A DNA stretch of 64,000 nt from Candidatus Poribacteria bacterium (lineage in GTDB: Bacteria; Poribacteria; WGA-4E; PCPOR2b), in assembly GCA_965218095.1 (NCBI GenBank), contig OZ244587.1:1728001-1792000 (forward strand), read 5' to 3'. The position numbers and the translations under genes were made by a program. The notes beneath the pieces were generated by a model. That model saw only the letters and a program-made list of their open reading frames with translations, was not told where the DNA came from and made no database searches. Shown here in pieces: positions 1-64,000 of this stretch (within the stretch, counting starts at the first letter, position 1; every line of letters starts with the position of its first letter).

Positions 1-2
1 GC

Positions 3-953
3 GTCACCTCAAACCACATATTGGGGCTAGAAGTGGTGTTGACCGATGGCGAGATAGTCGAATTCGGCGGCGCCGTTGAAGAGACCCCCGGCTATGACAT
101 TCGTGGCGTCATGATTGGCTCCGAAGGGACATTCGGCATCGTGACAAAGGCAATTGTCCGGCTCTCACGCCAGCCTGAAGGTTATCAAACCCTGCTTGGT
201 GTGTTTGAAACCATCGACGATGCATCGAATGCGGTTTCCAGCATTATTGGCGCGGGCATCATTCCCAGCGCTTTAGAGATGATGGATCATCTTGTTATCA
301 AAGCGGTTGAAGAGGCATTTCACTGGGGATTTCCGCTTGATGCGGGTGCAGTTCTCATCGTTGAATTAGATGGTATCAAGGCAGGAATGCAGAGTCAAGC
401 CGAGCAGATTACTGAAATCTTCAATAACTACAACTGCCGGGAAGTCCGCTATGCCAAAGACGATGCCGATCGACAGAAGATTTGGAAATCGCGCAAAAGT
501 GCGTTCGGGTCGTTTGGGCGGCTTGCGCCAAACTATATTACGCAAGATGGCGTGGTGCCTCGCACTCAGCTTCCCAAAGTCCTCAGAAGGGTCGCGGAAA
601 TTTCCGAAAAGTACGACATTCCGATCGCGAATGTTTTCCACGCCGGTGATGGCAATATCCACCCAATTGTGCTGTTTGACGAACGCGATCCAGTCCAGTG
701 CGAGCGTGTCGATGCGGTGAACACAGAGATTCTCGTCGCTTGCGCTGAAGCCGGCGGAACCATCACCGGTGAACACGGCATCGGGGTGGAAAAAATGGAC
801 TACATGCCATTGATTTTCAGCCCAGAAGATCTGGCAGTGATGGCAACCATTAAAGAGATTTTCAACCCGTTGGGATTATGCAACCCCGGCAAAATTTTCC
901 CAACTGCCGAATCGTATACAAAGCTTGGGTTAGAACAGTACGAAGCTGACTGA
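3..953 (+). CDS. glcD: FAD-linked oxidase, glycolate oxidase GlcD-like (5' truncated by window edge)
   Basis: GSEGTFGIVT, HAGDGNIHP, GTITGEHGIG and NPGKIF motifs; frame open to the window start. Confidence 0.85.
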   Translation, partial: VTSNHILGLEVVLTDGEIVEFGGAVEETPGYDIRGVMIGSEGTFGIVTKAIVRLSRQPEGYQTLLGVFETIDDASNAVSSIIGAGIIPSALEMMDHLVIKAVEEAFHWGFPLDAGAVLIVELDGIKAGMQSQAEQITEIFNNYNCREVRYAKDDADRQKIWKSRKSAFGSFGRLAPNYITQDGVVPRTQLPKVLRRVAEISEKYDIPIANVFHAGDGNIHPIVLFDERDPVQCERVDAVNTEILVACAEAGGTITGEHGIGVEKMDYMPLIFSPEDLAVMATIKEIFNPLGLCNPGKIFPTAESYTKLGLEQYEAD

Positions 954-969
954 AAGAGAGGAGGATTTT

Positions 970-1668
970 ATGAAATACTGGAATCAGGCTTTACAATTGG
1001 CCATTGTTGTCGTTGTAGCGGTTGGCATTGGGTGTGCCCCCCCGGCGAGCTCCCCAGAAGCCTCCCAAGCCCCAACTGATGAATCAGCAGCAGCGGAATC
1101 TTTATCCACCGATACCCCGAAACTGGATAATTTTGACCAACCAGATGGCTCCCTGTTTGAAATTAAAGAGCCAAACAAAATTGAAGGTGGGCAGTTGCAT
1201 CTACAAGCCTCACAGGAAGGTGCGGTTCTGCTATCATCTGCGGAAAGTCTATCACCGAAGGAATACAACGTATCGGTCAAAGTCATGCCGCCAAGCGTTG
1301 GTGAATACGTTGGGTTAGCCTTTGCTGTCCGGGGCGAAAATTCACGTATTCTGTTTTATGTATACCGACCGGCGGGAGCAGATCCGTTCGGCAAGCGGTG
1401 TAACGTCGGAGTGGAGGGGTATGTTGGTGGAAGGAAAATGCGTGCGCCGGATATTCGTGTACGCGAAGTTAGCTTTCAAAAGGATGCCCCAATCAAGCTT
1501 TCCATACGCCACCTTGGCCAAAATGTGACGCTTTCGATTAACGACGAGAATATCGGACGCTTTCACGAGCGATCGCTAAAACCGGGCAAGGTGGGCGTGT
1601 ACGGAAAATCTCAACACGGAGACAGTAGCCCCGCAATTGTCAAATTTAATAGCTTTGGGGTTGAGTAA
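970..1668 (+). CDS. Putative lipoprotein with beta-sandwich (DUF1080/ConA-like) domain
   Basis: GGAGG RBS; signal peptide with lipobox GIGC; Pro/Ser/Ala linker; C-terminal GKVGVY...KFNSF pattern. Confidence 0.55.
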   Translation: MKYWNQALQLAIVVVVAVGIGCAPPASSPEASQAPTDESAAAESLSTDTPKLDNFDQPDGSLFEIKEPNKIEGGQLHLQASQEGAVLLSSAESLSPKEYNVSVKVMPPSVGEYVGLAFAVRGENSRILFYVYRPAGADPFGKRCNVGVEGYVGGRKMRAPDIRVREVSFQKDAPIKLSIRHLGQNVTLSINDENIGRFHERSLKPGKVGVYGKSQHGDSSPAIVKFNSFGVE

Positions 1669-1691
1669 CTTATTGATAACCCAAGTTGCTA

Positions 1692-2511
1692 GGTTCTGTT
1701 GACATTTCAAGGGAGCCATATAAGAGTGGAGACAAAGCTGAGAAATCCAAAATAACGGACAGCTAGCTTCTCAAACCGAGAGAAGATACGACGATACCAT
1801 TTTATCTTGTTGATGAAACATTCAACCCGATGTCTCTCTTTGTATAAGTGTTTGTCATACATTCTTTGGTCAACACGATGACTTTTTGGCGGTATCACCG
1901 CAATTGCTCCATTCGCCTCAATAACCGCGATAAAAGCGTCCGAATCGTACCCCTTGTCTCCAATCACATATTCACTGTTATATCCGATTATCAACCCTTC
2001 CGCCTCAGTTATGTCATGTCTCTGACCGGGGGTCAGATGAATTCTTAGGGGATTGCCTAGTCCGTCAACTGTGATGTGATTTTTTGTACTGAAACCGCCC
2101 CGAGAGCGACCTAATGCTTGGTTTTCAGTGCCACCCTTTTTTTTAAGGTGCCCGCCGCAGACGGGTGAGCGCGGCAGATGGTACTGTCCACAATAAGCGA
2201 CTCGATATCGGGGTCAGAGGCGAAGTGGTGGTGCATCTGTGTGAAGCCCCCTTTGTCGCACCATCGAGCAAACCGCTTGTAGCGGGTGTTCCATTTGCCA
2301 TAGGTGTCTGGTAGAATCCGCCATTGAGCCCCACTACGAGTCACCCACAGGACGGCTTCGACGAAGCGGCGTGTAGCAGCTTCGTCGCCAACATAGATGG
2401 TGGGACAGCTTAGAAGAAACCGGTATATCTTATTCCATTGTTCATCAGGTAAGGTTATTGGCGTCATTCTTCTATTATGCCACAACCTTATACTCAAATG
2501 TCAACAGAACC
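1692..2511 (-). mobile_element. IS5-family (IS427-like) element, copy 1, 820 bp, two-ORF transposase
   Basis: TIR GGTTCTGTTGACATTT/AAATGTCAACAGAACC flanked by TA; ORFs 2111-2497 (GAQWR..W) and 1707-1994 (GDKGYD, RHRVECFINKIK). Confidence 0.93.
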
Positions 2512-3362
2512 TAGTAATTGAAAATCCATGGGTTTTCCGTTAAAGTAGAGGTAATCCAAACCATAATACCTCAAAGGAGAAACCCATGGACATCCAAATT
2601 GCAACCATTTTCTATCTCTGTGACAAGCGCTTAGAAGCACTCAACTCAAAACCACACCCACAAACGCAGATGTCTGATGCCGAAGTGATGACCACCGGCA
2701 TCGTCGCTGCGTTGTTCTTCGGGGCAAACTTGCAAACCACTTGTGACTTTCTAAAGACTCATGGCTATATACCCAAGATGCTTTCAAAAAGTCGATTAAA
2801 CCGATGTTCACCACATTGTTCAAAATCTTGGGACGAAGCTATGTGCAACTTAATCAACAGAAAATCTATGCACTGGATACCATACCAATTGCTGTTTGTT
2901 CCGCATTCGTCGGTCAAAAATCTACACCGATAAGGCATATCGAGGCTATCAAGCGTCCAAACGTCGGTATTTCTATGGCTTGAAAGTTCATCTGCTAGTG
3001 ACTGCGAGTCGACACCCTGTTGAATTTTTTGTGACCCCAGCCAGTACAGGGGACGTTGAAGGGTTACAGTGGTTTGACTTCAACTTGCCACCGGGCTATG
3101 GTGACAAAGCATACAATAATTATGAGATAGAAGATATTGTTACATCAGTCGGAGTCGAATTAAAGCCAGTACGCAAGAAGAATTCCAAGCGGCTGTATCC
3201 ACCATGGGAGACCTACTTGGCTAATTACCATCGTAAGTCTGTTGAGACGGCTGGCAGTTTGATTAACAAACTGCTTCCACGTTCAATCCATGCAGTAACG
3301 CAACACGGATTTGAATTGAAAGTGGTCTTGTTTGTATTGGCTAGCAGTATCAATCAGCTCTG

Positions 3363-3396
3363 AGTTCACTCACATATTCAGTTCACTCACATATTC
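3363..3396. repeat. 17-bp direct tandem duplication
   Basis: AGTTCACTCACATATTC occurs twice in a row just inside the IS982 right end. Confidence 0.85.
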
Positions 3397-3419
3397 GATG
3401 AATAGGTCGCAACTTGGGT

Positions 3420-3978
3420 TAATACTACCGAAATATACCAAGTCCGGATGCGGGGCTTTGGGCTCGTCGAGCACCTCGTACGGCCTCTTGCCGGACAGGT
3501 GGCTGCTAGGCACTACGCGCGTTGGGCCGTTGTCCTCAGTGAAGTTCATCAGCGGCCACATCGAGTTACAGAAGTAGAATGCACCTGCAGCATCCTTGGC
3601 GCAGCCATCCGTATGCAGGTCCTAGTTCTCATCGGCGGGCGGCCAGTGGGGACCTGATGCGTGGACTCCCATCGAAAAGAACTCCACTTGAAACACATGG
3701 GCCACCGCAGCCAACACGCGCAGACGAGTCAAACAGACGTCGTACACGTCCGACCTGCACTTGTTCTGCGTGTTCTCGACTGTGGTCGGCGCGCCCTCCT
3801 GGCCCGTTCGTTCGAGCTCCCACAACTGCTCGTTTGCCGCGAGTATCCGCGCCGCTTGTTCGCGTGTGTAGATGCCTTCTAGCGGCAAATAACCGTCCCG
3901 GTCTAACTTTTCCTTCTCCGTAATGGTGAGTGTGTCATCACGAACGCCCAATTCATATAGTGCTTGCCAGAACTCCAT
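3420..3978 (-). pseudogene. Phytanoyl-CoA dioxygenase (PhyH) family gene with in-frame TAG, 3' end cut by IS982
   Basis: LDRDGYL, then N*DLHTD (stop just before the HxD motif), then FTEDNGPTRVVPSSH in the same frame. Confidence 0.8.
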
Positions 3979-4065
3979 CGTCTGTTCTCCTCGGGCCTTA
4001 TGCCCAGATTAAGCATACCTTCTGTATCGGTATTCCTATCGAACAAATTTCTAAAACCCGATACG

Positions 4066-4250
4066 ATAGAAAGCAAAATGATACGAGTTTTTCACTTAAA
4101 GCGCAATTACGCCGAGCCTGTCCCGATTTATCGGGATCGAGTAGGAGTTTACGACATATCAAGACTAATCATACCAACGCTCACGTGGTTTCGATACGTT
4201 TCGCTACTCAACCGACGTTCGCTAACTGAAAAACTCGTAAAATGACTATA
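4066..4250. repeat. MITE-like element with internal palindromes
   Basis: Inverted ends TACGAGTTTTTCA / TGAAAAACTCGTA; internal TCCCGATTTATCGGGA palindrome. Confidence 0.5.
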
Positions 4251-4484
4251 TCACGACCCATAAACCGAGTCAAGCGTAAAATCGCAGAAATTTCCAAAGC
4301 GTTTGACAGATAAGCCGACTTCACCCCAACAAAGCGCACTTGAGATCTCTTTAGGAAATTCACACAGATACCAATTCGGATCTAAGGGTACGACTTTTTC
4401 AGTTATGGCAGGATCTCAATCCATCATTTCAAACCCAAACAGGTATATAAGTGAAAAACTCGTATTGGGATGGTGATTCGGTCG

Positions 4485-5441
4485 CTATTCTGGCAAAGTC
4501 CCCTCGATCTGATCCACGAGATGAATCGAATGAATCACGTCGCGGAGATCACTGGTCGGGACTTTTTTGTTACGCACGCAGTCCAGGAAATGTTCGTGCA
4601 TCGTCAGGGTGCCGTCATACCGACGCGCATCCTGCTCATCCACGCCATCAACCTCCCAGCCGCCCATTGTATGGCTCTGGTCATCCTCATAGATTTCGAT
4701 CTCCTGTGGGATTTTCATGTAACACCCGATTCCTACCCCGTGAAGTTCTGAGCGAAGGACACGCCCGCCGGACGCCCGATTTCCAAGCACGACACCTGTC
4801 GCATTGTTATCAAAGCGAACCAGCGCGGTATAGCAGTTTCGGCTCTGACCGCCGAACTTGTCTCGATACGCTGTCACCTCTACAGGCTCTCCACCTGCCA
4901 TATACCGCAGAAGGTCCACAACATGACACACATCGTTCCAGAGCGTTGTCGAGAACTCCTTGCCGTCGCCGCCGAGTCTCTGCTTATTGAATGTGGTTAC
5001 AGCCGTGGAGACGGGACCTTTCTCCGCCAAGCGGCGCATTGCTTCGCGAGTCACCGCAGCATGGCGCCGTTGAAATCCGACCATCGCATAGACATCGTTT
5101 GCGACTGCCGCGTCGAGCATCTGCTGTGTCTCATCACTGGTGGCACCCGGCGGCTTCTCGATGAAGATATGTTTCCCCGCATTCAGGCAGTCGAGCGCAG
5201 GTTGCAATATCCACTCCTCGCGCATCACGCAGTAGATGACATCCAGATCCACCGTATTGAGCATTTTGCGGTGATCTGTGAACGTATGTGGAAATTCATA
5301 TTTCTTGGCGACCTGATTGAGTCGTTCCTCGTCAAGCTCGCATACCGCGACCATCTCGATATCATCCTCAAGACGATTCACGTTTGGATAGTGCGCGCCT
5401 TGACTTCGACCGCCGGCGCCGATAAATCCTGCTTTTAACAT
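4485..5441 (-). CDS. Gfo/Idh/MocA family oxidoreductase
   Basis: GFIGAG Rossmann start, GKHIFIEKP, VGFQRR and DVCHVVD motifs. Confidence 0.9.
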   Translation of the reverse strand: MLKAGFIGAGGRSQGAHYPNVNRLEDDIEMVAVCELDEERLNQVAKKYEFPHTFTDHRKMLNTVDLDVIYCVMREEWILQPALDCLNAGKHIFIEKPPGATSDETQQMLDAAVANDVYAMVGFQRRHAAVTREAMRRLAEKGPVSTAVTTFNKQRLGGDGKEFSTTLWNDVCHVVDLLRYMAGGEPVEVTAYRDKFGGQSRNCYTALVRFDNNATGVVLGNRASGGRVLRSELHGVGIGCYMKIPQEIEIYEDDQSHTMGGWEVDGVDEQDARRYDGTLTMHEHFLDCVRNKKVPTSDLRDVIHSIHLVDQIEGTLPE

Positions 5442-5467
5442 GGTGATTCCTTTCTTGTTTGTGTACT

Positions 5468-5600
5468 AAGAACCTATTTAAAAAGTCTGGGGGCAAACAT
5501 CAAACCAACCCTGATTAGGACGACGTTGGTGTCCGAAATGATGAATTTTTCGTCAATGCCCGTAAACACTGGGTTGATCTGAATTATTAGATAGGCTCTA
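5468..5600. mobile_element. MITE with IS5-like ends
   Basis: Ends TAAGAACCTATTTAAAAA / TTATTAGATAGGCTCTAA; the right end recurs inverted at 12731 (TTAGAGCCTATCTAATAATTCAGAT). Confidence 0.55.
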
Positions 5601-5885
5601 AGTACCTGCCCATAAATTTTCGTGCTTTTTCAGGGCAGGGCGAATACGATCAAATATACAGAAACTTCTGTCTGGATACATATCACTAAATCTTTGAGAA
5701 GCCACATCGGAACTGGAAATTAAAATCGCTACAGTTCATGAGTTCATCAGTTCAGGGGTTCATTGAACCTTTGAACTTTTGAACTCAAATTCCGTGTTGT
5801 GTTCTCAATACGCCAACTGGAACAGGTTTTCTCACACATTTAGTGATGCATGCCATCCCGTACTTTGCTCACCGGAAAATGAGCA

Positions 5886-7384
5886 TTAGCGCAAGCCAAT
5901 CTCTGTGAGTCGCGCTTCGTCGCCCAGAAAAGCCCCCTGCCGCAGCAGTTCCTGCTGCAAGATCTTGACATTAAGGGTCTTTGGTGTGACCCTCAGCTTC
6001 GTGGCCACAGCGGCAGCAATACCAGTCACTTCTCCTAAGGCCATAATGGCGGGCCGGGCTCGCATTCCCGTCGGGTCATGGCCACGGCGAAGGTAGCCCG
6101 AGCATCGCCCGGTGACCAGCAGTCCATCTAGTCCTTTGGGGAGGATCATCCGATAGGGGGCATCAAACCCGGATGGGTCGCCCCCATGCACCGGCTGCCC
6201 CTCGTGGATGTTCCGAAACATCACATCATCGAGTTTCTGACCGGTGTAGGCTTCCGAGGGGGTGATGGTGTATTCTGCATCAATGCAGGGACCGCCCCGT
6301 GCCCCAAAGTAAGGTGCCGTGAACAGCAAGTAAGCGCCCTCGAACCCCGGCGCGTTGTTGCGGAAGAACTGCACGGTTTCGTAAGCCTGCACTCGCACCG
6401 CTGCTTCCAGCCGAGAGTGTCGCTTCATGTCCTCACGGCGAATCTCGCCATGGGCGTTTATTCGGCTACTTCCAAGCCCATCACCAGATTGACCTGTCAC
6501 GGCGCTCTGCCCAAATCGCCCAATTCCGGCACTCGCTATATGAACTCTTGGCTCCGGATCTCTCGTGTGCCGAAATTCCCCGCGCTCCCACGCCTGGCGC
6601 AAACTCGGCAACAGCGGCGGGGGAAACCCGCCCGTATTCCGGTGCTGTCTTAACCAGGCTCGATCTGCTTCACTGAGTGTCACCTGACTCGCCGTGAACG
6701 CTTCGTAAGCCTCAAAGTCAATATTGGCGACGAGGTAGAACAGCGCCGTATCATTCCATGTACGGTATTCGGGACTGTTGAACCCAGGCATGGACTGATG
6801 GGGCCGGATGAGCGGCGCATACGACGGGTCAGGCAGCAATTCAGTGATGACCGGCACCCCGGCTCGGCGGGCAATGTCCGCGTCAGCCGAAGCATCGACG
6901 ACCACCTTGGCTTTCACCGCGACCCGCCCCGACTTCCCTTCGACGAACAGCCCGCTGACCCGGTCGCCTTCAATAATCGGGTCCGCCGCCCACACCGCCA
7001 ACAGCAGTTCTACGCCAAATTCTTCGGCCATCTTGACTCCGAGGTATGAGACAAGGCTGGTTTCATCCGCGTAGTTGGGCGCTGGGACAGCGCGCATCGC
7101 CTCCACCCGGTCAATCAGCGCTTTGGGGATACCGGATAAGCCGCCGACTAGCGAGCCTTCCGCCTCGTTATACAGTCCTCCAGCGGCGATCATCGCTGTC
7201 CCAATATTGCCGCCCAGACTGGCAAAGCGATCAATTAGGAGGGTCTTTGCCCCCTGCTTCCCCGCAGCGAGCGCTGCAAACAGCCCGGCAACCCTGCTCC
7301 GACCACTACCACATCTACGTCGTAGGCAATCGGTACCTGCTTTTCTGGTTCGACCACATATCCTTTTGATTCATCTGCTCCCAT
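5886..7384 (-). pseudogene. FAD-dependent oxidoreductase (FAD_oxidored family), one frameshift in a G-run within the GxGxxG motif
   Basis: GAGGAG RBS then MGADES..YDVDVVVVGAG / VAGLFAALAAG; VVDASADAD, PYRMILP and LLVTGRC motifs; could be a sequencing error. Confidence 0.75.
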
Positions 7385-7417
7385 TGTACTCCTCACTTGT
7401 ATAACAACTCAAGTTGC

Positions 7418-7503
7418 TAAGTAAATTATAATTTCTTTCATCTACATGGATCCGCGCCAGGAGCGGAGTCCCTGGACTGAAAGTTAAACAAACTATTTAT
7501 AAA
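7418..7503. repeat. ~90-bp MITE, copy 1 (right end clipped by IS701 remnant)
   Basis: Near-identical to 12643-12731; TIR AAGTAAATTATAA; internal hairpin TCCGCGCCAGGAGCGGA. Confidence 0.8.
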
Positions 7504-7506
7504 ATA

Positions 7507-7804
7507 TAGGAGTTACGCAGTTGGTGTTAAAGTGTAAAGCGGTTGAGCCAGATAGGCACGAACCGCTTCTCTGATAAGCGAGACTTTCGCTTCAAACCAA
7601 CTGATGCCGGTCGAAAAACAGTGCCGCTCTAGGCGTAGAAACGCTCGCAATGCCAGCCCAATATGATGGCGTTGCGCAGCTTCCTTGCGAACTATGCACC
7701 TCTCAACACCGACAAATTCTTGATGCCTTGATGGTATTGTTCAATCGCCCAAGACAGTTCGTCATACTTGAGCCGAAACAGTGCGTCGCTCGTTGCCCAG
7801 TATT
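7507..7804 (-). mobile_element. IS701-family remnant (transposase C-terminus plus terminal repeat)
   Basis: End TAGGAGTTACGCAGTT; WAIEQYH..SWFEAK-type text; similar to 21643-21920. Confidence 0.75.
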
Positions 7805-9042
7805 TGTACTGCCATCGGAAATTTAGCCCATTGTCTAAACCAAGATTGTGATACAATGACAGTCAGATTGAAAGGAGAATCCGATGGCAAAACGAAGAAG
7901 ATTCACACCCCAATTTAAGGCGGAAGTCGTTATTGAGGCACTTACCAACCAAAGTTCACAAGCGCAACTCTGTCGACAGCATAACCTCAGCGAAGAACAA
8001 CTATCAAAGTGGAAACACCAACTCCTTGACAACGCAGCGATTCTCTTTGAATCCACTGATAAGCAATCCAACGACTCTAAAGAGCGGATTGCTCAACTGG
8101 AGCAACTCCTCGGTCGATTGACCCTAGCATTAGACATCCAAAAAAAGCCTCGACTTGGCTGACTTGAATCGGTTTCAAAAGCGACAGATGGTTGAGGCTT
8201 TACAGACCGATTACTCGGTTCGACACATTTGTGAGGTTCTCGGCTTCAATCAGAGCAGTCTCTATTATCAATCTAAAAGCGACCCCTTAGAGCTAGTGCT
8301 ACGAGATGAAATCGAAAAACTATCTGCCCGTTATCCGAAATATGGCTATAGGCGTATCACGCAGTTGCTGTTGCGTATGGGATACACGGTCGGTTACCGA
8401 CGCATCGCCCGATTGATGAAAGCGGATAATCTGTGGGTCGCCGTAAAATGTGGCAGTCAAACCACCCAATCGTTTGACTGTGTTGGTCAATCGGTCAATC
8501 GGGTTGAGAATCTTGACATCTGTCGAAGCAATCAAGTTTGGGTCGGTGATATCACCTATGTCCGACTCAAAGGACAATTCGTCTATGTTTCGGTGTTAAT
8601 CGATGTCTTGACCCGAATGATAAGAGGTTGGCAGATGAGTCGGCACTTGACACAACCTCTCACATTAAGACCGTTGCAACAGGCATTAAGCCAAAGCATT
8701 CCAGAAATTCATCATAGCGACCAGGGAGTTGAGTATCTTCCGACAGCCTATATTTCCACGCTTATTGGTCATGGGGTTGAGATTTCCTTAGCGCATTGGG
8801 GGCGTCCGTGGGAGAACGGCTATGCTGAGAGGCTGATAAGAACCCTCAAGGAGGAAGAGGTCCATCTCAATGACTACGATGATATAATGGATGCCAGAGC
8901 GCGAATCGGTCATTTTATTGGACAGGTTTATAACCAGAAACGACCTCACTCGGCGTTAGGGTATTTGACGCCAGTTGAATTTGAGCAAAAACACTTGTCT
9001 TAACTTTGATGATTTCTGGTCTAAATTAACGTTGGTACTTCA
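7805..9042 (+). mobile_element. IS3-family element (orfA 7884-8162, orfB 8155-9003)
   Basis: Imperfect TIR TG..CA; A7G slippery site at 8140; WVGDITY, HHSDQG, ENGYAER and YNQKRPHS motifs. Confidence 0.93.
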
Positions 9043-9320
9043 GTTTACCGCTACGGAGATAATCAGGCATAAAAACCTGTCCACCGAGCGGATTAGATAT
9101 TTCATCTAAGAACCTAAAGGAATCCCGACAAAGCGGTTGCAGGTAGTGATATATAACCTGTAAAGGAAGTCTAAGGGCAACGCAACCTATCGCAACCTTA
9201 GAACCCTCAAACCTTCTACAGTTTAATCACCACTTATGACTGGGCAAGCCGTATGCGGTGAAAGTCGCACGTACAGTTTAGATGGGGGGGAAAACCCGTA
9301 AGGGTTCTACCTATCCATAC
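9043..9320 (+). ncRNA. Group II intron 3' portion (DV-DVI intact, 5' end lost at IS3, no RT ORF)
   Basis: 34-nt DV AAGCCGTATGCGGTGAAAGTCGCACGTACAGTTT (9246-9279); DVI ending CCTATCCATAC. Confidence 0.8.
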
Positions 9321-9545
9321 GGATTCTTGGAAACAATGTGGTAAGATATAGCGGTTAAACTCCTTAGGAGAAACTTGCTTGGGAATACTGTTGTATTTCT
9401 GTTGCTTTTGATCTTCGTGTTCCATATAATACTTTCATAAAGTGAATGAGTATCCAAAGTGGAAATTTTGGGACATAAATTATCTCCCTTCCTTTCTCTA
9501 TTTTACCACATCTTTAATGTTTTACTCAATATAACTTCCGTAAGT
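9321..9545 (-). mobile_element. 5' remnant of an IS transposase (probably IS5-like), cut by the intron
   Basis: MEHEDQ..YNSIPKQVSPKEFNRYILPH resembles a transposase N-terminus and stops abruptly at the intron 3' end. Confidence 0.45.
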
Positions 9546-9593
9546 AAAAGGGTTTATGCTATCACTGTTATTCAAAATGGAACTTTTACAGTC

Positions 9594-10854
9594 TAAAGTG
9601 GACCCTATGCTCAAGGCCAAAGTAATGGAAAAATAAGTAAGATGTTTGAGATATACCGACGCTGTTTTAGCCGAGATACACCTCAGCCGGCGTTGCATAA
9701 TCAAGACTCTGGTGCGGTCGTTGCTCATTATAGAAACGGATATAGTTAGCTAATCCATCAAAAAGGGCTTGTCCCGTCTGGTAGAGTTTCTGGTAAACAT
9801 CTTCGTACTTGACGGAGCACGAAAACCGCTCGATGTAAATGTTGTCAATGGCTCGACCCACGCCATCCATACTCATACGCAATACCAGCAATTTCAATAG
9901 TATTGGTGAAAGCATTGGCGGTAAACTGGACGCCTTGGTCGGTATTGAAGATGGTAGGGGTTGCCCAAGCTAATACGCGATGCAAGGCGTCGAGGCAGAA
10001 CTGACCTTCTAGACGATTGGATAGCTCCCAAGTAATGACGTAACGACTATACCAGTCGAGTATCGCAACCAGATACATAAACCCTTTATTCATCGGTAGA
10101 TATGTGATGTCTGCTAACCAGACCTCATTGGGAGTTTCAACCACATAATCACGCAACAGGTATGGGTAAATCCGATGCTTGCTGTTGATGGCTGAGGACT
10201 TGAGTTTGGGATAAATCGCTTCTATGCCCAGTATCTTCATCAGTCGCTGAACCTGCTTGCGATTGACATCTATGCCAAGGCGTTTGAGATATTGGGTCAT
10301 TCGGCGGCTACCGTAAAAGGGTGTCTTCATATACTGCTCATCAATCAGCTACATCAACCTGAGATTTTCCTCCGATTCTTGTGCGGGTTGGTAGTAGAGC
10401 GTTGAGCGGGAAAAACCAAGCAACTCACACTGGCGACGAATACTCAGCTTAGGATGGTTCGCTTCAATCCATGCGCGTTTTTGTTCAACTCAATGGGGTC
10501 GCTTTTTTTCAACCAGTCGAGTTCCATATTCAGCCGACCGATTTGTTCATATAGGTCTGACTCCCTTTGGTGCTGCTTGAGTTGATGTTTGGCAGCGATG
10601 TTAGATAAAATTTGGCTCCCTTGGTCAAGGGGTTGTTTTTTCCACTGACTGATTTGGCTGGGGTGCAGTTGGTGTTCACTTGCCAGTTGATTGATACTTT
10701 TGTCTGCCCTTATCGCCTCAATAGCAATAGTAAACTTGAACTTGGCGGTGTGCCGAATTCTTTTCGTAGACATATTGGACCCTCCATTTTGAATGAGTAT
10801 TCATTCGACGAATTTCTGACTTAATTGGTGGCACAGATTTCGGGATCCATTATA
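9594..10854 (-). mobile_element. IS3-family element, frameshifted
   Basis: Imperfect TIR TATAATGGATCCC / TAAAGTGGACCC; ORFs 10444-10773, 9845-10330 (WLADITY, NTDQGVQF) and 9667-9915 (YNEQRPHQSL). Confidence 0.9.
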
Positions 10855-11144
10855 CTCACTGCTGTCATGCAAAGCATGAATCCATGTGTTATTACTTAAT
10901 GTGGGGTCATGAGGACTTGGTTTTCAAGCAATACAGCTTTACTCATATATATCTTACACTGATGACCGTCTAGTCTAGGATATTTTGACATCAATCACCT
11001 TTTCCTATCATGCTATGTTTGGCATCGGGTTTCCCCGTCTCAACTCTTTTACCGAGTCTACCTAAGATAGGTGTGTATGGGATATTCCGACAATCCCAGC
11101 CAAGAATAAAATTGGCACTTCTAATTTATGCTTACATGGCGCAC
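10855..11144 (-). ncRNA. Group II intron 5' portion (domain I), truncated by IS3
   Basis: Starts GTGCGCCATGTAAGC, identical to 38218; colinear with that intron over ~290 nt; EBS2 CATTAA can pair with exon TTGATG at -13..-8. Confidence 0.8.
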
Positions 11145-11751
11145 CATTATCCATCAAGCTAAACTTGACAGACCACTAGATTCACTGGAAATTATGAGAT
11201 CATAGGGAAATCACACTGCCATAATCTCCATAATCACCAGTGAATTTCTCCTATCAAGTTATCACAGTGCAGGATGTATTTGACCACTACACACCGCAGA
11301 AAAGGTCAAGCCATGAAACGCAATTTAATCGCAATTGCTTCAATGCAGAAGATTCAAGCAAAAATTGACATTGAATGTATTTATGAATTATCGCCACGAA
11401 ATTTTTCGAGAGTTACAATCGCAGATTGTGAGAAATTTCGTAGATAGGACGGCGTTGGTTGCGCGGCTGCATCTGCGTCCTCCTGCCTAATCTGTGGTTC
11501 TATGCGCATCTCGCCGATTTTGGGCAGAATGAAAGGAGATTTCTATGAACTCGCATCAAGCGCCTTCTGCGAGATCAAGATCGGACAGTGGCGATTTCTT
11601 CACTGGTCTACACGCCTCAAGAACCTGAAGATGTGTTGTATTTGCCCTTCATAGATCTTTGTGAGAAAGCAAGCAGATCTTGATCGGGCGTGGGAACTTG
11701 TCAGGCTGATTCGGAATCGGGCGAAACTTGAATAATTGAAGGATATTCAAC

Positions 11752-11780
11752 TTTGCGAAGGTTTCAAACCTTCGCAAGGG
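11752..11780. repeat. REP-like palindrome
   Basis: TTGCGAAGGTTTCAAACCTTCGCAA; second copy at 46858-46890. Confidence 0.7.
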
Positions 11781-11820
11781 TTTGGGATTACCAAAGGAGA
11801 CAAAAATGCCACAAGAATTA

Positions 11821-12640
11821 GGTTCTGTTGACATTTGAGTATAAGGTTGTGGCATAATAGAAGAATGACGCCAATAACCTTACCTGATGAACAATGGAAT
11901 AAGATATACCGGTTTCTTCTAAGCTGTCCCACCATCTATGTTGGCGACGAAGCTGCTACACGCCGCTTCGTCGAAGCGGTTCTGTGGGTGACTCGTAGTG
12001 GGGCTCAATGGAGACTTCTACCAGACACCTATGGCAAATGGAACACCCACTACAAGCGGTTTGCTCGATGGTGCGACAAAGGTATCTTCACACAGATGCA
12101 CCACCACTTCGCCTCTGACCCCGATATCAAGTCGCTTATTGTGGACAGTACAATCTGCCGCGCTCACCCGTCTGCGGCGGGCGCCGAAAAAAAAAGGGTG
12201 GCACTGAAAACCAAGCATTAGGTCGGTCTCGGGGCGGTTTCAGTACAAAAAATCACATCACAGTTGACGGACTAGGCAATCCGCTAAGAATACATCTGAC
12301 ACCCGGTCAGAGACATGACATAACTGAGGCAGAAGGGTTGATAATCGGATATAACAGTGAATATGTGATTGGAGACAAGGGGTACGATTCGGACGCTTTT
12401 ATCGCCGTTATTGAGGCGAATGGAGCAATTGCGGTGATACCGCCAAAAAGTCATCGTGTTGACCAAAGAATGTATGACAAACACTTATACAAAGAGAGAC
12501 ATCGGGTTGAATGTTTCATTAACAAGATAAAATGGTATCGTCGTATCTTCTCTCGGTTTGAGAAGCTAGCTGTCCGTTATTTTGGATTTCTCAGCTTTGT
12601 CTCCACTCTTATATGGCCCCGTTGAAATGTCAACAGAACC
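11821..12640 (+). mobile_element. IS5-family element, copy 2, 820 bp
   Basis: Same TIR and TA flanks as 1692-2511; nearly identical ORFs 11835-12221 and 12338-12625; inverted relative to copy 1. Confidence 0.93.
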
Positions 12641-12642
12641 TA

Positions 12643-12731
12643 GTAAGTTATAATTTCTTTCATCTACATAGATCCGCGCCAGGAGCGGAGTCCCTGGACT
12701 GAAAGTTGAACAAACTATTTATAATTTACTT
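12643..12731. repeat. ~90-bp MITE, copy 2
   Basis: Matches 7418-7503; right end TTTATAATTTACTT. Confidence 0.8.
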
Positions 12732-12892
12732 TAGAGCCTATCTAATAATTCAGATTAACCCAGTGGTTAGAGCTAATTGATGACTCGTTCAATGAGCAGG
12801 TGGATGAGACCCAGTATCTCTCCCCCATCTTTCAGAACGTGATTCAAGCAATCAGGAAAGAAAACTTCATTCCACAGGAGCTCAGGTAAATC

Positions 12893-13031
12893 TATACTCA
12901 ACACCGCGTCAAATTGCGCTTTTAAGGGCATCTGTCATCCTGAACGAAGTGAAAGATTTCTTACGCTGAGATTCTTCGCAAAGCCTCAGAATGACAGCCG
13001 AAAAGCGCGGTTTCGGGCGGTGAGTAGTATA
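12893..13031. repeat. MITE-like element containing a palindromic REP-like doublet
   Basis: Ends TATACTCAACACCGC / GCGGTGAGTAGTATA; internal CTGTCATCCTGA...TCAGAATGACAG. Confidence 0.6.
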
Positions 13032-13045
13032 CGTTTCACTAAACT

Positions 13046-14272
13046 ATGCAAGCTATCCAATACATCAAAAGTATCCCGCGCTATCTGATCGTGCGTCTCT
13101 TGGGAGAACACTGGAACTGGCTTTACACCTCTGGCGCTGCGTGTATCCGTTTGGTTGAGATCGACGAACCGAAACTACCCACCCCAGATTGGGTGAAAAT
13201 CAAGGCACACCTCAGCGGGATCTGTGGCTCAGATCTCGCGACGATTACCGCGAAAGGAAGCCCGTATTTTTCGCCCTTTACGTCGTGTCCGTTTGTGCTC
13301 GGACACGAAGTTGTTGGAGAAATTGCGGAGATCGGATCGGGGGTCGAAGGGTATACTATTGGGACTCGTGTTGTCCTTGAGCCCGTGCTATCGTGCGAGA
13401 TTCGCGGCATTGAACCGCAATGTCACCAGTGCCAGCACGGGCAGTTTGCGAACTGCGAAAATATTACTCAAGGAAATATCTCCGCAGGCATCCAAACAGG
13501 CTACTGTCGTGACACAGGCGGGGGCTGGAGTCCCTGCTTTCTGGCGCATAAAAGCCAGATTCATCCCGTGCCAGATGACCTCTCCGACGAGATCGCCGTT
13601 CTCATCGAACCATTTGCATGTGCGTTACACGCTGTTTTGAAGGCCAATCTCAAAGACACGGACGAGATCTTGATCATTGGCGCGGGGACGGTCGGACTTC
13701 TCACGGTTGCAGCAATCCGCGCCATTGGGAAATCGAACCGAATTCTGATTGGCGCCAAATACCCGCACCAGGGTAAACTTGCACGCGAACTTGGTGCCAA
13801 TGAGATCCTCGCCCCTGACAAAGGGCTCTACGCAAATTTCTGCCGCTTGACGGGTGCGGCAAGCTATCAACCTGAGCTTGGCAAACCCGTCCTGCTCGGT
13901 GGCGTCGGTGTGACGTTTGACTGTGTTGCCTCCGCTACGACAATCGACGACGCCCTCCGTTTCACGAGAGCCCAGGGACGTGTTATGCTAGTGGGTATGC
14001 CCGCCATTCCGAAAAACATCGATTGGACATCGATCTGGTACAAGGAATTGAAAGTCAGCGGCGCATATACTTACGGAGTCGAAACCTACAAAGGCAAACA
14101 GATCCGCACCTTCACGCTTGGGATTCGACTGCTGGGACAGATGGGGGATAGGCTGCTCCCTTTAATTGGAAAGCCGTTCTCGCTAAAGGATTACCGACAA
14201 GCGATCCAAGCTGTGCTGTACACCGGAAAATCCGGTTTGGTGAAAACAACCTTCGATCCACGGTTATTGTGA
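13046..14272 (+). CDS. Zn-dependent alcohol dehydrogenase (MDR) family protein
   Basis: GICGSD, LGHEVVG, CxxC..C structural zinc site and GAGTVG motifs. Confidence 0.9.
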   Translation: MQAIQYIKSIPRYLIVRLLGEHWNWLYTSGAACIRLVEIDEPKLPTPDWVKIKAHLSGICGSDLATITAKGSPYFSPFTSCPFVLGHEVVGEIAEIGSGVEGYTIGTRVVLEPVLSCEIRGIEPQCHQCQHGQFANCENITQGNISAGIQTGYCRDTGGGWSPCFLAHKSQIHPVPDDLSDEIAVLIEPFACALHAVLKANLKDTDEILIIGAGTVGLLTVAAIRAIGKSNRILIGAKYPHQGKLARELGANEILAPDKGLYANFCRLTGAASYQPELGKPVLLGGVGVTFDCVASATTIDDALRFTRAQGRVMLVGMPAIPKNIDWTSIWYKELKVSGAYTYGVETYKGKQIRTFTLGIRLLGQMGDRLLPLIGKPFSLKDYRQAIQAVLYTGKSGLVKTTFDPRLL

Positions 14273-14388
14273 AACGTGATGTGCACGATTTCAAAGAAGC
14301 AAGCTCACCTTGATGAGATCAAGGCAAATCTGAGCAGCATTGTCATTCAGCTAGATGACCTCAAGCCAAAGATATGTAGGGGACTCTC

Positions 14389-15981
14389 ATGCAAAGGCGA
14401 ACCTTCGTTACCGGTGGTCCCGTCGTACCTTCGGAAAACTACCTCGTTCCAAGAGAGCGGGAGTTGGCTGACTTTCTGGATCGAGTTAGGAGTGGAAAAT
14501 ACATCGTTATTTTTGCGCCACAACAGACGGGGAAAACCACCTTTTTCTTTCGTGCACTCAAACAACTTGCGCAGGATGCGTCTTATATTCCAATCTGGAT
14601 CGACTTCCAGATTTACTCGGAGGCAGCGTCAGAGACGTTTTATCGGCACTTCATGCAAAGAGCCAGATTGATGATCAAAGGTCGACTTAAAGAGATTGAA
14701 CTTTCTCGGTATACTGACGTTGCTGATTGGATGGATGGACAAAATGTCACCGATCACCTTTCGTTTCAAGATTTCTTTGGTGGATTACATGCTCAACTTC
14801 CCGAAACGAAAATCTGCATCATCATTGACGAATTTGATGGCATCCCAAAGGATGCCTTGCGAAATTTCCTCTACACATTCCGGGAGATCTACAACGCCAA
14901 GAAATTATCCAATACCAACAACTACCTTCACAGCGTTGGCATCGTCGGTGTCAAAAGCATCGCACAGTTGGATTTTGATCGCAGTATTTCCCCGTTCAAT
15001 ATCCAAGACAGGTTTGCCCTCCCAAACTTCACGCGGGAGCAGACAGCGAACCTCTATGAGCAGTACACTGAAGAAACGGGACAAGCATTGGCACCGGAAG
15101 TGATTGAAGCTGTCCATCATAAGACAGCGGGACAACCTTTTCTGGTCAATCAATTGGGGCAAATTTTGACTGTAGAACTTGGGGTTGACACAACCGAAAC
15201 AATCACGTTGGAACATTTTCGTAAGGTTTACAGACGACTGCCCAACGACAATAACACGCACTTTCAACACCTGAGACGCAACATCAATCGAAAGCCAGAA
15301 TTCAAACGCATCCTGAACTGCATTATGTTCGATGATCGCGAGTTCGACTTTAACATCAACGATGTGTTAATCAGCGAATTGAACACTTACGGCATCGTGC
15401 GCGAGAACGAGGAGGGGATCTGTGTCATCGACAATCCGATTTATCAAGAGATCATTATCAAAACCTTTACACCCACAATTAACGGCATTGAGGATGAATA
15501 TCTCCCTGAATCGGGAGAAGATTTCATCGACTACCTATCGGAGGAGGGGAAGGTACAGATGGACGTCCTATTGGACAACTTCTGCGATTTCATCGAGCGG
15601 ATAGGATATCGCATCCTCGAAGTTCCTAAAACCCCTCAAGAATTTGTGGGACAGTATCTTTTGTTGACTTATCTGGATCTCTTTGCGTGACAGATTGGTG
15701 GGCATCTATATCCTGAAGTCCCAACGGTACATGGACGGATGGACGTTATCTTGCTTTACCGGGGAGAAAAGCACATCGTTGAAACTAAACTATGGCGTGG
15801 GGAAAAGCGTTATCAACGAGGGAAAGGCCAATTGGCATCGTACCTGAAGACAGAAGGCGTTCAACGCGGATATTACGTCGTGTTTGATCGCCGCCACAAC
15901 CCCGAAGCGCGATACGAGCAGGACACAGTTGATGGAAAGGAGATCGTGAGCTACTGCATCCCTATTCCAACCGAAAAATAA
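14389..15981 (+). pseudogene. AAA-like ATPase with C-terminal PD-(D/E)XK nuclease domain, in-frame TGA at 15688
   Basis: APQQTGKT, IIIDEFD and TAGQPFLV motifs; after the stop the same frame continues EVPTVHGRMDVI..IVETK..QLASY. Confidence 0.8.
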
Positions 15982-16001
15982 AAAGCTAACGGAGGAAAAA
16001 T

Positions 16002-17621
16002 ATGTCCAACCAAACAACAAACAAAAAAATACCAACGCTTGAAGAGATTCAGAAAGAGTTTGAGGATTTTGTCAAACGGAAGTACGGCGGTACTGTTAGC
16101 TTTACGATGTCACAGGCGAAGCCGTCTACGAACGCAGCGGATGATACAAAAACGTCCACGTCAGAAGAAAAATTGTTCAATCTGAAATTTGACCTCAAAC
16201 CGAAGGAGGTTAAGCAGTATCTAGACCGTTATGTTATCAAACAGGATGAGGCGAAGAAAGCCCTCGCAATCGCCGTGTGCGATCACTACAATCATGTGCG
16301 AGAATACCATGAGAATCCGAAAGTCGCTGACACCGATTACTCAAAGCAGAATGTCATCATGCTCGGACCGACAGGCGTAGGTAAAACCTACCTGATTCGT
16401 CATATTGCCAAACTAATCGGTGTGCCGTTTGTTAAAGCGGACGCGACCCGATTTAGCGAAACCGGCTATGTCGGCGCAAACGCTGATGACATGATTCGTG
16501 ATCTGGTTACGCAGGCGGACGAAGACATTGAACTGGCTCAATACGGCATCGTTTACCTCGATGAAGCGGACAAGATCGCCACCCCACCGAACATCATCGG
16601 ACGCGATGTCAGCGGGCGGGGTGTGCAGATCGGTCTGCTCAAACTGATGGAGGAGACGGAGGTTGATCTTCGCGCAGGTTGCGATGTAGCTTCCCAAATG
16701 CAAGCCATGATGGAGCTCCAGCAGAAGGGCAAGGTTGAACGGCGAATCATTAATACCCGCCATATCCTTTTCATTATCAGTGGAGCGTTCAACGAGCTGA
16801 AAGAGATTATCCCAAAACGCTTAAACGAGAGAAGCATCGGCTTTAACACAACAGTGAAGAGTCAGACTGAGGAGAAGGATTACTTTCAGTACGTCACACC
16901 GCAGGATTTCATCGAGTTTGGATTTGAACCCGAATTCATCGGGCGTCTGCCCGTCCACGTTGTTTGCCAGGATCTCTCCGTCGATGATCTCTACCACATC
17001 CTGAAGCACTCAGAGGGGTCTATCATCCGTCAGTACGAACAGGCGTTTCGCGCTTATGGGATTGAAGCCCTGTTTTCGGATGAAGGGCTGCGTCAAATTG
17101 CCAAGGAGGCGCATGTTCAGAAGACCGGCGCGCGGGCGTTGATGACGGTTTGCGAAAAGACGTCGCGGGAGTATAAGTTCGAACTGCCGTCTTCCAGCGT
17201 CCGAGAATTTGTCGTGACGGCAAGCGTCGTCGATGATCCGGCAGGTGAATTGAAGCGGATTATGGAAGACCCAGACTACAACCGCCAGATCGTGATGCGC
17301 GAGCGAGTTCGCCGTTATGAAGAGAACTTCCAACGTGAACATCAGATGCAGATCCAATTTGACGATGAGGCCACAGAACTCATCTGCCAAAAGGCGATAG
17401 ATCAGGAACGAGGGCCAAAGGAAATCTGTGAGGAACTGCTTCAGAGTTATCAACACGGACTGAACCTCATCAGACAAAATATGAAACAGTCTGTGTTTAT
17501 CTTCACCAAAGCGGTGGTGGAGAACCCTGATGATGTGCTTGAACGGTGGATCCGCGAGTCCTATGCGGCGAAATCGAGAGAGGAAGGAAGAGCATCATCG
17601 GAGGCCGACAGCGATGTGTGA
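16002..17621 (+). CDS. ClpX-like AAA+ ATPase without zinc finger and with C-terminal extension
   Basis: GPTGVGKT, DATRFSETGYVG, YLDEADK, RDVSGRGVQ, IGF loop, PEFIGRLP and TGARAL motifs. Confidence 0.85.
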   Translation: MSNQTTNKKIPTLEEIQKEFEDFVKRKYGGTVSFTMSQAKPSTNAADDTKTSTSEEKLFNLKFDLKPKEVKQYLDRYVIKQDEAKKALAIAVCDHYNHVREYHENPKVADTDYSKQNVIMLGPTGVGKTYLIRHIAKLIGVPFVKADATRFSETGYVGANADDMIRDLVTQADEDIELAQYGIVYLDEADKIATPPNIIGRDVSGRGVQIGLLKLMEETEVDLRAGCDVASQMQAMMELQQKGKVERRIINTRHILFIISGAFNELKEIIPKRLNERSIGFNTTVKSQTEEKDYFQYVTPQDFIEFGFEPEFIGRLPVHVVCQDLSVDDLYHILKHSEGSIIRQYEQAFRAYGIEALFSDEGLRQIAKEAHVQKTGARALMTVCEKTSREYKFELPSSSVREFVVTASVVDDPAGELKRIMEDPDYNRQIVMRERVRRYEENFQREHQMQIQFDDEATELICQKAIDQERGPKEICEELLQSYQHGLNLIRQNMKQSVFIFTKAVVENPDDVLERWIRESYAAKSREEGRASSEADSDV

Positions 17622-17634
17622 AACGAAAAAATAA

Positions 17635-17690
17635 GGAGTGTACAGACTCTGTTGCGGCCGCGAAAACAGAGTCTGTACACTCCATTTTTT
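17635..17690 (+). terminator. Strong hairpin / intrinsic terminator
   Basis: Perfect 19-bp inverted repeat GGAGTGTACAGACTCTGTT / AACAGAGTCTGTACACTCC followed by a T-run. Confidence 0.75.
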
Positions 17691-17696
17691 AGACAA

Positions 17697-17760
17697 ATAA
17701 ACTTGACTCACAAGGTCATATATATTATAATTAAATCCGACCAAATTGGTAATCAATATT
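17697..17760 (+). promoter_or_regulatory. Sigma70 promoter overlapped by putative Rrf2 operator(s)
   Basis: TTGACT (17703) - 17 bp - TATAAT (17726); AAACTTGACTCACAAGGTCATAT and AAATCCGACCAAATTGGTAATCAAT resemble IscR/CymR-type sites. Confidence 0.65.
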
Positions 17761-17772
17761 TGGGAGGCAACC

Positions 17773-18225
17773 ATGCGGTTATCTGCTAAATCGAAATATG
17801 CTGTTTTAGCGATGCTTGAGTTGGCACTGCAATATCGCAGAAAATTTGTTCCTGTGACAGAGATTTCAGAAAAGCAGGGCATTTCACGTCCGTTTCTTGA
17901 GAAACTCTTGCTGCAACTTAAACGCGCCGGTTTGACAGACAGCCGTCGTGGTCCCGACGGTGGGTACAGTCTGGCACGGCCCCCCGCTGAGATTCGCATT
18001 GGAGATATTTTCAAGGTGATGGAAGGTCCCGTCGATTTCACGGATTGTTTTGACTCGCCTTCCCAATCCGAAGCGACCAATCACTGTATGGAATATATAC
18101 TTCAAGAAATCGAGGAAGGGATTTGTAAAGTCTTGAACGCAAAGACTTTACAAGATCTGTGTAGTAAAGAGCGAGAGTTTCAACGTCTCGCCCAACCCAA
18201 CCCCACCCATTCTTTTTCAATTTGA
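17773..18225 (+). CDS. Rrf2 family transcriptional regulator (CymR/IscR-like)
   Basis: MRLSAKSKYA, FLEKLL and SRRGPDGGYSLAR motifs; GGAGG RBS. Confidence 0.9.
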   Translation: MRLSAKSKYAVLAMLELALQYRRKFVPVTEISEKQGISRPFLEKLLLQLKRAGLTDSRRGPDGGYSLARPPAEIRIGDIFKVMEGPVDFTDCFDSPSQSEATNHCMEYILQEIEEGICKVLNAKTLQDLCSKEREFQRLAQPNPTHSFSI

Positions 18226-18240
18226 TGGACTGCATAAGAA

Positions 18241-19191
18241 ATGAAGATTGCTGAAAACCTTATAGACCTCATCGGCAATACACCACTGGTTTGCCTGAAC
18301 TATTTGCCCGGCCCAAACGACGCAACAGTCTTCGCAAAGTTGGAATCGTATAACCCGGGCGGCAGCATCAAAGACCGGATCGGTTATGCCATGATAGCCG
18401 ACGCCGAAGAACGGGGGTTACTCAAACCGGGTGACACGATCGTTGAACCGACGGCTGGTAATACGGGAATCGGGCTTTCGATTGTCGCGGTTGCGAGGGG
18501 ATACCGCGTCATCTTGACCATGCCAGAAAACGTCAGCCGGGAGAAGTACACGCTGCTTTCCTCTTTTGGCGCAGAAATCGTACTGACGCCTGAAGATTCC
18601 GGAATGGGTGGGGCAATCTGGGAAGCCGAGGAGATTGTCAGAGGAAATCCGAGTTATTTCATGCCGAACCAGTTTCAGAATCCGGTGAATCCTGAGATTC
18701 ACCGACAAACGACAGCGCGTGAGATCTTGGAAGACTTGGATCGGGAGGTCGATTTTTTCGTCGCCGGCGTGGGGACGGGGGGAACATTAACAGGCGTTGG
18801 GGAAGTCCTCAAAGCCCGTCGCTCTAAAACTCAGGTAGTTGCCGTGGAGCCGAGCGTCTCTCCAGTTTTGTCAGGTGGAGAGCCGGGCCCGACCCACATT
18901 GATGGCATTGGAGCAGGCAGGATTCCAGAGGTATTGAATGTTGATATTATCGATCGAGTGATCACGGTATCTGACGAAGAAGCTTATCAGATGATGCGGC
19001 GGATTTCAAAGACTGAAGGTTTACTTATCGGCATGTCATCAGGGGCAAATGTCCATGCCACATTAGAAGTGGCTCGAGATCTTGGCAAGGATAAGACTGT
19101 TGTCACGATCTTGCCGGATACAGGTGACCGTTATTTTAGTCTCGCCCAGTATTTTGAACGGGAAATCGATCCAGAAGTCGATTTTGAGTAG
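18241..19191 (+). CDS. cysK: Cysteine synthase (O-acetylserine/O-phosphoserine sulfhydrylase)
   Basis: IGNTPL, KLESYNPGGSIKDR, EPTAGNTG, GVGTGGT and PDTGDRY motifs. Confidence 0.92.
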   Translation: MKIAENLIDLIGNTPLVCLNYLPGPNDATVFAKLESYNPGGSIKDRIGYAMIADAEERGLLKPGDTIVEPTAGNTGIGLSIVAVARGYRVILTMPENVSREKYTLLSSFGAEIVLTPEDSGMGGAIWEAEEIVRGNPSYFMPNQFQNPVNPEIHRQTTAREILEDLDREVDFFVAGVGTGGTLTGVGEVLKARRSKTQVVAVEPSVSPVLSGGEPGPTHIDGIGAGRIPEVLNVDIIDRVITVSDEEAYQMMRRISKTEGLLIGMSSGANVHATLEVARDLGKDKTVVTILPDTGDRYFSLAQYFEREIDPEVDFE

Positions 19192-19244
19192 TTTCGCAGA
19201 TTACACCCTGAATCTCTGTATCACAATCGGCGGTTATAGAAGGG

Positions 19245-20021
19245 GTGGCTTATTCATTGAATGAATTGACAAACCGAAATTTGATAAATGAAGAGTTGTG
19301 TTACCAAGTACGCTTGCTTGAAGAACCGCGGGAGATTTTGTTCTACCTCTTTAAGCGTTTCAAGGAGCGAGCGGCGATTGTCACGAGCGGACAGTTGTCC
19401 GGAATGGTTTTGATTCAGATGGCTCATGAAAATAAGCTGCCATTTCGGGTCTGTACGATTGATACCCTGCGTCTGTTCCCTGAAACTTACGAATTCCTCG
19501 AGCGCGTCGAGGCGCATTACAACATTCCCATCGAAAGGATTACGCCGGATACGGGAGAGGTAGATCGAATGGTGGCAAATCACGGAGAACATCTGTTTTT
19601 CGATAGCAAACAGAAACAGGAATATTGCTGCAACATCAGGAAAGTGAAGCCGATGCAGCGATTGTTGGATACCCTGGATGTCTGGTTTTCCGGGCTTCGG
19701 CGAGATCAATCCGGTGATCGGCGATACATACCCACAGTGGAAACGATTGATCATAACGGACGTCCTGTTCTGAAGGTCAATCCACTCGCAGATTGGCCCG
19801 AAGCACGGGTCTGGGAATTCATTCACGAAAACGATGTGCCTGTAAATCCACTGATGAAGCCTCAGAAGCACGGACATTACTATGAATCGATCGGATGCAT
19901 CATCTGTACAACCCGGATCCGGCCCGGTGAGCCGAAACGGGCGGGACGGTGGCGATGGCAAAACACAACTTCGCCCGAAGATGAAAATAAGAAAGAATGC
20001 GGGCTTCACTATGCAATATAA
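19245..20021 (+). CDS. cysH: APS/PAPS reductase (Fe-S type)
   Basis: IDTLRLFPETY, CCNIRK, GLRRDQ, SIGCIICT, RAGRW and ECGLH motifs. Confidence 0.9.
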   Translation: MAYSLNELTNRNLINEELCYQVRLLEEPREILFYLFKRFKERAAIVTSGQLSGMVLIQMAHENKLPFRVCTIDTLRLFPETYEFLERVEAHYNIPIERITPDTGEVDRMVANHGEHLFFDSKQKQEYCCNIRKVKPMQRLLDTLDVWFSGLRRDQSGDRRYIPTVETIDHNGRPVLKVNPLADWPEARVWEFIHENDVPVNPLMKPQKHGHYYESIGCIICTTRIRPGEPKRAGRWRWQNTTSPEDENKKECGLHYAI

Positions 20022-20061
20022 AAGTAATTTTATTTGACCTACAAAGAAGGGAGCTTATACA

Positions 20062-20334
20062 ATGGCTGTTACAGTACGTATTCCGACTCCACTGAGAAGA
20101 CTCACGCAAAATCAGCCGGAAGTTGAAGCGGAGGGAGACAATATTGAAAGTCTCATTGAAAACCTTGAGGCAAACTACCCGGGGATTAAAGAACGCATCT
20201 GTGATGAATCCGGTAATATTCGCCGTTTTGTCAACTTCTACCTCAACGACGAAGATATCCGCTTCTTAGACGGAAAAGCAACGGCAGTTAAAGATGGCGA
20301 CGAGATCTCAGTTATCCCTGCAATCGCAGGTTGA
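20062..20334 (+). CDS. Ubiquitin-like sulfur carrier (MoaD/CysO-like), ends AG rather than GG
   Basis: VRIPTPLRRLT, RRFVNFYLNDEDIR and GDEISVIPAIAG motifs. Confidence 0.88.
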   Translation: MAVTVRIPTPLRRLTQNQPEVEAEGDNIESLIENLEANYPGIKERICDESGNIRRFVNFYLNDEDIRFLDGKATAVKDGDEISVIPAIAG

Positions 20335-20482
20335 AGTGTAGTCCGATTAGATCTCAATGAAGCATCGAGGATTCAAAGCAATCGGACGAGCACGGGAATC
20401 CCGCGCTATCGGGGCGGCTAGTCGTGGTTAATTTGGTTGCGTGAAATGTAAAATGTAGAACGGAAATATTTACGTTTTACGC

Positions 20483-21106
20483 ATGGTGAGGGGAATCGAA
20501 GTGTTAGTGTTACAAAGCGAGAGTTTGGATCAGATCTACGCGCACGCAAAGGCAGAATTTCCCGAAGAGTGCTGTGGCATCATCTTGAGCGACGGGGCCC
20601 GGGAGTTCGTCCGGAAGTGCCGGAATGTACAAAATGAACGGCATGCCGAAGCCCCGGAAATGTATCCCCGCGATGCACGCACCGCTTATCTGATAGACCC
20701 GAACGACTTAATCCGCGTGCATAAAGAGGCTGAAACCGAAAATCAACCGATCAAGGCATTTTATCATTCACACCCGAATCACGACGCCTACTTTTCGGAG
20801 AAAGATAAAGCGGATGCAATGGCCTGGGACGAACCGATGTATCCCGATGCAGCTTATATTGTGGTCTCCATCTATACTAACGTCTTCCACGCCTTCTTTG
20901 CCCGTTTGAGGCATGTTGCATGCCTTCTCCTGCCGTATCCCTTCGGAAAACATGCTCTCACTAAGTCATCGGGAGAAAGAATCAGGTACTTGTCAGCATC
21001 GGGGTTGCGCTCCCTGTCAAGTTGTACGACCGCAAAGGCTTTCGCTTGGAGTGAGGCTGACACGGACTTTGTAGAAGTGCCGATACACGCAAAACGTGAT
21101 GCGTAA
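20483..21106 (+). CDS. JAMM/M67 metallopeptidase (Mec-like) with ~50-aa foreign in-frame insert
   Basis: PEECCG and YHSHPNHDAYFSEKD JAMM motif. Confidence 0.85.
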   Translation: MVRGIEVLVLQSESLDQIYAHAKAEFPEECCGIILSDGAREFVRKCRNVQNERHAEAPEMYPRDARTAYLIDPNDLIRVHKEAETENQPIKAFYHSHPNHDAYFSEKDKADAMAWDEPMYPDAAYIVVSIYTNVFHAFFARLRHVACLLLPYPFGKHALTKSSGERIRYLSASGLRSLSSCTTAKAFAWSEADTDFVEVPIHAKRDA

Positions 21107-21139
21107 GAGGATTCGTTAATTCAGAAAGGAGCGATAGAC

Positions 21140-21379
21140 ATGGCATCTTTAAGACTTCGTTTGACTTTCCCGCCGGATCTGATCACTGAACCCATCATCC
21201 ACAACATCGGTCAGCAGTACAATGTGGTCACGAGCATTCGGCGCGCTGATGTCACGTCCGACCAAGGATGGGTTGTTCTGGAGATTCGGGGCGAGCCCGA
21301 CGAGCTTGAACGGGTTGTTGAGCATCTCAAGAACATGAAGGTGCAGGTTGAGCCGGTTGAGGGGGATGTGGTTCAGTAA
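21140..21379 (+). CDS. NIL domain protein
   Basis: LTFPPDLITEPII..VVTSIRRADV..GWVVLEI..PVEGDVV pattern; typical neighbour of sulfur-carrier operons. Confidence 0.8.
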   Translation: MASLRLRLTFPPDLITEPIIHNIGQQYNVVTSIRRADVTSDQGWVVLEIRGEPDELERVVEHLKNMKVQVEPVEGDVVQ

Positions 21380-21642
21380 GGAAACGATCTAGTAGGTCCA
21401 GCTCGGAATCGCCCCATGTGCAATCCCAACACAAATCACAAGCAGCCCGCCCAATCCAGGGCACCGGAGGGTAGATCAGATGATGTATCCACGCTGGCAA
21501 ATGCCAGAAGATTTGCATCATGCTCGGTTGTGCCAGCATGCTCAGGCGGCACAAGACCTGACGGCGTTGGAATTTGAAGAGCTGCTGAAGATTGAGGTTA
21601 TCCCAGTAAACGTCGTGGCACTGCACCCCCATCCGAAAGATG

Positions 21643-21991
21643 TAGGAGTTACGCAGTTGGTGTTTAAAGTGTAAAACGGTTGAGCTAGATAGGCACGAAC
21701 CGCTTCTCTGATAAGCGAGACTTTCGCTTCAAACCAACTGACGCCGGTCGAGAAACAGTGCCGCTCAAGTCGTAGAAACGCTCGCAATGCCAGCCCAATA
21801 TGATGGCGTTGCGCAACTCCCTTGCGAACCATCGACCGCTCAACACCGAAAAATTGCTTGATGCCTCGATGGTATTGTTCAATCGTCCAAGGCAGTTCGT
21901 CACACTTGAGTCGAAACAGTTCATTCATTGCATTTGGGTCAATTCATAGCCTTGATTATAACCTATTTTCTGTCCAAGTGTGTAACTCCTA
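21643..21991 (-). mobile_element. Internally deleted IS701-family element (349 bp)
   Basis: TIR TAGGAGTTACGCA / TGTGTAACTCCTA; WTIEQYHRGIKQ..SWFEAK transposase C-terminus. Confidence 0.8.
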
Positions 21992-22125
21992 TTCTGTTAA
22001 AACTGAAGAAGAATCCCAGGTGGGGTAGTGTAGTGTGTCCGGGCAGGTGGCACTGGTAGCGAAGGAAGAAGGGAAAGAGAGGAATAGGGACGACGGTGGT
22101 GTCGTCGCCCCTGAAGTGTCCATCG

Positions 22126-22890
22126 TTATTTTTCATACGTGTATGACTCCCCCGGCTGCAACTTGACGACTTCGGTGCGCGGCGAGGTCACGGCGACCAT
22201 CTCGCGCAGCTTGTCAATATCAGCTACCTGCTTGGGGAAGGTGTCGTAGTGGCACGGAATAGCGACCTTGGGACGCAGCATGTGGCATGCAAAGGCGAAC
22301 TCGCGCAGTCCCATGGTATATTGCCCCCCGGCCGGCATAATCGCAATTTCGGGGTCATACATATTGCCGATAACCTGCATCTCCGCACTTACACCGGTAT
22401 CGCCGCTGTCATAGAGGACGATACTGTTGTCAAACGAGATGACGTACCCGCAGGTTTGTCCATCAGCACCCATCGTCTTGTCTTCGAGATATTCGTAAAG
22501 CATCATGTTGGTCGAGTGGCACGACGGCGTCATCGTATAGGTCGCCTTGCCGATCTTCCCACTGCCGCCGATGTTGAGGGCGTAAGCTGTCGGCTCCGTG
22601 TCGTAGGGGATACCGTGCTTATCGGCATACATGCCAACCTCTGGGCTGCAAATCAGGCAGGCGTTGGTCTTCTTGACGAGTTCAATGGAGTGCCCGATAT
22701 GGTCAATATGTCCGTGCGTGACGCAGACCACGTCTGCTTCGGTAATGTCATCAATGCTCCACGGGGAGACCGGATTCTGCCAGTCGCCGAGCGACGAACC
22801 TTTCAGCCACGGGTCGAAGTAAATCTTCTCGCCTTCATTTTCGAACAGGAACGAGGCATGACCGATAAAGGTGATTTTAATACTTGCCAT
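22126..22890 (-). CDS. Metallo-beta-lactamase fold hydrolase (UPF0173-like)
   Basis: FIGHASF, FDPWL, THGHIDH, SGDT and IPCHY motifs. Confidence 0.88.
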   Translation of the reverse strand: MASIKITFIGHASFLFENEGEKIYFDPWLKGSSLGDWQNPVSPWSIDDITEADVVCVTHGHIDHIGHSIELVKKTNACLICSPEVGMYADKHGIPYDTEPTAYALNIGGSGKIGKATYTMTPSCHSTNMMLYEYLEDKTMGADGQTCGYVISFDNSIVLYDSGDTGVSAEMQVIGNMYDPEIAIMPAGGQYTMGLREFAFACHMLRPKVAIPCHYDTFPKQVADIDKLREMVAVTSPRTEVVKLQPGESYTYEK

Positions 22891-23095
22891 TGTATTGCCT
22901 CCAGTGATGAGTTTGTGGGTAAGCTAGGTAACTAATCATAGCACGTTCAGAGGCGGAGCGCAAGCAGAAAATTGAGTTTGATAAGGGAGTAAAATAGGAA
23001 TGGAATGAATAATTAGCGACGTATGCTAGTGGTTTCATCGTCGCTTTGAGGAGAAATTGGAGATAGAATCCGAACCGGCTGGACGAAACGGGTTA

Positions 23096-24100
23096 CTAGA
23101 GCGGAATGATACTGACAAGAAATTCACCCTGAACGACGCTCGGGCAGGTGCGTAACACGACAATTCGTCCGGAATGTTCAGCATGAACGATTTGAAGGAT
23201 ATCGCCTTCCGGGTTGCAAATGCAGCCAATCGGTTGTCCAGCTCTTACCTGTTCCCACAGAGAAGCCTTGGGTAGAAATAAACCGTGGTGTTCGCTCAAA
23301 TGTTCGATCTGTAAATGCCCCTCTTCACCCTGATCGCTCTCGCGGAAGTAGGGAGGCAGCGTGCGTGGATAATTTCCCTTGAGCATCCCCAGGTAGCACA
23401 TCAAATTTTGAATTCCCTGTTTCAACTGCTCGACATCCTCGCGGTGACAAAGTCCGCTTCCTTGCATTTCAGCGTATAAGGTTGGCACTTCGTAAAGATA
23501 CGAACCGGCGCTCGACCGCCCCGGCAGGAAAGGGCTGCCCCAGATTAAGTTGAGACCGAAAGCGATTGCAGCTTCGCGCTGTATCTGCTGAATACGTCCG
23601 GATTTCATCGTATACCCGACCCAGGGCTTGAGGGTATAATACGTTCCCGCACTATGCAAATCGATAAACAAATTTCCGTGTTTAAGGACGGAATGCGTCA
23701 GGTGATAGGCGATCTGCTCGCTCACTGTGCCGTCCGAATGTCCCGGAAAGACACGCGCAAGATTTTTTTCATCAATTGGGCTCTCCCGCCGGTGCCCGAA
23801 GAACGCGGGTTCGTTGACAGTTGGTACTGCAATCAATGTCCCGCGAATCTGCGCCGGATCCAGTTCACGAAAGCATTCCTGGATAGCAACGATGCCTTCG
23901 TACTCATCTCCGTGAATGCCTGCACAAGCGATCAAGGTTTTCCCATCCTTCTGCCCACGCACAACCAGAATTGAGAATCCAATCTCCCGACCATCGATAA
24001 GTGTCGTCATCCGTTGCCGATACGCCATCTTGGTGCCTCGTGGAACATCTTCGGGTGAAAATGAGTCAGTTGAGTCAAAAAAGTGTTCTGGCATTTTCAT
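23096..24100 (-). CDS. Succinylglutamate desuccinylase/aspartoacylase family protein
   Basis: AGIHGDEYEG, NLARVFPG and IDLHSAG motifs; C-terminal lipoyl-like domain. Confidence 0.88.
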   Translation of the reverse strand: MKMPEHFFDSTDSFSPEDVPRGTKMAYRQRMTTLIDGREIGFSILVVRGQKDGKTLIACAGIHGDEYEGIVAIQECFRELDPAQIRGTLIAVPTVNEPAFFGHRRESPIDEKNLARVFPGHSDGTVSEQIAYHLTHSVLKHGNLFIDLHSAGTYYTLKPWVGYTMKSGRIQQIQREAAIAFGLNLIWGSPFLPGRSSAGSYLYEVPTLYAEMQGSGLCHREDVEQLKQGIQNLMCYLGMLKGNYPRTLPPYFRESDQGEEGHLQIEHLSEHHGLFLPKASLWEQVRAGQPIGCICNPEGDILQIVHAEHSGRIVVLRTCPSVVQGEFLVSIIPL

Positions 24101-24392
24101 GACCTCTTGTGTTCTGCGCAAGGGACTCCACAGTACGCACATTATGTATCAGCGATAAGATCAATGTTATCTGACATCGGCGTTTTCACACAACAGTTAG
24201 TTAAATTCCTGCCTTCGCTTCTTCAATACAATTAAGGCACATCAGATCGGGACTGACTTTCACGACATGGATTTCTTGATATGCCTTCATTTGCTGGGCA
24301 TCTACACATCTTTCGATACGATGCGTCCGGTAACACATCATTTACGTTGTGGTCGGAAGAACTGTCTGTACAAATAAATCCCCGGCAGTCAT

Positions 24393-26216
24393 TTATTCAA
24401 CGGTGACACTTTTAGCAAGATTTCTGGGTTGATCCACATCACACCTGCGATGAACAGCACTGTAATAAGCGAGCAACTGAAGCGGAATTGCAACCAATAG
24501 CGGGGAGAGCTCCTCCGCAATGTCCGGAACGTAAAGGACTTCCTGAGCAAGTGCCTGGATTTCCGTGTTGCCTTCGCTAGCAATTGCGATGACGATTCCG
24601 TTTCGAGCGCGGATCTCCTGGATGGCACTCACAATCTTCGAATAAATGCTGCTATTGGTAGCAATGCACACGACAGGCACATCTTCGTTAATCAACGCGA
24701 GTGGACCATGTTTTAATTCGCCGGCTGGATGACCGGTGGCATGGATGTAGGAGATTTCCTTGAGTTTGAGAGCACCTTCCAAAGCGTTGGGATAATTGTA
24801 GCTTCGCCCAATAAACATGAATGCCCCGACATCGCTATATTTCTCCGCACAGGTGCAGATTTGTTGCTGCTGGATGGCTTGCTCCATAAGGGATGGCGCC
24901 TTTTTAAGAGTTTGGAGAAATTTCTGTATATCTCCGGGTGTTAATACCCCTTTTAGCTTGCCTAGGTGCATTGCGAGTAACCCAAGCACTGCAATCTGTG
25001 CGGCATAGGCTTTGGTGGAAGCGACGCCAATCTCAAGTCCAGCGTGAAGTTCGATAACCGCATCCGCCTCCCGTGCAATGGTGCTGTTGATCTCGTTGCA
25101 TAAGGCTAATACGCTCATGAACTTGCTCTTTGCTTTACGCAATCCCTCAAGCGTATCAGCAGTCTCACCGGATTGGGAAATAGCGATTACCAGTGTATCT
25201 CCCTCCAAAACCGGGTTACGGTAGCGAAACTCTGAGGAGATGTCCACTTCGGTGTGGATGTACGCATACTGTTCCAGCAAATACTTGCCGATCAGTCCGG
25301 CATGCCACGATGTGCCACAGGCTTGGATGACGATCCGATTCACACAGGCGAGAAATTCGTCGTTCAATCCCAATTCCCCGAAATCGACCTCCATCTCATC
25401 GGTGATATATATATTGTGTAAGCGCTGTAAGACATTAGGCTGCTCGTAGATCTCCTTAAGCATGAAGTGTGGATGGTCGCCTTTATCGGCACTGTCGGGA
25501 CTCAAGCCGATCTGATGGATGCGCGGTTCGACCCGCTCGCCCTCCATGGTTTGAACCTCCACCTGGTCCCGTGTCAGAAGGGCAACCTGATTATCTTCGA
25601 GATAGACCATCCGTTGGGTGTGCGGCAGCAACGCCGGCACATCTGAAGCGACGAAGTTCTCTCCCTCCCCAAGTCCCAAGATGAACGGGCTGCCGCGTCG
25701 CGCAACTACGATGCAGTCCGGAAACTGTTGGTGAATAAAAGTAGCTGAAAATGTTCCCTCTACCTGCTGAAGTGCGTTGCAAACGGCATCGACAAAATCT
25801 TCCTCCGCCGCTTCCTCAACTAGGTGTGCCAGCACTTCTGTATCTGTATCTGATTCAAATAGATGCCCCCGCCCTTGCAGGGCACGCTTGAGCGGGAGAT
25901 AGTTCTCAATGATTCCGTTGTGTACGACCGCCAAAGTCCGACCCTCGTCGGTATGCGGATGGGCATTGCGTTCATTCGGTTCCCCGTGTGTTGCCCATCG
26001 GGTGTGCCCGATACCAATCGCGCCACGCATCGGATTCTGACGAAGACTTTCGTCTAGTTCACGCAGTTTTCCCGCCCGCTTTCGCAGATCTAACTCGCCA
26101 TCACTGATGACAGCCATACCTGCTGAATCATATCCCCGGTACTGAAGTCGTTCCAGTCCTGTCCACAAAACAGAGTCAGCGTATTTATCTCCAATGTATC
26201 CGACAATCCCACACAT
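24393..26216 (-). CDS. glmS: Glutamine-fructose-6-phosphate aminotransferase
   Basis: MCGIVG, GHTRWATHG, SQSGETADT and PRNLAKSVTVE motifs. Confidence 0.97.
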   Translation of the reverse strand: MCGIVGYIGDKYADSVLWTGLERLQYRGYDSAGMAVISDGELDLRKRAGKLRELDESLRQNPMRGAIGIGHTRWATHGEPNERNAHPHTDEGRTLAVVHNGIIENYLPLKRALQGRGHLFESDTDTEVLAHLVEEAAEEDFVDAVCNALQQVEGTFSATFIHQQFPDCIVVARRGSPFILGLGEGENFVASDVPALLPHTQRMVYLEDNQVALLTRDQVEVQTMEGERVEPRIHQIGLSPDSADKGDHPHFMLKEIYEQPNVLQRLHNIYITDEMEVDFGELGLNDEFLACVNRIVIQACGTSWHAGLIGKYLLEQYAYIHTEVDISSEFRYRNPVLEGDTLVIAISQSGETADTLEGLRKAKSKFMSVLALCNEINSTIAREADAVIELHAGLEIGVASTKAYAAQIAVLGLLAMHLGKLKGVLTPGDIQKFLQTLKKAPSLMEQAIQQQQICTCAEKYSDVGAFMFIGRSYNYPNALEGALKLKEISYIHATGHPAGELKHGPLALINEDVPVVCIATNSSIYSKIVSAIQEIRARNGIVIAIASEGNTEIQALAQEVLYVPDIAEELSPLLVAIPLQLLAYYSAVHRRCDVDQPRNLAKSVTVE

Positions 26217-26301
26217 AGTTTTCCTTTCCCAATTCCTTTATCAAGGGTGTGTTTTCAACTGTAATCGATTGGAGGAGGGGCGAAAACGGGGTGGCTCTCC
26301 T

Positions 26302-27417
26302 CTACGAAACGGATTCATGGAACCTTGGATGGTCACTCAATACCTTGACCAGTGTTTGTGCAAGTTTTTCGGGATGGTGGCGGATCACGGTTTGTGGACC
26401 ACCGCTATCGATGACCTCGGTGGTATCCCGAATGAGTTCCGCCTCTACAATCCACATATCACCGAGATTATCTCGTTCCGGGTGATAGAAGATTTGCACA
26501 TTAGCTGGTCCTGCCATTTGCTTTGTCGCATTGGTAATCTGTCTATACCTTTCGATGATCTTTTCCGGCGCCGGTTGATTGTTAACGATGACATAGTCTA
26601 GCGATATGCCGGGGGCGTGAGCCAGGATTGCTTCGACGTGGTCGGTAACAGAGTACCCATCAGTTTCGCCCGGCTGCGACATCACATTACAGATATAGAT
26701 TTTCATCGCATCTGAAGATTGGATTGTTCCGGTGATTTCCTTGATCACAAGGTTGGGCATGATACTGGTGTATAAACTTCCGGGACCAATGATGATGGCA
26801 TCGGCATTGGCGATAGCCTCCACAGCCCCTGTATGTGCAGTACATTCATAAGGTTCGTCGTGATGCTGTTTGCCGTTCTCACGCGGTTTCAGAAAGACGC
26901 GCTCAATCGGTTTTCGATTGACTCGCTCCGGGATGTTGGACTCACCGCACACAACATCACCATCGACTAGTTCAGCGCACAGTGTGGTTCCATCTAGGCT
27001 AACCGGTATAATCCTGCCTCGCGTGGAGAGCAGTTTGGATGCTTCTTGGATAGCTTTTGGAAAACTGCCGTTATTTAATTCAGTGAGTGCAATGAGGAGG
27101 AGGTTTCCAACTGTATGCCCTCCGAGATCGCCGTCACTTGAAAAGCGATATTCAAAGAGTTTAGCTAGTAACCCATCATCATTGGATAGGGCGACCAGTA
27201 GCTGACGAATATCACCCGGTGGAATCACATCAAACTCTTCAACCAATCGTCCAGAACTACCGCCGTCGTCAGACACAGAAACAATTGCCGCCAGATTATC
27301 CATATCAATAATTTCTGAGCGATCGCGTCTGTTGCTTGTGTGTTGTTTAATTCCGCTCAATAGGGAAGATAAGCCTGTACCGCCACCTATGCAGACCAGT
27401 TTTAGTGCATCTACCAT
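26302..27417 (-). CDS. yvcK: YvcK/GlmR (CofD-related) protein
   Basis: IGGGTGL, DDGGSSGRL, PPGDIR, GPGSLYTS and QPGETDGY motifs. Confidence 0.9.
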   Translation of the reverse strand: MVDALKLVCIGGGTGLSSLLSGIKQHTSNRRDRSEIIDMDNLAAIVSVSDDGGSSGRLVEEFDVIPPGDIRQLLVALSNDDGLLAKLFEYRFSSDGDLGGHTVGNLLLIALTELNNGSFPKAIQEASKLLSTRGRIIPVSLDGTTLCAELVDGDVVCGESNIPERVNRKPIERVFLKPRENGKQHHDEPYECTAHTGAVEAIANADAIIIGPGSLYTSIMPNLVIKEITGTIQSSDAMKIYICNVMSQPGETDGYSVTDHVEAILAHAPGISLDYVIVNNQPAPEKIIERYRQITNATKQMAGPANVQIFYHPERDNLGDMWIVEAELIRDTTEVIDSGGPQTVIRHHPEKLAQTLVKVLSDHPRFHESVS

Positions 27418-27539
27418 GATAAACCTCCATCAATACAGCACAAAAAGAACCTGTTAAAATTGACGCTGGGGGTACGTTTGCGTTTCAAGAAAATTGTGGT
27501 GCGTGGAACTCCTCACGACCAAGAAAGAGAGTTTGGTGG

Positions 27540-28940
27540 TTAGTTGGAGACTCGTTGTATCAAAGATTTTAGTGCCTCAAGCGTTGAATCGCAAAGTTCC
27601 TGAGCCTCTTCAGCGGTCTGTGCTTCGCTAAAAACACGAATGACCGGCTCTGTACCGGACTTCCGAATATTGACCCATCGGTCTTCCCAAACTCGTTTTA
27701 TCCCATCAGTCAGATCAAGTGTTTCATCTGTATAAGTTTCGATGGCAAGTTGAAGAACCACATCAGCGATTTGTTGCGAGGACACTTCCAATTTCTCCTT
27801 GCATATCGCATAGCTTGGGATGGAAGCAATAACCTCCGAAATCGTTGAGGGGCTTAACTCAGCGAGGAGTTGAATAATTGCAGCTATTGACACAATACCG
27901 TCGGTCGTATATTGAAGTTCTGGATAAATCACACCGCCTGTTCCTTCACCGCCGATGACTGCGCCTGTTTCTCGCATTTTCTCGACAACGAATCCGACAC
28001 CCACCGGCGTCCGGTACAGTTTTACGCCGTACCGATCCGCTACGTCATCCAACATGCGGCTGGTTGATACAGTAGCGACTATATCCCCTTTTCGTTTATT
28101 CAGCAGAAATTCCGCTGCGAGGGCGAAGGTGTATTCGCTGCTCAACGGAGTGCCCTCCTCAGAGACGAGCACCAGCCGGTCCGCATCACCATCGTGTGCG
28201 AAGCCGAGGTCTGCGCCTTCCGATTTGATGGCTTTGCAGAGTTGACCTAACGCATCTGGCGTTGGTTCCGCCGGACGAGGAAAATAGCCATTGGGAACGC
28301 AGTTCAGTTCGACAACTTCACATCCCAACGCTCTTAGCAAGCGAGGACTAATCACACTCCCCGCGCCATTGCCGCAATCGATGACGACTTTTAGCCCGTG
28401 AGAACGTGTTTGATCTGGCACAACCCAATCACAACTGAGTACACCGGCGATATGTTGATCAATAGCAGTGCCGATTACCTCGACACTGCCCTGTTTATCC
28501 CAGGCGGCTAGCTCAAAGTCCCCCGACTCGTAAATCCTCATTAGGTGTGTGCGTTCTGCCTCACTCAAGAGTCTGCCGGATTCAGGCGCAAATTCGATGC
28601 CATTCCAATCAATCGGGTTGTGGCTTGCCGTAATCACGAGGCTTCCATCCGCATTCAATTCTTTCGACATGAGTAAAACTGTCGGCGTTGGACACACCCC
28701 AACGTCAATCACTTTGCAACCGGTCGCAATCAGCCCGGCGAGTACGGCATGATGTGCCATCGGACCCGATGTCCGCGTATCTCTTCCAACTACAACAGTT
28801 TGTCCCTCAATTAACGTTCCGAATGCCGCAGCAAACCGGGTTAATAGGCTTGGATCCAACGCGTTACCAACTGTTCCTCTAACGCCGGAGACACTGATGA
28901 TTAGGTCCTCTCCCGATGCGTGGGATTTCACTTCGTTCAA
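27540..28940 (-). CDS. glmM: Phosphoglucosamine/phosphomannomutase
   Basis: SGVRG, TASHNP, DGDADR and RKSGTEP motifs; clustered with glmS. Confidence 0.8.
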   Translation of the reverse strand: MNEVKSHASGEDLIISVSGVRGTVGNALDPSLLTRFAAAFGTLIEGQTVVVGRDTRTSGPMAHHAVLAGLIATGCKVIDVGVCPTPTVLLMSKELNADGSLVITASHNPIDWNGIEFAPESGRLLSEAERTHLMRIYESGDFELAAWDKQGSVEVIGTAIDQHIAGVLSCDWVVPDQTRSHGLKVVIDCGNGAGSVISPRLLRALGCEVVELNCVPNGYFPRPAEPTPDALGQLCKAIKSEGADLGFAHDGDADRLVLVSEEGTPLSSEYTFALAAEFLLNKRKGDIVATVSTSRMLDDVADRYGVKLYRTPVGVGFVVEKMRETGAVIGGEGTGGVIYPELQYTTDGIVSIAAIIQLLAELSPSTISEVIASIPSYAICKEKLEVSSQQIADVVLQLAIETYTDETLDLTDGIKRVWEDRWVNIRKSGTEPVIRVFSEAQTAEEAQELCDSTLEALKSLIQRVSN

Positions 28941-28966
28941 TGTACAAGCTCCTGCGGTTTAAAAAT

Positions 28967-29758
28967 TCAGACGCGATTCCACCATGACAATGCAACGCAA
29001 CAGGTTCCAATCAGTATCTGCCAGCTGCAAACGATGTGCCATGACGGATAGACAACTAGATATGATGGGATCGGTGTTAGTTCGTATAAGTGAGGTGTTC
29101 TAAACACATCAAGTTTAAGCAGATGGCACACGGCAATCAGTGGGTTGAGGTATAGAAATGGTGGAATGATGGGTTGGAGATTTTCCAGATAACGATCTAA
29201 CGGTGCTAACAGAAACACACCGCCAATCAGGAGACTCCACCCTAGATATGTTGCCTCTGTTGCAAAGAGTTCATGGCGAAAGATGCACCAGCACAATCCG
29301 CCAGTCGAGGCAGCCACAATGATGTAAATTCCAAACACTAGGTGCAGTTGAACCACTTCAAGGTGGGTGATATTGCTGATTGATGGTATGAGAATCGTAA
29401 AAACAAGGGTTGCGAGAGCAAGGAAGCAGAATGTGTAAATCTGGCTCCCCAATATGACGCTCATCCAGACCCATCGAGGGTCTATTCGACTCAATTGTAA
29501 GTCTGTTGATGGGAGAGGTGCAAAATGTTTGTTGAGTCCGCTACATGCTAGGTATGGCGCAACAATCAGGACGAGCAACGCTTCTGACAGGAAGATGAGA
29601 TCGGTGAACCGCCCCAGCTTTACACGAAATAGGAGTTGACAGATGACCAGTAACAGAACGCTCTGTACAATGAGGGCAAAACAGATCTTGCTGAATTTCC
29701 ACTGTTGGCGTATCACTTGGCTGAGGACTAGATTTTCAAGGCGGCGTATATGGTACAT
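28967..29758 (-). CDS. Multi-pass membrane protein (ABC-2 permease-like)
   Basis: About six hydrophobic segments and an LNP motif. Confidence 0.55.
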   Translation of the reverse strand: MYHIRRLENLVLSQVIRQQWKFSKICFALIVQSVLLLVICQLLFRVKLGRFTDLIFLSEALLVLIVAPYLACSGLNKHFAPLPSTDLQLSRIDPRWVWMSVILGSQIYTFCFLALATLVFTILIPSISNITHLEVVQLHLVFGIYIIVAASTGGLCWCIFRHELFATEATYLGWSLLIGGVFLLAPLDRYLENLQPIIPPFLYLNPLIAVCHLLKLDVFRTPHLYELTPIPSYLVVYPSWHIVCSWQILIGTCCVALSWWNRV

Positions 29759-29766
29759 TCGATTTC

Positions 29767-30447
29767 TTAACGCCTCTGTCCAAACTGCTCACGCAACGCA
29801 TCCTGAATTTGCAAAATCGTATGTGCGACGCCATAGAGGCCCGGATGAATCTCTAACGCCTTCTGGAAGGCTTCTAGTGCTTCTCTGAGATTTCCGAGCC
29901 TCAGATAGCATTGTCCCATTCCCGCAAACGCGCCAAAATGAACCGGATTGAGTATAACCACCTTTTTGCAATCATCAATAGATTGCTCCCATTCTTCCAA
30001 CATAAAATATGCGATTGCTCTCTGGTTATATCCTTCAGCAAACTCAGGGGCCACCCGAATAACTTCTGTTAATTTATCAATCGCTTCTGCATACTGTTCT
30101 TTCTTGATATATTTTGCGCCTTCTCGAAGCATTTCATCAATGGATTCATCACCGGAGCGAAACCAGATTGCCCACAGCGCCTGTTCCGCATTGGAACGCA
30201 TAGCCGAATCGTCGTGCCGAAGCGCCTCTACCAATGGGGACACAACTTGCGTGTCGCCAATCACACTTAGTGCAGAAGCCGCCGCCCACCGTGTCGGCGT
30301 GACATCATGCGCTAACAATTCAATGAGAGTGTCCTGAGTGTAATTCTTTAATAAAACCTGTTTCAGTTCTTCTTTTTGTCTTTGAGTAGGGTACCGGATT
30401 AGCAGTTTTGCTAATTCCGAAAACCCATTACGCTTTGCCATGGTCAA
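29767..30447 (-). CDS. HEAT-repeat plus TPR protein
   Basis: RWAAASALSVIGD HEAT repeat; AEGYNQRA and HFGAFAGMG TPRs. Confidence 0.8.
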   Translation of the reverse strand: MTMAKRNGFSELAKLLIRYPTQRQKEELKQVLLKNYTQDTLIELLAHDVTPTRWAAASALSVIGDTQVVSPLVEALRHDDSAMRSNAEQALWAIWFRSGDESIDEMLREGAKYIKKEQYAEAIDKLTEVIRVAPEFAEGYNQRAIAYFMLEEWEQSIDDCKKVVILNPVHFGAFAGMGQCYLRLGNLREALEAFQKALEIHPGLYGVAHTILQIQDALREQFGQRR

Positions 30448-30775
30448 TGCCTCAATTGATTATGAAATCTTCCCTTTTGCGAGGTAGATTTCATTCATCT
30501 TATCATACCTGAGAAACAATGACAAGATAAAAGTTCACGCAATACAAATCTTGCGAAATCTAGTGATTTCGGATATAATGAGTTATACGCATTTCTGAAA
30601 ACGTAAAAATGGGGGAGCCATATTATGATGACAACTCAAGTTGAAACGGCTTCCGGGATTTCGCCAGAAGATGAACGCGAATTGTTGCGCATGCTTTGGA
30701 TGCTGAGAACTACAAATGGGTTTCAACTTCAAGCTGCACAATGTGACCTGCCGGTAGCACAAAAGACACATACGG

Positions 30776-30964
30776 CTTGGCGATAACGAGACTGCCCTTG
30801 CTTGCTTTAACGCATTAAGGGCGATTGGTGTTTCTATCAAAACTCCCCATATCGTTGAGTGGGTCGAGGAAGATATTCAGCGACTCAAAACCGAAGTTGG
30901 CGGAGAAGTATTTGAACGCCTAAAAGCGGAAGTTCAGGCAAGGCAGAAGGAACTGACTCCTTGA
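30776..30964 (+). pseudogene. Orphan C-terminal fragment of a TPR-like protein
   Basis: LGDNETALACF...LKTEVGGEVFERL with no start codon. Confidence 0.4.
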
Positions 30965-30983
30965 ACAGCGTGCTATCGTTAAA

Positions 30984-31280
30984 ATGATGTATATACTTGA
31001 ACCCCTGACTCATGAAAGTTCAAACTTGTGGGAGGAAATTCTTACTGGTTGTCCAAATAGCCTTCCATTTCACTCGATTGCATGGCGTAATGCGTTAGCA
31101 AATAGGTTCAAGCAACTAACGCCTGCTTATTTTCTGATTAAAGCAAACGACGCCATCGTTGGTGGATTACCCACTTTCGTATTTCAGCCGATTCGTGGGA
31201 TTAAGATGCTGCACTCGATGTCAAACGCGACTCTACGGGCGGAAGCTGATCGAGGCAGGATATCAAAAGCACGAAGCTGA
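30984..31280 (+). pseudogene. Truncated FemAB/GNAT-family protein N-terminus
   Basis: WEEIL..FHSIAW..IVGGLP..LHSM, then abrupt loss of similarity. Confidence 0.55.
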
Positions 31281-31453
31281 GAGTTTTGGTGTTTGCCGGA
31301 CACTTATTCGGAAAGCCGATGGATTTGGTTTCTAGCTGCTGGAAGTTATCGGCGTATCTCATCCTGGGAATCACGTTCTATTTTCTCCCTGAGTTGGGGA
31401 TGCACCGATAACGTCGTGACAAAATCTGATGAAAGGAATATAGACCCGAATCA

Positions 31454-32299
31454 ATGATGACAAAATACAAACTAATCGCCCTTGATATTGACGGCACACT
31501 GACCAACTCTCATGGAAAGATTACCGAGCGCACGAAGAAAGCGGTACATCGCGTCGCCCAAATGGGAGCGACGATCGTTGTCGCAACCGGGCGGCGTTCC
31601 TTCACAGCAAAGCTGAAGGTCTTACAACTCGAACTTCCGGGGGTGCTCGTCGCAGCCTATAACGGTGCCATCCTCAAGCGGCTCAACGGCGATCTCATCT
31701 ATCATCGATTGCTCTCCCGCAGCATTGCGCAGCATGTCGTGAAGGTCGCCAGAGAACTCGGTCTCTGCCCGATCATTTTTGAGGGAACACAGGACGCGGC
31801 AAACATACTCGTTGAGGACTACGGAGATCGGATTGATGCCGGGCAACAGCGGTATCTTCGGGAGAATCAAGAACACCTGAAATGGGTCGATGATCTCGCA
31901 GCAGATTTGCCGGGCGACGTGATTGAAGTCATCTGCGTTGTCCCCGCGGATGCGATGCATGAGATCGCTGCAACTTTTCAGGCACGCCTGAATGGACAGA
32001 TTAAACCAATTCCGGTGATGTTCAATAATGGGCAACGCGCCTTCCTCAGTCTTTCCAATGCAAAAGTCGGTAAACATCAACCGCTGTACTATCTTGTCGA
32101 GCAGATGAGGATAAACCAATCGGACATCCTCGCAATTGGGGATAACTATAACGATCTGGATATGTTACAATTTGTAGGACTGGGCGTTATCATGGAAAAT
32201 GCGGACAAGGCGCTCAAACAGATGGGATTCTACGTGACGGCCTCGAATGATGCGGATGGCGTCGCAAAGGCTTTGGAGCGGTTTGTGTTAGGAATTTAG
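31454..32299 (+). CDS. Cof-type HAD-IIB hydrolase
   Basis: DIDGTL, ATGR, AIGDNYNDLDML and SNDADGVA motifs. Confidence 0.92.
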   Translation: MMTKYKLIALDIDGTLTNSHGKITERTKKAVHRVAQMGATIVVATGRRSFTAKLKVLQLELPGVLVAAYNGAILKRLNGDLIYHRLLSRSIAQHVVKVARELGLCPIIFEGTQDAANILVEDYGDRIDAGQQRYLRENQEHLKWVDDLAADLPGDVIEVICVVPADAMHEIAATFQARLNGQIKPIPVMFNNGQRAFLSLSNAKVGKHQPLYYLVEQMRINQSDILAIGDNYNDLDMLQFVGLGVIMENADKALKQMGFYVTASNDADGVAKALERFVLGI

Positions 32300-32380
32300 G
32301 GGAGAAGATAGGCGAATGAGGAAACGAAACAATGAGGCAATAAAGCTTATTCACATTTTACGCATTACGCATTACGCATT

Positions 32381-33841
32381 ATGCATCACCCTTCACAACT
32401 CCGAAACGAAGTCTTGCTTCGCAGGCTCCAAAGGAGCGGATCCCCAATCTATTGGGGATCCGCGCTTCAACTCTTAATCCTGTGTGTGCTGGTTTCCATC
32501 CCACAAACGTGGGGAAACCCATTAAAATCAGAACTACAGGAAAATGTATCAACTTCCCGACGGAATGCCATTGTCGACGCGGTTGAGCACGCGAGCCCCG
32601 GGGTCGTCAATATCAGTACCATTCAGATACAGGAAATCAATGTCCCTCCATCTTTTGAAGATTTCTGGGTGCCATTTTTCAATTTTCCTTTTAAGGTCCC
32701 GCAGCGGCGTGAACTACATGGGCTCGGATCTGGGGTGATTATTGACCAAAAAGGCTATGTAATCACAAATCAGCACGTCATTGAGGGGGCAGAAGTTACA
32801 AAGGTTCTCCTTTCAGACGGACGAGAAGTTGAAGCCAAGATTATTGGTGAGGATTTTCCCACAGATCTTGCCGTGTTAGAAATTAACACACCGGATTTGA
32901 CAGAGATTGAGTTCGGAAACGCTGATGAACTGCTGATTAGTGAATGGGCAATCGCAATCGGGCATGCCTTCGCAGCGGTGGTTGGAGATCCGAGGACCAC
33001 TGTCACCGTCGGCGTGGTGAGTGCTACGGATCGCGCGCTGAAGATGGATAATCGGCTCTACCGCCACCTCATCCAAACCAACGCGTCGATTAACCCTGGC
33101 AACAGTGGTGGGGCGCTTGTCAACCTCTACGGTCAGTTAATTGGTATTAACACGGCGATCTACTCGACGAGCGGTGGTTCACAGGGCATCGGCTACGCCA
33201 TCCCGGTAAATATTGCTGCCAATGTTGTTGATCGCCTTGTTACGTATGGGGCCGTTGTTCCACCATATATCGGAATCGAACCGCAAAATTTGACGCCGCA
33301 ATTAGCAGAAACGCTGAATTTGGACAGAAGAATCGGTGTGTTAGTTGCGGCTGTGGAGAAGGGGAGTCCGGCGGAAGAAGCAGGCATTGAGCGCCGTGAT
33401 CTTATCGAAGCAATAGACCAAGAGCCGGTCTCTAATTCAGAGATATTCTGGGCAATCACACGATTGCTGCGTAAAAATCAGACACCTACCTTTCACATTT
33501 TCCGTGATGGAAAGCGAAAAAACCTGCACGTAAAAATTCGAGAGCTTCAATGGAAGTATGTGGTACCCGGTTGGGGTATCACAATTGAGCAACTTCATCG
33601 AAAGCAAGCACAGAAGTACGCGCAACGCGGGGTTCTTGTTACAAAGGTTGATCGAAGAAGCACACTGGCAAGGCAAGGATTGAGACGAGGTGATCTGATC
33701 TACCGCATTAACGATTTCCGGATTAATTCGCTTGAAGACTTCAAACGTATCACAAACAGGTTAAGACGTCCCCAGCAGATTAATCTTTACTTTGAGCGGG
33801 ATGGGCAACGGTTTCCACTGCCAAACTTAATCATCCGATGA
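32381..33841 (+). CDS. HtrA/DegP serine protease with two PDZ domains
   Basis: GSGVII, TNQHVI, DLAVL and INPGNSGG motifs; start uncertain. Confidence 0.92.
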   Translation: MHHPSQLRNEVLLRRLQRSGSPIYWGSALQLLILCVLVSIPQTWGNPLKSELQENVSTSRRNAIVDAVEHASPGVVNISTIQIQEINVPPSFEDFWVPFFNFPFKVPQRRELHGLGSGVIIDQKGYVITNQHVIEGAEVTKVLLSDGREVEAKIIGEDFPTDLAVLEINTPDLTEIEFGNADELLISEWAIAIGHAFAAVVGDPRTTVTVGVVSATDRALKMDNRLYRHLIQTNASINPGNSGGALVNLYGQLIGINTAIYSTSGGSQGIGYAIPVNIAANVVDRLVTYGAVVPPYIGIEPQNLTPQLAETLNLDRRIGVLVAAVEKGSPAEEAGIERRDLIEAIDQEPVSNSEIFWAITRLLRKNQTPTFHIFRDGKRKNLHVKIRELQWKYVVPGWGITIEQLHRKQAQKYAQRGVLVTKVDRRSTLARQGLRRGDLIYRINDFRINSLEDFKRITNRLRRPQQINLYFERDGQRFPLPNLIIR

Positions 33842-33973
33842 TCCCGTGGACATAACGCAACTTCATCTGCTGCCGGGTGTTTGTATATATTTGACTCTCG
33901 GTAATTATTACGTGATAGGTCATAATTCATCGACCAGTTCACCGCTATATTTTAAGACAAAAGGTAAATAAAC

Positions 33974-34693
33974 ATGCGCGTGCAACTGCCAACAATCATA
34001 TTTCTGTGTTTATCTCTTGTTGTGATTGTTTCCCTCATCTACCATATGAAGACAAGTGATCAGGCAATGAGCCGGGAAGCCATCAATCTGGAAAGTGAAG
34101 AGTTTAAGAGCTTGCGTGAACAAGCCACCATCTCTCGCAATGCCAAAAAACATACCGCAGCTATCCAGATTTACAAGGAAGCCCTGAAAATGCGCCCAGA
34201 CAACGCCGAAGTCCATAATGATCTCGGGGCGACCTACTACGGATTTGGGCTTGAATATGCTGGGCCGAACTGGCCCTCCTGGGAGAGTGACCTAGTGGGT
34301 AAAACACTGACCGAAGCCCTTCAGGAACTCCAGATGGCTATGGAGGAAACAGGTTCTGGTTATATTGTGATGAAATCCGATCAACCGGAAGTCACGGAGG
34401 AAATTCAGAAAAAAGTCCAGGAGACTGACGCGTATATATATACCGAACAGTTCGGCGAAAACGCAACGATGAACATTGTGATCGGCAAGACAAAAGAGTT
34501 TTTCATGAAAGCGCGGGACCATTACATCCGCGCGATCGACATCAAACCCGCTTACAGCCCTGCCTACCGCAACCTCGGAGCGCTGTACATGAAAATTGGT
34601 CACCGCGATGTCGGAGTTGATAATTTACAAAAGGCGTACCGATTGGATCCGCGAGATAAAGAACTTGAGCAATATCTCAATCAGTTCAAGTAG
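33974..34693 (+). CDS. Membrane-anchored TPR protein
   Basis: N-terminal TM; AEVHNDLG and AYRNLG TPRs. Confidence 0.75.
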   Translation: MRVQLPTIIFLCLSLVVIVSLIYHMKTSDQAMSREAINLESEEFKSLREQATISRNAKKHTAAIQIYKEALKMRPDNAEVHNDLGATYYGFGLEYAGPNWPSWESDLVGKTLTEALQELQMAMEETGSGYIVMKSDQPEVTEEIQKKVQETDAYIYTEQFGENATMNIVIGKTKEFFMKARDHYIRAIDIKPAYSPAYRNLGALYMKIGHRDVGVDNLQKAYRLDPRDKELEQYLNQFK

Positions 34694-34724
34694 AAAAGTC
34701 GCCGACTCGCACCGATTCCAGCCG

Positions 34725-35456
34725 ATGACAGTTAGGGAAATCCTCTCCCGGTCAATGCTTCTCTATCGAGGGAATTTTCTGAAGCTGGTTGGCATTGCTG
34801 TCCCCGGTGCTATTATTAGTGGTTTGGCTATTCAGTCCATTTGGATGTATCTATATGCTGTGACCGGGCGGGTGCAAATCCTGGAGATAGCACTGCCGTA
34901 TATGGCGATTGCCGCCTTCCAGTCTTTGATTGTGACGGCGGCAGGCGTCATTGCAATTTCGGAACAACTTCTGGGGCGGTCGATCAGTGTCGGGGGTGCG
35001 TACTCACGGGTTTTGGGTTCGCTCTTTCCCCTGCTCGGGGCGTTGATTCTTTTTACGATTATAGTCGGCATTGGCATTCAGTTCGTACTGGGAATCATTG
35101 CTTATGTTTGGTTCTGTTTGACTGCTCCGGTCGTCATGATTGAAGGAGAAGGCGGGCTCGGCGCACTCAAGCGAAGTCGCGTGATTGTCAAGGGATTCTT
35201 TAACAAAGCATTCCTGGTTGTTGTGTCGTTCACACTCGTGCAAGCCTTTGTGGCGGTCTTTCTGCTTACCCTCCCGCATCTCATCGGAAACTTTCCCGGT
35301 CTTCCCTCCCTTTTCTCGCTCCTTTCTGTTTGTCTACCACTCCTTATCGAACCGTTCAAAGTTGCATCAACGACAATGCTCTACTATGACCTCCGTATCC
35401 GTAAGGAGGGATATGACCGCCAAGTCCTGGCAGAGGAACTTGCTGCCTCATCGTGA
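34725..35456 (+). CDS. Integral membrane protein (DUF975/GDPD membrane domain-like)
   Basis: PMTVREIL, ALKRS and LYYDLRIRKEGYD motifs. Confidence 0.7.
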   Translation: MTVREILSRSMLLYRGNFLKLVGIAVPGAIISGLAIQSIWMYLYAVTGRVQILEIALPYMAIAAFQSLIVTAAGVIAISEQLLGRSISVGGAYSRVLGSLFPLLGALILFTIIVGIGIQFVLGIIAYVWFCLTAPVVMIEGEGGLGALKRSRVIVKGFFNKAFLVVVSFTLVQAFVAVFLLTLPHLIGNFPGLPSLFSLLSVCLPLLIEPFKVASTTMLYYDLRIRKEGYDRQVLAEELAASS

Positions 35457-35601
35457 AACGTCAAAACCGGCGGAAAATATAGGCGACGGCTGCTTGCGTA
35501 AGTTTCCCCTTCCCATTCTTGCCCCACTGTGCTAAAATACCATCTCACAAATTTGATTTGCAAAACTAAAACATGTGCTCTGCCTTTATGTGGAGGTTCA
35601 A

Positions 35602-36465
35602 ATGAGACTTGGAATTGTCGGCATGTTGCCGGGCGACTTTCGGGGGTTTACAAACAAACAGATGGAAACGATTCGGGCGCTGAAATTCACCGGATTCGGA
35701 TTTCACTTCAGCAGTGATGATGTTTTCGACGTGATGACGGAGGACTGTGAAAAGTACAATCAATTCATGGTGGGAGAAGATCTGGATCCGGTTCAGTTTG
35801 CCATCACCTACAGGGAATGCCTCTTCGATCCAGACCCAGCCGTCAGGGAGTCAATTACGTCAAGAATCAACCGGGGGGCAGAAATCGCGCGGCAAATCAA
35901 CGCACATGCTTACCTCATCCGTCCCGGAAGCCTGAATCCCGATGGATCATGGACGTCGCACCGGGATAACCACCTCCCTGAAAGCATGGAACGCCTGATT
36001 GGGACGCTAAAATCGATTGCACGCAAGGCTGAAGCAGAGGGCGTGACCATTATTGTGGAGACCCATGCGATCTCAATTATGGATTCCCCAGAGACCTGCA
36101 AGGCGGTTGTCGATGCGGTCGGATCGGACAATCTGCGAATCGTCATGGACTATGTCAACCACTTCCAAACCCTACAACAGGTTTACAATAGCACAGAGCG
36201 GTTGAACCATATCTTCGATATAATGGGGCCAATCGCTCCTGTAGCGCACATCAAAGACATCAAGGTGACGAATGGTCTGGTGCTTCATCTTGATGAGGAA
36301 GTCCCCGACGAAGGCGAGATAGATCTCGTCCTGGCGCTGAGCAGGTTTGATGCACTTTATCCCGATGGGTATGGGCTGATTGAGCACCTGCTGATGTCAA
36401 AAATTCCACTTGCAAACGCAAACGTGCGACGGATTGCCGCCGAACATGGAATCGATATCCACTAA
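35602..36465 (+). CDS. Sugar phosphate isomerase/epimerase (TIM barrel)
   Basis: GGAGG RBS; IVETH, MDYVN, HIKD and LIEH motifs. Confidence 0.85.
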   Translation: MRLGIVGMLPGDFRGFTNKQMETIRALKFTGFGFHFSSDDVFDVMTEDCEKYNQFMVGEDLDPVQFAITYRECLFDPDPAVRESITSRINRGAEIARQINAHAYLIRPGSLNPDGSWTSHRDNHLPESMERLIGTLKSIARKAEAEGVTIIVETHAISIMDSPETCKAVVDAVGSDNLRIVMDYVNHFQTLQQVYNSTERLNHIFDIMGPIAPVAHIKDIKVTNGLVLHLDEEVPDEGEIDLVLALSRFDALYPDGYGLIEHLLMSKIPLANANVRRIAAEHGIDIH

Positions 36466-36553
36466 TATTGATTTCGGATTGTCAATACAACCGAAACGGA
36501 CGACAACGGCAACTAGAGTAAAGAAATGCACAGTTTTATAGTAGACATGTAGA

Positions 36554-36581
36554 GGTGGCGGAGAACCCGCCCCCTTTTTTT
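36554..36581 (+). terminator. Probable intrinsic terminator
   Basis: GC-rich stem GGCGG/CCGCC followed by T7. Confidence 0.55.
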
Positions 36582-36734
36582 ATGTTGATACTGCATCTCA
36601 ACCGGAGTATCATACAGATGAAGTACCGGACGAAAAACGATAAGGAGGATTTCAGATGCGAAGAGAAATCATTTTACTTTCCATAATAACCCGCAAGCGT
36701 TCTATTTGAATTTCTTCACCAATGGGAGGCGTGA

Positions 36735-38117
36735 ATGTCCACATTTGATGTCAGTATCATCGGCGGCGGCCCGGGCGGCTATGTCGCAGCGATCAAGGCC
36801 GCACAGCTTGGGAGCAACGTCTGCTTAATTGAAAAAGGGGGTTGGGGCGGTACATGCCTGAATCGTGGGTGTATCCCAACCAAAACGCTATTTTCGGTTG
36901 CCAAATTTGCTACACAAGTGCGGGAAGCGGAGGGATTCGGGCTCAAGATTCAAGGCGCGGAGATCGATTATCCGCAGGTGTTGGCGCACAAAGACGCCAC
37001 CGTCAAAAAGTTGACAAGTGGTATCGCACAGTTGCTCAAAAGTAACGGCGTCTACACGATTAATGGAACCGGCGCCCTTTCTGGAAGAAACACTATTGAA
37101 GTGACGAAAGTGGATGGCACACAGGAAGAGGTCACCGCGAATCAGATTATCATCGCCACCGGTTCTGAGCCAGCGAATATTCCCGTTTTTGAAATTGATG
37201 AACAACAGGTGTTGACAACGACGGGCGTCCTCGAATTGACGAAACTTCCCAGAAGCATCATCATTGTCGGCGGCGGCGTCTCCGGCTGCGAGTTTGCCTC
37301 GATTTTCAACGGCTTGGGCTGCGAAGTCACCGTCCTTGAACTGCTGCCAACGATTCTCGCAACAGAGGATGTTCAGATCATCCGACAGGTTCGCCTCTTG
37401 ATGAAACGGAAAGGGATTGAAATCAAGACGGAAGTGAATGTGATGCGGCTGGAAAAATCGGAATCCGGGGTGACGGCGACGCTGGAATCCGGGGAGCAGT
37501 TCAACGCCGAAAAGATGTTGATCTCCATCGGCAGGGCGTTCAACTCCGAAGGAATTGGATTGGAAAAAGTCGGGGTTCACACAGATCGCGGCAAGATTGT
37601 CGTCAACGAGCGGATGGAGACGAACGTTCCGGGGATTTATGCTGTTGGCGACGTAGCGAGCCGGTATCTTTTGGCGCACGTCGCATCAGCGGAAGGGATT
37701 GTCGCCGCACAAAACTGCATGGGTGGAAACGTCGAAATGGATTACGGCACGGTTCCGTGGTGCGTTTTCACGATTCCCGAAGTCGCCAGGGTCGGCATGA
37801 CAGAGGAGGAAGCGAAGGCGGAAGGCTATGCGGTCAAAGTGGGTCGATTCCCTTATGCAGCAAGCGGTAAGGCTTTGGGCATGCGTGAGACCGACGGGTT
37901 CGTCAAGGTCGTTTCGGATCAGGAATTCGGGGATATCCTCGGCGTCCACATCCTTGGGGCGCACGCTTCAGACCTCGTCCATGAGGCTGCCGTTGCCATC
38001 CGTCTGGAGGCGTCGGTTGCAGATCTCGCGGACACGATCCACGCACACCCAACCCTCGCCGAAGCCGTTATGGAAGCGGCGGAAGCGGCGCATGATCGCG
38101 CGATTCACATCATATAA
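36735..38117 (+). CDS. lpdA: Dihydrolipoamide dehydrogenase
   Basis: GGGPGGY, GGTCLNRGCIP, YAVGD and HAHPTLAE motifs. Confidence 0.95.
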   Translation: MSTFDVSIIGGGPGGYVAAIKAAQLGSNVCLIEKGGWGGTCLNRGCIPTKTLFSVAKFATQVREAEGFGLKIQGAEIDYPQVLAHKDATVKKLTSGIAQLLKSNGVYTINGTGALSGRNTIEVTKVDGTQEEVTANQIIIATGSEPANIPVFEIDEQQVLTTTGVLELTKLPRSIIIVGGGVSGCEFASIFNGLGCEVTVLELLPTILATEDVQIIRQVRLLMKRKGIEIKTEVNVMRLEKSESGVTATLESGEQFNAEKMLISIGRAFNSEGIGLEKVGVHTDRGKIVVNERMETNVPGIYAVGDVASRYLLAHVASAEGIVAAQNCMGGNVEMDYGTVPWCVFTIPEVARVGMTEEEAKAEGYAVKVGRFPYAASGKALGMRETDGFVKVVSDQEFGDILGVHILGAHASDLVHEAAVAIRLEASVADLADTIHAHPTLAEAVMEAAEAAHDRAIHII

Positions 38118-38217
38118 GTTGCACAGGTTTTTCAATTGACAGATGGATGAGGGTTTGCTATAGTATCCTCAATGCTTCGCAAAGTTATCTAACTATGAGG
38201 GAGGTCATCGAAACCTT

Positions 38218-39773
38218 GTGCGCCATGTAAGCGGTAAGTAGGAGTGCCTGTATAACAGGCTAGGATTGTCAGAATATCCTGTACACACCCGCGTTAGGTT
38301 CGTCGGGTAACCGACTGAAATCTCGAAAGAGAAGGCTAAACTTAGCATCGCGGGAAAAGGCGGTTGATGTCGAAATATCCTAGACTAGATGGCTGTCAGT
38401 GTAAGGTGTATATGAACAAAGCTGAGTTGCTTGAAGCCTAAGTCTTCATGGCTTTACGATGGACGGCAACGTATGGATTCATCTAATAATGGCAGAAGTG
38501 AGGTAATCGCTCACATCTGATTGAAGGCACGTTGCACCAGAGAACACATTGGACTTTGTAAGGTTGTGAATGTGTCTGACTTCGCTGGCATGCCTGCGCG
38601 AAGCAGGATTAAAAGGGCAAAAGGGATTCTAAGTACACCGTTTCTTTGACTTACCGAAAACATGGGATGGACTAAGTTGGATTTATCCAATATGCCAATG
38701 GAATCGCCGTATTACCCAAAGTACAGAGTCAAAAAAAGGCTCGGTGCAGAATAATACCTATCCCAGACGTATAAGCAATCAGTAATGATTGCGAAAGGGG
38801 AGAAGGGGGAAGGGCGATAGGTCAAGTATACAATATCACCAAGAAAAGCCACCAAATGGGGCATTAGTTTTTCAAAAGTGACTAGGTTCTGTTGACATTT
38901 CATCGTAACCAGATAATCGCAGCAACGAAACTCAGAAACCCCAAATAGCGACCCGCCAACTTATCAAAACGACTGAAGATACGCCTATAGTGCTTGATTT
39001 TGTTGATGAAGCATTCCACCCGATGTCTCTCTCGGTACAGATGCGTATCATAGTCTCGTGACTCACGGCGGTTGATACGGGGACGAATCACTAGCTCTGC
39101 ACCCATACGGGTTATCAACTGCACCAATGAATCTGCGTCATACGCTGAGTCGGCTATCACATACTCACTGCTATACCCTTCTGCACAAGTCATGGCGTGG
39201 CGTTGTCTAGCCGTCAGCGCAAAACGTAATGGATTGCCTAAGCCATCAACCGTGATGTGAATTTTGGTTGAAAATCCACCCGCATTACGTCCGAGTGCCT
39301 GTGAGGCTTGACCGCCACTTGTTTTCAAACCCCCTGCAGCACAGGGGTGAGCGCGGCAGATGGTACTGTCACCATATCTGGGTCGTTGACAAAGTGTTGA
39401 TGCAGCCGTTGGAAGATGCCTCTATCGCACCAGCAAGCGAATCGTTTATAGACGCTGTTCCAACTGCCGTACTCTTTTGGTAGGAGTCGCCATTGACTAC
39501 CACTACGAGTTATCCAAAGCACTGCTTGGACAAAACGTTTTAAGTTCGCTTGCTGTCCGGTGTAGACATCGGAACAGGTTTGCAGGAATGCTGCTATTTT
39601 TGACCATTGATTATCGGATAAGGTAAGTGTTGACATATCGTTATTATGCCATAAATGTCAACACGTCCTACTATATTTGACTGGAGAACCGTGTGCGGTG
39701 AAAGTCGCACACACGGTTCGGAGAGGGGGATACGCCACCCCACAGCAATGTGGAATCTCGGTCTCTACTCTAC
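38218..39773 (+). ncRNA. Complete ORF-less group II intron (IIA-like) carrying an IS5 in domain IV
   Basis: 5' GTGCG; EBS1 AAGGTT (38560) pairs with exon AACCTT; EBS2 CGATGG (38457) pairs with TCATCG; DIV stem GTCAAGTATA/TATATTTGAC; DV 39686-39719; 3' end CTCTAC. Confidence 0.85.
38885..39668 (-). mobile_element. IS5-family element, divergent third copy
   Basis: TIR GGTTCTGTTGACATTT / AAATGTCAACACGTCC with TA flanks; ORFs 39325-39636 and 38900-39328. Confidence 0.9.
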
Positions 39774-39911
39774 AAATCTACAAAAAAAGGTAATCATCTT
39801 ATCATCTGGGGTGATGCAATCGAGGCTTTGTCCAGCAAAATTCCGGGTGCTTCAGTTGATTTAATCTTTACAGACCCTCCATACAACATCGGTAAGAACT
39901 TCAACGGCAGA
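39774..39911 (+). pseudogene. N-terminal fragment of a YhdJ-like N6/N4 DNA methyltransferase (3' exon of the intron)
   Basis: IIWGDAIEAL..SVDLIFTDPPYNIGKNFNG; cut by a MITE. Confidence 0.8.
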
Positions 39912-40028
39912 AAGTAATTTTCAGGATTAAACTATACATTCCGTTTGTAGTAGCGCAATGAATTGCGCGTTTGGGACGGCGATGAATTGCCTCACTACAA
40001 ACCATTACTTTCTTTTTGAAAATTACTT
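39912..40028. repeat. 117-bp MITE containing a GTAG-type REP doublet, copy 1
   Basis: TIR AAGTAATTTTCA/TGAAAATTACTT; GTAGTAGCGCAATGAATTGCGC...CACTAC; inverted copy at 58272-58388. Confidence 0.85.
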
Positions 40029-40146
40029 AAACCAAACGATACTATAACTGAAATCGTCATAACAGATGAAAAGATCAAAAGAGAATCGCCATCGAATAAA
40101 GTGAGCGTACATATTGTAAAGCTATAACTATGAGGAGGAACTCAAG

Positions 40147-40836
40147 TTGGAAAAAAAAGCTGTTGTGCTTTTGAGTGGGGGGATTGATTCAACAACGACG
40201 CTCGCGATCGCACAATCTCAAAGTTATGATGCGTATACGATGAGCTTCCGGTACGGTCAACGCCATTCCCTTGAGCTGGATCGTGCAAAGCAAATCGCCG
40301 AGAAAATGGGCGTCAAAAAGCATACTATCGTCGATATTAATCTGCGTGCATTCGGTGGGTCGGCTTTAACCGATGACATTGATGTGCCCAGAGATCGATC
40401 AGATGAGGAGATCGGAACGGGCATCCCGATTACCTACGTTCCTGCACGGAATACGATATTTCTGTCATTCGCACTCGCCTGGGCAGAAACATTAGAAATC
40501 GACACGATCTTTATGGGCGTCAACGCGCTTGACTATTCTGGGTATCCGGACTGTAGGCCGGAATATATTGAGGCTTATCAGGCGATGGCAAATCTGGCAA
40601 CGAAGGCTGGGGTTGAAGGCAAAACGAAGCTCAAGATTCAAACGCCCTTGATCTCAATGACTAAAGCGCAAATCATACAAAAAGGAACAGAACTCGGCGT
40701 TGACTACGGGCTCACCCTCAGTTGTTATGAGCCCGATGATCAAGGCAGTGCGTGTGGTACATGCGACAGTTGTCTGTTAAGAAAGAAAGGGTTTTCGGAA
40801 GCGGGTGTCGCGGATCCAACGGCGTACAGGGCTTGA
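40147..40836 (+). CDS. queC: 7-cyano-7-deazaguanine synthase
   Basis: [21 protein letters not shown] and SCY..CGTCDSC motifs. Confidence 0.96.
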
Positions 40837-40928
40837 GGTTATACTGCACAAGCAAGCATGCTCCTGATATTATCACCTGCCATTCTGAGGATACCCGCTT
40901 TCCATTTCTCAGTTATTCAAAAACTGCT

Positions 40929-41426
40929 TCACCTGCTCATACACATCCTAGGCTTTCCCGTACGAGATAGCTGTCGCTTTTGCTGAGGCGACAAGGTGTC
41001 GAAAACGGAGCAGGGACGGGTTGTCTGAAACTCTTCAATAGTTGCCTGATGATGCTTCAGCGCATGCATCTCCGTCGCGTTATCCTGGCATACGATTTTA
41101 GCGAACATGGTGATTAAAACCCGCGGTTCGTATTCTAACTCCCCATATTTTTCCACCCGTGTGATCGCACCCTCGACGTCATTGGCAGCAATCACCTTCT
41201 GAATGGCGTCCAACAGTTGTGGCAGGGATTGTCGAGAGATCGCAGCCACGGCATCAGGACGGGGATGAGGTTCGGAAGATATGCGATCTTTCGCATTTCT
41301 GACCTCTGGTCCCGAATTCCATAGCAGGAGTGCCAGACCTAGTCCTATTTGTTGTTCTACATGCAGCGGCCAGAATGGACGCTCCCGCCTATTTTTGCTA
41401 GACTTTTGAACAAATCTTTGATACAC
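40929..41426 (-). pseudogene. Degraded fragment of a hypothetical protein
   Basis: Protein-like core (HALKHHQATIEEF) with frameshifted ends. Confidence 0.4.
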
Positions 41427-41911
41427 TTAACTAACATAGCGAGGCATGGTGTACTAAATGCGTGGTGCGCTCTGGAGGCGGTCGTGCTTTGATCAGCCGA
41501 GAACGTATTGCGTACTGCATATTGTGCAGGAGGCTTCACGTTTCACGCATCACAGCTCCGTTCCGAGAGTCCGAGAATTGGACTCCGAAGGATCGGAGTA
41601 GGCTCCGCCCCGATCTATCGGGGTTTCATTTTGGGAATAAGTAGTTACTGGCTTAAATCAACCGCAGAGGCGCAGAGTTTTTTTAATTCTTCTCTGCGTT
41701 CTCCGCGTTAAATAAGCGTGTTACGACTTATGAAGAAACGAATAAATCGGAGATTTATTGTGTTTCCTCTTGCGAAATGTTAAGCCTTAATCTACTTATT
41801 GCGTTTATTTTTTCCTTTTCATGGCACGAGAAAGTCACGGCGCAGATTTCTCAAAGGTTTAGTGATAGAACACTATCCCAATTTGTCTTCCAAAATATAA
41901 GGAGGTCAGTT

Positions 41912-43765
41912 ATGTCTTCAAAGTGGATGTTTACCGGAGCTCTATTAACCGTTGCTGTCATATTTCTTATCCCTCAAGCCAACGCACAGCAACGGTTCTC
42001 TGAAGCAGTCGGGCCAGTTTCTATTCAAGCGGTCACCTCTACGACGCCGCTGATTGTTCCTTACATTATATGGGGCGGCGAATCTGCCCTATTCTATGCT
42101 AACGGTGGCTTACTCACTAAACCTGGGTCGATCATGGCAAACCAGGGATTAAATCTGAAGCTAGTTCCCGGCGATAATTTTCCACAGCAGGTGAGAGACT
42201 ATTTATCCGGGAAATCCCCACTCCTTCGCGGAACATTTAGAATGATTGCTCAAGCAAGTGAGGTGATTGGGCGCGATGCGAGGACGAAGGGGGTTGTATT
42301 TGGTCAGTTAACGTGGTCTGCTGGCGACCATTTCGTTGGGAGGCCTAATATCAGAAGAATTTCAGACTTGCGCGGGAAAAAAGTTGCAATCCAAAAAGGC
42401 GGCCCCCATGTCGGTATGCTTTACGACATGTTGCAGACAGCAAGGCTTTCCAAGTCTGATGTGACGATTGTCTGGGTTGATGACCTGACAGGGCCAAATG
42501 GACCTGCAGAGCGGTTCAGGCAGGATGCGACAATCTCTGGTTGCTTCGTGATTACGCCTGACATGATCGGTTTAACCGGCGGGCATCAAAACACGGGCAG
42601 TGGGGCGGAAGGAACGATCAAAGGCGCTTATGTGGTTGTCAGCACAGCAACGCTTTCACGCTCAATCGCGGACGTCTATGCTTGCCGAAAGGATTTCTAT
42701 GACCCCAATAAGGGGTTGATTGAGAAATTCTTTGCGGGATACTTGAAAGGAGTGGAGGAGGTCATCCAACTCAAGAAAGCTTATGAGTCGAGAGGTTCTA
42801 AGGAATATATGGCGCTGCTTCAGATGATGCAGGATATTTATGGAAAGGACGTGCTTCCAACGCTTGAAGAAGATGCACACGGTCTGATTGCAGACTGTAC
42901 ATTTGTCGGCCAACCCGGTAACGTTGCATTCTTTAACGATCCAACAAATACGGTTGCGGGATTTGAAGGCTTTAATAAAGCGGGATTGGACATGGCAGTG
43001 AGCTGGGGATTCGCCAGGGTGAGACATAACCTGATCCCCTCCGACCTGAATTATAGTTCATCAGCTTTCACGAAACTTCTCGGGACAACGATTACTGCTC
43101 CTGTCCAGCGCAAGCGTTTTAAGGAAGAAACCGTCAGAGCGGAGATCGAATTGTTTAACGAAGAGGAGGTCCTTGACGAGAAGACGCTTATCTCGTTTAC
43201 CATTCAGTTTAAGCCAAACCAGGACACATTTAGCGAAGCCGAATATCGTGAAGAATTCGACAGGATAGTTGAACTTGCGTCAAAGTATGGAAATGCAGCC
43301 ATTGCCATCAAAGGACATACAGATCCGTCAAGAACCCTGATGGCAGCGGTTAAAACCGGATTGCGGCAAGGGATTTTAAGGCGCACCGGAACAAAAGGAA
43401 ATTACGAATATTTCATGAACGGCAAATCCTTTAGCTTGGAAAATACAAAAAATCTGATCCGATTAATCCAGCAGAAGAAGTTTGGCGATGCGAGTGATTT
43501 TGAGGGGCCCTATCAAATCATGAGAGCGGGGTTAAAACTCTCCGAACAACGTGGGGAAACCGTCAAACAGGCAATCGTTGTTTATGCCCGTAAGAAAAAC
43601 GTCCGAATTGAACCTGAGCAGATTGTCCCTGTTGGTGTGGGCATCAGAGAGCCGTTGATTGCCAAACCCTCTAATCCAGCAGAAGCGGCGAAAAATCGGC
43701 GTGTGGAGTTTGCCCTGATTAAGGTTTCGGCTGAAGCTGTTGTCGCCACTGATTTTGATTTCTAA
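41912..43765 (+). CDS. Exported NMT1/SsuA-like substrate-binding protein fused to an OmpA-C (peptidoglycan-binding) domain
   Basis: AGGAGG RBS; signal peptide ..QANA; WSAGD and LRGKKVA motifs; OmpA motifs IKGHTD, LSEQR and NRRVEF. Confidence 0.8.
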   Translation: MSSKWMFTGALLTVAVIFLIPQANAQQRFSEAVGPVSIQAVTSTTPLIVPYIIWGGESALFYANGGLLTKPGSIMANQGLNLKLVPGDNFPQQVRDYLSGKSPLLRGTFRMIAQASEVIGRDARTKGVVFGQLTWSAGDHFVGRPNIRRISDLRGKKVAIQKGGPHVGMLYDMLQTARLSKSDVTIVWVDDLTGPNGPAERFRQDATISGCFVITPDMIGLTGGHQNTGSGAEGTIKGAYVVVSTATLSRSIADVYACRKDFYDPNKGLIEKFFAGYLKGVEEVIQLKKAYESRGSKEYMALLQMMQDIYGKDVLPTLEEDAHGLIADCTFVGQPGNVAFFNDPTNTVAGFEGFNKAGLDMAVSWGFARVRHNLIPSDLNYSSSAFTKLLGTTITAPVQRKRFKEETVRAEIELFNEEEVLDEKTLISFTIQFKPNQDTFSEAEYREEFDRIVELASKYGNAAIAIKGHTDPSRTLMAAVKTGLRQGILRRTGTKGNYEYFMNGKSFSLENTKNLIRLIQQKKFGDASDFEGPYQIMRAGLKLSEQRGETVKQAIVVYARKKNVRIEPEQIVPVGVGIREPLIAKPSNPAEAAKNRRVEFALIKVSAEAVVATDFDF

Positions 43766-43768
43766 GAA

Positions 43769-44218
43769 ATGATGAAAGTGACAAATCAGATGATTCGTAA
43801 ATTGCTTCCAAAGTTAATCTCCATAGAAAAAGAGATTTCTGACGAGAAGGGGAGTTTTAGACTCTTTGGGATTTTCCTGCGTGAGGGGCAACCGCATCGA
43901 GCATGGGATCTTGTTATCACGGTCGACTGGCTGGATACAAGAACTCTGGAAGCGGATCGGATTTTTACCAAAGAGATCCAATCTCGACTTGAACGCGAGA
44001 AGTTTCTCACCCTAGCAGTGATACTGATTTTAGAACCTGACTACCCCTTCGCCAAAGAGATGAACCCTGAGTTCGATGTCGAGCATGGAGACCTTGAGTT
44101 TACCGATTACGATTTCGATGGCATGGTCTTTGAGCGTATGCATATCATTACCTCAAAAATGGGAAAACGGATTGACACAGATCTTGTTGTAGATTTCAAT
44201 AAGGAAGTCAAACCATGA
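43769..44218 (+). CDS. Hypothetical protein
   Basis: Closely coupled to both neighbours; LFGIFLRE..WDLVITVDW. Confidence 0.6.
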   Translation: MMKVTNQMIRKLLPKLISIEKEISDEKGSFRLFGIFLREGQPHRAWDLVITVDWLDTRTLEADRIFTKEIQSRLEREKFLTLAVILILEPDYPFAKEMNPEFDVEHGDLEFTDYDFDGMVFERMHIITSKMGKRIDTDLVVDFNKEVKP

Positions 44219-45153
44219 AGAACGCAAAATCCATCCTGTTCATCATCCTTCTACTTTCCATACTTCTTGTCCCAGCAGCCTCATCTGATGAAGGCGTGCA
44301 CACGGATAATATCGTGATTATTCTGGATGCTTCGGGGTCAATGGGCGACAGATTCAGCAGCGACCCGACTAAGACGAAGATGGAGGCAGCAAAAGAAGCG
44401 CTCCGGGAGGTATTATTGAAAATCCCTGATGGCACAAACATAGGCCTGCTTGTTTTTAGCGGTTCCAATGTCCGAAGTGAATGGGTTTATCCGCTTGGTC
44501 CCAAAAACGATGAGAGGCTGATGCAGGCGATCAATCTCCCCAGACCTAGCGGAGGGACGCCGCTTGGGAAGTATATTAAGATTGGCGCAGATCGTCTCTT
44601 GGAACAACGCGAAAAACAGTACAATTACGGAAGCTATCGGCTACTGACTGTCACAGACGGAAAAGCAACCGACCCGGAAAAGGTCGGGGCATATACCCCA
44701 GAAGTTATGGATAGGCAGATTAGGATTGATGTCATCGGGGTTGATATGAAACAAGATCACATGCTGGCGACAGTTGTCGATAGTTACCGCCGAGCAGATA
44801 ATCCGGGACAGTTAGTCAAGGCGGTTTCGGAAATCCTTGCTGAAACCTCGGATACCGGAATGGACATAAGTGGCGAGGATGTGTTTGAATATATTGCCCC
44901 CCTTACGGAGGAGGTTGCATTATCGTTAATCACAGCAATCACAAAGGTTCCCGAGAATAACCCAATTGGCGAGCAACCGATAGCACCCAAGTCAAAGGCG
45001 ATGACGACACAACCCACAAGTAGCGCAGGGCAGGGAGTTATTGATAACCCTCCACCAAGGAAAAAACCGTGGAGACTTCTTGTCCTCATCGTGATCGGCA
45101 TCTTGGTGTTTGCAGGCATCTGCCTATCACGTCGAAGGAGTCATGGAAGTTAA
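44215..45153 (+). CDS. Exported vWA-domain protein with C-terminal membrane anchor
   Basis: MIDAS DASGSM, GGTPL and VTDG; signal peptide; C-terminal TM followed by RRR. Confidence 0.88.
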   Translation: MKNAKSILFIILLLSILLVPAASSDEGVHTDNIVIILDASGSMGDRFSSDPTKTKMEAAKEALREVLLKIPDGTNIGLLVFSGSNVRSEWVYPLGPKNDERLMQAINLPRPSGGTPLGKYIKIGADRLLEQREKQYNYGSYRLLTVTDGKATDPEKVGAYTPEVMDRQIRIDVIGVDMKQDHMLATVVDSYRRADNPGQLVKAVSEILAETSDTGMDISGEDVFEYIAPLTEEVALSLITAITKVPENNPIGEQPIAPKSKAMTTQPTSSAGQGVIDNPPPRKKPWRLLVLIVIGILVFAGICLSRRRSHGS

Positions 45154-45238
45154 TGCCCATGCCTGAGATCGACTATTGTCAATTGCCGCTTGCCGATTCA
45201 AGCGATAACACACCAGCAATATGAAAGGAAAATGCACG

Positions 45239-46858
45239 ATGAATGAATCTTCGAGGAGTGACTCTTCAAAGAAGGCACGCAGCAAAATCGTCATGGTCTT
45301 TAGCTGGTTGGTTATCCTTGGGATAGCGGGGGCTATCTATAAGTTCGTCATTGAACCGAGAATGAAGGGGAAGACTGTAGCTAATACTAGGACGCCCAGT
45401 CGATATACGCACGAGATCAAGATCGCCCATGACTCCTTCTCTGGTTACGCAATTCTTCGGTCCCCATCCGTTCAGAATCTGCTGGAGCGCCAAGAAATTA
45501 AGCTGACCTTCCTGGATGATAAGGCAGATTACGTTCAGAGAATGAAAAATCTACGCAGTGGCAAGATCCAAATGGCGGTCTTTACCATTGATGCTTATAT
45601 AAAGGCAGGCGATGCGATTGGGGAGTTTCCGGGTTCGATCGTGCTTGTCATTGATGAGACAAAAGGCGCGGATGCCATCGTTGCTTACAAGCAGGGCGTC
45701 CCGCAAATCCCCAAACTGAGCAACCCCGCTGCAAAGATTGTATTAACGCCGGATTCCCCCAGTGAAACCCTTGCCAGAGTTATGATAAACAAGATGAGCT
45801 TCCCCAGCCTGCCGCGAGACTGGGAATTGGAAGTAGACGGCGCCGAAGATGTGTACAAGAAGCTAAAGGCTGGGAATCCAAATGAACCGAGAGCTTATGT
45901 GCTGTGGGAGCCATTTGTTACAAAGGCATTGGCGCTCGACGGCGTTCATATCCTCCTGGACAGTTCAAAGCTCAAAGGATACATCGTCGATGTGCTGATA
46001 GCCCAGCGACAGTTTCTGACTGAGCAGCCTGAATTGGTGACGGCCGTTGTACAGGCATATCTGCGGGCGCGTTATGATTATGCCAATCAGCCGGATGGTC
46101 TGATAAACCTTGTTCTGGAGGATGCCAAAAAATACGGGGACTCGCTGAGGAGAAACGAAGCTGAAAATCTGGTCAATGGAATCGAATGGCGAAACACCAT
46201 GGAGAATTACGCCCATTTCGGCGTCATTTCCGGACAGGAAGCAAAGAATACAGATCATCTCGAAGATATGATTGCGAAAATTATCAGAGTGCTGGTTCAA
46301 ACGGGCGCCGTTGCAGGCGATCCATTAGCGGGAGATTATGGGCAAATTTTCTACGATGGCATCTTGCGATCGCTTCGCCGTGATAAGTTTCATCCAAGCG
46401 TAGCGACTTCAAGTGGCTTAGATGATATTGTTCTTGGCGATTCTACGACGACCGCGCTCCCGGAGGTGACAAGCGCCAAAGCGTTGAGCAATCTCTCGGA
46501 TTCTGAATGGAGTCGGCTCGTTCCTGTTGGCACAATGAGGTTTGACCCCATCCAATTTGGTCGGGGAAATGCCAGAATTCAGCGGAATAGTCAACGGGCG
46601 TTGGCAAGACTCGCCGAAGACCTCGACTCATTTCCGCAATGGTATCTCAAGGTCGTCGGGCATACCAGACGCGAAGGTGACCCAGAGGCAAATCGCATTC
46701 TTGCCCAGCAGCGGGCGGAGGTTGTTGCGGCGTTTCTGATGAGCAAAGGAATCAACCCCCATCGCATGAAGTTCGTTGCAAGTGACCGGCCGCCTGAAAA
46801 CGCAGTGGGGGGAAAAGCGCAAAGCGTGACTTTTGTCCTTCTGGAGAAACCGTACTGA
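45239..46858 (+). CDS. Membrane-anchored substrate-binding protein fused to an OmpA-C domain
   Basis: N-terminal TM; DSFSGY, ETKGADAIV, WEPFV and IVDVL motifs; OmpA VVGHT..NRILAQQRAEVV. Confidence 0.8.
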   Translation: MNESSRSDSSKKARSKIVMVFSWLVILGIAGAIYKFVIEPRMKGKTVANTRTPSRYTHEIKIAHDSFSGYAILRSPSVQNLLERQEIKLTFLDDKADYVQRMKNLRSGKIQMAVFTIDAYIKAGDAIGEFPGSIVLVIDETKGADAIVAYKQGVPQIPKLSNPAAKIVLTPDSPSETLARVMINKMSFPSLPRDWELEVDGAEDVYKKLKAGNPNEPRAYVLWEPFVTKALALDGVHILLDSSKLKGYIVDVLIAQRQFLTEQPELVTAVVQAYLRARYDYANQPDGLINLVLEDAKKYGDSLRRNEAENLVNGIEWRNTMENYAHFGVISGQEAKNTDHLEDMIAKIIRVLVQTGAVAGDPLAGDYGQIFYDGILRSLRRDKFHPSVATSSGLDDIVLGDSTTTALPEVTSAKALSNLSDSEWSRLVPVGTMRFDPIQFGRGNARIQRNSQRALARLAEDLDSFPQWYLKVVGHTRREGDPEANRILAQQRAEVVAAFLMSKGINPHRMKFVASDRPPENAVGGKAQSVTFVLLEKPY

Positions 46859-46890
46859 ACCTTGCGGAGGTTTCAAACCTTCGCAGGGTT
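46858..46890. repeat. REP-like palindrome
   Basis: AACCTTGCGGAGGTTTCAAACCTTCGCAGGGTT. Confidence 0.7.
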
Positions 46891-46911
46891 GAAGAGCAGG
46901 AGGCGAGGCAA

Positions 46912-47688
46912 TTGATCGACCGGAAGAAGTTAAGGAAAAAAATTCTCCTCAATCTCATAGGAAACTCCGCCGTGATCTTTCCCTTTGCCGGCGGAGCCAC
47001 CTTAGCCTTTGTAACGTGGTTTTTTAATCTTGAGCCGAGTATTCTATTTCTGTTTGTCAGCGGCGTCGTGGGGATTCTGGGCCCCGTAGGCGGGTTGATT
47101 ACGAAATGGACAACGGGCTTAGACAACATCTCAAAGCAGGCATTAAGGGAGTTGCAGGAGGAAGTTCATAAGGAACAGGAGCGTCAACTTGATGCTTTAC
47201 GCAAGCAGCTTACAGCGGATGGGGATGCCAGAACTGAAAGGATGCTTGCCGATCTTCGCACGTTGCATCAATCCTTTAAAGCAGAAGTCAATGAAAACAC
47301 ATGGTCATCATCTATCCCGTCGAATGTCGCCTTTGAGCTTGCCTACAAAGTTGAAGCCCTGTTTCATGAATCGGTAAATTGCTTAAAAGAAACCCTCACA
47401 CTTCGAGAAAAGGCGAGAAATACCGCAACGAAAACAGCAAAATCGCCTCTCTTACAACAGCGAGAACATCTGATCGCAGATGTTCAGGAAACCATCGCGC
47501 AACTCTCCAAAATCTACGGAGAGGTACTGACACTTGATACCAATAGTGATGAAACGCAGCTCTCAAGACTCAGAAATGAGCTTGATGAAAATATAGAGTT
47601 TGCCAAAAAAGTTGATCAGACAATGTGTGAGCTTGAATCACGCGATATCCATGAACCGAGTAAATATGATCAGTATATTGAAAAGTGA
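46912..47688 (+). CDS. Two-TM protein with long helical/coiled-coil cytoplasmic part
   Basis: GGAGG RBS and TTG start; two hydrophobic helices, then heptad-rich helices. Confidence 0.7.
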   Translation: MIDRKKLRKKILLNLIGNSAVIFPFAGGATLAFVTWFFNLEPSILFLFVSGVVGILGPVGGLITKWTTGLDNISKQALRELQEEVHKEQERQLDALRKQLTADGDARTERMLADLRTLHQSFKAEVNENTWSSSIPSNVAFELAYKVEALFHESVNCLKETLTLREKARNTATKTAKSPLLQQREHLIADVQETIAQLSKIYGEVLTLDTNSDETQLSRLRNELDENIEFAKKVDQTMCELESRDIHEPSKYDQYIEK

Positions 47689-47773
47689 GCCGAGCTATTC
47701 GCTCGTTTTAAGGCATTCAGGGCGTCAAGCCAACTGAAGCATAAAATGAACCATCCCGAAGGAGGAGCATGAG

Positions 47774-48424
47774 ATGGACTGGCTACACGCAATTTACATT
47801 GGCTGCACAGTGTTTTCAGTGGGAATTACCGCGCTTGATTTCTTAGGATTTCTTGGCGGAAAGCAAGATGGCGATAGTAGTGATGGAGACGCCCACGTCG
47901 GCGAGGTTGATAGCGGCGAGATGGACCTCGGCGGCGATCATTCCGTCGAAGGCAACCATGCCGGAGAAACGGCGTCGGACGATGTTTCTCATGCCGCTGG
48001 TGGGGTTGCGGTGCTGTCCGTGCTTTCTTACTTGCGCAGCTTCATCTATTTCTGTCTCGGTTTTGGACCTACAGGTTGGGTTGCTATGGCAATGGGAAAT
48101 AGTGCAGGACAGAGCCTTATTTGGGCGGCGCCGGCTGGCGTGGTCACCTTTGTGTTAGCACGCGCGTTCTTCCGTTTCCAGCGCACCGATACGGATTCAT
48201 CCCTGCATTCAGAAGAATTGCTCTTCCAGCAAGCAACTGTAATCGTTCCACTGACACACAACACGATGGGCAAAGTACGCGTGCAAGTGGGTATGAATGT
48301 GACCGAACAATACGCGCTTGCTACCGAACCGAATGCCCAGTTTGAGAAAGGGGATACGGTTTGGGTTACCAATATCACAGATGAGTGTGTATACGTTGAG
48401 CACGAAAACATGGGAAAGGAGTAG
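47774..48424 (+). CDS. NfeD/YuaF-like membrane protein with C-terminal OB fold
   Basis: Three TMs, acidic His/Gly loop, ATVIVPL..GKVRV..GDTVWV; directly upstream of SPFH genes. Confidence 0.8.
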   Translation: MDWLHAIYIGCTVFSVGITALDFLGFLGGKQDGDSSDGDAHVGEVDSGEMDLGGDHSVEGNHAGETASDDVSHAAGGVAVLSVLSYLRSFIYFCLGFGPTGWVAMAMGNSAGQSLIWAAPAGVVTFVLARAFFRFQRTDTDSSLHSEELLFQQATVIVPLTHNTMGKVRVQVGMNVTEQYALATEPNAQFEKGDTVWVTNITDECVYVEHENMGKE

Positions 48425-49912
48425 ATGAAAATGGATGCAATTACTCAGTACAGCGGGATTGTCGGTGGTGTTCTCGCAATCATCGTATTCCTCGTATTGA
48501 TTGCGATTCTACGTGCGTTTATTCGTGTCTGTCCCTCAAATCATATTCTGGTTGTCACCGGAGGAACAGAAACCGTGGTTGAAGGCAAAAAGTACGGCTT
48601 CCGTCTCCAAAAAGGCGGCTGGACTTTTGTCATCCCATTCATTCAGAGTGTCCAATTCATTGATCTCACAATCATCCCGATTAACGTACAGGTTGATAAT
48701 GTGAATTCTGCGAATGGCATCACTGTCGGATCCGACGCAACAGCGTGTGTTTGCATTGACGACATGGATGAAGTGCTGCTCTACAGTGCTGTGCAACAAC
48801 TGCTTGGCAAATCACGTGCGCAGATCCAAGAACAGATTCAGCAGACGATGATTGGCAACTTCCGCGCCACACTCAACAAAACCACACCATTGCAGGCAAT
48901 TGGGATGGTCGAGAGCGTGGAGGGCATAGATGAGCAGGAGTTGACTGAAACCACTGCCACGCTGAGTAGGCTTCCTTCAACAGAGGAAACCGTGGAAGGT
49001 GCAGGAGATGCGAGTGATCAACGTCCGAGTGAAACGCCTCAAACGATAGATGCCGAAGGCGAGCGGGCAATCTTCCGAAATCTTTTGCTTGCGGATTGTC
49101 GCGAGGACTTGAGCGCTTTTGGTATGAATGTGGTCTCTGTATCGCTCCAACGCATCTGGGATACTTCCAACTACATCGCAAATCTTGCGAACAAAACCCT
49201 TTCGCGCAAACGTCAGGAGGTGGAGATCGAGGAAGCGCGATTGCAGGCGCGTGCCGAGCGCGCGGAATCTGATTCAAAACGTCGGATGTTAGTGGCTGAA
49301 AACCGCGCGAACGAGAAAATTCTTCAAGCTCGACAAGACGTTGAACTATTTCGCCGCCAATGTGACGCAGCAATCCACCGCGCTAAACTTGAGGCCGATA
49401 GTGCCATTGTCAAGGCGCATAGTGCAGGGCAGCGGCGGGAGGAAGAGATCACAGCGGAACTTCAAAAGCTGAGGAACAGTTCTGAAGTTATTGTGGAGGC
49501 TGAAGCCAAGCGCCGTGCTGCGGAGATTCTGGCGGAGGGCGAAGCAAAAGCTGTTGAAATTGTTCAACAGACGCAGAATGAGCTCCTCCAACAGAAAGTG
49601 GATTTACTCAAGAACACCGAAGATACGGGTAAAATTGCGTTGTTCATCACGCAGTTGCCACATCTTTTTGACTCGTACCGTACACATGCGGAATCATTGA
49701 AGGTCGACAATCTGCTGGTGCTCAACGAAGAAGATGGCTTCAATAGCGCTGTCAATCGAGGCCCATCGGCATTTGTCGATTTCTTGAAATGCTTTGAGCA
49801 GGGGTTTGGTATTAGCATAAGAGATCTGATCACCCGGAGGCAAACGGAAAATTCCGTCGCAACTGAAGAGGTAGCAGCCACCGCCCAGATCCAGGAAGGA
49901 GGCGTATCATGA
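48425..49912 (+). CDS. Flotillin-like SPFH protein 1
   Basis: TM, RVCPSNHILVVTG, GGWTFVIPFIQ; AEA-rich coiled coil. Confidence 0.88.
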   Translation: MKMDAITQYSGIVGGVLAIIVFLVLIAILRAFIRVCPSNHILVVTGGTETVVEGKKYGFRLQKGGWTFVIPFIQSVQFIDLTIIPINVQVDNVNSANGITVGSDATACVCIDDMDEVLLYSAVQQLLGKSRAQIQEQIQQTMIGNFRATLNKTTPLQAIGMVESVEGIDEQELTETTATLSRLPSTEETVEGAGDASDQRPSETPQTIDAEGERAIFRNLLLADCREDLSAFGMNVVSVSLQRIWDTSNYIANLANKTLSRKRQEVEIEEARLQARAERAESDSKRRMLVAENRANEKILQARQDVELFRRQCDAAIHRAKLEADSAIVKAHSAGQRREEEITAELQKLRNSSEVIVEAEAKRRAAEILAEGEAKAVEIVQQTQNELLQQKVDLLKNTEDTGKIALFITQLPHLFDSYRTHAESLKVDNLLVLNEEDGFNSAVNRGPSAFVDFLKCFEQGFGISIRDLITRRQTENSVATEEVAATAQIQEGGVS

Positions 49913-51165
49913 TACTCTTCCTCATCATACTAGGCCTACTAATCGTCGTTACGCTGATTCTTCAGCTTGTGATGAAGATGAAGCTCATACCCCCAAGCGA
50001 ACTTGGAGTGGTGCACGGTAAAGGCGGTAGCTTCAGTACTTTCCGAGGGGGACGCGTTTTCGTGTTTCCACTAATCAACCGCTTTAACACAATGGATTTA
50101 ACGCCTCAAACGACGACGGTTGTCGTGGAGTCGGCCATTGCCGAGGGAATTGTCCCCTTGACGGTCAAAGCAACCGTCAGTTATGCAGTGGCAAAGACGG
50201 AGAAAGGCCTCGTCAATGCCGTCAAACGCATCTTGAACATGACCAAGAACTGGTCTGAACTGCAAGCCATTGCCACCTCTATCATTGAAGGGCATCTTCG
50301 AGACTCGATTGCAGCAATGACTCCCGAAGAGGTGATGAGCCAAAAAGACCAGCTTATCCAAAATATGATCAAAGTCTGCAAATCCGATCTGGAAGGCATC
50401 GGTATGGAAATCACGACAATGAATATCGCCGATGTGGATGACCATCGGCTCGAAGGGGTTGAAGAACCTGATCTGTACATCGCGCTGCTCAAGCGGATAC
50501 AAACTGCCGACGCCGAAGCACAATCCCGCGAGGCGCAAGCAAATGCCCGTTCCGCTGCAAAAGAGCAAGCGGAGGAACGACGCGCCGAAGTCGTGGTTCG
50601 TGAGCTTGAAAATGAGCATCAGGAAATTGAGGCAGAGACTAAAGTGAGGGTCGCTGAAGAAAATCAGCGTGGAGCCGTCAATGAGCAGGAAGAAACCCGC
50701 AACGCGGACTCTGAGGTAGCGGGTATCGAGGCGCAGATTGAGGCGGAAAAACAGCGTATTGAGATGGTACGGGCAAGATGTGAGGCAGATACCATCGTTC
50801 CTGCTGCTGCGACAAAAGAGAAAATGATTCAAGAGGCAGAAACTCAAGCAGCGACGATCCGCGGACCGGCACAAGCTGAACTCACACAACTCAAGCAGAC
50901 AATCGAGATTCTATGTTCGGCAGGCGATCCAGGGCTGACAACCTACATCATTGAGAAGTTTAGGGATTTAATCGAACCGTTCGCCCAAACACTCGATCTG
51001 TTTCCCGTCGATCAGATCACTGTCATTGCCGGTGACCTTCACCAGAATGGTCCAATCTCTGCCATTCATCCAAATGCCATTGACGCCGAGAAAAATCGTC
51101 GGGTTGAGGAGGCGTTGGCAGTCGTTGCAGCGGTTGCTAATGCCCCCTCAACCCCATCGGAATAA
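49909..51165 (+). CDS. Flotillin-like SPFH protein 2
   Basis: GGRVFVFP, IEGHLRDSIAAMTPEEV, DLEGIGMEI; EA-rich coiled coil; ATGA overlap. Confidence 0.88.
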   Translation: MILFLIILGLLIVVTLILQLVMKMKLIPPSELGVVHGKGGSFSTFRGGRVFVFPLINRFNTMDLTPQTTTVVVESAIAEGIVPLTVKATVSYAVAKTEKGLVNAVKRILNMTKNWSELQAIATSIIEGHLRDSIAAMTPEEVMSQKDQLIQNMIKVCKSDLEGIGMEITTMNIADVDDHRLEGVEEPDLYIALLKRIQTADAEAQSREAQANARSAAKEQAEERRAEVVVRELENEHQEIEAETKVRVAEENQRGAVNEQEETRNADSEVAGIEAQIEAEKQRIEMVRARCEADTIVPAAATKEKMIQEAETQAATIRGPAQAELTQLKQTIEILCSAGDPGLTTYIIEKFRDLIEPFAQTLDLFPVDQITVIAGDLHQNGPISAIHPNAIDAEKNRRVEEALAVVAAVANAPSTPSE

Positions 51166-51309
51166 GGAACTTATCAGTTCAGCAGTTCATTGATTCATTC
51201 ACATTTTACACATCAGGTTTCACAGTTTATGTTAAGGTATAATGCAACATGGTCCATTTAACCGAGGGAGGTGCAATATTATCACGAGACTCAGTTGGGT
51301 TGTGGCTTT

Positions 51310-51371
51310 GCTGTGGGAGCGAGATCCTGCTCGCGATAGAAGAATCGAGGCAGTGATGTCTCTCCCACAGC
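51310..51371. repeat. GTGG-type REP doublet
   Basis: GCTGTGGGAGCGAGATCCTGCTCGCGAT...ATCGAGGCAGTGATGTCTCTCCCACAGC. Confidence 0.7.
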
Positions 51372-51424
51372 ATTATGCACTACCCTCATTTAACCCCATG
51401 ATTACTTGAAAGGAGAAAGACAAA

Positions 51425-52252
51425 ATGGCAAGCGGGTTTGGAAGATTCTTCAAAGCGATTTGGTATACAGTCACGGGACGTGCTCATGAGCTTGCTGACA
51501 GCATGATGGAAAACCCTGAAGCTGTCCGGGGAGCTTATGAAGATATTATTGCAGAGAAGAAAGAGAACATCCAGCGCTATAAGAATGCAATCGGTCAACT
51601 GATCGCCTTAGTCAAGCAAAAGGAGGGAACACTTGACAAGCTGACGAGAGATGTAGAGCGGCTGGAACAGCTTAAAACCGGCGCCTTAGCCAAAGCGAAG
51701 AGTGTCGCCGGCGACCTTCAGAGGCAGGGACAAACTCAAGAGGATATTAAAATGAATCCAGAGTATATGAACTGTGTCGCCGCCTACAACGATTTTAGTT
51801 CAACGCTGGAAGAGAAGAACGCTCGAATCGAAGAACTTGAGGCGGACATCCAACACGCTCAAGGGGACATTGACAATCATAAGGTTCAGATTACGGCATT
51901 GGGCAAAGATTTGGATAAAATCAAGGGAGAACAGGCAGAAGCGGTCGCCGATCTGATTACTGCAAGGGAGCAGGAACAGATTGCTGACATGGTTTCTGGC
52001 ATAAGCACTGATGGCACATCGGCGGAACTTGCCAGAATGCGAGACATCCGGCAAAGGGCGAAGGGCAGAACGCAAGTCGCTCAAGAGTTAGCTGGCACCG
52101 ATTCTCGTGCGGAAGAGGAACAGTTTCTTGCGGCTGCCAGGGGCTCGGCGGCGACGGATGAGTTTGACGCTTTGATCTTTGGCGCCGAACAAACCGATCA
52201 AGTCGAAATCCAGAAAACTCCAACCGATTCGGACTCTGAACTTCCTGTCTAA
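51425..52252 (+). CDS. PspA/IM30 (ESCRT-III superfamily) protein
   Basis: Amphipathic N-helix GFGRFFKAIW, ENPEA motif, long coiled-coil hairpin, C-terminal DEFDAL. Confidence 0.75.
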   Translation: MASGFGRFFKAIWYTVTGRAHELADSMMENPEAVRGAYEDIIAEKKENIQRYKNAIGQLIALVKQKEGTLDKLTRDVERLEQLKTGALAKAKSVAGDLQRQGQTQEDIKMNPEYMNCVAAYNDFSSTLEEKNARIEELEADIQHAQGDIDNHKVQITALGKDLDKIKGEQAEAVADLITAREQEQIADMVSGISTDGTSAELARMRDIRQRAKGRTQVAQELAGTDSRAEEEQFLAAARGSAATDEFDALIFGAEQTDQVEIQKTPTDSDSELPV

Positions 52253-52393
52253 TTTGGTGGGTGGTGAGTGAGTGGACGTGAAAGTGAATCTGATTTTCAA
52301 CAGAATCGCCCATCACCATCCACCACCTCAAACGCAAAGCATTTATCGAAAAGATAATTCATGTCTATAGTTCTATTGGAGAGGAGAATCGCA

Positions 52394-53497
52394 ATGGGGA
52401 ATTACCGAAAGTCCATTTCAATTTCAGTCGTTTTTTGTACGATTTGCTTTTTCATGCTAACACCGATGACTTTGGCACAGAAGGCACCAACGTTCAGCCT
52501 TGCTTGGAGCGAATATCCGTCATGGAGCGTCTTCGGCGTCGCTCATGAATTTAAACTCATTGACGGCAGAGAAGGGGTGATGGAGGAAATCGAAAAAAAG
52601 TGGGACGTTGATATTAAGTTAGAAGAGCTCGATTATGATTCGTGCATGGCGCTTTATGCAAGCCTCGGCTGCGATGCCGTGTGTCTCACAAATATGGACT
52701 CGCTAAATCCAGCGTTGAGTCGTCAGTCAGTTGCCATCCTTCCCACGAGTACAAGCTATGGGGCTGATGCCTGCATTGTCGTCGGTGGCATTACGGAGAT
52801 GATTCAACTCAAAGGGGTTGATGTCTACGGTCTTGCAAAATCGGTGTCTGAGTACTGCTTTGTACGCAATCTTGAGGTGAACAACCAAAACGAAAGAGAC
52901 TACAAGTTTACCAATATGGATCCAGCCGCCGCTGCACTCGCAATGCAGCAGGGACAAAAGGGCTATCAAGCCATTGTCGTCTGGAATCCATTTGTGCTTG
53001 AGACGCTGAATAAAAGAAAAGATGCGCGAGTCCTTTTTGATTCAACCGCTATTCAGGGGGAGATTATTGATATGGTCGTCATGGCTCAGGCTTCCCTGGA
53101 TAAGCCCGGAGGCGATCAGTTCGCCGCCGTTGTTATCGAGGTTTTCTATAGAATTAACGAGATGCTAGCCGATCCGGACCCTGAACTTGCAAACGATACC
53201 TTGATTGCGATTGGAGAGAAGTTCTCCCATCTTGGCTTGAAGGATATGAGAAAGGTGATGCGGCAAACGCTGTTTTACAAAACGCCGAAGGATGGAAAAG
53301 GCTTGTTTGTGAGTGACAAACTTCCCAAGATTATGGAGAAGGTCGTGGGTTTTTGCGTCAGCCATGATATTGTTGATCAAAAGCCGACGATTGCTTACGG
53401 CCCCAAAGGCCAGGCACCAGATGTTAACTTACGGTTTGATCCGATGTACATTGAAAAATATGTGAAGAGTTATGATCAGAGACCCAATTTCAAATAG
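52394..53497 (+). CDS. ABC transporter substrate-binding protein (NitT/TauT class)
   Basis: Signal peptide; AWSEYPSW, TNMD, TSYGADA, VWNPF and GEIIDMVV motifs. Confidence 0.85.
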   Translation: MGNYRKSISISVVFCTICFFMLTPMTLAQKAPTFSLAWSEYPSWSVFGVAHEFKLIDGREGVMEEIEKKWDVDIKLEELDYDSCMALYASLGCDAVCLTNMDSLNPALSRQSVAILPTSTSYGADACIVVGGITEMIQLKGVDVYGLAKSVSEYCFVRNLEVNNQNERDYKFTNMDPAAAALAMQQGQKGYQAIVVWNPFVLETLNKRKDARVLFDSTAIQGEIIDMVVMAQASLDKPGGDQFAAVVIEVFYRINEMLADPDPELANDTLIAIGEKFSHLGLKDMRKVMRQTLFYKTPKDGKGLFVSDKLPKIMEKVVGFCVSHDIVDQKPTIAYGPKGQAPDVNLRFDPMYIEKYVKSYDQRPNFK

Positions 53498-54272
53498 ACT
53501 GCGGTTTTTTTTTGGCTTCCTCTCCGTTGCTATACTAATCTGCGGTTACTTCTATCTGTCCCACCGGCAGCACCTGAAAAACCCCGCTGATACCACCATG
53601 CCAAGTCTTTCTCAACTGAAAGATGGAATCAAAAAGATTACCACACCCCACAGGCGTTCAAAAGAGATATGGCTATTTGAAGATCTGAAAGCCACAGGTC
53701 TGAGGCTGGCTCTGGGGCTTTCAGCAGGTATCATCTCTGGAGTCGTCGTCGGGCTAATTATGGGGTGTTTTGCTGTTGGGGAGGCGTTTTTTCTTTTTCC
53801 ATTGTCATTTGCGTCAAAACTCAATCCAATCGCCATGCTTGCCGTATTTTTCGTCATGGTCGGTACCGACACGGAGCTATATGTTGCGATGATTGCTCTT
53901 GGCGTGATGCCAACTTTTGCGCAGACCATTTATTTGGCGGCAAAGAATGATGTCCCTGAAGAATTAATTCACAAAGCCTACACGTTGGGAGCAACACACA
54001 TTGAAGTCATTCTGAGCGTTATCTTTCGGCAGATTTTTCCACGAATTCTCGATTCGATTCGTCTCCAGCTTGGTCCGGCGCTGGTCTATCTTATTGCTGC
54101 CGAAATGGTTGTCGGACACGTCGGCTTTGGCTACAGAATCAGACTTGAATACAGAATTCTCAATATGAATGTTGTGTATCCATATATTGTGCTATTGGCA
54201 TTGTTCGGTTATGCCGCTGATTATGGACTGCGATTTCTACAAGGGAAATTCTTCCCTTGGTATGGGCGCTGA
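53472..54272 (+). CDS. ABC transporter permease (NitT/TauT class)
   Basis: KAYTLGA EAA loop and LIAAEM..GFGYRI; about six TMs. Confidence 0.9.
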   Translation: MIRDPISNRLRFFFGFLSVAILICGYFYLSHRQHLKNPADTTMPSLSQLKDGIKKITTPHRRSKEIWLFEDLKATGLRLALGLSAGIISGVVVGLIMGCFAVGEAFFLFPLSFASKLNPIAMLAVFFVMVGTDTELYVAMIALGVMPTFAQTIYLAAKNDVPEELIHKAYTLGATHIEVILSVIFRQIFPRILDSIRLQLGPALVYLIAAEMVVGHVGFGYRIRLEYRILNMNVVYPYIVLLALFGYAADYGLRFLQGKFFPWYGR

Positions 54273-54343
54273 TAGTAAATAAGTTCATTGGTTCAGGAGT
54301 ACAGAAGTTCATTCACGCCTTACGTTTCGCTATGCTTTACCCC

Positions 54344-55293
54344 TAATAGACGATTACAAGATGTCGGATAAACTTAGTCATCATCAGGGAATCACGGGGG
54401 TTGGCTTTGTGCAAAAGCAGATGGGATAAGGCTTTGAACCGGTTGTCGGCATCGAAAATCTCAGATGGATTGGACAGTTGGGCCGAAAAGCGGTATGCTC
54501 CCTGGGATTGATAACTCAAAAATTGAGACAGAGGAGAATACCAATGAATTGTGAGTATCATAACCTACCGCCCACCTTTCAGCAAGAGTTTTTCGATCTG
54601 CTTGATGAAGTTCAAACCCAAGGCATAGAGCCCGTAGTGTTAGAAGCATTGTTAATTGCCCCATTGGTCAGTGACCACATCGCCGAAGTGGAAACCGTTG
54701 CCGTCCAACGACTAGATACGTTGCGTGAGGCGTTGAGAACAAATGCCATCCCAATAATGAGACTATTGAGTCGGCTCTCTTTCTTGCTCTTTTTGGAATA
54801 CCTCACTCGATTTTTTTCGCAAAACAACCCTGGCAGAAAACGCGATGGCGAATTGTCCTTTGTGGGGATGATTCACTTTTGGTCCATGCCGAAGAGAGCC
54901 ATCAACCCGATGTGGTCAACATTTGGAGTACCCTTTATAAGACCTACCGCAAGGCACATGATCTCATTGTTTTGGGAATCACCATCGGTTCCAAGACAGG
55001 AGCGTTCTTCTTTCCACTTTGGGTGGAATTGTGGCGTCAACCGAGCCAAAGAAAACAGCCCCGTCCCCAACGAATGGCGGCTGCGCTATTGCGGCTGAAC
55101 CAACAGGTTAAAGATACCGGGTTGAGCTTAGAAGGCATTGATTTTGCCACCGACAATGGATACCTCTCGCCAACTGTTGCTAAAGCGGTTGACGCATCTG
55201 GTTTGATTTTGACGACCCGGTTCAGATCCAATCAACCGGTGACACCCCTTGATGGTGAATCCATCGTGATTCGGGATTTGTAATCGTCTACTA
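54344..55293 (+). mobile_element. Internally deleted DDE IS (IS701/IS4-like), frameshifted transposase fragment
   Basis: 16-bp TIR TAATAGACGATTACAA / TTGTAATCGTCTACTA; GDDS and ATDNGY acidic motifs. Confidence 0.7.
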
Positions 55294-55310
55294 CTAAGAA
55301 AAGGCAAATT

Positions 55311-56237
55311 ATGGAAACTGTACTTGAATGCAAGGGGGTTACCCATTATTTTGGTGAAAATCGGGTGCTTCATGACATCAACCTTCAAGTGGTTAGAGGG
55401 GAGATCGTCTCATTAGTTGGACCGAGCGGCTGTGGGAAATCCACTTTGCTTCGAGCAATCTTAGGAACCCATCCGCCACATAAAGGCGAAATATTGGTCA
55501 GTGGGAGGTCCGTCAAAGGTGCCGGAAGGGACAGGGGAATTGTTTACCAGCGTTATTCACTCTTTCCATTTCTGACAGCGCAGAGAAATGTGACACTGGG
55601 ATTGCTTTTTGATCAGAATTCACTTTTTGACAGGTTTGTTAAGTATTTTGTCTGGAGGAAAGAGAAAAAAAGACACCTTGACGAAGCTACGGCGCTGCTT
55701 CAAAAATTAGGACTTGGTGATGCACTGAACCTTTATCCATATCAGATGTCAGGAGGGATGTGCCAGCGGGTTGCAATCGCCCAGGCCGTTATCATGAAAC
55801 CCCAGATTCTCCTTCTGGATGAACCTTTTGGTGCCCTTGATGAGGCAACTCGCGAGGAACTTCAGAAAATGCTGCTGACTTTCTATGCAGAGAACCTTGC
55901 GGCGATGAATAATGGAGAGCAACCCCCGTATACGATCATTATTGTCACCCATGAACTTAATGAAGCCATCTACGTTGCAGATCGAGTGGTTGCGCTTTCG
56001 CAGTATTGGAACTGGCGAGAAAAGGAATTTGAAAACTTCCCCGGTGCCACAATCGTGTATGACCAAATGGCGCCTGCTTTTGCGCCGACTGATGAGATCA
56101 ATTACGTACAGTTTCTTGAACAACGGACAGAGATCCGGACAGCGGCATTTGATCCGAATTATCGCCAGGAACGGGATGACTTCAATAAATTCTGGGGACA
56201 GGTACATGAAAATGAAGAGGAGGTGTTTGAGCGATAG
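55311..56237 (+). CDS. ABC transporter ATP-binding protein (NitT/TauT class)
   Basis: GPSGCGKS, MSGGMCQR, LLLDEPFGALD and VTHE motifs. Confidence 0.95.
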   Translation: METVLECKGVTHYFGENRVLHDINLQVVRGEIVSLVGPSGCGKSTLLRAILGTHPPHKGEILVSGRSVKGAGRDRGIVYQRYSLFPFLTAQRNVTLGLLFDQNSLFDRFVKYFVWRKEKKRHLDEATALLQKLGLGDALNLYPYQMSGGMCQRVAIAQAVIMKPQILLLDEPFGALDEATREELQKMLLTFYAENLAAMNNGEQPPYTIIIVTHELNEAIYVADRVVALSQYWNWREKEFENFPGATIVYDQMAPAFAPTDEINYVQFLEQRTEIRTAAFDPNYRQERDDFNKFWGQVHENEEEVFER

Positions 56238-58054
56238 CTGTCAAAAGTCCGAAGTATGAATTTCTGTCTCAAGCGGGAACGATAATAAACGCAGGGACCT
56301 CGAAAAGCATCATCCTTGCAGGAAATATTCATGACCTTTTCTTTTTTGATGATGGAGGGGGAAATGAGGGTTATGTGCCACTCGTTTCACTCCTGACGCG
56401 CACCTGGGATGTGCCCGGGTTTATCCTGATGGTTTATGAACTGAACGGTCCCATCAGATTTTTGGGAGCGAGCGACAAGGAAAAGCTGAGAAAGACGTTC
56501 AGTTTATGGAGACAAGATACCGATCAAAACCTGCTCTCCAAAGACACCATTCGTTATCTCATTCCGGGGAGGGGAACAAAATCTGCAGAAGAGCAATTCG
56601 ACACATATCTGAGGAACTCTATTGGAAACCCAACTGTTGCCCTTGAATTGCTCAGGCAACTATGTCTGCTTTCCCGAGGAACTGATGAGTTTGGCACAAA
56701 ATTGTTGAAAGAAAAGTTGTTGATTATTGTTGAGGCGGCTGATATGTTAATGCCGGAGGGAGAAATCCCGAGACTCTCCCAGGCGGATCGGCATAGGGTA
56801 GGCATTGCGCACGATTGGATTCTTGATCCGGATTTCATGAGTGGGAAAGATGTTGTCATCTTTATCACAGAATCCAAAAGTTTGATGAACTCAAGAATCA
56901 CGAGGCTTCCTCAAGTAGCAACCGTTGAAATTCCGTCGCCCGGTGTAGATGAGAGAAAACATTTTATTTCCCGGTTTAATAGAACCCAAAAACCCAAAGG
57001 GAAGGGGTTGCGTCTCTGGGGTACACAGGAGCAAGTCGCCATGCTGACAGCGGGGCTTTCTATCCATGCGTTGCGACAACTCCTCATCACGGCTTGTTAT
57101 TCCGGGGAAAAACTCCAGCCCCAAGATGTGATTCAGAAAGTTGGCGATTTTATTCAAGGACAAATGGGCGAAGATGTTGTTGAATTTAAGAAACCGGCTC
57201 ACGGCTTGAAAGACGTGGTCGGAAATCAACGATTGGTTGCTTTCATTCAGACTAGGCTTCTGCCGCGTCTCACCTCAACCGGTCCGGATGCAATTGCCGG
57301 TGCTGCGGTTGGTGGTCCCATTGGGAGTGGAAAGACATTCATCTTTGAGGGGCTGGCCGGGGATCTGGACATTCCCGTTTTGGTCCTCAAAAACATCAGA
57401 AGCATGTGGTTTGGCCAAACAGACGTGATCTTTGAACGCCTCAGGCGTCTACTCGCGGCACTCGTTAAAGTAATGATCTTTGTTGACGAGGCGGATACCC
57501 AATTCAGTGAAATCGGCAGAGATGCTCACGCCACTGAGCGCCGGTTAACAGGAAAGATACAGGCAATGATGTCAGATCCGCAGCTCAGGGGCAATATTAC
57601 GTGGTTACTGATGACCGCCCGAATCTACAATTTGTCGCCCGATCTCCGACGGGAGGGAAGGGTCGGTGATATGGTCATACCGGTTCTTGATCCCAACGGT
57701 GAAGATCGGAAAGCGTTTGTTAAATGGGCAATTCGTGACGTTTTTAACGGCTCCGCCAGCGATGCGGTTATTGAAAAAATGTCGCAAATCACGGAGGGAT
57801 ATTCTGCGGCAAGTTTTGCCTCACTTCGCTCTGACTTGCGTGCAGAAGGCGTCCCCTTATCAATCGAGCAAATTCTTGAAATCGCTTCTGACCGGATTCT
57901 CCCGGACATTGGTCCTGTTAGAAGATATCAAACGCTGCAAGCATTAATAAACTGCACACGGAAATCGTTACTTCCAGAAGACTATTCTCACCAAATGCGG
58001 GCTGAATGGATGGCGGAAGTCAGAAGGCTTGAACAGATGGGGGTCGGGCGTTAA
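56234..58054 (+). CDS. AAA+ ATPase with degenerate N-terminal AAA module and active C-terminal module
   Basis: GPIGSGKT, IFVDEAD and PDLRREGR motifs; frame open back to ATA at 56234 after GAGGAGG (IILAGNIHDLF); start uncertain. Confidence 0.85.
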   Translation: MAVKSPKYEFLSQAGTIINAGTSKSIILAGNIHDLFFFDDGGGNEGYVPLVSLLTRTWDVPGFILMVYELNGPIRFLGASDKEKLRKTFSLWRQDTDQNLLSKDTIRYLIPGRGTKSAEEQFDTYLRNSIGNPTVALELLRQLCLLSRGTDEFGTKLLKEKLLIIVEAADMLMPEGEIPRLSQADRHRVGIAHDWILDPDFMSGKDVVIFITESKSLMNSRITRLPQVATVEIPSPGVDERKHFISRFNRTQKPKGKGLRLWGTQEQVAMLTAGLSIHALRQLLITACYSGEKLQPQDVIQKVGDFIQGQMGEDVVEFKKPAHGLKDVVGNQRLVAFIQTRLLPRLTSTGPDAIAGAAVGGPIGSGKTFIFEGLAGDLDIPVLVLKNIRSMWFGQTDVIFERLRRLLAALVKVMIFVDEADTQFSEIGRDAHATERRLTGKIQAMMSDPQLRGNITWLLMTARIYNLSPDLRREGRVGDMVIPVLDPNGEDRKAFVKWAIRDVFNGSASDAVIEKMSQITEGYSAASFASLRSDLRAEGVPLSIEQILEIASDRILPDIGPVRRYQTLQALINCTRKSLLPEDYSHQMRAEWMAEVRRLEQMGVGR

Positions 58055-58271
58055 TATCAGTAACTCGCCTGACAAACCTTGCAAGCAGTGATTAACATGC
58101 CTATTTTATTGAACTGCCGAACTTTCATCTTTCACTTCCCCAACTCTCGATTCCGATAGAGAAGTGAATCTACCTGCTCAAACATCTCCCCACATTTGAT
58201 GAGATTCCCCAAGCGTTCTCCGAAGGTTATCTCTAAGAGTTGGACTGGTATCTAATATCAATTCTCAGTTT

Positions 58272-58388
58272 AATTAATTTTCAAAAAGAAAGTAATGGTT
58301 TGTAGTGAGGCGATTCATTACTGTCCCAAACGCGCAATGAATTGCGCTACTACAAACGGAATGTATAGTTTAATCCTGAAAATTACTT
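58272..58388. repeat. 117-bp REP-containing MITE, copy 2 (inverted)
   Basis: Reverse-complement match to 39912-40028. Confidence 0.85.
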
Positions 58389-58413
58389 AAACCCGAAACG
58401 GTATTATTCCATA

Positions 58414-58683
58414 TCAAGCAGTCGCAATCTTATTGATCTCAAGCGCAAGGCGGGCCTTCGTCCGATTTGCCATGTCTTTTTTGATAACGCCCTTCCCTAC
58501 AGCTCGGTCAAGTTGGCTGGCAGCTTGGCGATACAATTCCTGCGCCTGTTGCGCATCCCCATCTGCAATTGCTGATTCGGTTTGCTTCAACATCGTTCTC
58601 AGCGCGGACTTCCGCTGAGAGTTCCGATCTCGCTTCTTTTTATCAGCGCGGACATGCTTCATCCCAGACTTTCTAGTGGGCAA
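58414..58683 (-). CDS. rpsT: 30S ribosomal protein S20
   Basis: KSGMKHVR..RNSQRKSALRT..LDRAVGKGVIKK..ANRTKARL; GGAGG RBS. Confidence 0.93.
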   Translation of the reverse strand: MPTRKSGMKHVRADKKKRDRNSQRKSALRTMLKQTESAIADGDAQQAQELYRQAASQLDRAVGKGVIKKDMANRTKARLALEINKIATA

Positions 58684-58702
58684 TTCAACTCACCTCCATT
58701 CG

Positions 58703-58999
58703 TTATTGATTTTTTTTATTCGGATGTTGTTCATTCCAAAGTTTTTCATAACCCTCTACTAACTCGTTGAGTCTCTCCAATATCTCTGTCCAGAGCACCA
58801 TCAATGGTTTATTTAAGTCATTGAGCCAAAACTGCTTTGCGAGTCCGTGTGCAGCAACGGCTATAGAAACAGCACCAGAACTACAGAATGGCTCAATAAG
58901 ACAACGCACAGCACTTGGGAAATGCGGAAGAATATATCGCGCAATCCCTCGCTTACTCCCCTGATATGGAAATGGGTGTGGGATATTCAACGTTTTCAT
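58703..58999 (-). pseudogene. Truncated Dam/D12-class DNA adenine methyltransferase
   Basis: PFPYQGSKR, IEPFCSSGAV and LNDLN motifs; no DPPY half. Confidence 0.85.
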
Positions 59000-59029
59000 G
59001 GGAGTTCGGTCGTTGTAACTTCGCCAGTA

Positions 59030-59629
59030 TTATTTCGTCTTTTCCCGACCTGCCTCGCGCAAGTTTGATGCAAGCGCTTCAAGTTGGCTCCCGACTTTTT
59101 TGATATCAACATCTATGCCTTGATGGATTAGTTGATAGCAAAGGTCTTCCCAATTTTTGCATAGATCCCATGCTAACCGGCATATTTCGAGTCGGATATC
59201 AAATTCCAAAGGAAGTAACAATGTTTGGATTTTATCAAATCGGACACCTGCTGAAACGCTAAGGGCATCCCTGATTGAATCGTTCTGTTTAGAAACCCTA
59301 TTGACGACATTTTTACATTCATCCAGCGTCAGTTTTTCCTCTATAATGGCAAGGGCTAACAACCATTGGTCGTCTTTATTCTTAAGGCGGGATATTTCAT
59401 AGCCTTGCGTAATTCCAATTTGCCCTTGATCGATTTTCCATTGAATACCTTTCGGGAGTTGGAAGATGCGATTTCTTGAATTCAAGAAATTGGGAGACAC
59501 ATTCAATTGCTGTGCAATTGCTTTATAGGAATGATATTTTTGATACAAAACATCAACAGCTTTCCCAATTTCAGATGGTTTTTTCCCTTCAGGGGCAGTT
59601 AGATACTCTATTGCAGCCTTCTCCTCCAT
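59030..59629 (-). CDS. Hypothetical protein resembling a ParB HTH/central region
   Basis: SYKAIAQQLNVS..IFQLPKGIQWKIDQGQIGITQGYEI; coupled to upstream gene by TAATG. Confidence 0.6.
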   Translation of the reverse strand: MEEKAAIEYLTAPEGKKPSEIGKAVDVLYQKYHSYKAIAQQLNVSPNFLNSRNRIFQLPKGIQWKIDQGQIGITQGYEISRLKNKDDQWLLALAIIEEKLTLDECKNVVNRVSKQNDSIRDALSVSAGVRFDKIQTLLLPLEFDIRLEICRLAWDLCKNWEDLCYQLIHQGIDVDIKKVGSQLEALASNLREAGREKTK

Positions 59630-60486
59630 TACCTTGCCCCCCTCTTGAGAACGTCCGTTACCATATGACTAATAATTGTAGATTCATCTTCCAAACCTCG
59701 TGATCGGCCCCATTGCAATAACTCATCATGCAAGTCACTAGGAATTGCATATTGCACAACGTGACTCGATTCGCTAACCTTTTCCGTTACATACGCAGTC
59801 AAGTCTGCAATAGAGGCTTTGTGCTTTAACTGTTCTAAAGCCTTAACTGCATGTTCCCGACTGTCTCTGTCCAGATCAAGAATCCATGAGGCTCGCTCTC
59901 TCATCGCCTCCTGTGAGTGTTCAAAACGTGAGGCATCGAAGGTGTTTAGCACAATTGCGCTCGCATTTGCTGTAGTGAGGATTCCCTTATCTACCATTTG
60001 CTTCAGGTCTTCGGGCAATACAGATAACCTAAAATATCTCATAACTGTTTGGAGCGTTACACCAAGATACTTAGCTGCAAGTTCGAGCGCCTCTTGTCCC
60101 GTATATCCTTCGCCGCTATACCGCTTGTATATTCTCTCTGTCCAGTACGCCCGGTCACTATATGTCAGATCTCCCCGCACCTCGTTTTCAAGCCATGAAC
60201 GCTGAATGGCTTCGTCGTCATTCAATTCGAGTATAAAAGCGGGAATTTCTTCCAGTCCGATTGCTAAACACGCCTTTAGCCTGCATTGCCCGGTAACATG
60301 CTGATAATCGTATGCGGATGCAGGATCGGGATGTGGTCGAACGATAATGGGCTAATCTGGCCAATAACCGTGTTGCTGAATAGAGGCTTTGACTTCCTCA
60401 ACATTCTGTTCTACGCCTTGTCTACGAACATTGATTTCACTATCAGGATCAATAAGGTTAACTTTGAGATTCTGAACTAGACTCAT
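59629..60486 (-). pseudogene. ParB/Spo0J-like protein with in-frame TAG at 60352-60354
   Basis: NVR..SIQQHGYWPD*PIIVRP..TGQCRLKA..IPAFI..ENEVRGDL plus HTH, all in one frame. Confidence 0.8.
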
Positions 60487-60533
60487 TTTTACTTCCCCTT
60501 TTCATGTAGGATGTTGCGCAGTTATCCGTTGCT

Positions 60534-60621
60534 TCCTAACGACCAAAGTTCAGTTGCGGCGAGAGGTTACAAGACAACCGACCGACCGCCTAAACCCGTC
60601 ATCTGTCAATTGATATTATAA
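60534..60621 (-). other. Degenerate integron attC-like site
   Basis: Minus strand TATAAT-ATCAATTGACAGATGACGG...CCGCAACTGAACTTTGGTC-GTTAGGA; imperfect stem with bulges. Confidence 0.5.
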
Positions 60622-61178
60622 AACGAAAATCCCCAGAATTCACAAGAAATAAGGGAGAAAAACTTTTTATTACTCAGGTAACTCATGAGTAAGTTTCGAC
60701 GTTTTCGAGGGGTTTTTGCCGTCTTCGGTGTAAGCGCCTCTCCTTCCCCTTCTTCGTCTGATGTTTTTGTTTCATCTTCGATACCTGACGGCGCCTCTTC
60801 AGTTTCACGTCCTTCCGGGTCAGCTTGAGAGGGCAACTTGTCGGATTCAGCCATATCCGCCTGATTGATGTCCGAAAAGTCCCCGTTATCTTCAGCCGGG
60901 TCATCAGCGTCCAAATTCAGTTCGTCTGCGTCATCAGTATCTGACTGCTTTGATTCAAAGACCTGTTTCAATCGCTCGGCTTCGGTTGACAATCTGCAGG
61001 GAACACCTTGAATTCCCGATTGCTTGACCGCTGTATCTTCCTCAAGGTTTTCTTTCCCTCCATCCGCGGACATTACCGCCACATCTTCTACTTCTTCCTG
61101 TTCAATCTCTGATATTGATATGGCTGTTTCATAGATAGTTTCAACTTGTTTGGTGATACCTTCAAGTGAATCACTCAT
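60606..61178 (-). CDS. Acidic low-complexity hypothetical protein, possibly truncated
   Basis: GGAGG RBS; D/E-rich; stop lies in the attC-like site. Confidence 0.55.
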   Translation of the reverse strand: MSDSLEGITKQVETIYETAISISEIEQEEVEDVAVMSADGGKENLEEDTAVKQSGIQGVPCRLSTEAERLKQVFESKQSDTDDADELNLDADDPAEDNGDFSDINQADMAESDKLPSQADPEGRETEEAPSGIEDETKTSDEEGEGEALTPKTAKTPRKRRNLLMSYLSNKKFFSLISCEFWGFSFYNIN

Positions 61179-61326
61179 TGTACGCCTCCATATAATCCGC
61201 AGGCGAGTTTAAATGATAGCATAATCCGCCCCTTTTGTCCAAACCTTTTGGTCAGCTTGACACGAAAAATGATCAGTTCGTTCCCGGGTATAAGTGCCAG
61301 CTTACATGTAGTTTCTCCTGGAACGA

Positions 61327-61980
61327 TTACAATTTGTCCAATCCATCGAAAGCCGCAACCTTATATGCCTCAGTCATGGTCGGATAGTTGAAGACCGTAT
61401 TGACAAAGTAATCGATCTGGACCTCGTATGCCATGACAGCCTGGCCAATATGGATAATCTCGGCTGCACGTTCACCGATGGCGTGGATGCCCAGCAGTTT
61501 TAGCGACTCCCGGTGGAAAAGCAGTTTGAGCATACCGTTTGGATCGCCGAGGATCTGTCCCTTGGCGAGTTCTCCGTAGCGGGCAATGCGGAACTCATAG
61601 GGCGCCTTCACCTGGGTTAGGTTCTCCCCGGTTTCTCCCACCATGGAAATCTCTGGAATCGATGAAAACCTGGGTTACCGCCTCTCCCAGGCGGAGGATT
61701 ATATTTTGGTTGCGCATATGATAGATCAGCGTATCGATAATCTCTGATCGGCATGTTCAAGGATCCTATCGCGCTGATCTACCAGGGCTACTTCGACGCC
61801 TAGCGTCGCGAAGATCGAGCTATACTCACAGCCAATGACTCCAGCCCCGACGACCACCATCGTTCGCGGGATGGTAGGCAGACAGAGAACCTCATCGCTA
61901 TCGATAATCTGCTCCGGCGTGAAGGGAATATAGTCAGGCCGGGCCGGCTCGGTGCCTACCGCTATGATGAACTTTTTCCC
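61327..61980 (-). pseudogene. sthA: Soluble pyridine nucleotide transhydrogenase fragments
   Basis: [30 protein letters not shown] and [15 protein letters not shown] motifs; 5' end and middle missing. Confidence 0.85.
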
Positions 61981-61989
61981 AATTGTGAG

Positions 61990-62284
61990 CAAGGCTGATA
62001 ATTGCATAAATTTCGTAGCCACTTTGAATTTTCCGTCGTTAGATTGACGAAATTTCCGTATGGGACTCAGTTTGCAGCGTGCGCTCAGCGTTGTCGAGTG
62101 TATCTTTAATTCCGATGAATTGCCCAATTTTGCGTATAAAACGACACTCCAGCAGGAACTGAGCGCGAATGGGTGGAGTAAGGTCGAGCTCAAGGGGGCC
62201 TCTAAACTCAGTCACCGGGTTGAGTTCAAATTTCGTCTGAGGGACATCAATGCATTCGAGACTTCAATTGCTGACATAAAATGA
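61990..62284 (+). pseudogene. zorB: C-terminal fragment of a ZorB-like OmpA/MotB protein
   Basis: LSLQRALSVV..LSANGWS..SHRVEFKFRL. Confidence 0.65.
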
Positions 62285-62299
62285 TGAAGGAGCTGAGAA

Positions 62300-63262
62300 A
62301 TGATTCAACCCCAGGAACTGCCGAAATACGCCCCATACTTTGGCAGCCCGAAAGCCTTGCGACGCCAAAATCAACAACTGACAACGCTGTTTTCAGCAGG
62401 CGCAATGTCGCCCGTTGATGCGGCGGAAGTTTTAGACCGTTTCTGGCAGATATACGATTCTGCCGTTGAGCCGATGAACAGCGAGTTAAAGCGGACCGAG
62501 ATTGGCAAGCTTACCTGGTGTTTTGCATTAGAGCAGAATGGCAGGCGAATTATCGATGATGTGAATGTAACTTTCTTCCTGCTCGCATTGATTCAACAAA
62601 GATACCATCATTCCTATCTGCACGGACTGAGGTATTCCTTTTTTCATGGGTATAAACCGGGAAGTACAGCCTTTAAAATATTCAGAGCTGCCCTGCGTCA
62701 AATGCTGGCAAAACTCGATTGGTCAAAGCTCCATAATCAGCAGTGGAGATTCCTTTCGGATATTTTGCCGACGAAGTCGCATCTTGTCCTTGCACGATGG
62801 GTAATCGTTGATGACATACCTTTCTTCTTCGACCAGATTGCCTTCGACCAGATTGCCGCGAATCAGGAATGGAAAACATTTTGGCTCGAATATCTGGATA
62901 GCGTCGGAAATGGAACGAATGAGCGAGCCAAGCGGTTGCCGGGTCAGGGACGTTATGCAGAATTGACCGACGGGAATGCCAGGCAAAACGCGCTTATCCT
63001 CAAGATTGAGGAACTCGTGATTGTCGAGTTCAGTGGTGGGCAAAACCTTCGTTATGTCTATGATGAACGATTCATCCCATTTGCACTGAACGCTCCATCC
63101 TATCAAATGTCGGAACTTTGCCACCCGGGCGCGCTCTTCAAACAACATCTGAAAAAAGGTTGGCAAGCAGAATTCGCCGTGATGCTTCACGATCACTTCG
63201 GCATTTACCGTCATCAATTGCGTCGTCACCAAGCCACGCAGCAGCACCATCAGCAAGTATGA
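62300..63262 (+). CDS. zorC: EH-signature domain protein (Zorya ZorC-like)
   Basis: RWV..DI.FFF..FWLEY, NALILKI..IVEFS..YVY and H..GWQ motifs; follows the zorB-like fragment. Confidence 0.65.
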   Translation: MIQPQELPKYAPYFGSPKALRRQNQQLTTLFSAGAMSPVDAAEVLDRFWQIYDSAVEPMNSELKRTEIGKLTWCFALEQNGRRIIDDVNVTFFLLALIQQRYHHSYLHGLRYSFFHGYKPGSTAFKIFRAALRQMLAKLDWSKLHNQQWRFLSDILPTKSHLVLARWVIVDDIPFFFDQIAFDQIAANQEWKTFWLEYLDSVGNGTNERAKRLPGQGRYAELTDGNARQNALILKIEELVIVEFSGGQNLRYVYDERFIPFALNAPSYQMSELCHPGALFKQHLKKGWQAEFAVMLHDHFGIYRHQLRRHQATQQHHQQV

Positions 63263-63647
63263 CGTATCCGTCCCACCGAAGCCAATCTTGGGCACGCGAT
63301 TGTCACGTTATAACTGCTGCCCTCCCCCTGAAACAGTCGCATTTTTTCCTTGTTTGCGATTCATTCTGGCACAAAAGGTTAGTACCCCGAGTTGCTGCCT
63401 ATTCAATTCAATGACAGAAAAGCACCCTTTCGGAGTGCGAGAACTTTGTTTTCGCAGCAAAAACAGAGTTTTTGCAAATAGCAGTCTCATTGAAAAGTTT
63501 GGTTGAAAAGACCGAAACTGTCAGCAAGGTAGCAACTTCGGTTATTATACGCATTCAAAAGACGGTGTCAACTGAAACGTTCGATCGGGTGTGGAATTTG
63601 TCAGTATCACCTCGGCGCCTTCGGGATGACTTTTCCCATTGTCTCTT

Positions 63648-64000
63648 TTAACCGGGCTCGTCGCTAGTATGCCAACAGAATGTTGATAAAATGGCATTCA
63701 TGACGCTTTGGGTATCGCTCAGATTGTCAAAGAGGGCATCTGGTTGATACTTCTCCAGTTCTTCACGAGAATATCGACCGGTGGCCACAGCGATGACGTA
63801 AGCCCCGGCGTGACGAGCGCACTTGATGTCGCGGGGCGTGTCGCCAATAATCACGATGTCTTTGCCGCTGAACCTTTCACCCGTTTGCTCAAAAGCGCGA
63901 CGCACAGCGATATCCGGCAAGGCATTCCGGGAGCGTGCGTCATCGCCAAATGCACCCAACTGGAAAAAGGGATTCAACCGAAAAAAGTCCAACTTCGCAG
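63648..64000 (-). CDS. HAD family hydrolase (5' end outside window)
   Basis: GAFGDD, IIGDTPRDI, AVATG and PDALF motifs. Confidence 0.85.
   Translation of the reverse strand, partial: AKLDFFRLNPFFQLGAFGDDARSRNALPDIAVRRAFEQTGERFSGKDIVIIGDTPRDIKCARHAGAYVIAVATGRYSREELEKYQPDALFDNLSDTQSVMNAILSTFCWHTSDEPG

Follow-up and report, generated by a model that had tools for sequence, protein, structure and literature searches.

Genes of the locus

The window analysed here, a stretch of 64,000 nucleotides from the genome of a sponge-symbiont member of the Poribacteria, contains a nine-gene conserved envelope operon together with local extra pieces. All 13 open reading frames (ORFs) listed in the original prediction are present on the + strand, co-oriented as claimed, and a coordinate check confirmed that neighbouring ORFs overlap or abut. 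Two of its boundaries had to be revised. The AAA ATPase gene starts at ATA 56234, overlapping the stop codon of the ABC ATPase gene (GTG 56375 was rejected as the start because 47 in-frame codons upstream of it are conserved in other phyla), and the permease and ABC ATPase genes are 1038 bases apart.

The first gene, g01 (41912-43765), encodes a secreted SBP-like protein of the NMT1/SsuA type (Pfam NMT1, E 3e-7), for which the start at 41912 yields a hydrophobic, signal-peptide-like N-terminus. Its OmpA-like C-terminus reaches 20.3 bits, below the Pfam cut-off of 27.2, and OmpA-type NCBIfam models match residues 587-646. It is followed by g02 (43769-44218), a 149-aa hypothetical protein without a Pfam, NCBIfam or PADLOC family, and by g03 (44215-45153), a periplasmic VWA protein (Pfam VWA/VWA_2, E 3e-12), whose hydrophobic segments at residues 6-24 and 287-305 correspond to a signal peptide and to a TM anchor at the C-terminus. 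In g04 (45221-46858), an N-terminal TM anchor (residues 26-44) precedes an SBP-like domain with SsuA/NMT1-type matches and an OmpA peptidoglycan-binding domain (48.1 bits, Pfam cut-off 27.2). The product of g05 (46912-47688) joins a two-TM hydrophobic hairpin (residues 20-62) to a cytoplasmic helical domain. It belongs to no Pfam family, its hhalign comparison with the PspA family gave a probability of 0.9%, and its Atlas lead, Rv2743c, has a score of only 0.86. Judged from the hydrophobic segments, the binding domains of g03 and g04 are placed outside, and the helical domain of g05, PspA and the AAA ATPase are predicted to lie inside.

Next comes a 3.4-kb block (47767-51132) with three genes. 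The first, g06 (47774-48424), encodes an NfeD/YqiJ-like membrane protein with three hydrophobic segments. The domain names of the original prediction held for the most part in Pfam and NCBIfam, but this 'NfeD' has no Pfam match even at E 10, and no PDB profile match; it owes the label to Atlas leads (NfeD_TM and YqiJ, 0.92-0.94, with only 12-14% of cluster members carrying the family) and to its position ahead of the SPFH genes. These are g07 (48425-49912) and g08 (49909-51165), which encode the SPFH/flotillin-like proteins a and b, with Pfam Band_7 matches of 65.8 and 61.8 bits (cut-off 23.6); against the FloT model, g07 scores 57 bits where the cut-off is 700.

The remaining genes are g09, or pspA (51425-52252), encoding a divergent PspA/IM30 protein of the ESCRT-III superfamily; g10 (52361-53497), the periplasmic SBP of an ABC importer; g11 (53472-54272), a TauC/SsuC-like ABC permease (BPD_transp_1, 48.3 bits in Pfam; TauC, E 2e-19 in NCBIfam); g12 (55311-56237), the transporter ATPase (ABC_tran, E 1.5e-33 in Pfam, with nitrate/taurine/sulfonate-type NCBIfam matches); and g13 (56234-58054), a tandem (type II) classical AAA ATPase. 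The transported solute is left unassigned because g10 falls well below the cut-off of its nearest NCBIfam model (TIGR03427, E 2.4e-42, 145 bits, cut-off 334; SsuA_fam also matches). Pfam and NCBIfam profile searches for transcription factor, PspB/C, PspF and LiaRS families gave no match among the cluster ORFs, as had been noted from the start for pspF, pspBC and liaRS.

Conserved order and local additions

Nine of the genes, in the order SBP-OmpA (g01), VWA (g03), TM-SBP-OmpA (g04), 2TM helical protein (g05), divergent PspA (g09), SBP (g10), permease (g11), ABC ATPase (g12) and double AAA ATPase (g13), recur on one strand in Acidobacteria, Planctomycetes, Verrucomicrobia, Desulfobacterales, Hydrogenedentota and the nearest Poribacteria. 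Synteny was surveyed from two sides. On the genome side, the 13 proteins were searched by tblastn on 80 loci kept from 438 relatives of the AAA ATPase: pspA lies upstream of the AAA gene, on the same strand, in 72 of them, and all nine core genes, in the same order, are found in eight (L009, L077, L078, L080, L082, L083, L086 and L087). In the reciprocal scan, seeded on PspA, 80 metagenome loci were kept out of 166 relatives, and the AAA gene was found in 22 of the 25 with at least 6 kb downstream of pspA. When loci were flanked on both sides (n = 18), nine had the nine genes ordered within 10.7-11.9 kb and two had eight; five had the PspA–AAA pair alone, one the pair with g05, and one g05 and pspA only. 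In the other phyla g01 orthologues (51-81% identity) stand first in the operon; those of g10 are syntenic at 56-82% identity, syntenic orthologues of g03 and g04 occur in related loci, and g05 lies directly upstream of pspA in every full operon. Nine genes, syntenic in several phyla, thus bear out the envelope unit of the original prediction, in which a dedicated AAA ATPase, an ABC module and binding proteins fused to OmpA go together with a member of the PspA family.

The survey shows the PspA–AAA pair to be the near-constant core of the operon. There are exceptions: L119 has g05 and pspA and no AAA gene within 10 kb, the AAA gene is likewise absent within 10 kb of pspA in L155 and L184, and L081, a locus of 15.5 kb, has the AAA gene without pspA. 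The part most often missing is the ABC module, without which L067 and L069 retain six genes, and since most Poribacteria genome loci keep the pair alone, the link to the transporter is dispensable.

Three pieces have been added in this Poribacteria genome: the sporadic 149-aa gene g02, the NfeD-like/flotillin/flotillin triplet and an element of ~950 bp. Homologues of g02 occur in 3 of 30 relatives, where they do not adjoin g01 or g03. The ~950-bp element (54344-55293) occupies most of the gap between g11 and g12 (54273-55310), which holds no credible gene and is only ~100-140 nt long in L010 and L009. Its ends are 16-nt inverted repeats (54344-54359 and 55278-55293, 94% complementary), its decayed frames match no family, and another part of the genome contains a partial copy with 70% identity.

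The flotillin block is shown to be an insertion, a later local arrival in the ancestral spacer ahead of pspA. In blastn, the span 47767-51132 coincides exactly with the free-standing triplets of relatives (80-84% identity), and the spacer 5′ of g06 aligns with the g05–pspA spacer of L010, including its ribosome-binding site. In 8 of 8 relatives g06 heads the triplet, g07 has orthologues in 13 of the 31 genomes searched (this one included), and those of g08 (69-93% identity) always come after g07.

Do all 13 genes nevertheless form an obligate, single envelope-spanning machine, flotillins and NfeD included? Such was the model of the original prediction, which was to fall if the genes were not co-conserved in other genomes, and several observations speak for it. 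The genes run in one direction and are closely packed, and the triplet sits exactly between the genes for the 2TM protein and PspA, taking over the former pspA leader. Three relatives, all of one genus, have the triplet 1.1-6.5 kb from a canonical pspA, and PspA–SPFH links are described in PMC8581546 and PMC9239133. In addition, RNA-library contigs with at least 95% identity to parts of the cluster, from four runs of a single metatranscriptome study on sponges, bridge the junctions g06/g07 and g08/downstream spacer. Contigs of this set also bridge g04/g05 and pspA/spacer, in keeping with the nine-gene operon; they do not establish a single transcript or a strand, and DNA carry-over may contribute to them. 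However, neither g02 nor the triplet was found in any of the 80 genome or 80 metagenome loci, so that co-conservation holds for nine genes and fails for four of the 13. The nearest operons, L009 and L010 (80-88% identity), pass directly from g05 to pspA, the triplet lies 1.3-2.0 Mb from the AAA operon in three relatives (G012, G008 and G004), and two others (G026 and G023) have it without an AAA orthologue. A 13-gene machine is therefore regarded as very unlikely.

The PspA-family protein and its AAA ATPase

Assignment of g09 to the PspA/ESCRT-III superfamily, on which the original prediction depended, stands with some qualification. The Pfam PspA_IM30 match (E 5.4e-8) is colinear over profile positions 3-206 of 220, although its 33.1 bits are 0.8 below the cut-off of 33.9; seven of 16 members of the g09 family match the same model. 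In hhalign, the family aligns with the three canonical PspA proteins encoded elsewhere in the genome at E 1.6e-4 over 178 columns. The helices of the AF2 model follow the a0-a5 layout and its best three Foldseek matches are Vipp1, but in the structure comparison the coiled coils of Smc and dynein outrank E. coli PspA (Z 11.5, VIA), so that the fold is not separable from other long helical hairpins. The C-terminal tail, EFDxLI ... LP[EV] at the very end, is invariant or nearly so in 16 PspA sequences from several phyla.

The AAA ATPase g13 is confidently modelled as a p97-type tandem protein whose D1 is dead and whose D2, intact and predicted to be active, carries an aromatic pore loop (AF2, pLDDT 93.1, pTM 0.89). 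Over its full length the model matches p97, Rix7 and AFG2 in Foldseek (E 1e-17 to 4e-18; p97, E 3.7e-18), while similarity in PDB profiles is confined to D2 (VCP-like ATPase, E 5e-51). Walker A, the MWFG pore loop and Walker B are at residues 362, 392 and 415. No Walker A is present in the N-terminal half of g13 or in that of any of 50 relatives, 46 of which have it in D2. Cdc48/p97/VAT, AFG2 and Rix7 share the tandem D1-D2 arrangement, but differ from g13 in having a separate N-terminal adaptor-binding domain, since D1 of g13 begins near residue 10, and in their D1 Walker A.

Is this a Vps4-type disassembly ATPase, as first proposed? As a member of the Vps4 group g13 was rejected, having no MIT domain and two AAA folds; the proposal survives as an analogy of working. 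As in ESCRT-III/Vps4 systems (CdvB/CdvC, Snf7/Vps4), an ESCRT-III-superfamily gene adjoins a classical-clade AAA gene with an aromatic pore loop, and threading-based recycling of a polymer would be a natural shared mechanism. The differences are the missing MIT domain, two folds instead of one, the dead D1, and a polymer protein of the PspA rather than the Snf7 branch; the CdvC match in NCBIfam is weak (E 4e-5). According to a 2025 review (PMC7619361), a Vps4-like ATPase appears to be absent in bacteria. With an AAA ATPase closer to Cdc48/p97, Rix7 and AFG2 than to Vps4, the extraction of membrane proteins is just as natural a task.

Described systems and proposed mechanism

The original prediction overrated how new the combination is. 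Its statement that the whole is uncharacterised agrees with the literature insofar as experimental work on the operon or any of its members was not found there, but comparative genomics already has the main parts. In section 18 of Ravi, Anantharaman, Aravind, Gennaro et al. (mSystems 2024, PMC11237479), a computational study, PspA is reported with a double AAA+ protein whose N-terminal copy is inactive, in longer operons that also encode an ABC ATPase together with a permease and a PBPB-OmpA protein, for which the same role is proposed, namely a remodelling of membranes that depends on ATP and is linked to solute transport. The operon description given there does not include a VWA gene, nor does it give the fixed order of the nine genes, the conserved tail of PspA, the pore loop or any Poribacteria, and the present locus adds the nested triplet, the 149-aa gene and the inverted-repeat element. 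PspA with band 7/FloT and NfeD is reported by Popp et al. 2022 (PMC9239133). The Poribacteria operon is thus of a type already noted in comparative genomics, with the nested flotillin triplet as a local variant. It resembles B. subtilis PspA-YdjGHI and Acidobacteriota PspA-band 7/FloT-NfeD (PMC9239133, PMC8581546) in that PspA adjoins SPFH proteins and small membrane anchors; here, in contrast, the SPFH triplet has joined the operon recently, and elsewhere the operon works without it, no YdjG/H-type partner is present among the genes, and PspA is of an AAA-linked clade. Compared with E. coli PspFABC and B. subtilis LiaIH-LiaFSR, the PspF, PspB, PspC and LiaRS matches are missing from the cluster ORFs, and the shared feature is a PspA-family effector and, encoded just upstream of it, a small partner protein integral to the membrane.

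What, then, might the nine genes do? The reading that we consider probable is that of a PspA–AAA envelope operon with added pieces, in which, as the most likely mechanism, an ATP-recycled ESCRT-III-like PspA polymer is tied to an envelope solute module. PspA would polymerize on the cytoplasmic face of the inner membrane, where the helical domain of the 2TM protein, a candidate membrane anchor, probably docks it. The AAA hexamer would thread subunits through the D2 pore, possibly gripping the conserved C-terminal tail, and the polymer would in this way be recycled. Through the binding proteins tethered to peptidoglycan, the VWA protein of the periplasm and the ABC importer of NitT/TauT type, upkeep of the membrane could be coupled to binding or taking up a small solute.

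Alternatively, the AAA ATPase may be a Cdc48/Msp1-like extractor that removes membrane proteins when these are damaged or wrongly inserted (the anchored VWA, SBP-OmpA or 2TM proteins, for instance), with PspA sealing the membrane and not serving as substrate. Its best structural and sequence relatives (p97/Cdc48, AFG2, Rix7, Msp1) are unfoldases or extractors, the MWFG loop suits a threading motor, and three of the operon's products are membrane proteins, single-pass or hairpin, whose cytoplasmic parts are short. Yet it is PspA, not these membrane proteins, that stays with the AAA ATPase in shrunken operons (most Poribacteria loci and the five pair-only metagenome loci), and a strictly conserved tail has no obvious role in sealing; this alternative is judged unlikely.

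Still less credit is given to the idea that solute uptake or periplasmic sensing is the purpose of the operon, with PspA–AAA as a generic stress buffer, or that it is an island for resistance to phages or toxins. The three SBP-type proteins, together with the permease and its ATPase, do account for five of the nine core genes, and the 51-62% identity of cassettes from distant phyla suggests horizontal spread, as in accessory islands. Against this stand the frequent absence of the ABC module, PADLOC searches of the cluster, which gave no defence system and only weak generic matches (best E 1.3e-5, to the LmuB coiled-coil region), and searches of the window region, which showed no integrase or other mobile-element gene apart from the small inverted-repeat element.

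To the preferred reading of an ATP-recycled polymer, the flotillin triplet would be an optional add-on upon which the system does not depend, and it may help to organize PspA at the membrane.

Gene content and spread of the operon

Between 41.9 and 58.05 kb, the window carries 13 ORFs, all co-oriented on the + strand, as the original prediction had described. That these genes form one 13-gene unit has to be revised: the unit consists of nine genes instead, and the other four (g02, g06, g07, and g08) have no match in any of 160 related loci (80 of 438 genome relatives and 80 of 166 metagenome relatives). According to Pfam and NCBIfam scans, the first gene (g01, 41912-43765) encodes a binding protein of the NMT1/SsuA type whose end is weakly OmpA-like (20.3 bits against a cut-off of 27.2, with partial C-terminal NCBIfam matches). 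It is followed by a 149-aa hypothetical protein without family (g02, 43769-44218), a VWA protein (g03, 44215-45153), a protein in which a binding-protein domain is joined to a clear OmpA domain (g04, 45221-46858), and a further protein without family (g05, 46912-47688). Next come g06 (47774-48424), also without family, two Band_7/SPFH proteins (g07, 48425-49912; g08, 49909-51165), a PspA_IM30 match (g09, 51425-52252), an SBP (g10, 52361-53497), a permease (g11, 53472-54272), an ABC ATPase (g12, 55311-56237), and the AAA ATPase (g13, starting at an ATA, 56234).

The OmpA domain of g04 scores 48.1 bits in Pfam (cut-off 27.2) and is thus of the OmpA-like peptidoglycan-binding type. The NitT/TauT-type importer set is complete, with an SBP, a BPD_transp_1 permease, and an ABC_tran ATPase, and none of these proteins reaches an NCBIfam equivalog cut-off. 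Pairwise BLAST of the three SBP-like proteins gave a single weak stretch (g04 versus g10, E 7e-5, 63 residues); therefore, they are not recent paralogues. With regard to topology, hydrophobicity windows mark signal-like starts on g01, g03, and g10; g03 also has an anchor at its C-terminus, g04 a single TM at its N-terminus, and g05 a hydrophobic hairpin, and PspA and the AAA ATPase have no hydrophobic segment. From this pattern, the binding and VWA domains are placed in the periplasm, and the g05 helical domain, PspA, and both ATPases in the cytoplasm. The g05 protein was also considered as a membrane-anchored Snf7/PspA relative, and this found no support (hhalign probability 0.9% against the PspA family). 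A PDB profile search with g05 returned nothing below E 0.049, and its nearest named Atlas cluster, to be taken only as a lead, is Rv2743c (PspM, a mycobacterial PspA partner; 0.86).

How widely is this arrangement shared? Starting from a 10-sequence AAA alignment (A2), genome loci were fetched for the best 80 of 438 relatives and searched with the 13 window proteins by tblastn. PspA lies upstream of the AAA gene, on the same strand, in 72 of these 80 loci; six of the eight that miss it have less than 2.6 kb of upstream sequence. Of the other two, L081 has no PspA in a 15.5-kb locus, and in L074 an 8-kb insert separates the ABC ATPase from the AAA gene. All nine core genes, in the order g01, g03, g04, g05, PspA, g10, g11, g12, AAA, are found in eight of the 80: L009 (Poribacteria), L077 (Acidobacteria), L078 (labelled Bathyarchaeia), L080 (CSSED10-310), L082 (Planctomycetaceae), L083 (Desulfobacterales), L086 (Limisphaerales), and L087. 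The order is kept as far as the contig ends in L010, L084, and L085, and L067 and L069 retain six genes, the ABC module being the part that is missing. Most Poribacteria loci among the best 80 have the PspA-AAA pair only, and g05 is detected in 28 of the 80.

The reciprocal scan, which agrees with the genome-side result, used PspA as bait on metagenome contigs, with 80 of 166 relatives kept; the two sets partly overlap (L184 is the L074 contig). The AAA gene was found in 22 of the 25 loci whose downstream sequence reaches 6 kb or more. Among the 18 loci flanked on both sides, nine hold all nine genes in order, over 10.7-11.9 kb, and the others have eight genes (two loci), the pair (five), the pair with g05 (one), or g05 and PspA only (one). 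The core is the PspA-AAA pair, to which the 2TM anchor, the SBP-OmpA/VWA set, and the ABC importer are optional and the flotillins local additions. This separation points to two to four genes for a first cloning and drops the flotillins from the minimal model.

Some relatives carry additional features. The record of L078 is that of a Candidatus Bathyarchaeia archaeon, and its full bacterial-type nine-gene operon has 44-58% identity to the window proteins, the result of either gene transfer or a binning error. In Poribacteria operons without the ABC module, the space between pspA and the AAA gene is filled by an ORF of 557-631 aa with no Pfam family (L067:8156-9829 and L013:7925-9820), and L013 has three more small ORFs without assignment between g05 and pspA. 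These ORFs may be further partners of the pair.

Insertions in the Poribacteria copy

The main departure of the window from its relatives is the g06-g07-g08 triplet. Both g07 and g08 belong to the SPFH/Band 7 (flotillin-like) family, with hydrophobic N-termini and Band_7 scores of 65.8 and 61.8 bits (Pfam cut-off 23.6); against the FloT equivalog model they stay below the cut-off (57 and 73 bits versus 700). The g06 protein could not be placed in the NfeD/YqiJ group, since Pfam gave nothing for it up to E 10 and the PDB profile search gave nothing either. Its Atlas feature leads (0.92-0.94) are clusters with NfeD_TM or YqiJ families in 12-14% of their members.

Orthologues of g07 (Band_7a) occur in 13 of the 31 genomes searched, that of the window included. 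When 20 kb was fetched around Band_7a in eight relatives, a self-contained triplet was present in all eight, the g06-type gene preceding the SPFH pair each time. No operon genes lie near it in these eight, apart from one generic ABC match at 26% identity. In three genomes, the triplet and the AAA gene are 2.0 Mb (G012), 1.3 Mb (G008), and 1.4 Mb (G004) apart, and two others (G026 and G023) have the triplet and only generic AAA matches of 25-27% identity. At the DNA level, positions 47767-51132 of the window are 80-84% identical to the triplets of relatives, and the similarity ends at those bounds. Moreover, the g05-g06 spacer aligns with the g05-pspA spacer of L010, a near Poribacteria operon, including the ribosome-binding site. 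It follows from these bounds and from the spacer alignment that the flotillin block landed directly ahead of pspA, and because of it the window operon measures 16.1 kb instead of about 11 kb.

Judged by these alignments, the flotillin/NfeD genes are a local insertion. This conclusion is softened by three loci from one related genus (L099, L102, and L104), where the triplet follows a canonical pspA of the same strand at distances of 1.1, 1.7, and 6.5 kb, a second and independent neighbourhood of PspA and flotillins; the triplet has therefore come to stand beside PspA-family genes at least twice in the phylum. Such neighbourhoods fit published PspA-SPFH links, as in Acidobacteriota, where the available text of Popp et al. 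2022 (PMC9239133) describes PspA with band 7/FloT and NfeD.

A second putative insertion lies between the permease and ABC ATPase genes, in a gap of 1038 bases (54273-55310) without a credible gene. A 16-nt inverted repeat, 94% complementary (54344-54359 and 55278-55293), bounds a stretch of about 950 bp that is absent from the nearest relatives, in which the corresponding gap is about 100-140 nt. The frames in the gap are decayed and without Pfam family, and a plasmid search with it gave no match. A 237-nt part of the element has a partial copy elsewhere in the genome (G000:C1:5996806-5997042, 70% identical). The stretch 54344-55293 can be read as a small decayed insertion element. As for g02, its homologues occur in three of 30 relatives, none adjoining g01 or g03, and the gene is sporadic. 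We are highly confident of the operon anatomy and history as reconstructed here.

The PspA-like protein and the AAA ATPase

The original prediction took the ORF at 51425 for a PspA/ESCRT-III protein. In favor of this assignment, its match to PspA_IM30 (PF04012) is full-length and colinear (profile positions 3-206 of 220, E 5.4e-8), but at 33.1 bits it falls 0.8 bits under the cut-off of 33.9. Among 16 members of the clade, seven reach E 1e-3 or better against PspA_IM30, the best being 8.6e-10. When the clade profile was compared with the canonical PspAs of the genome by hhalign, the probability was 50% (E 1.6e-4, 178 columns), with a longer hairpin tip. The AF2 model of g09 (single sequence, pLDDT 74) has helices at 5-26, 31-100, 112-192, 199-224, and 227-251, to be read next to the reference PspA layout of a0, an a1-a2/3 hairpin, a4, and a5. 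The N-terminal helix is moderately amphipathic (hydrophobic moment 0.35-0.48 versus a protein median of 0.23).

Fold comparisons cannot decide PspA membership: Foldseek gave no match at E 1e-3 or better, its top matches being Vipp1 at E 1.6e-3, and in VIA, E. coli PspA 1-144 reached Z 11.5, as did many unrelated hairpins, the VIA-wide comparison being dominated by unrelated coiled coils. On the weight of the sequence profiles, g09 is very probably a divergent PspA. Across 16 sequences from several phyla, its C-terminal region keeps ELAGTD, EF(L/I)..AR, and EFD.LI, and then, after a variable acidic linker, ends with LP(E/V) as the last three residues. Such a conserved end would be expected of a recognition tag.

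The AAA ATPase, in its 607-residue form, gave an AF2 model with pLDDT 93.1 and pTM 0.89 (50-sequence alignment). Foldseek aligned it with p97/Cdc48, Rix7, AFG2, and NVL over about 645 columns, with E values from 3.7e-18; for p97, at that E value, the TM score is 0.53 normalized to the query. By this alignment, it is a tandem D1-D2 AAA protein, as in the type II classical (Cdc48/p97-like) group. In the model, the first 300 residues form an AAA-like a/b domain, which aligns with D1 of p97 and Rix7. Solved structures resemble the protein in sequence only over D2 (profile positions 334-529; VCP-like ATPase at E 5e-51). A Walker A motif occurs a single time, within D2, in 46 of 50 relatives; in none of the 50 does the N-terminal half contain G....GK[ST]. 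In the window protein, the motifs are GPIGSGKT at 362, MWFG at 392, and MIFVDE at 415.

Which family does this enzyme belong to? Vps4 and CdvC are single classical-clade cassettes, whereas the operon ATPase has two tandem folds, D2 being the classical-clade one, and no family in Pfam or NCBIfam for MIT, the N-terminal domain with which Vps4 and CdvC bind ESCRT-III tails; membership of the Vps4 family is ruled out on these two grounds. Unlike Cdc48/p97, with its double-psi-barrel N domain and nucleotide-binding D1, it lacks a separate N domain and has a D1 without Walker A, and it was rejected as a Cdc48 orthologue. It has the features needed by a threading unfoldase. At E 1e-30 or better, the family comprises 222 representative clusters, a moderate breadth.

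The start of the AAA gene is unusual. A GTG at 56375 was ruled out as the start because relatives extend about 45 residues further N-terminally with a conserved motif. The N-terminal codons are in frame from 56231 and include no ATG, GTG, or TTG, and by tblastn the extended N-terminus aligns from residue 1-5 with orthologues of other phyla. The start codon is the ATA at 56234, which overlaps the TAG of the ABC ATPase gene and is preceded by GGAGG. Throughout the Poribacteria-type loci (L009-L072 and L075), the gene opens with an isoleucine codon: at the position held by ATG in three relatives, scoring of 63 loci gave ATA in 46, ATC in 13, and ATT in one. In loci of this type, GGAGG or GGGGG lies 7-10 nt upstream of the isoleucine start codon, and in most of them the frame reaches its next stop without passing a canonical start. 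This suggests that initiation of the ATPase may be deliberately weak or coupled.

Mechanism, precedents, and expression

The available text of Ravi et al. 2024 (PMC11237479) reports that PspA occasionally co-occurs in bacteria with a protein of two AAA+ domains, the N-terminal copy being inactive. The elements of the operon defined there, namely PspA, two-domain AAA+, ABC ATPase, permease, and SBP-OmpA, are all present and co-oriented in the window. The PspA-AAA-transporter unit is real and widely shared, and, having already been described computationally, it is no novelty of kind. The Poribacteria copy is one more member of this published neighbourhood, with lineage-specific insertions. The remark in the original prediction that no functional characterization of the combination is known stands, no experimental study of the unit having been found in the literature searched, which also yielded no paper on PspA in Poribacteria. 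According to the available part of a 2025 review (PMC7619361), bacteria appear to lack a Vps4-like ATPase. In this operon family, a PspA clade whose C-terminal tail is strictly conserved and a dedicated tandem AAA unfoldase, almost always its neighbour, make up a concrete candidate pair for the disassembly of bacterial ESCRT-III-like polymers (PspA, Vipp1).

Of the envelope-spanning machine originally proposed, the conserved PspA-AAA-transporter unit stands, but the flotillin/NfeD genes, as a local insertion, do not belong to it. We favor, somewhat above even odds, an ATP-driven cycle that assembles and disassembles an ESCRT-III-like PspA polymer as the most likely mechanism and overall account. 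The polymer would cycle at an envelope site defined by the wall-tethered binding proteins and the ABC importer. That the AAA ATPase acts on PspA is itself an evenly balanced proposition; a complex prediction with the full-length ATPase (A3) and PspA (A4) scored 0.00 in both runs and is uninformative either way.

A bolder alternative would make the nine-gene operon a ligand-coupled device for inward membrane budding, that is, an endocytosis-like uptake cycle built on bacterial ESCRT-III. The peptidoglycan-tethered binding proteins and the VWA protein would capture periplasmic cargo; PspA would polymerize on the 2TM anchor and pull the inner membrane into the cytoplasm, inward being the normal topology imposed by PspA and Vipp1 rods; and the tandem ATPase would strip the coat so that the cycle repeats. 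The operon is spread among Planctomycetes, Verrucomicrobia, Poribacteria, and Acidobacteria, a distribution that would suit such a cycle, as unusual membrane invaginations are known from such groups. We consider it very improbable and retain the polymer cycle at the envelope. A known anti-phage defence system was rejected: a PADLOC scan of 10 of the 13 proteins gave weak generic matches only (LmuB coiled coil at E 1.3e-5; TerY, IetA, and LeoBC at about 3e-4).

As for expression, a search of 41000-58800 for promoters and terminators gave 18 of each, where 19.5 and 17.9 would be expected, counts so near expectation that the scan is uninformative on operon boundaries. In each of four metatranscriptome runs from a single sponge study, 22-29% of the sampled words are present; small shares also occur in DNA runs from vent, seawater, and sediment (X14-X16). 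The metatranscriptome contigs, aligning at 95% identity or more, fall on many stretches of the cluster, with pspA covered by all four runs, and bridge g04/g05 (46727-46990), g06/g07 (48194-48438), and the junctions between g08 and spacer (51155-51405) and between pspA and spacer (52040-52340); contigs from RNA libraries prove neither a single transcript nor a strand, and they leave room for DNA carry-over. Some parts are free of contigs, for example 43768-44334 in all four runs, and this cannot show absence. Just upstream of g01 (41730-41770), contigs of all four runs skip 39 bases, and two runs also skip 41573-41809, which reflects either a population length variant or a repeat-related assembly effect.

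The genome, a single contig of 6.35 Mb, has three canonical PspA genes outside the cluster, and outside the window, within a 1172-aa open frame, G000:C1:2739279-2739446 gives a fifth, weak match to PspA_IM30 (31 bits, profile positions 2-57). The cluster is flanked by queC (+ strand), a small ORF without assignment (40929-41426, - strand), and rpsT (- strand). Adjoining rpsT, a 98-aa ORF (58703-58999, - strand) matches the first ~83 of 267 positions of a Dam methyltransferase model and is probably a truncated gene. Beyond rpsT and this dam fragment, about 1 kb past the cluster end and on the opposite strand, two adjacent ORFs (59030-60225, - strand) have ParB-type HTH matches, and the first of them matches DUF7119 and DUF6921 as well.
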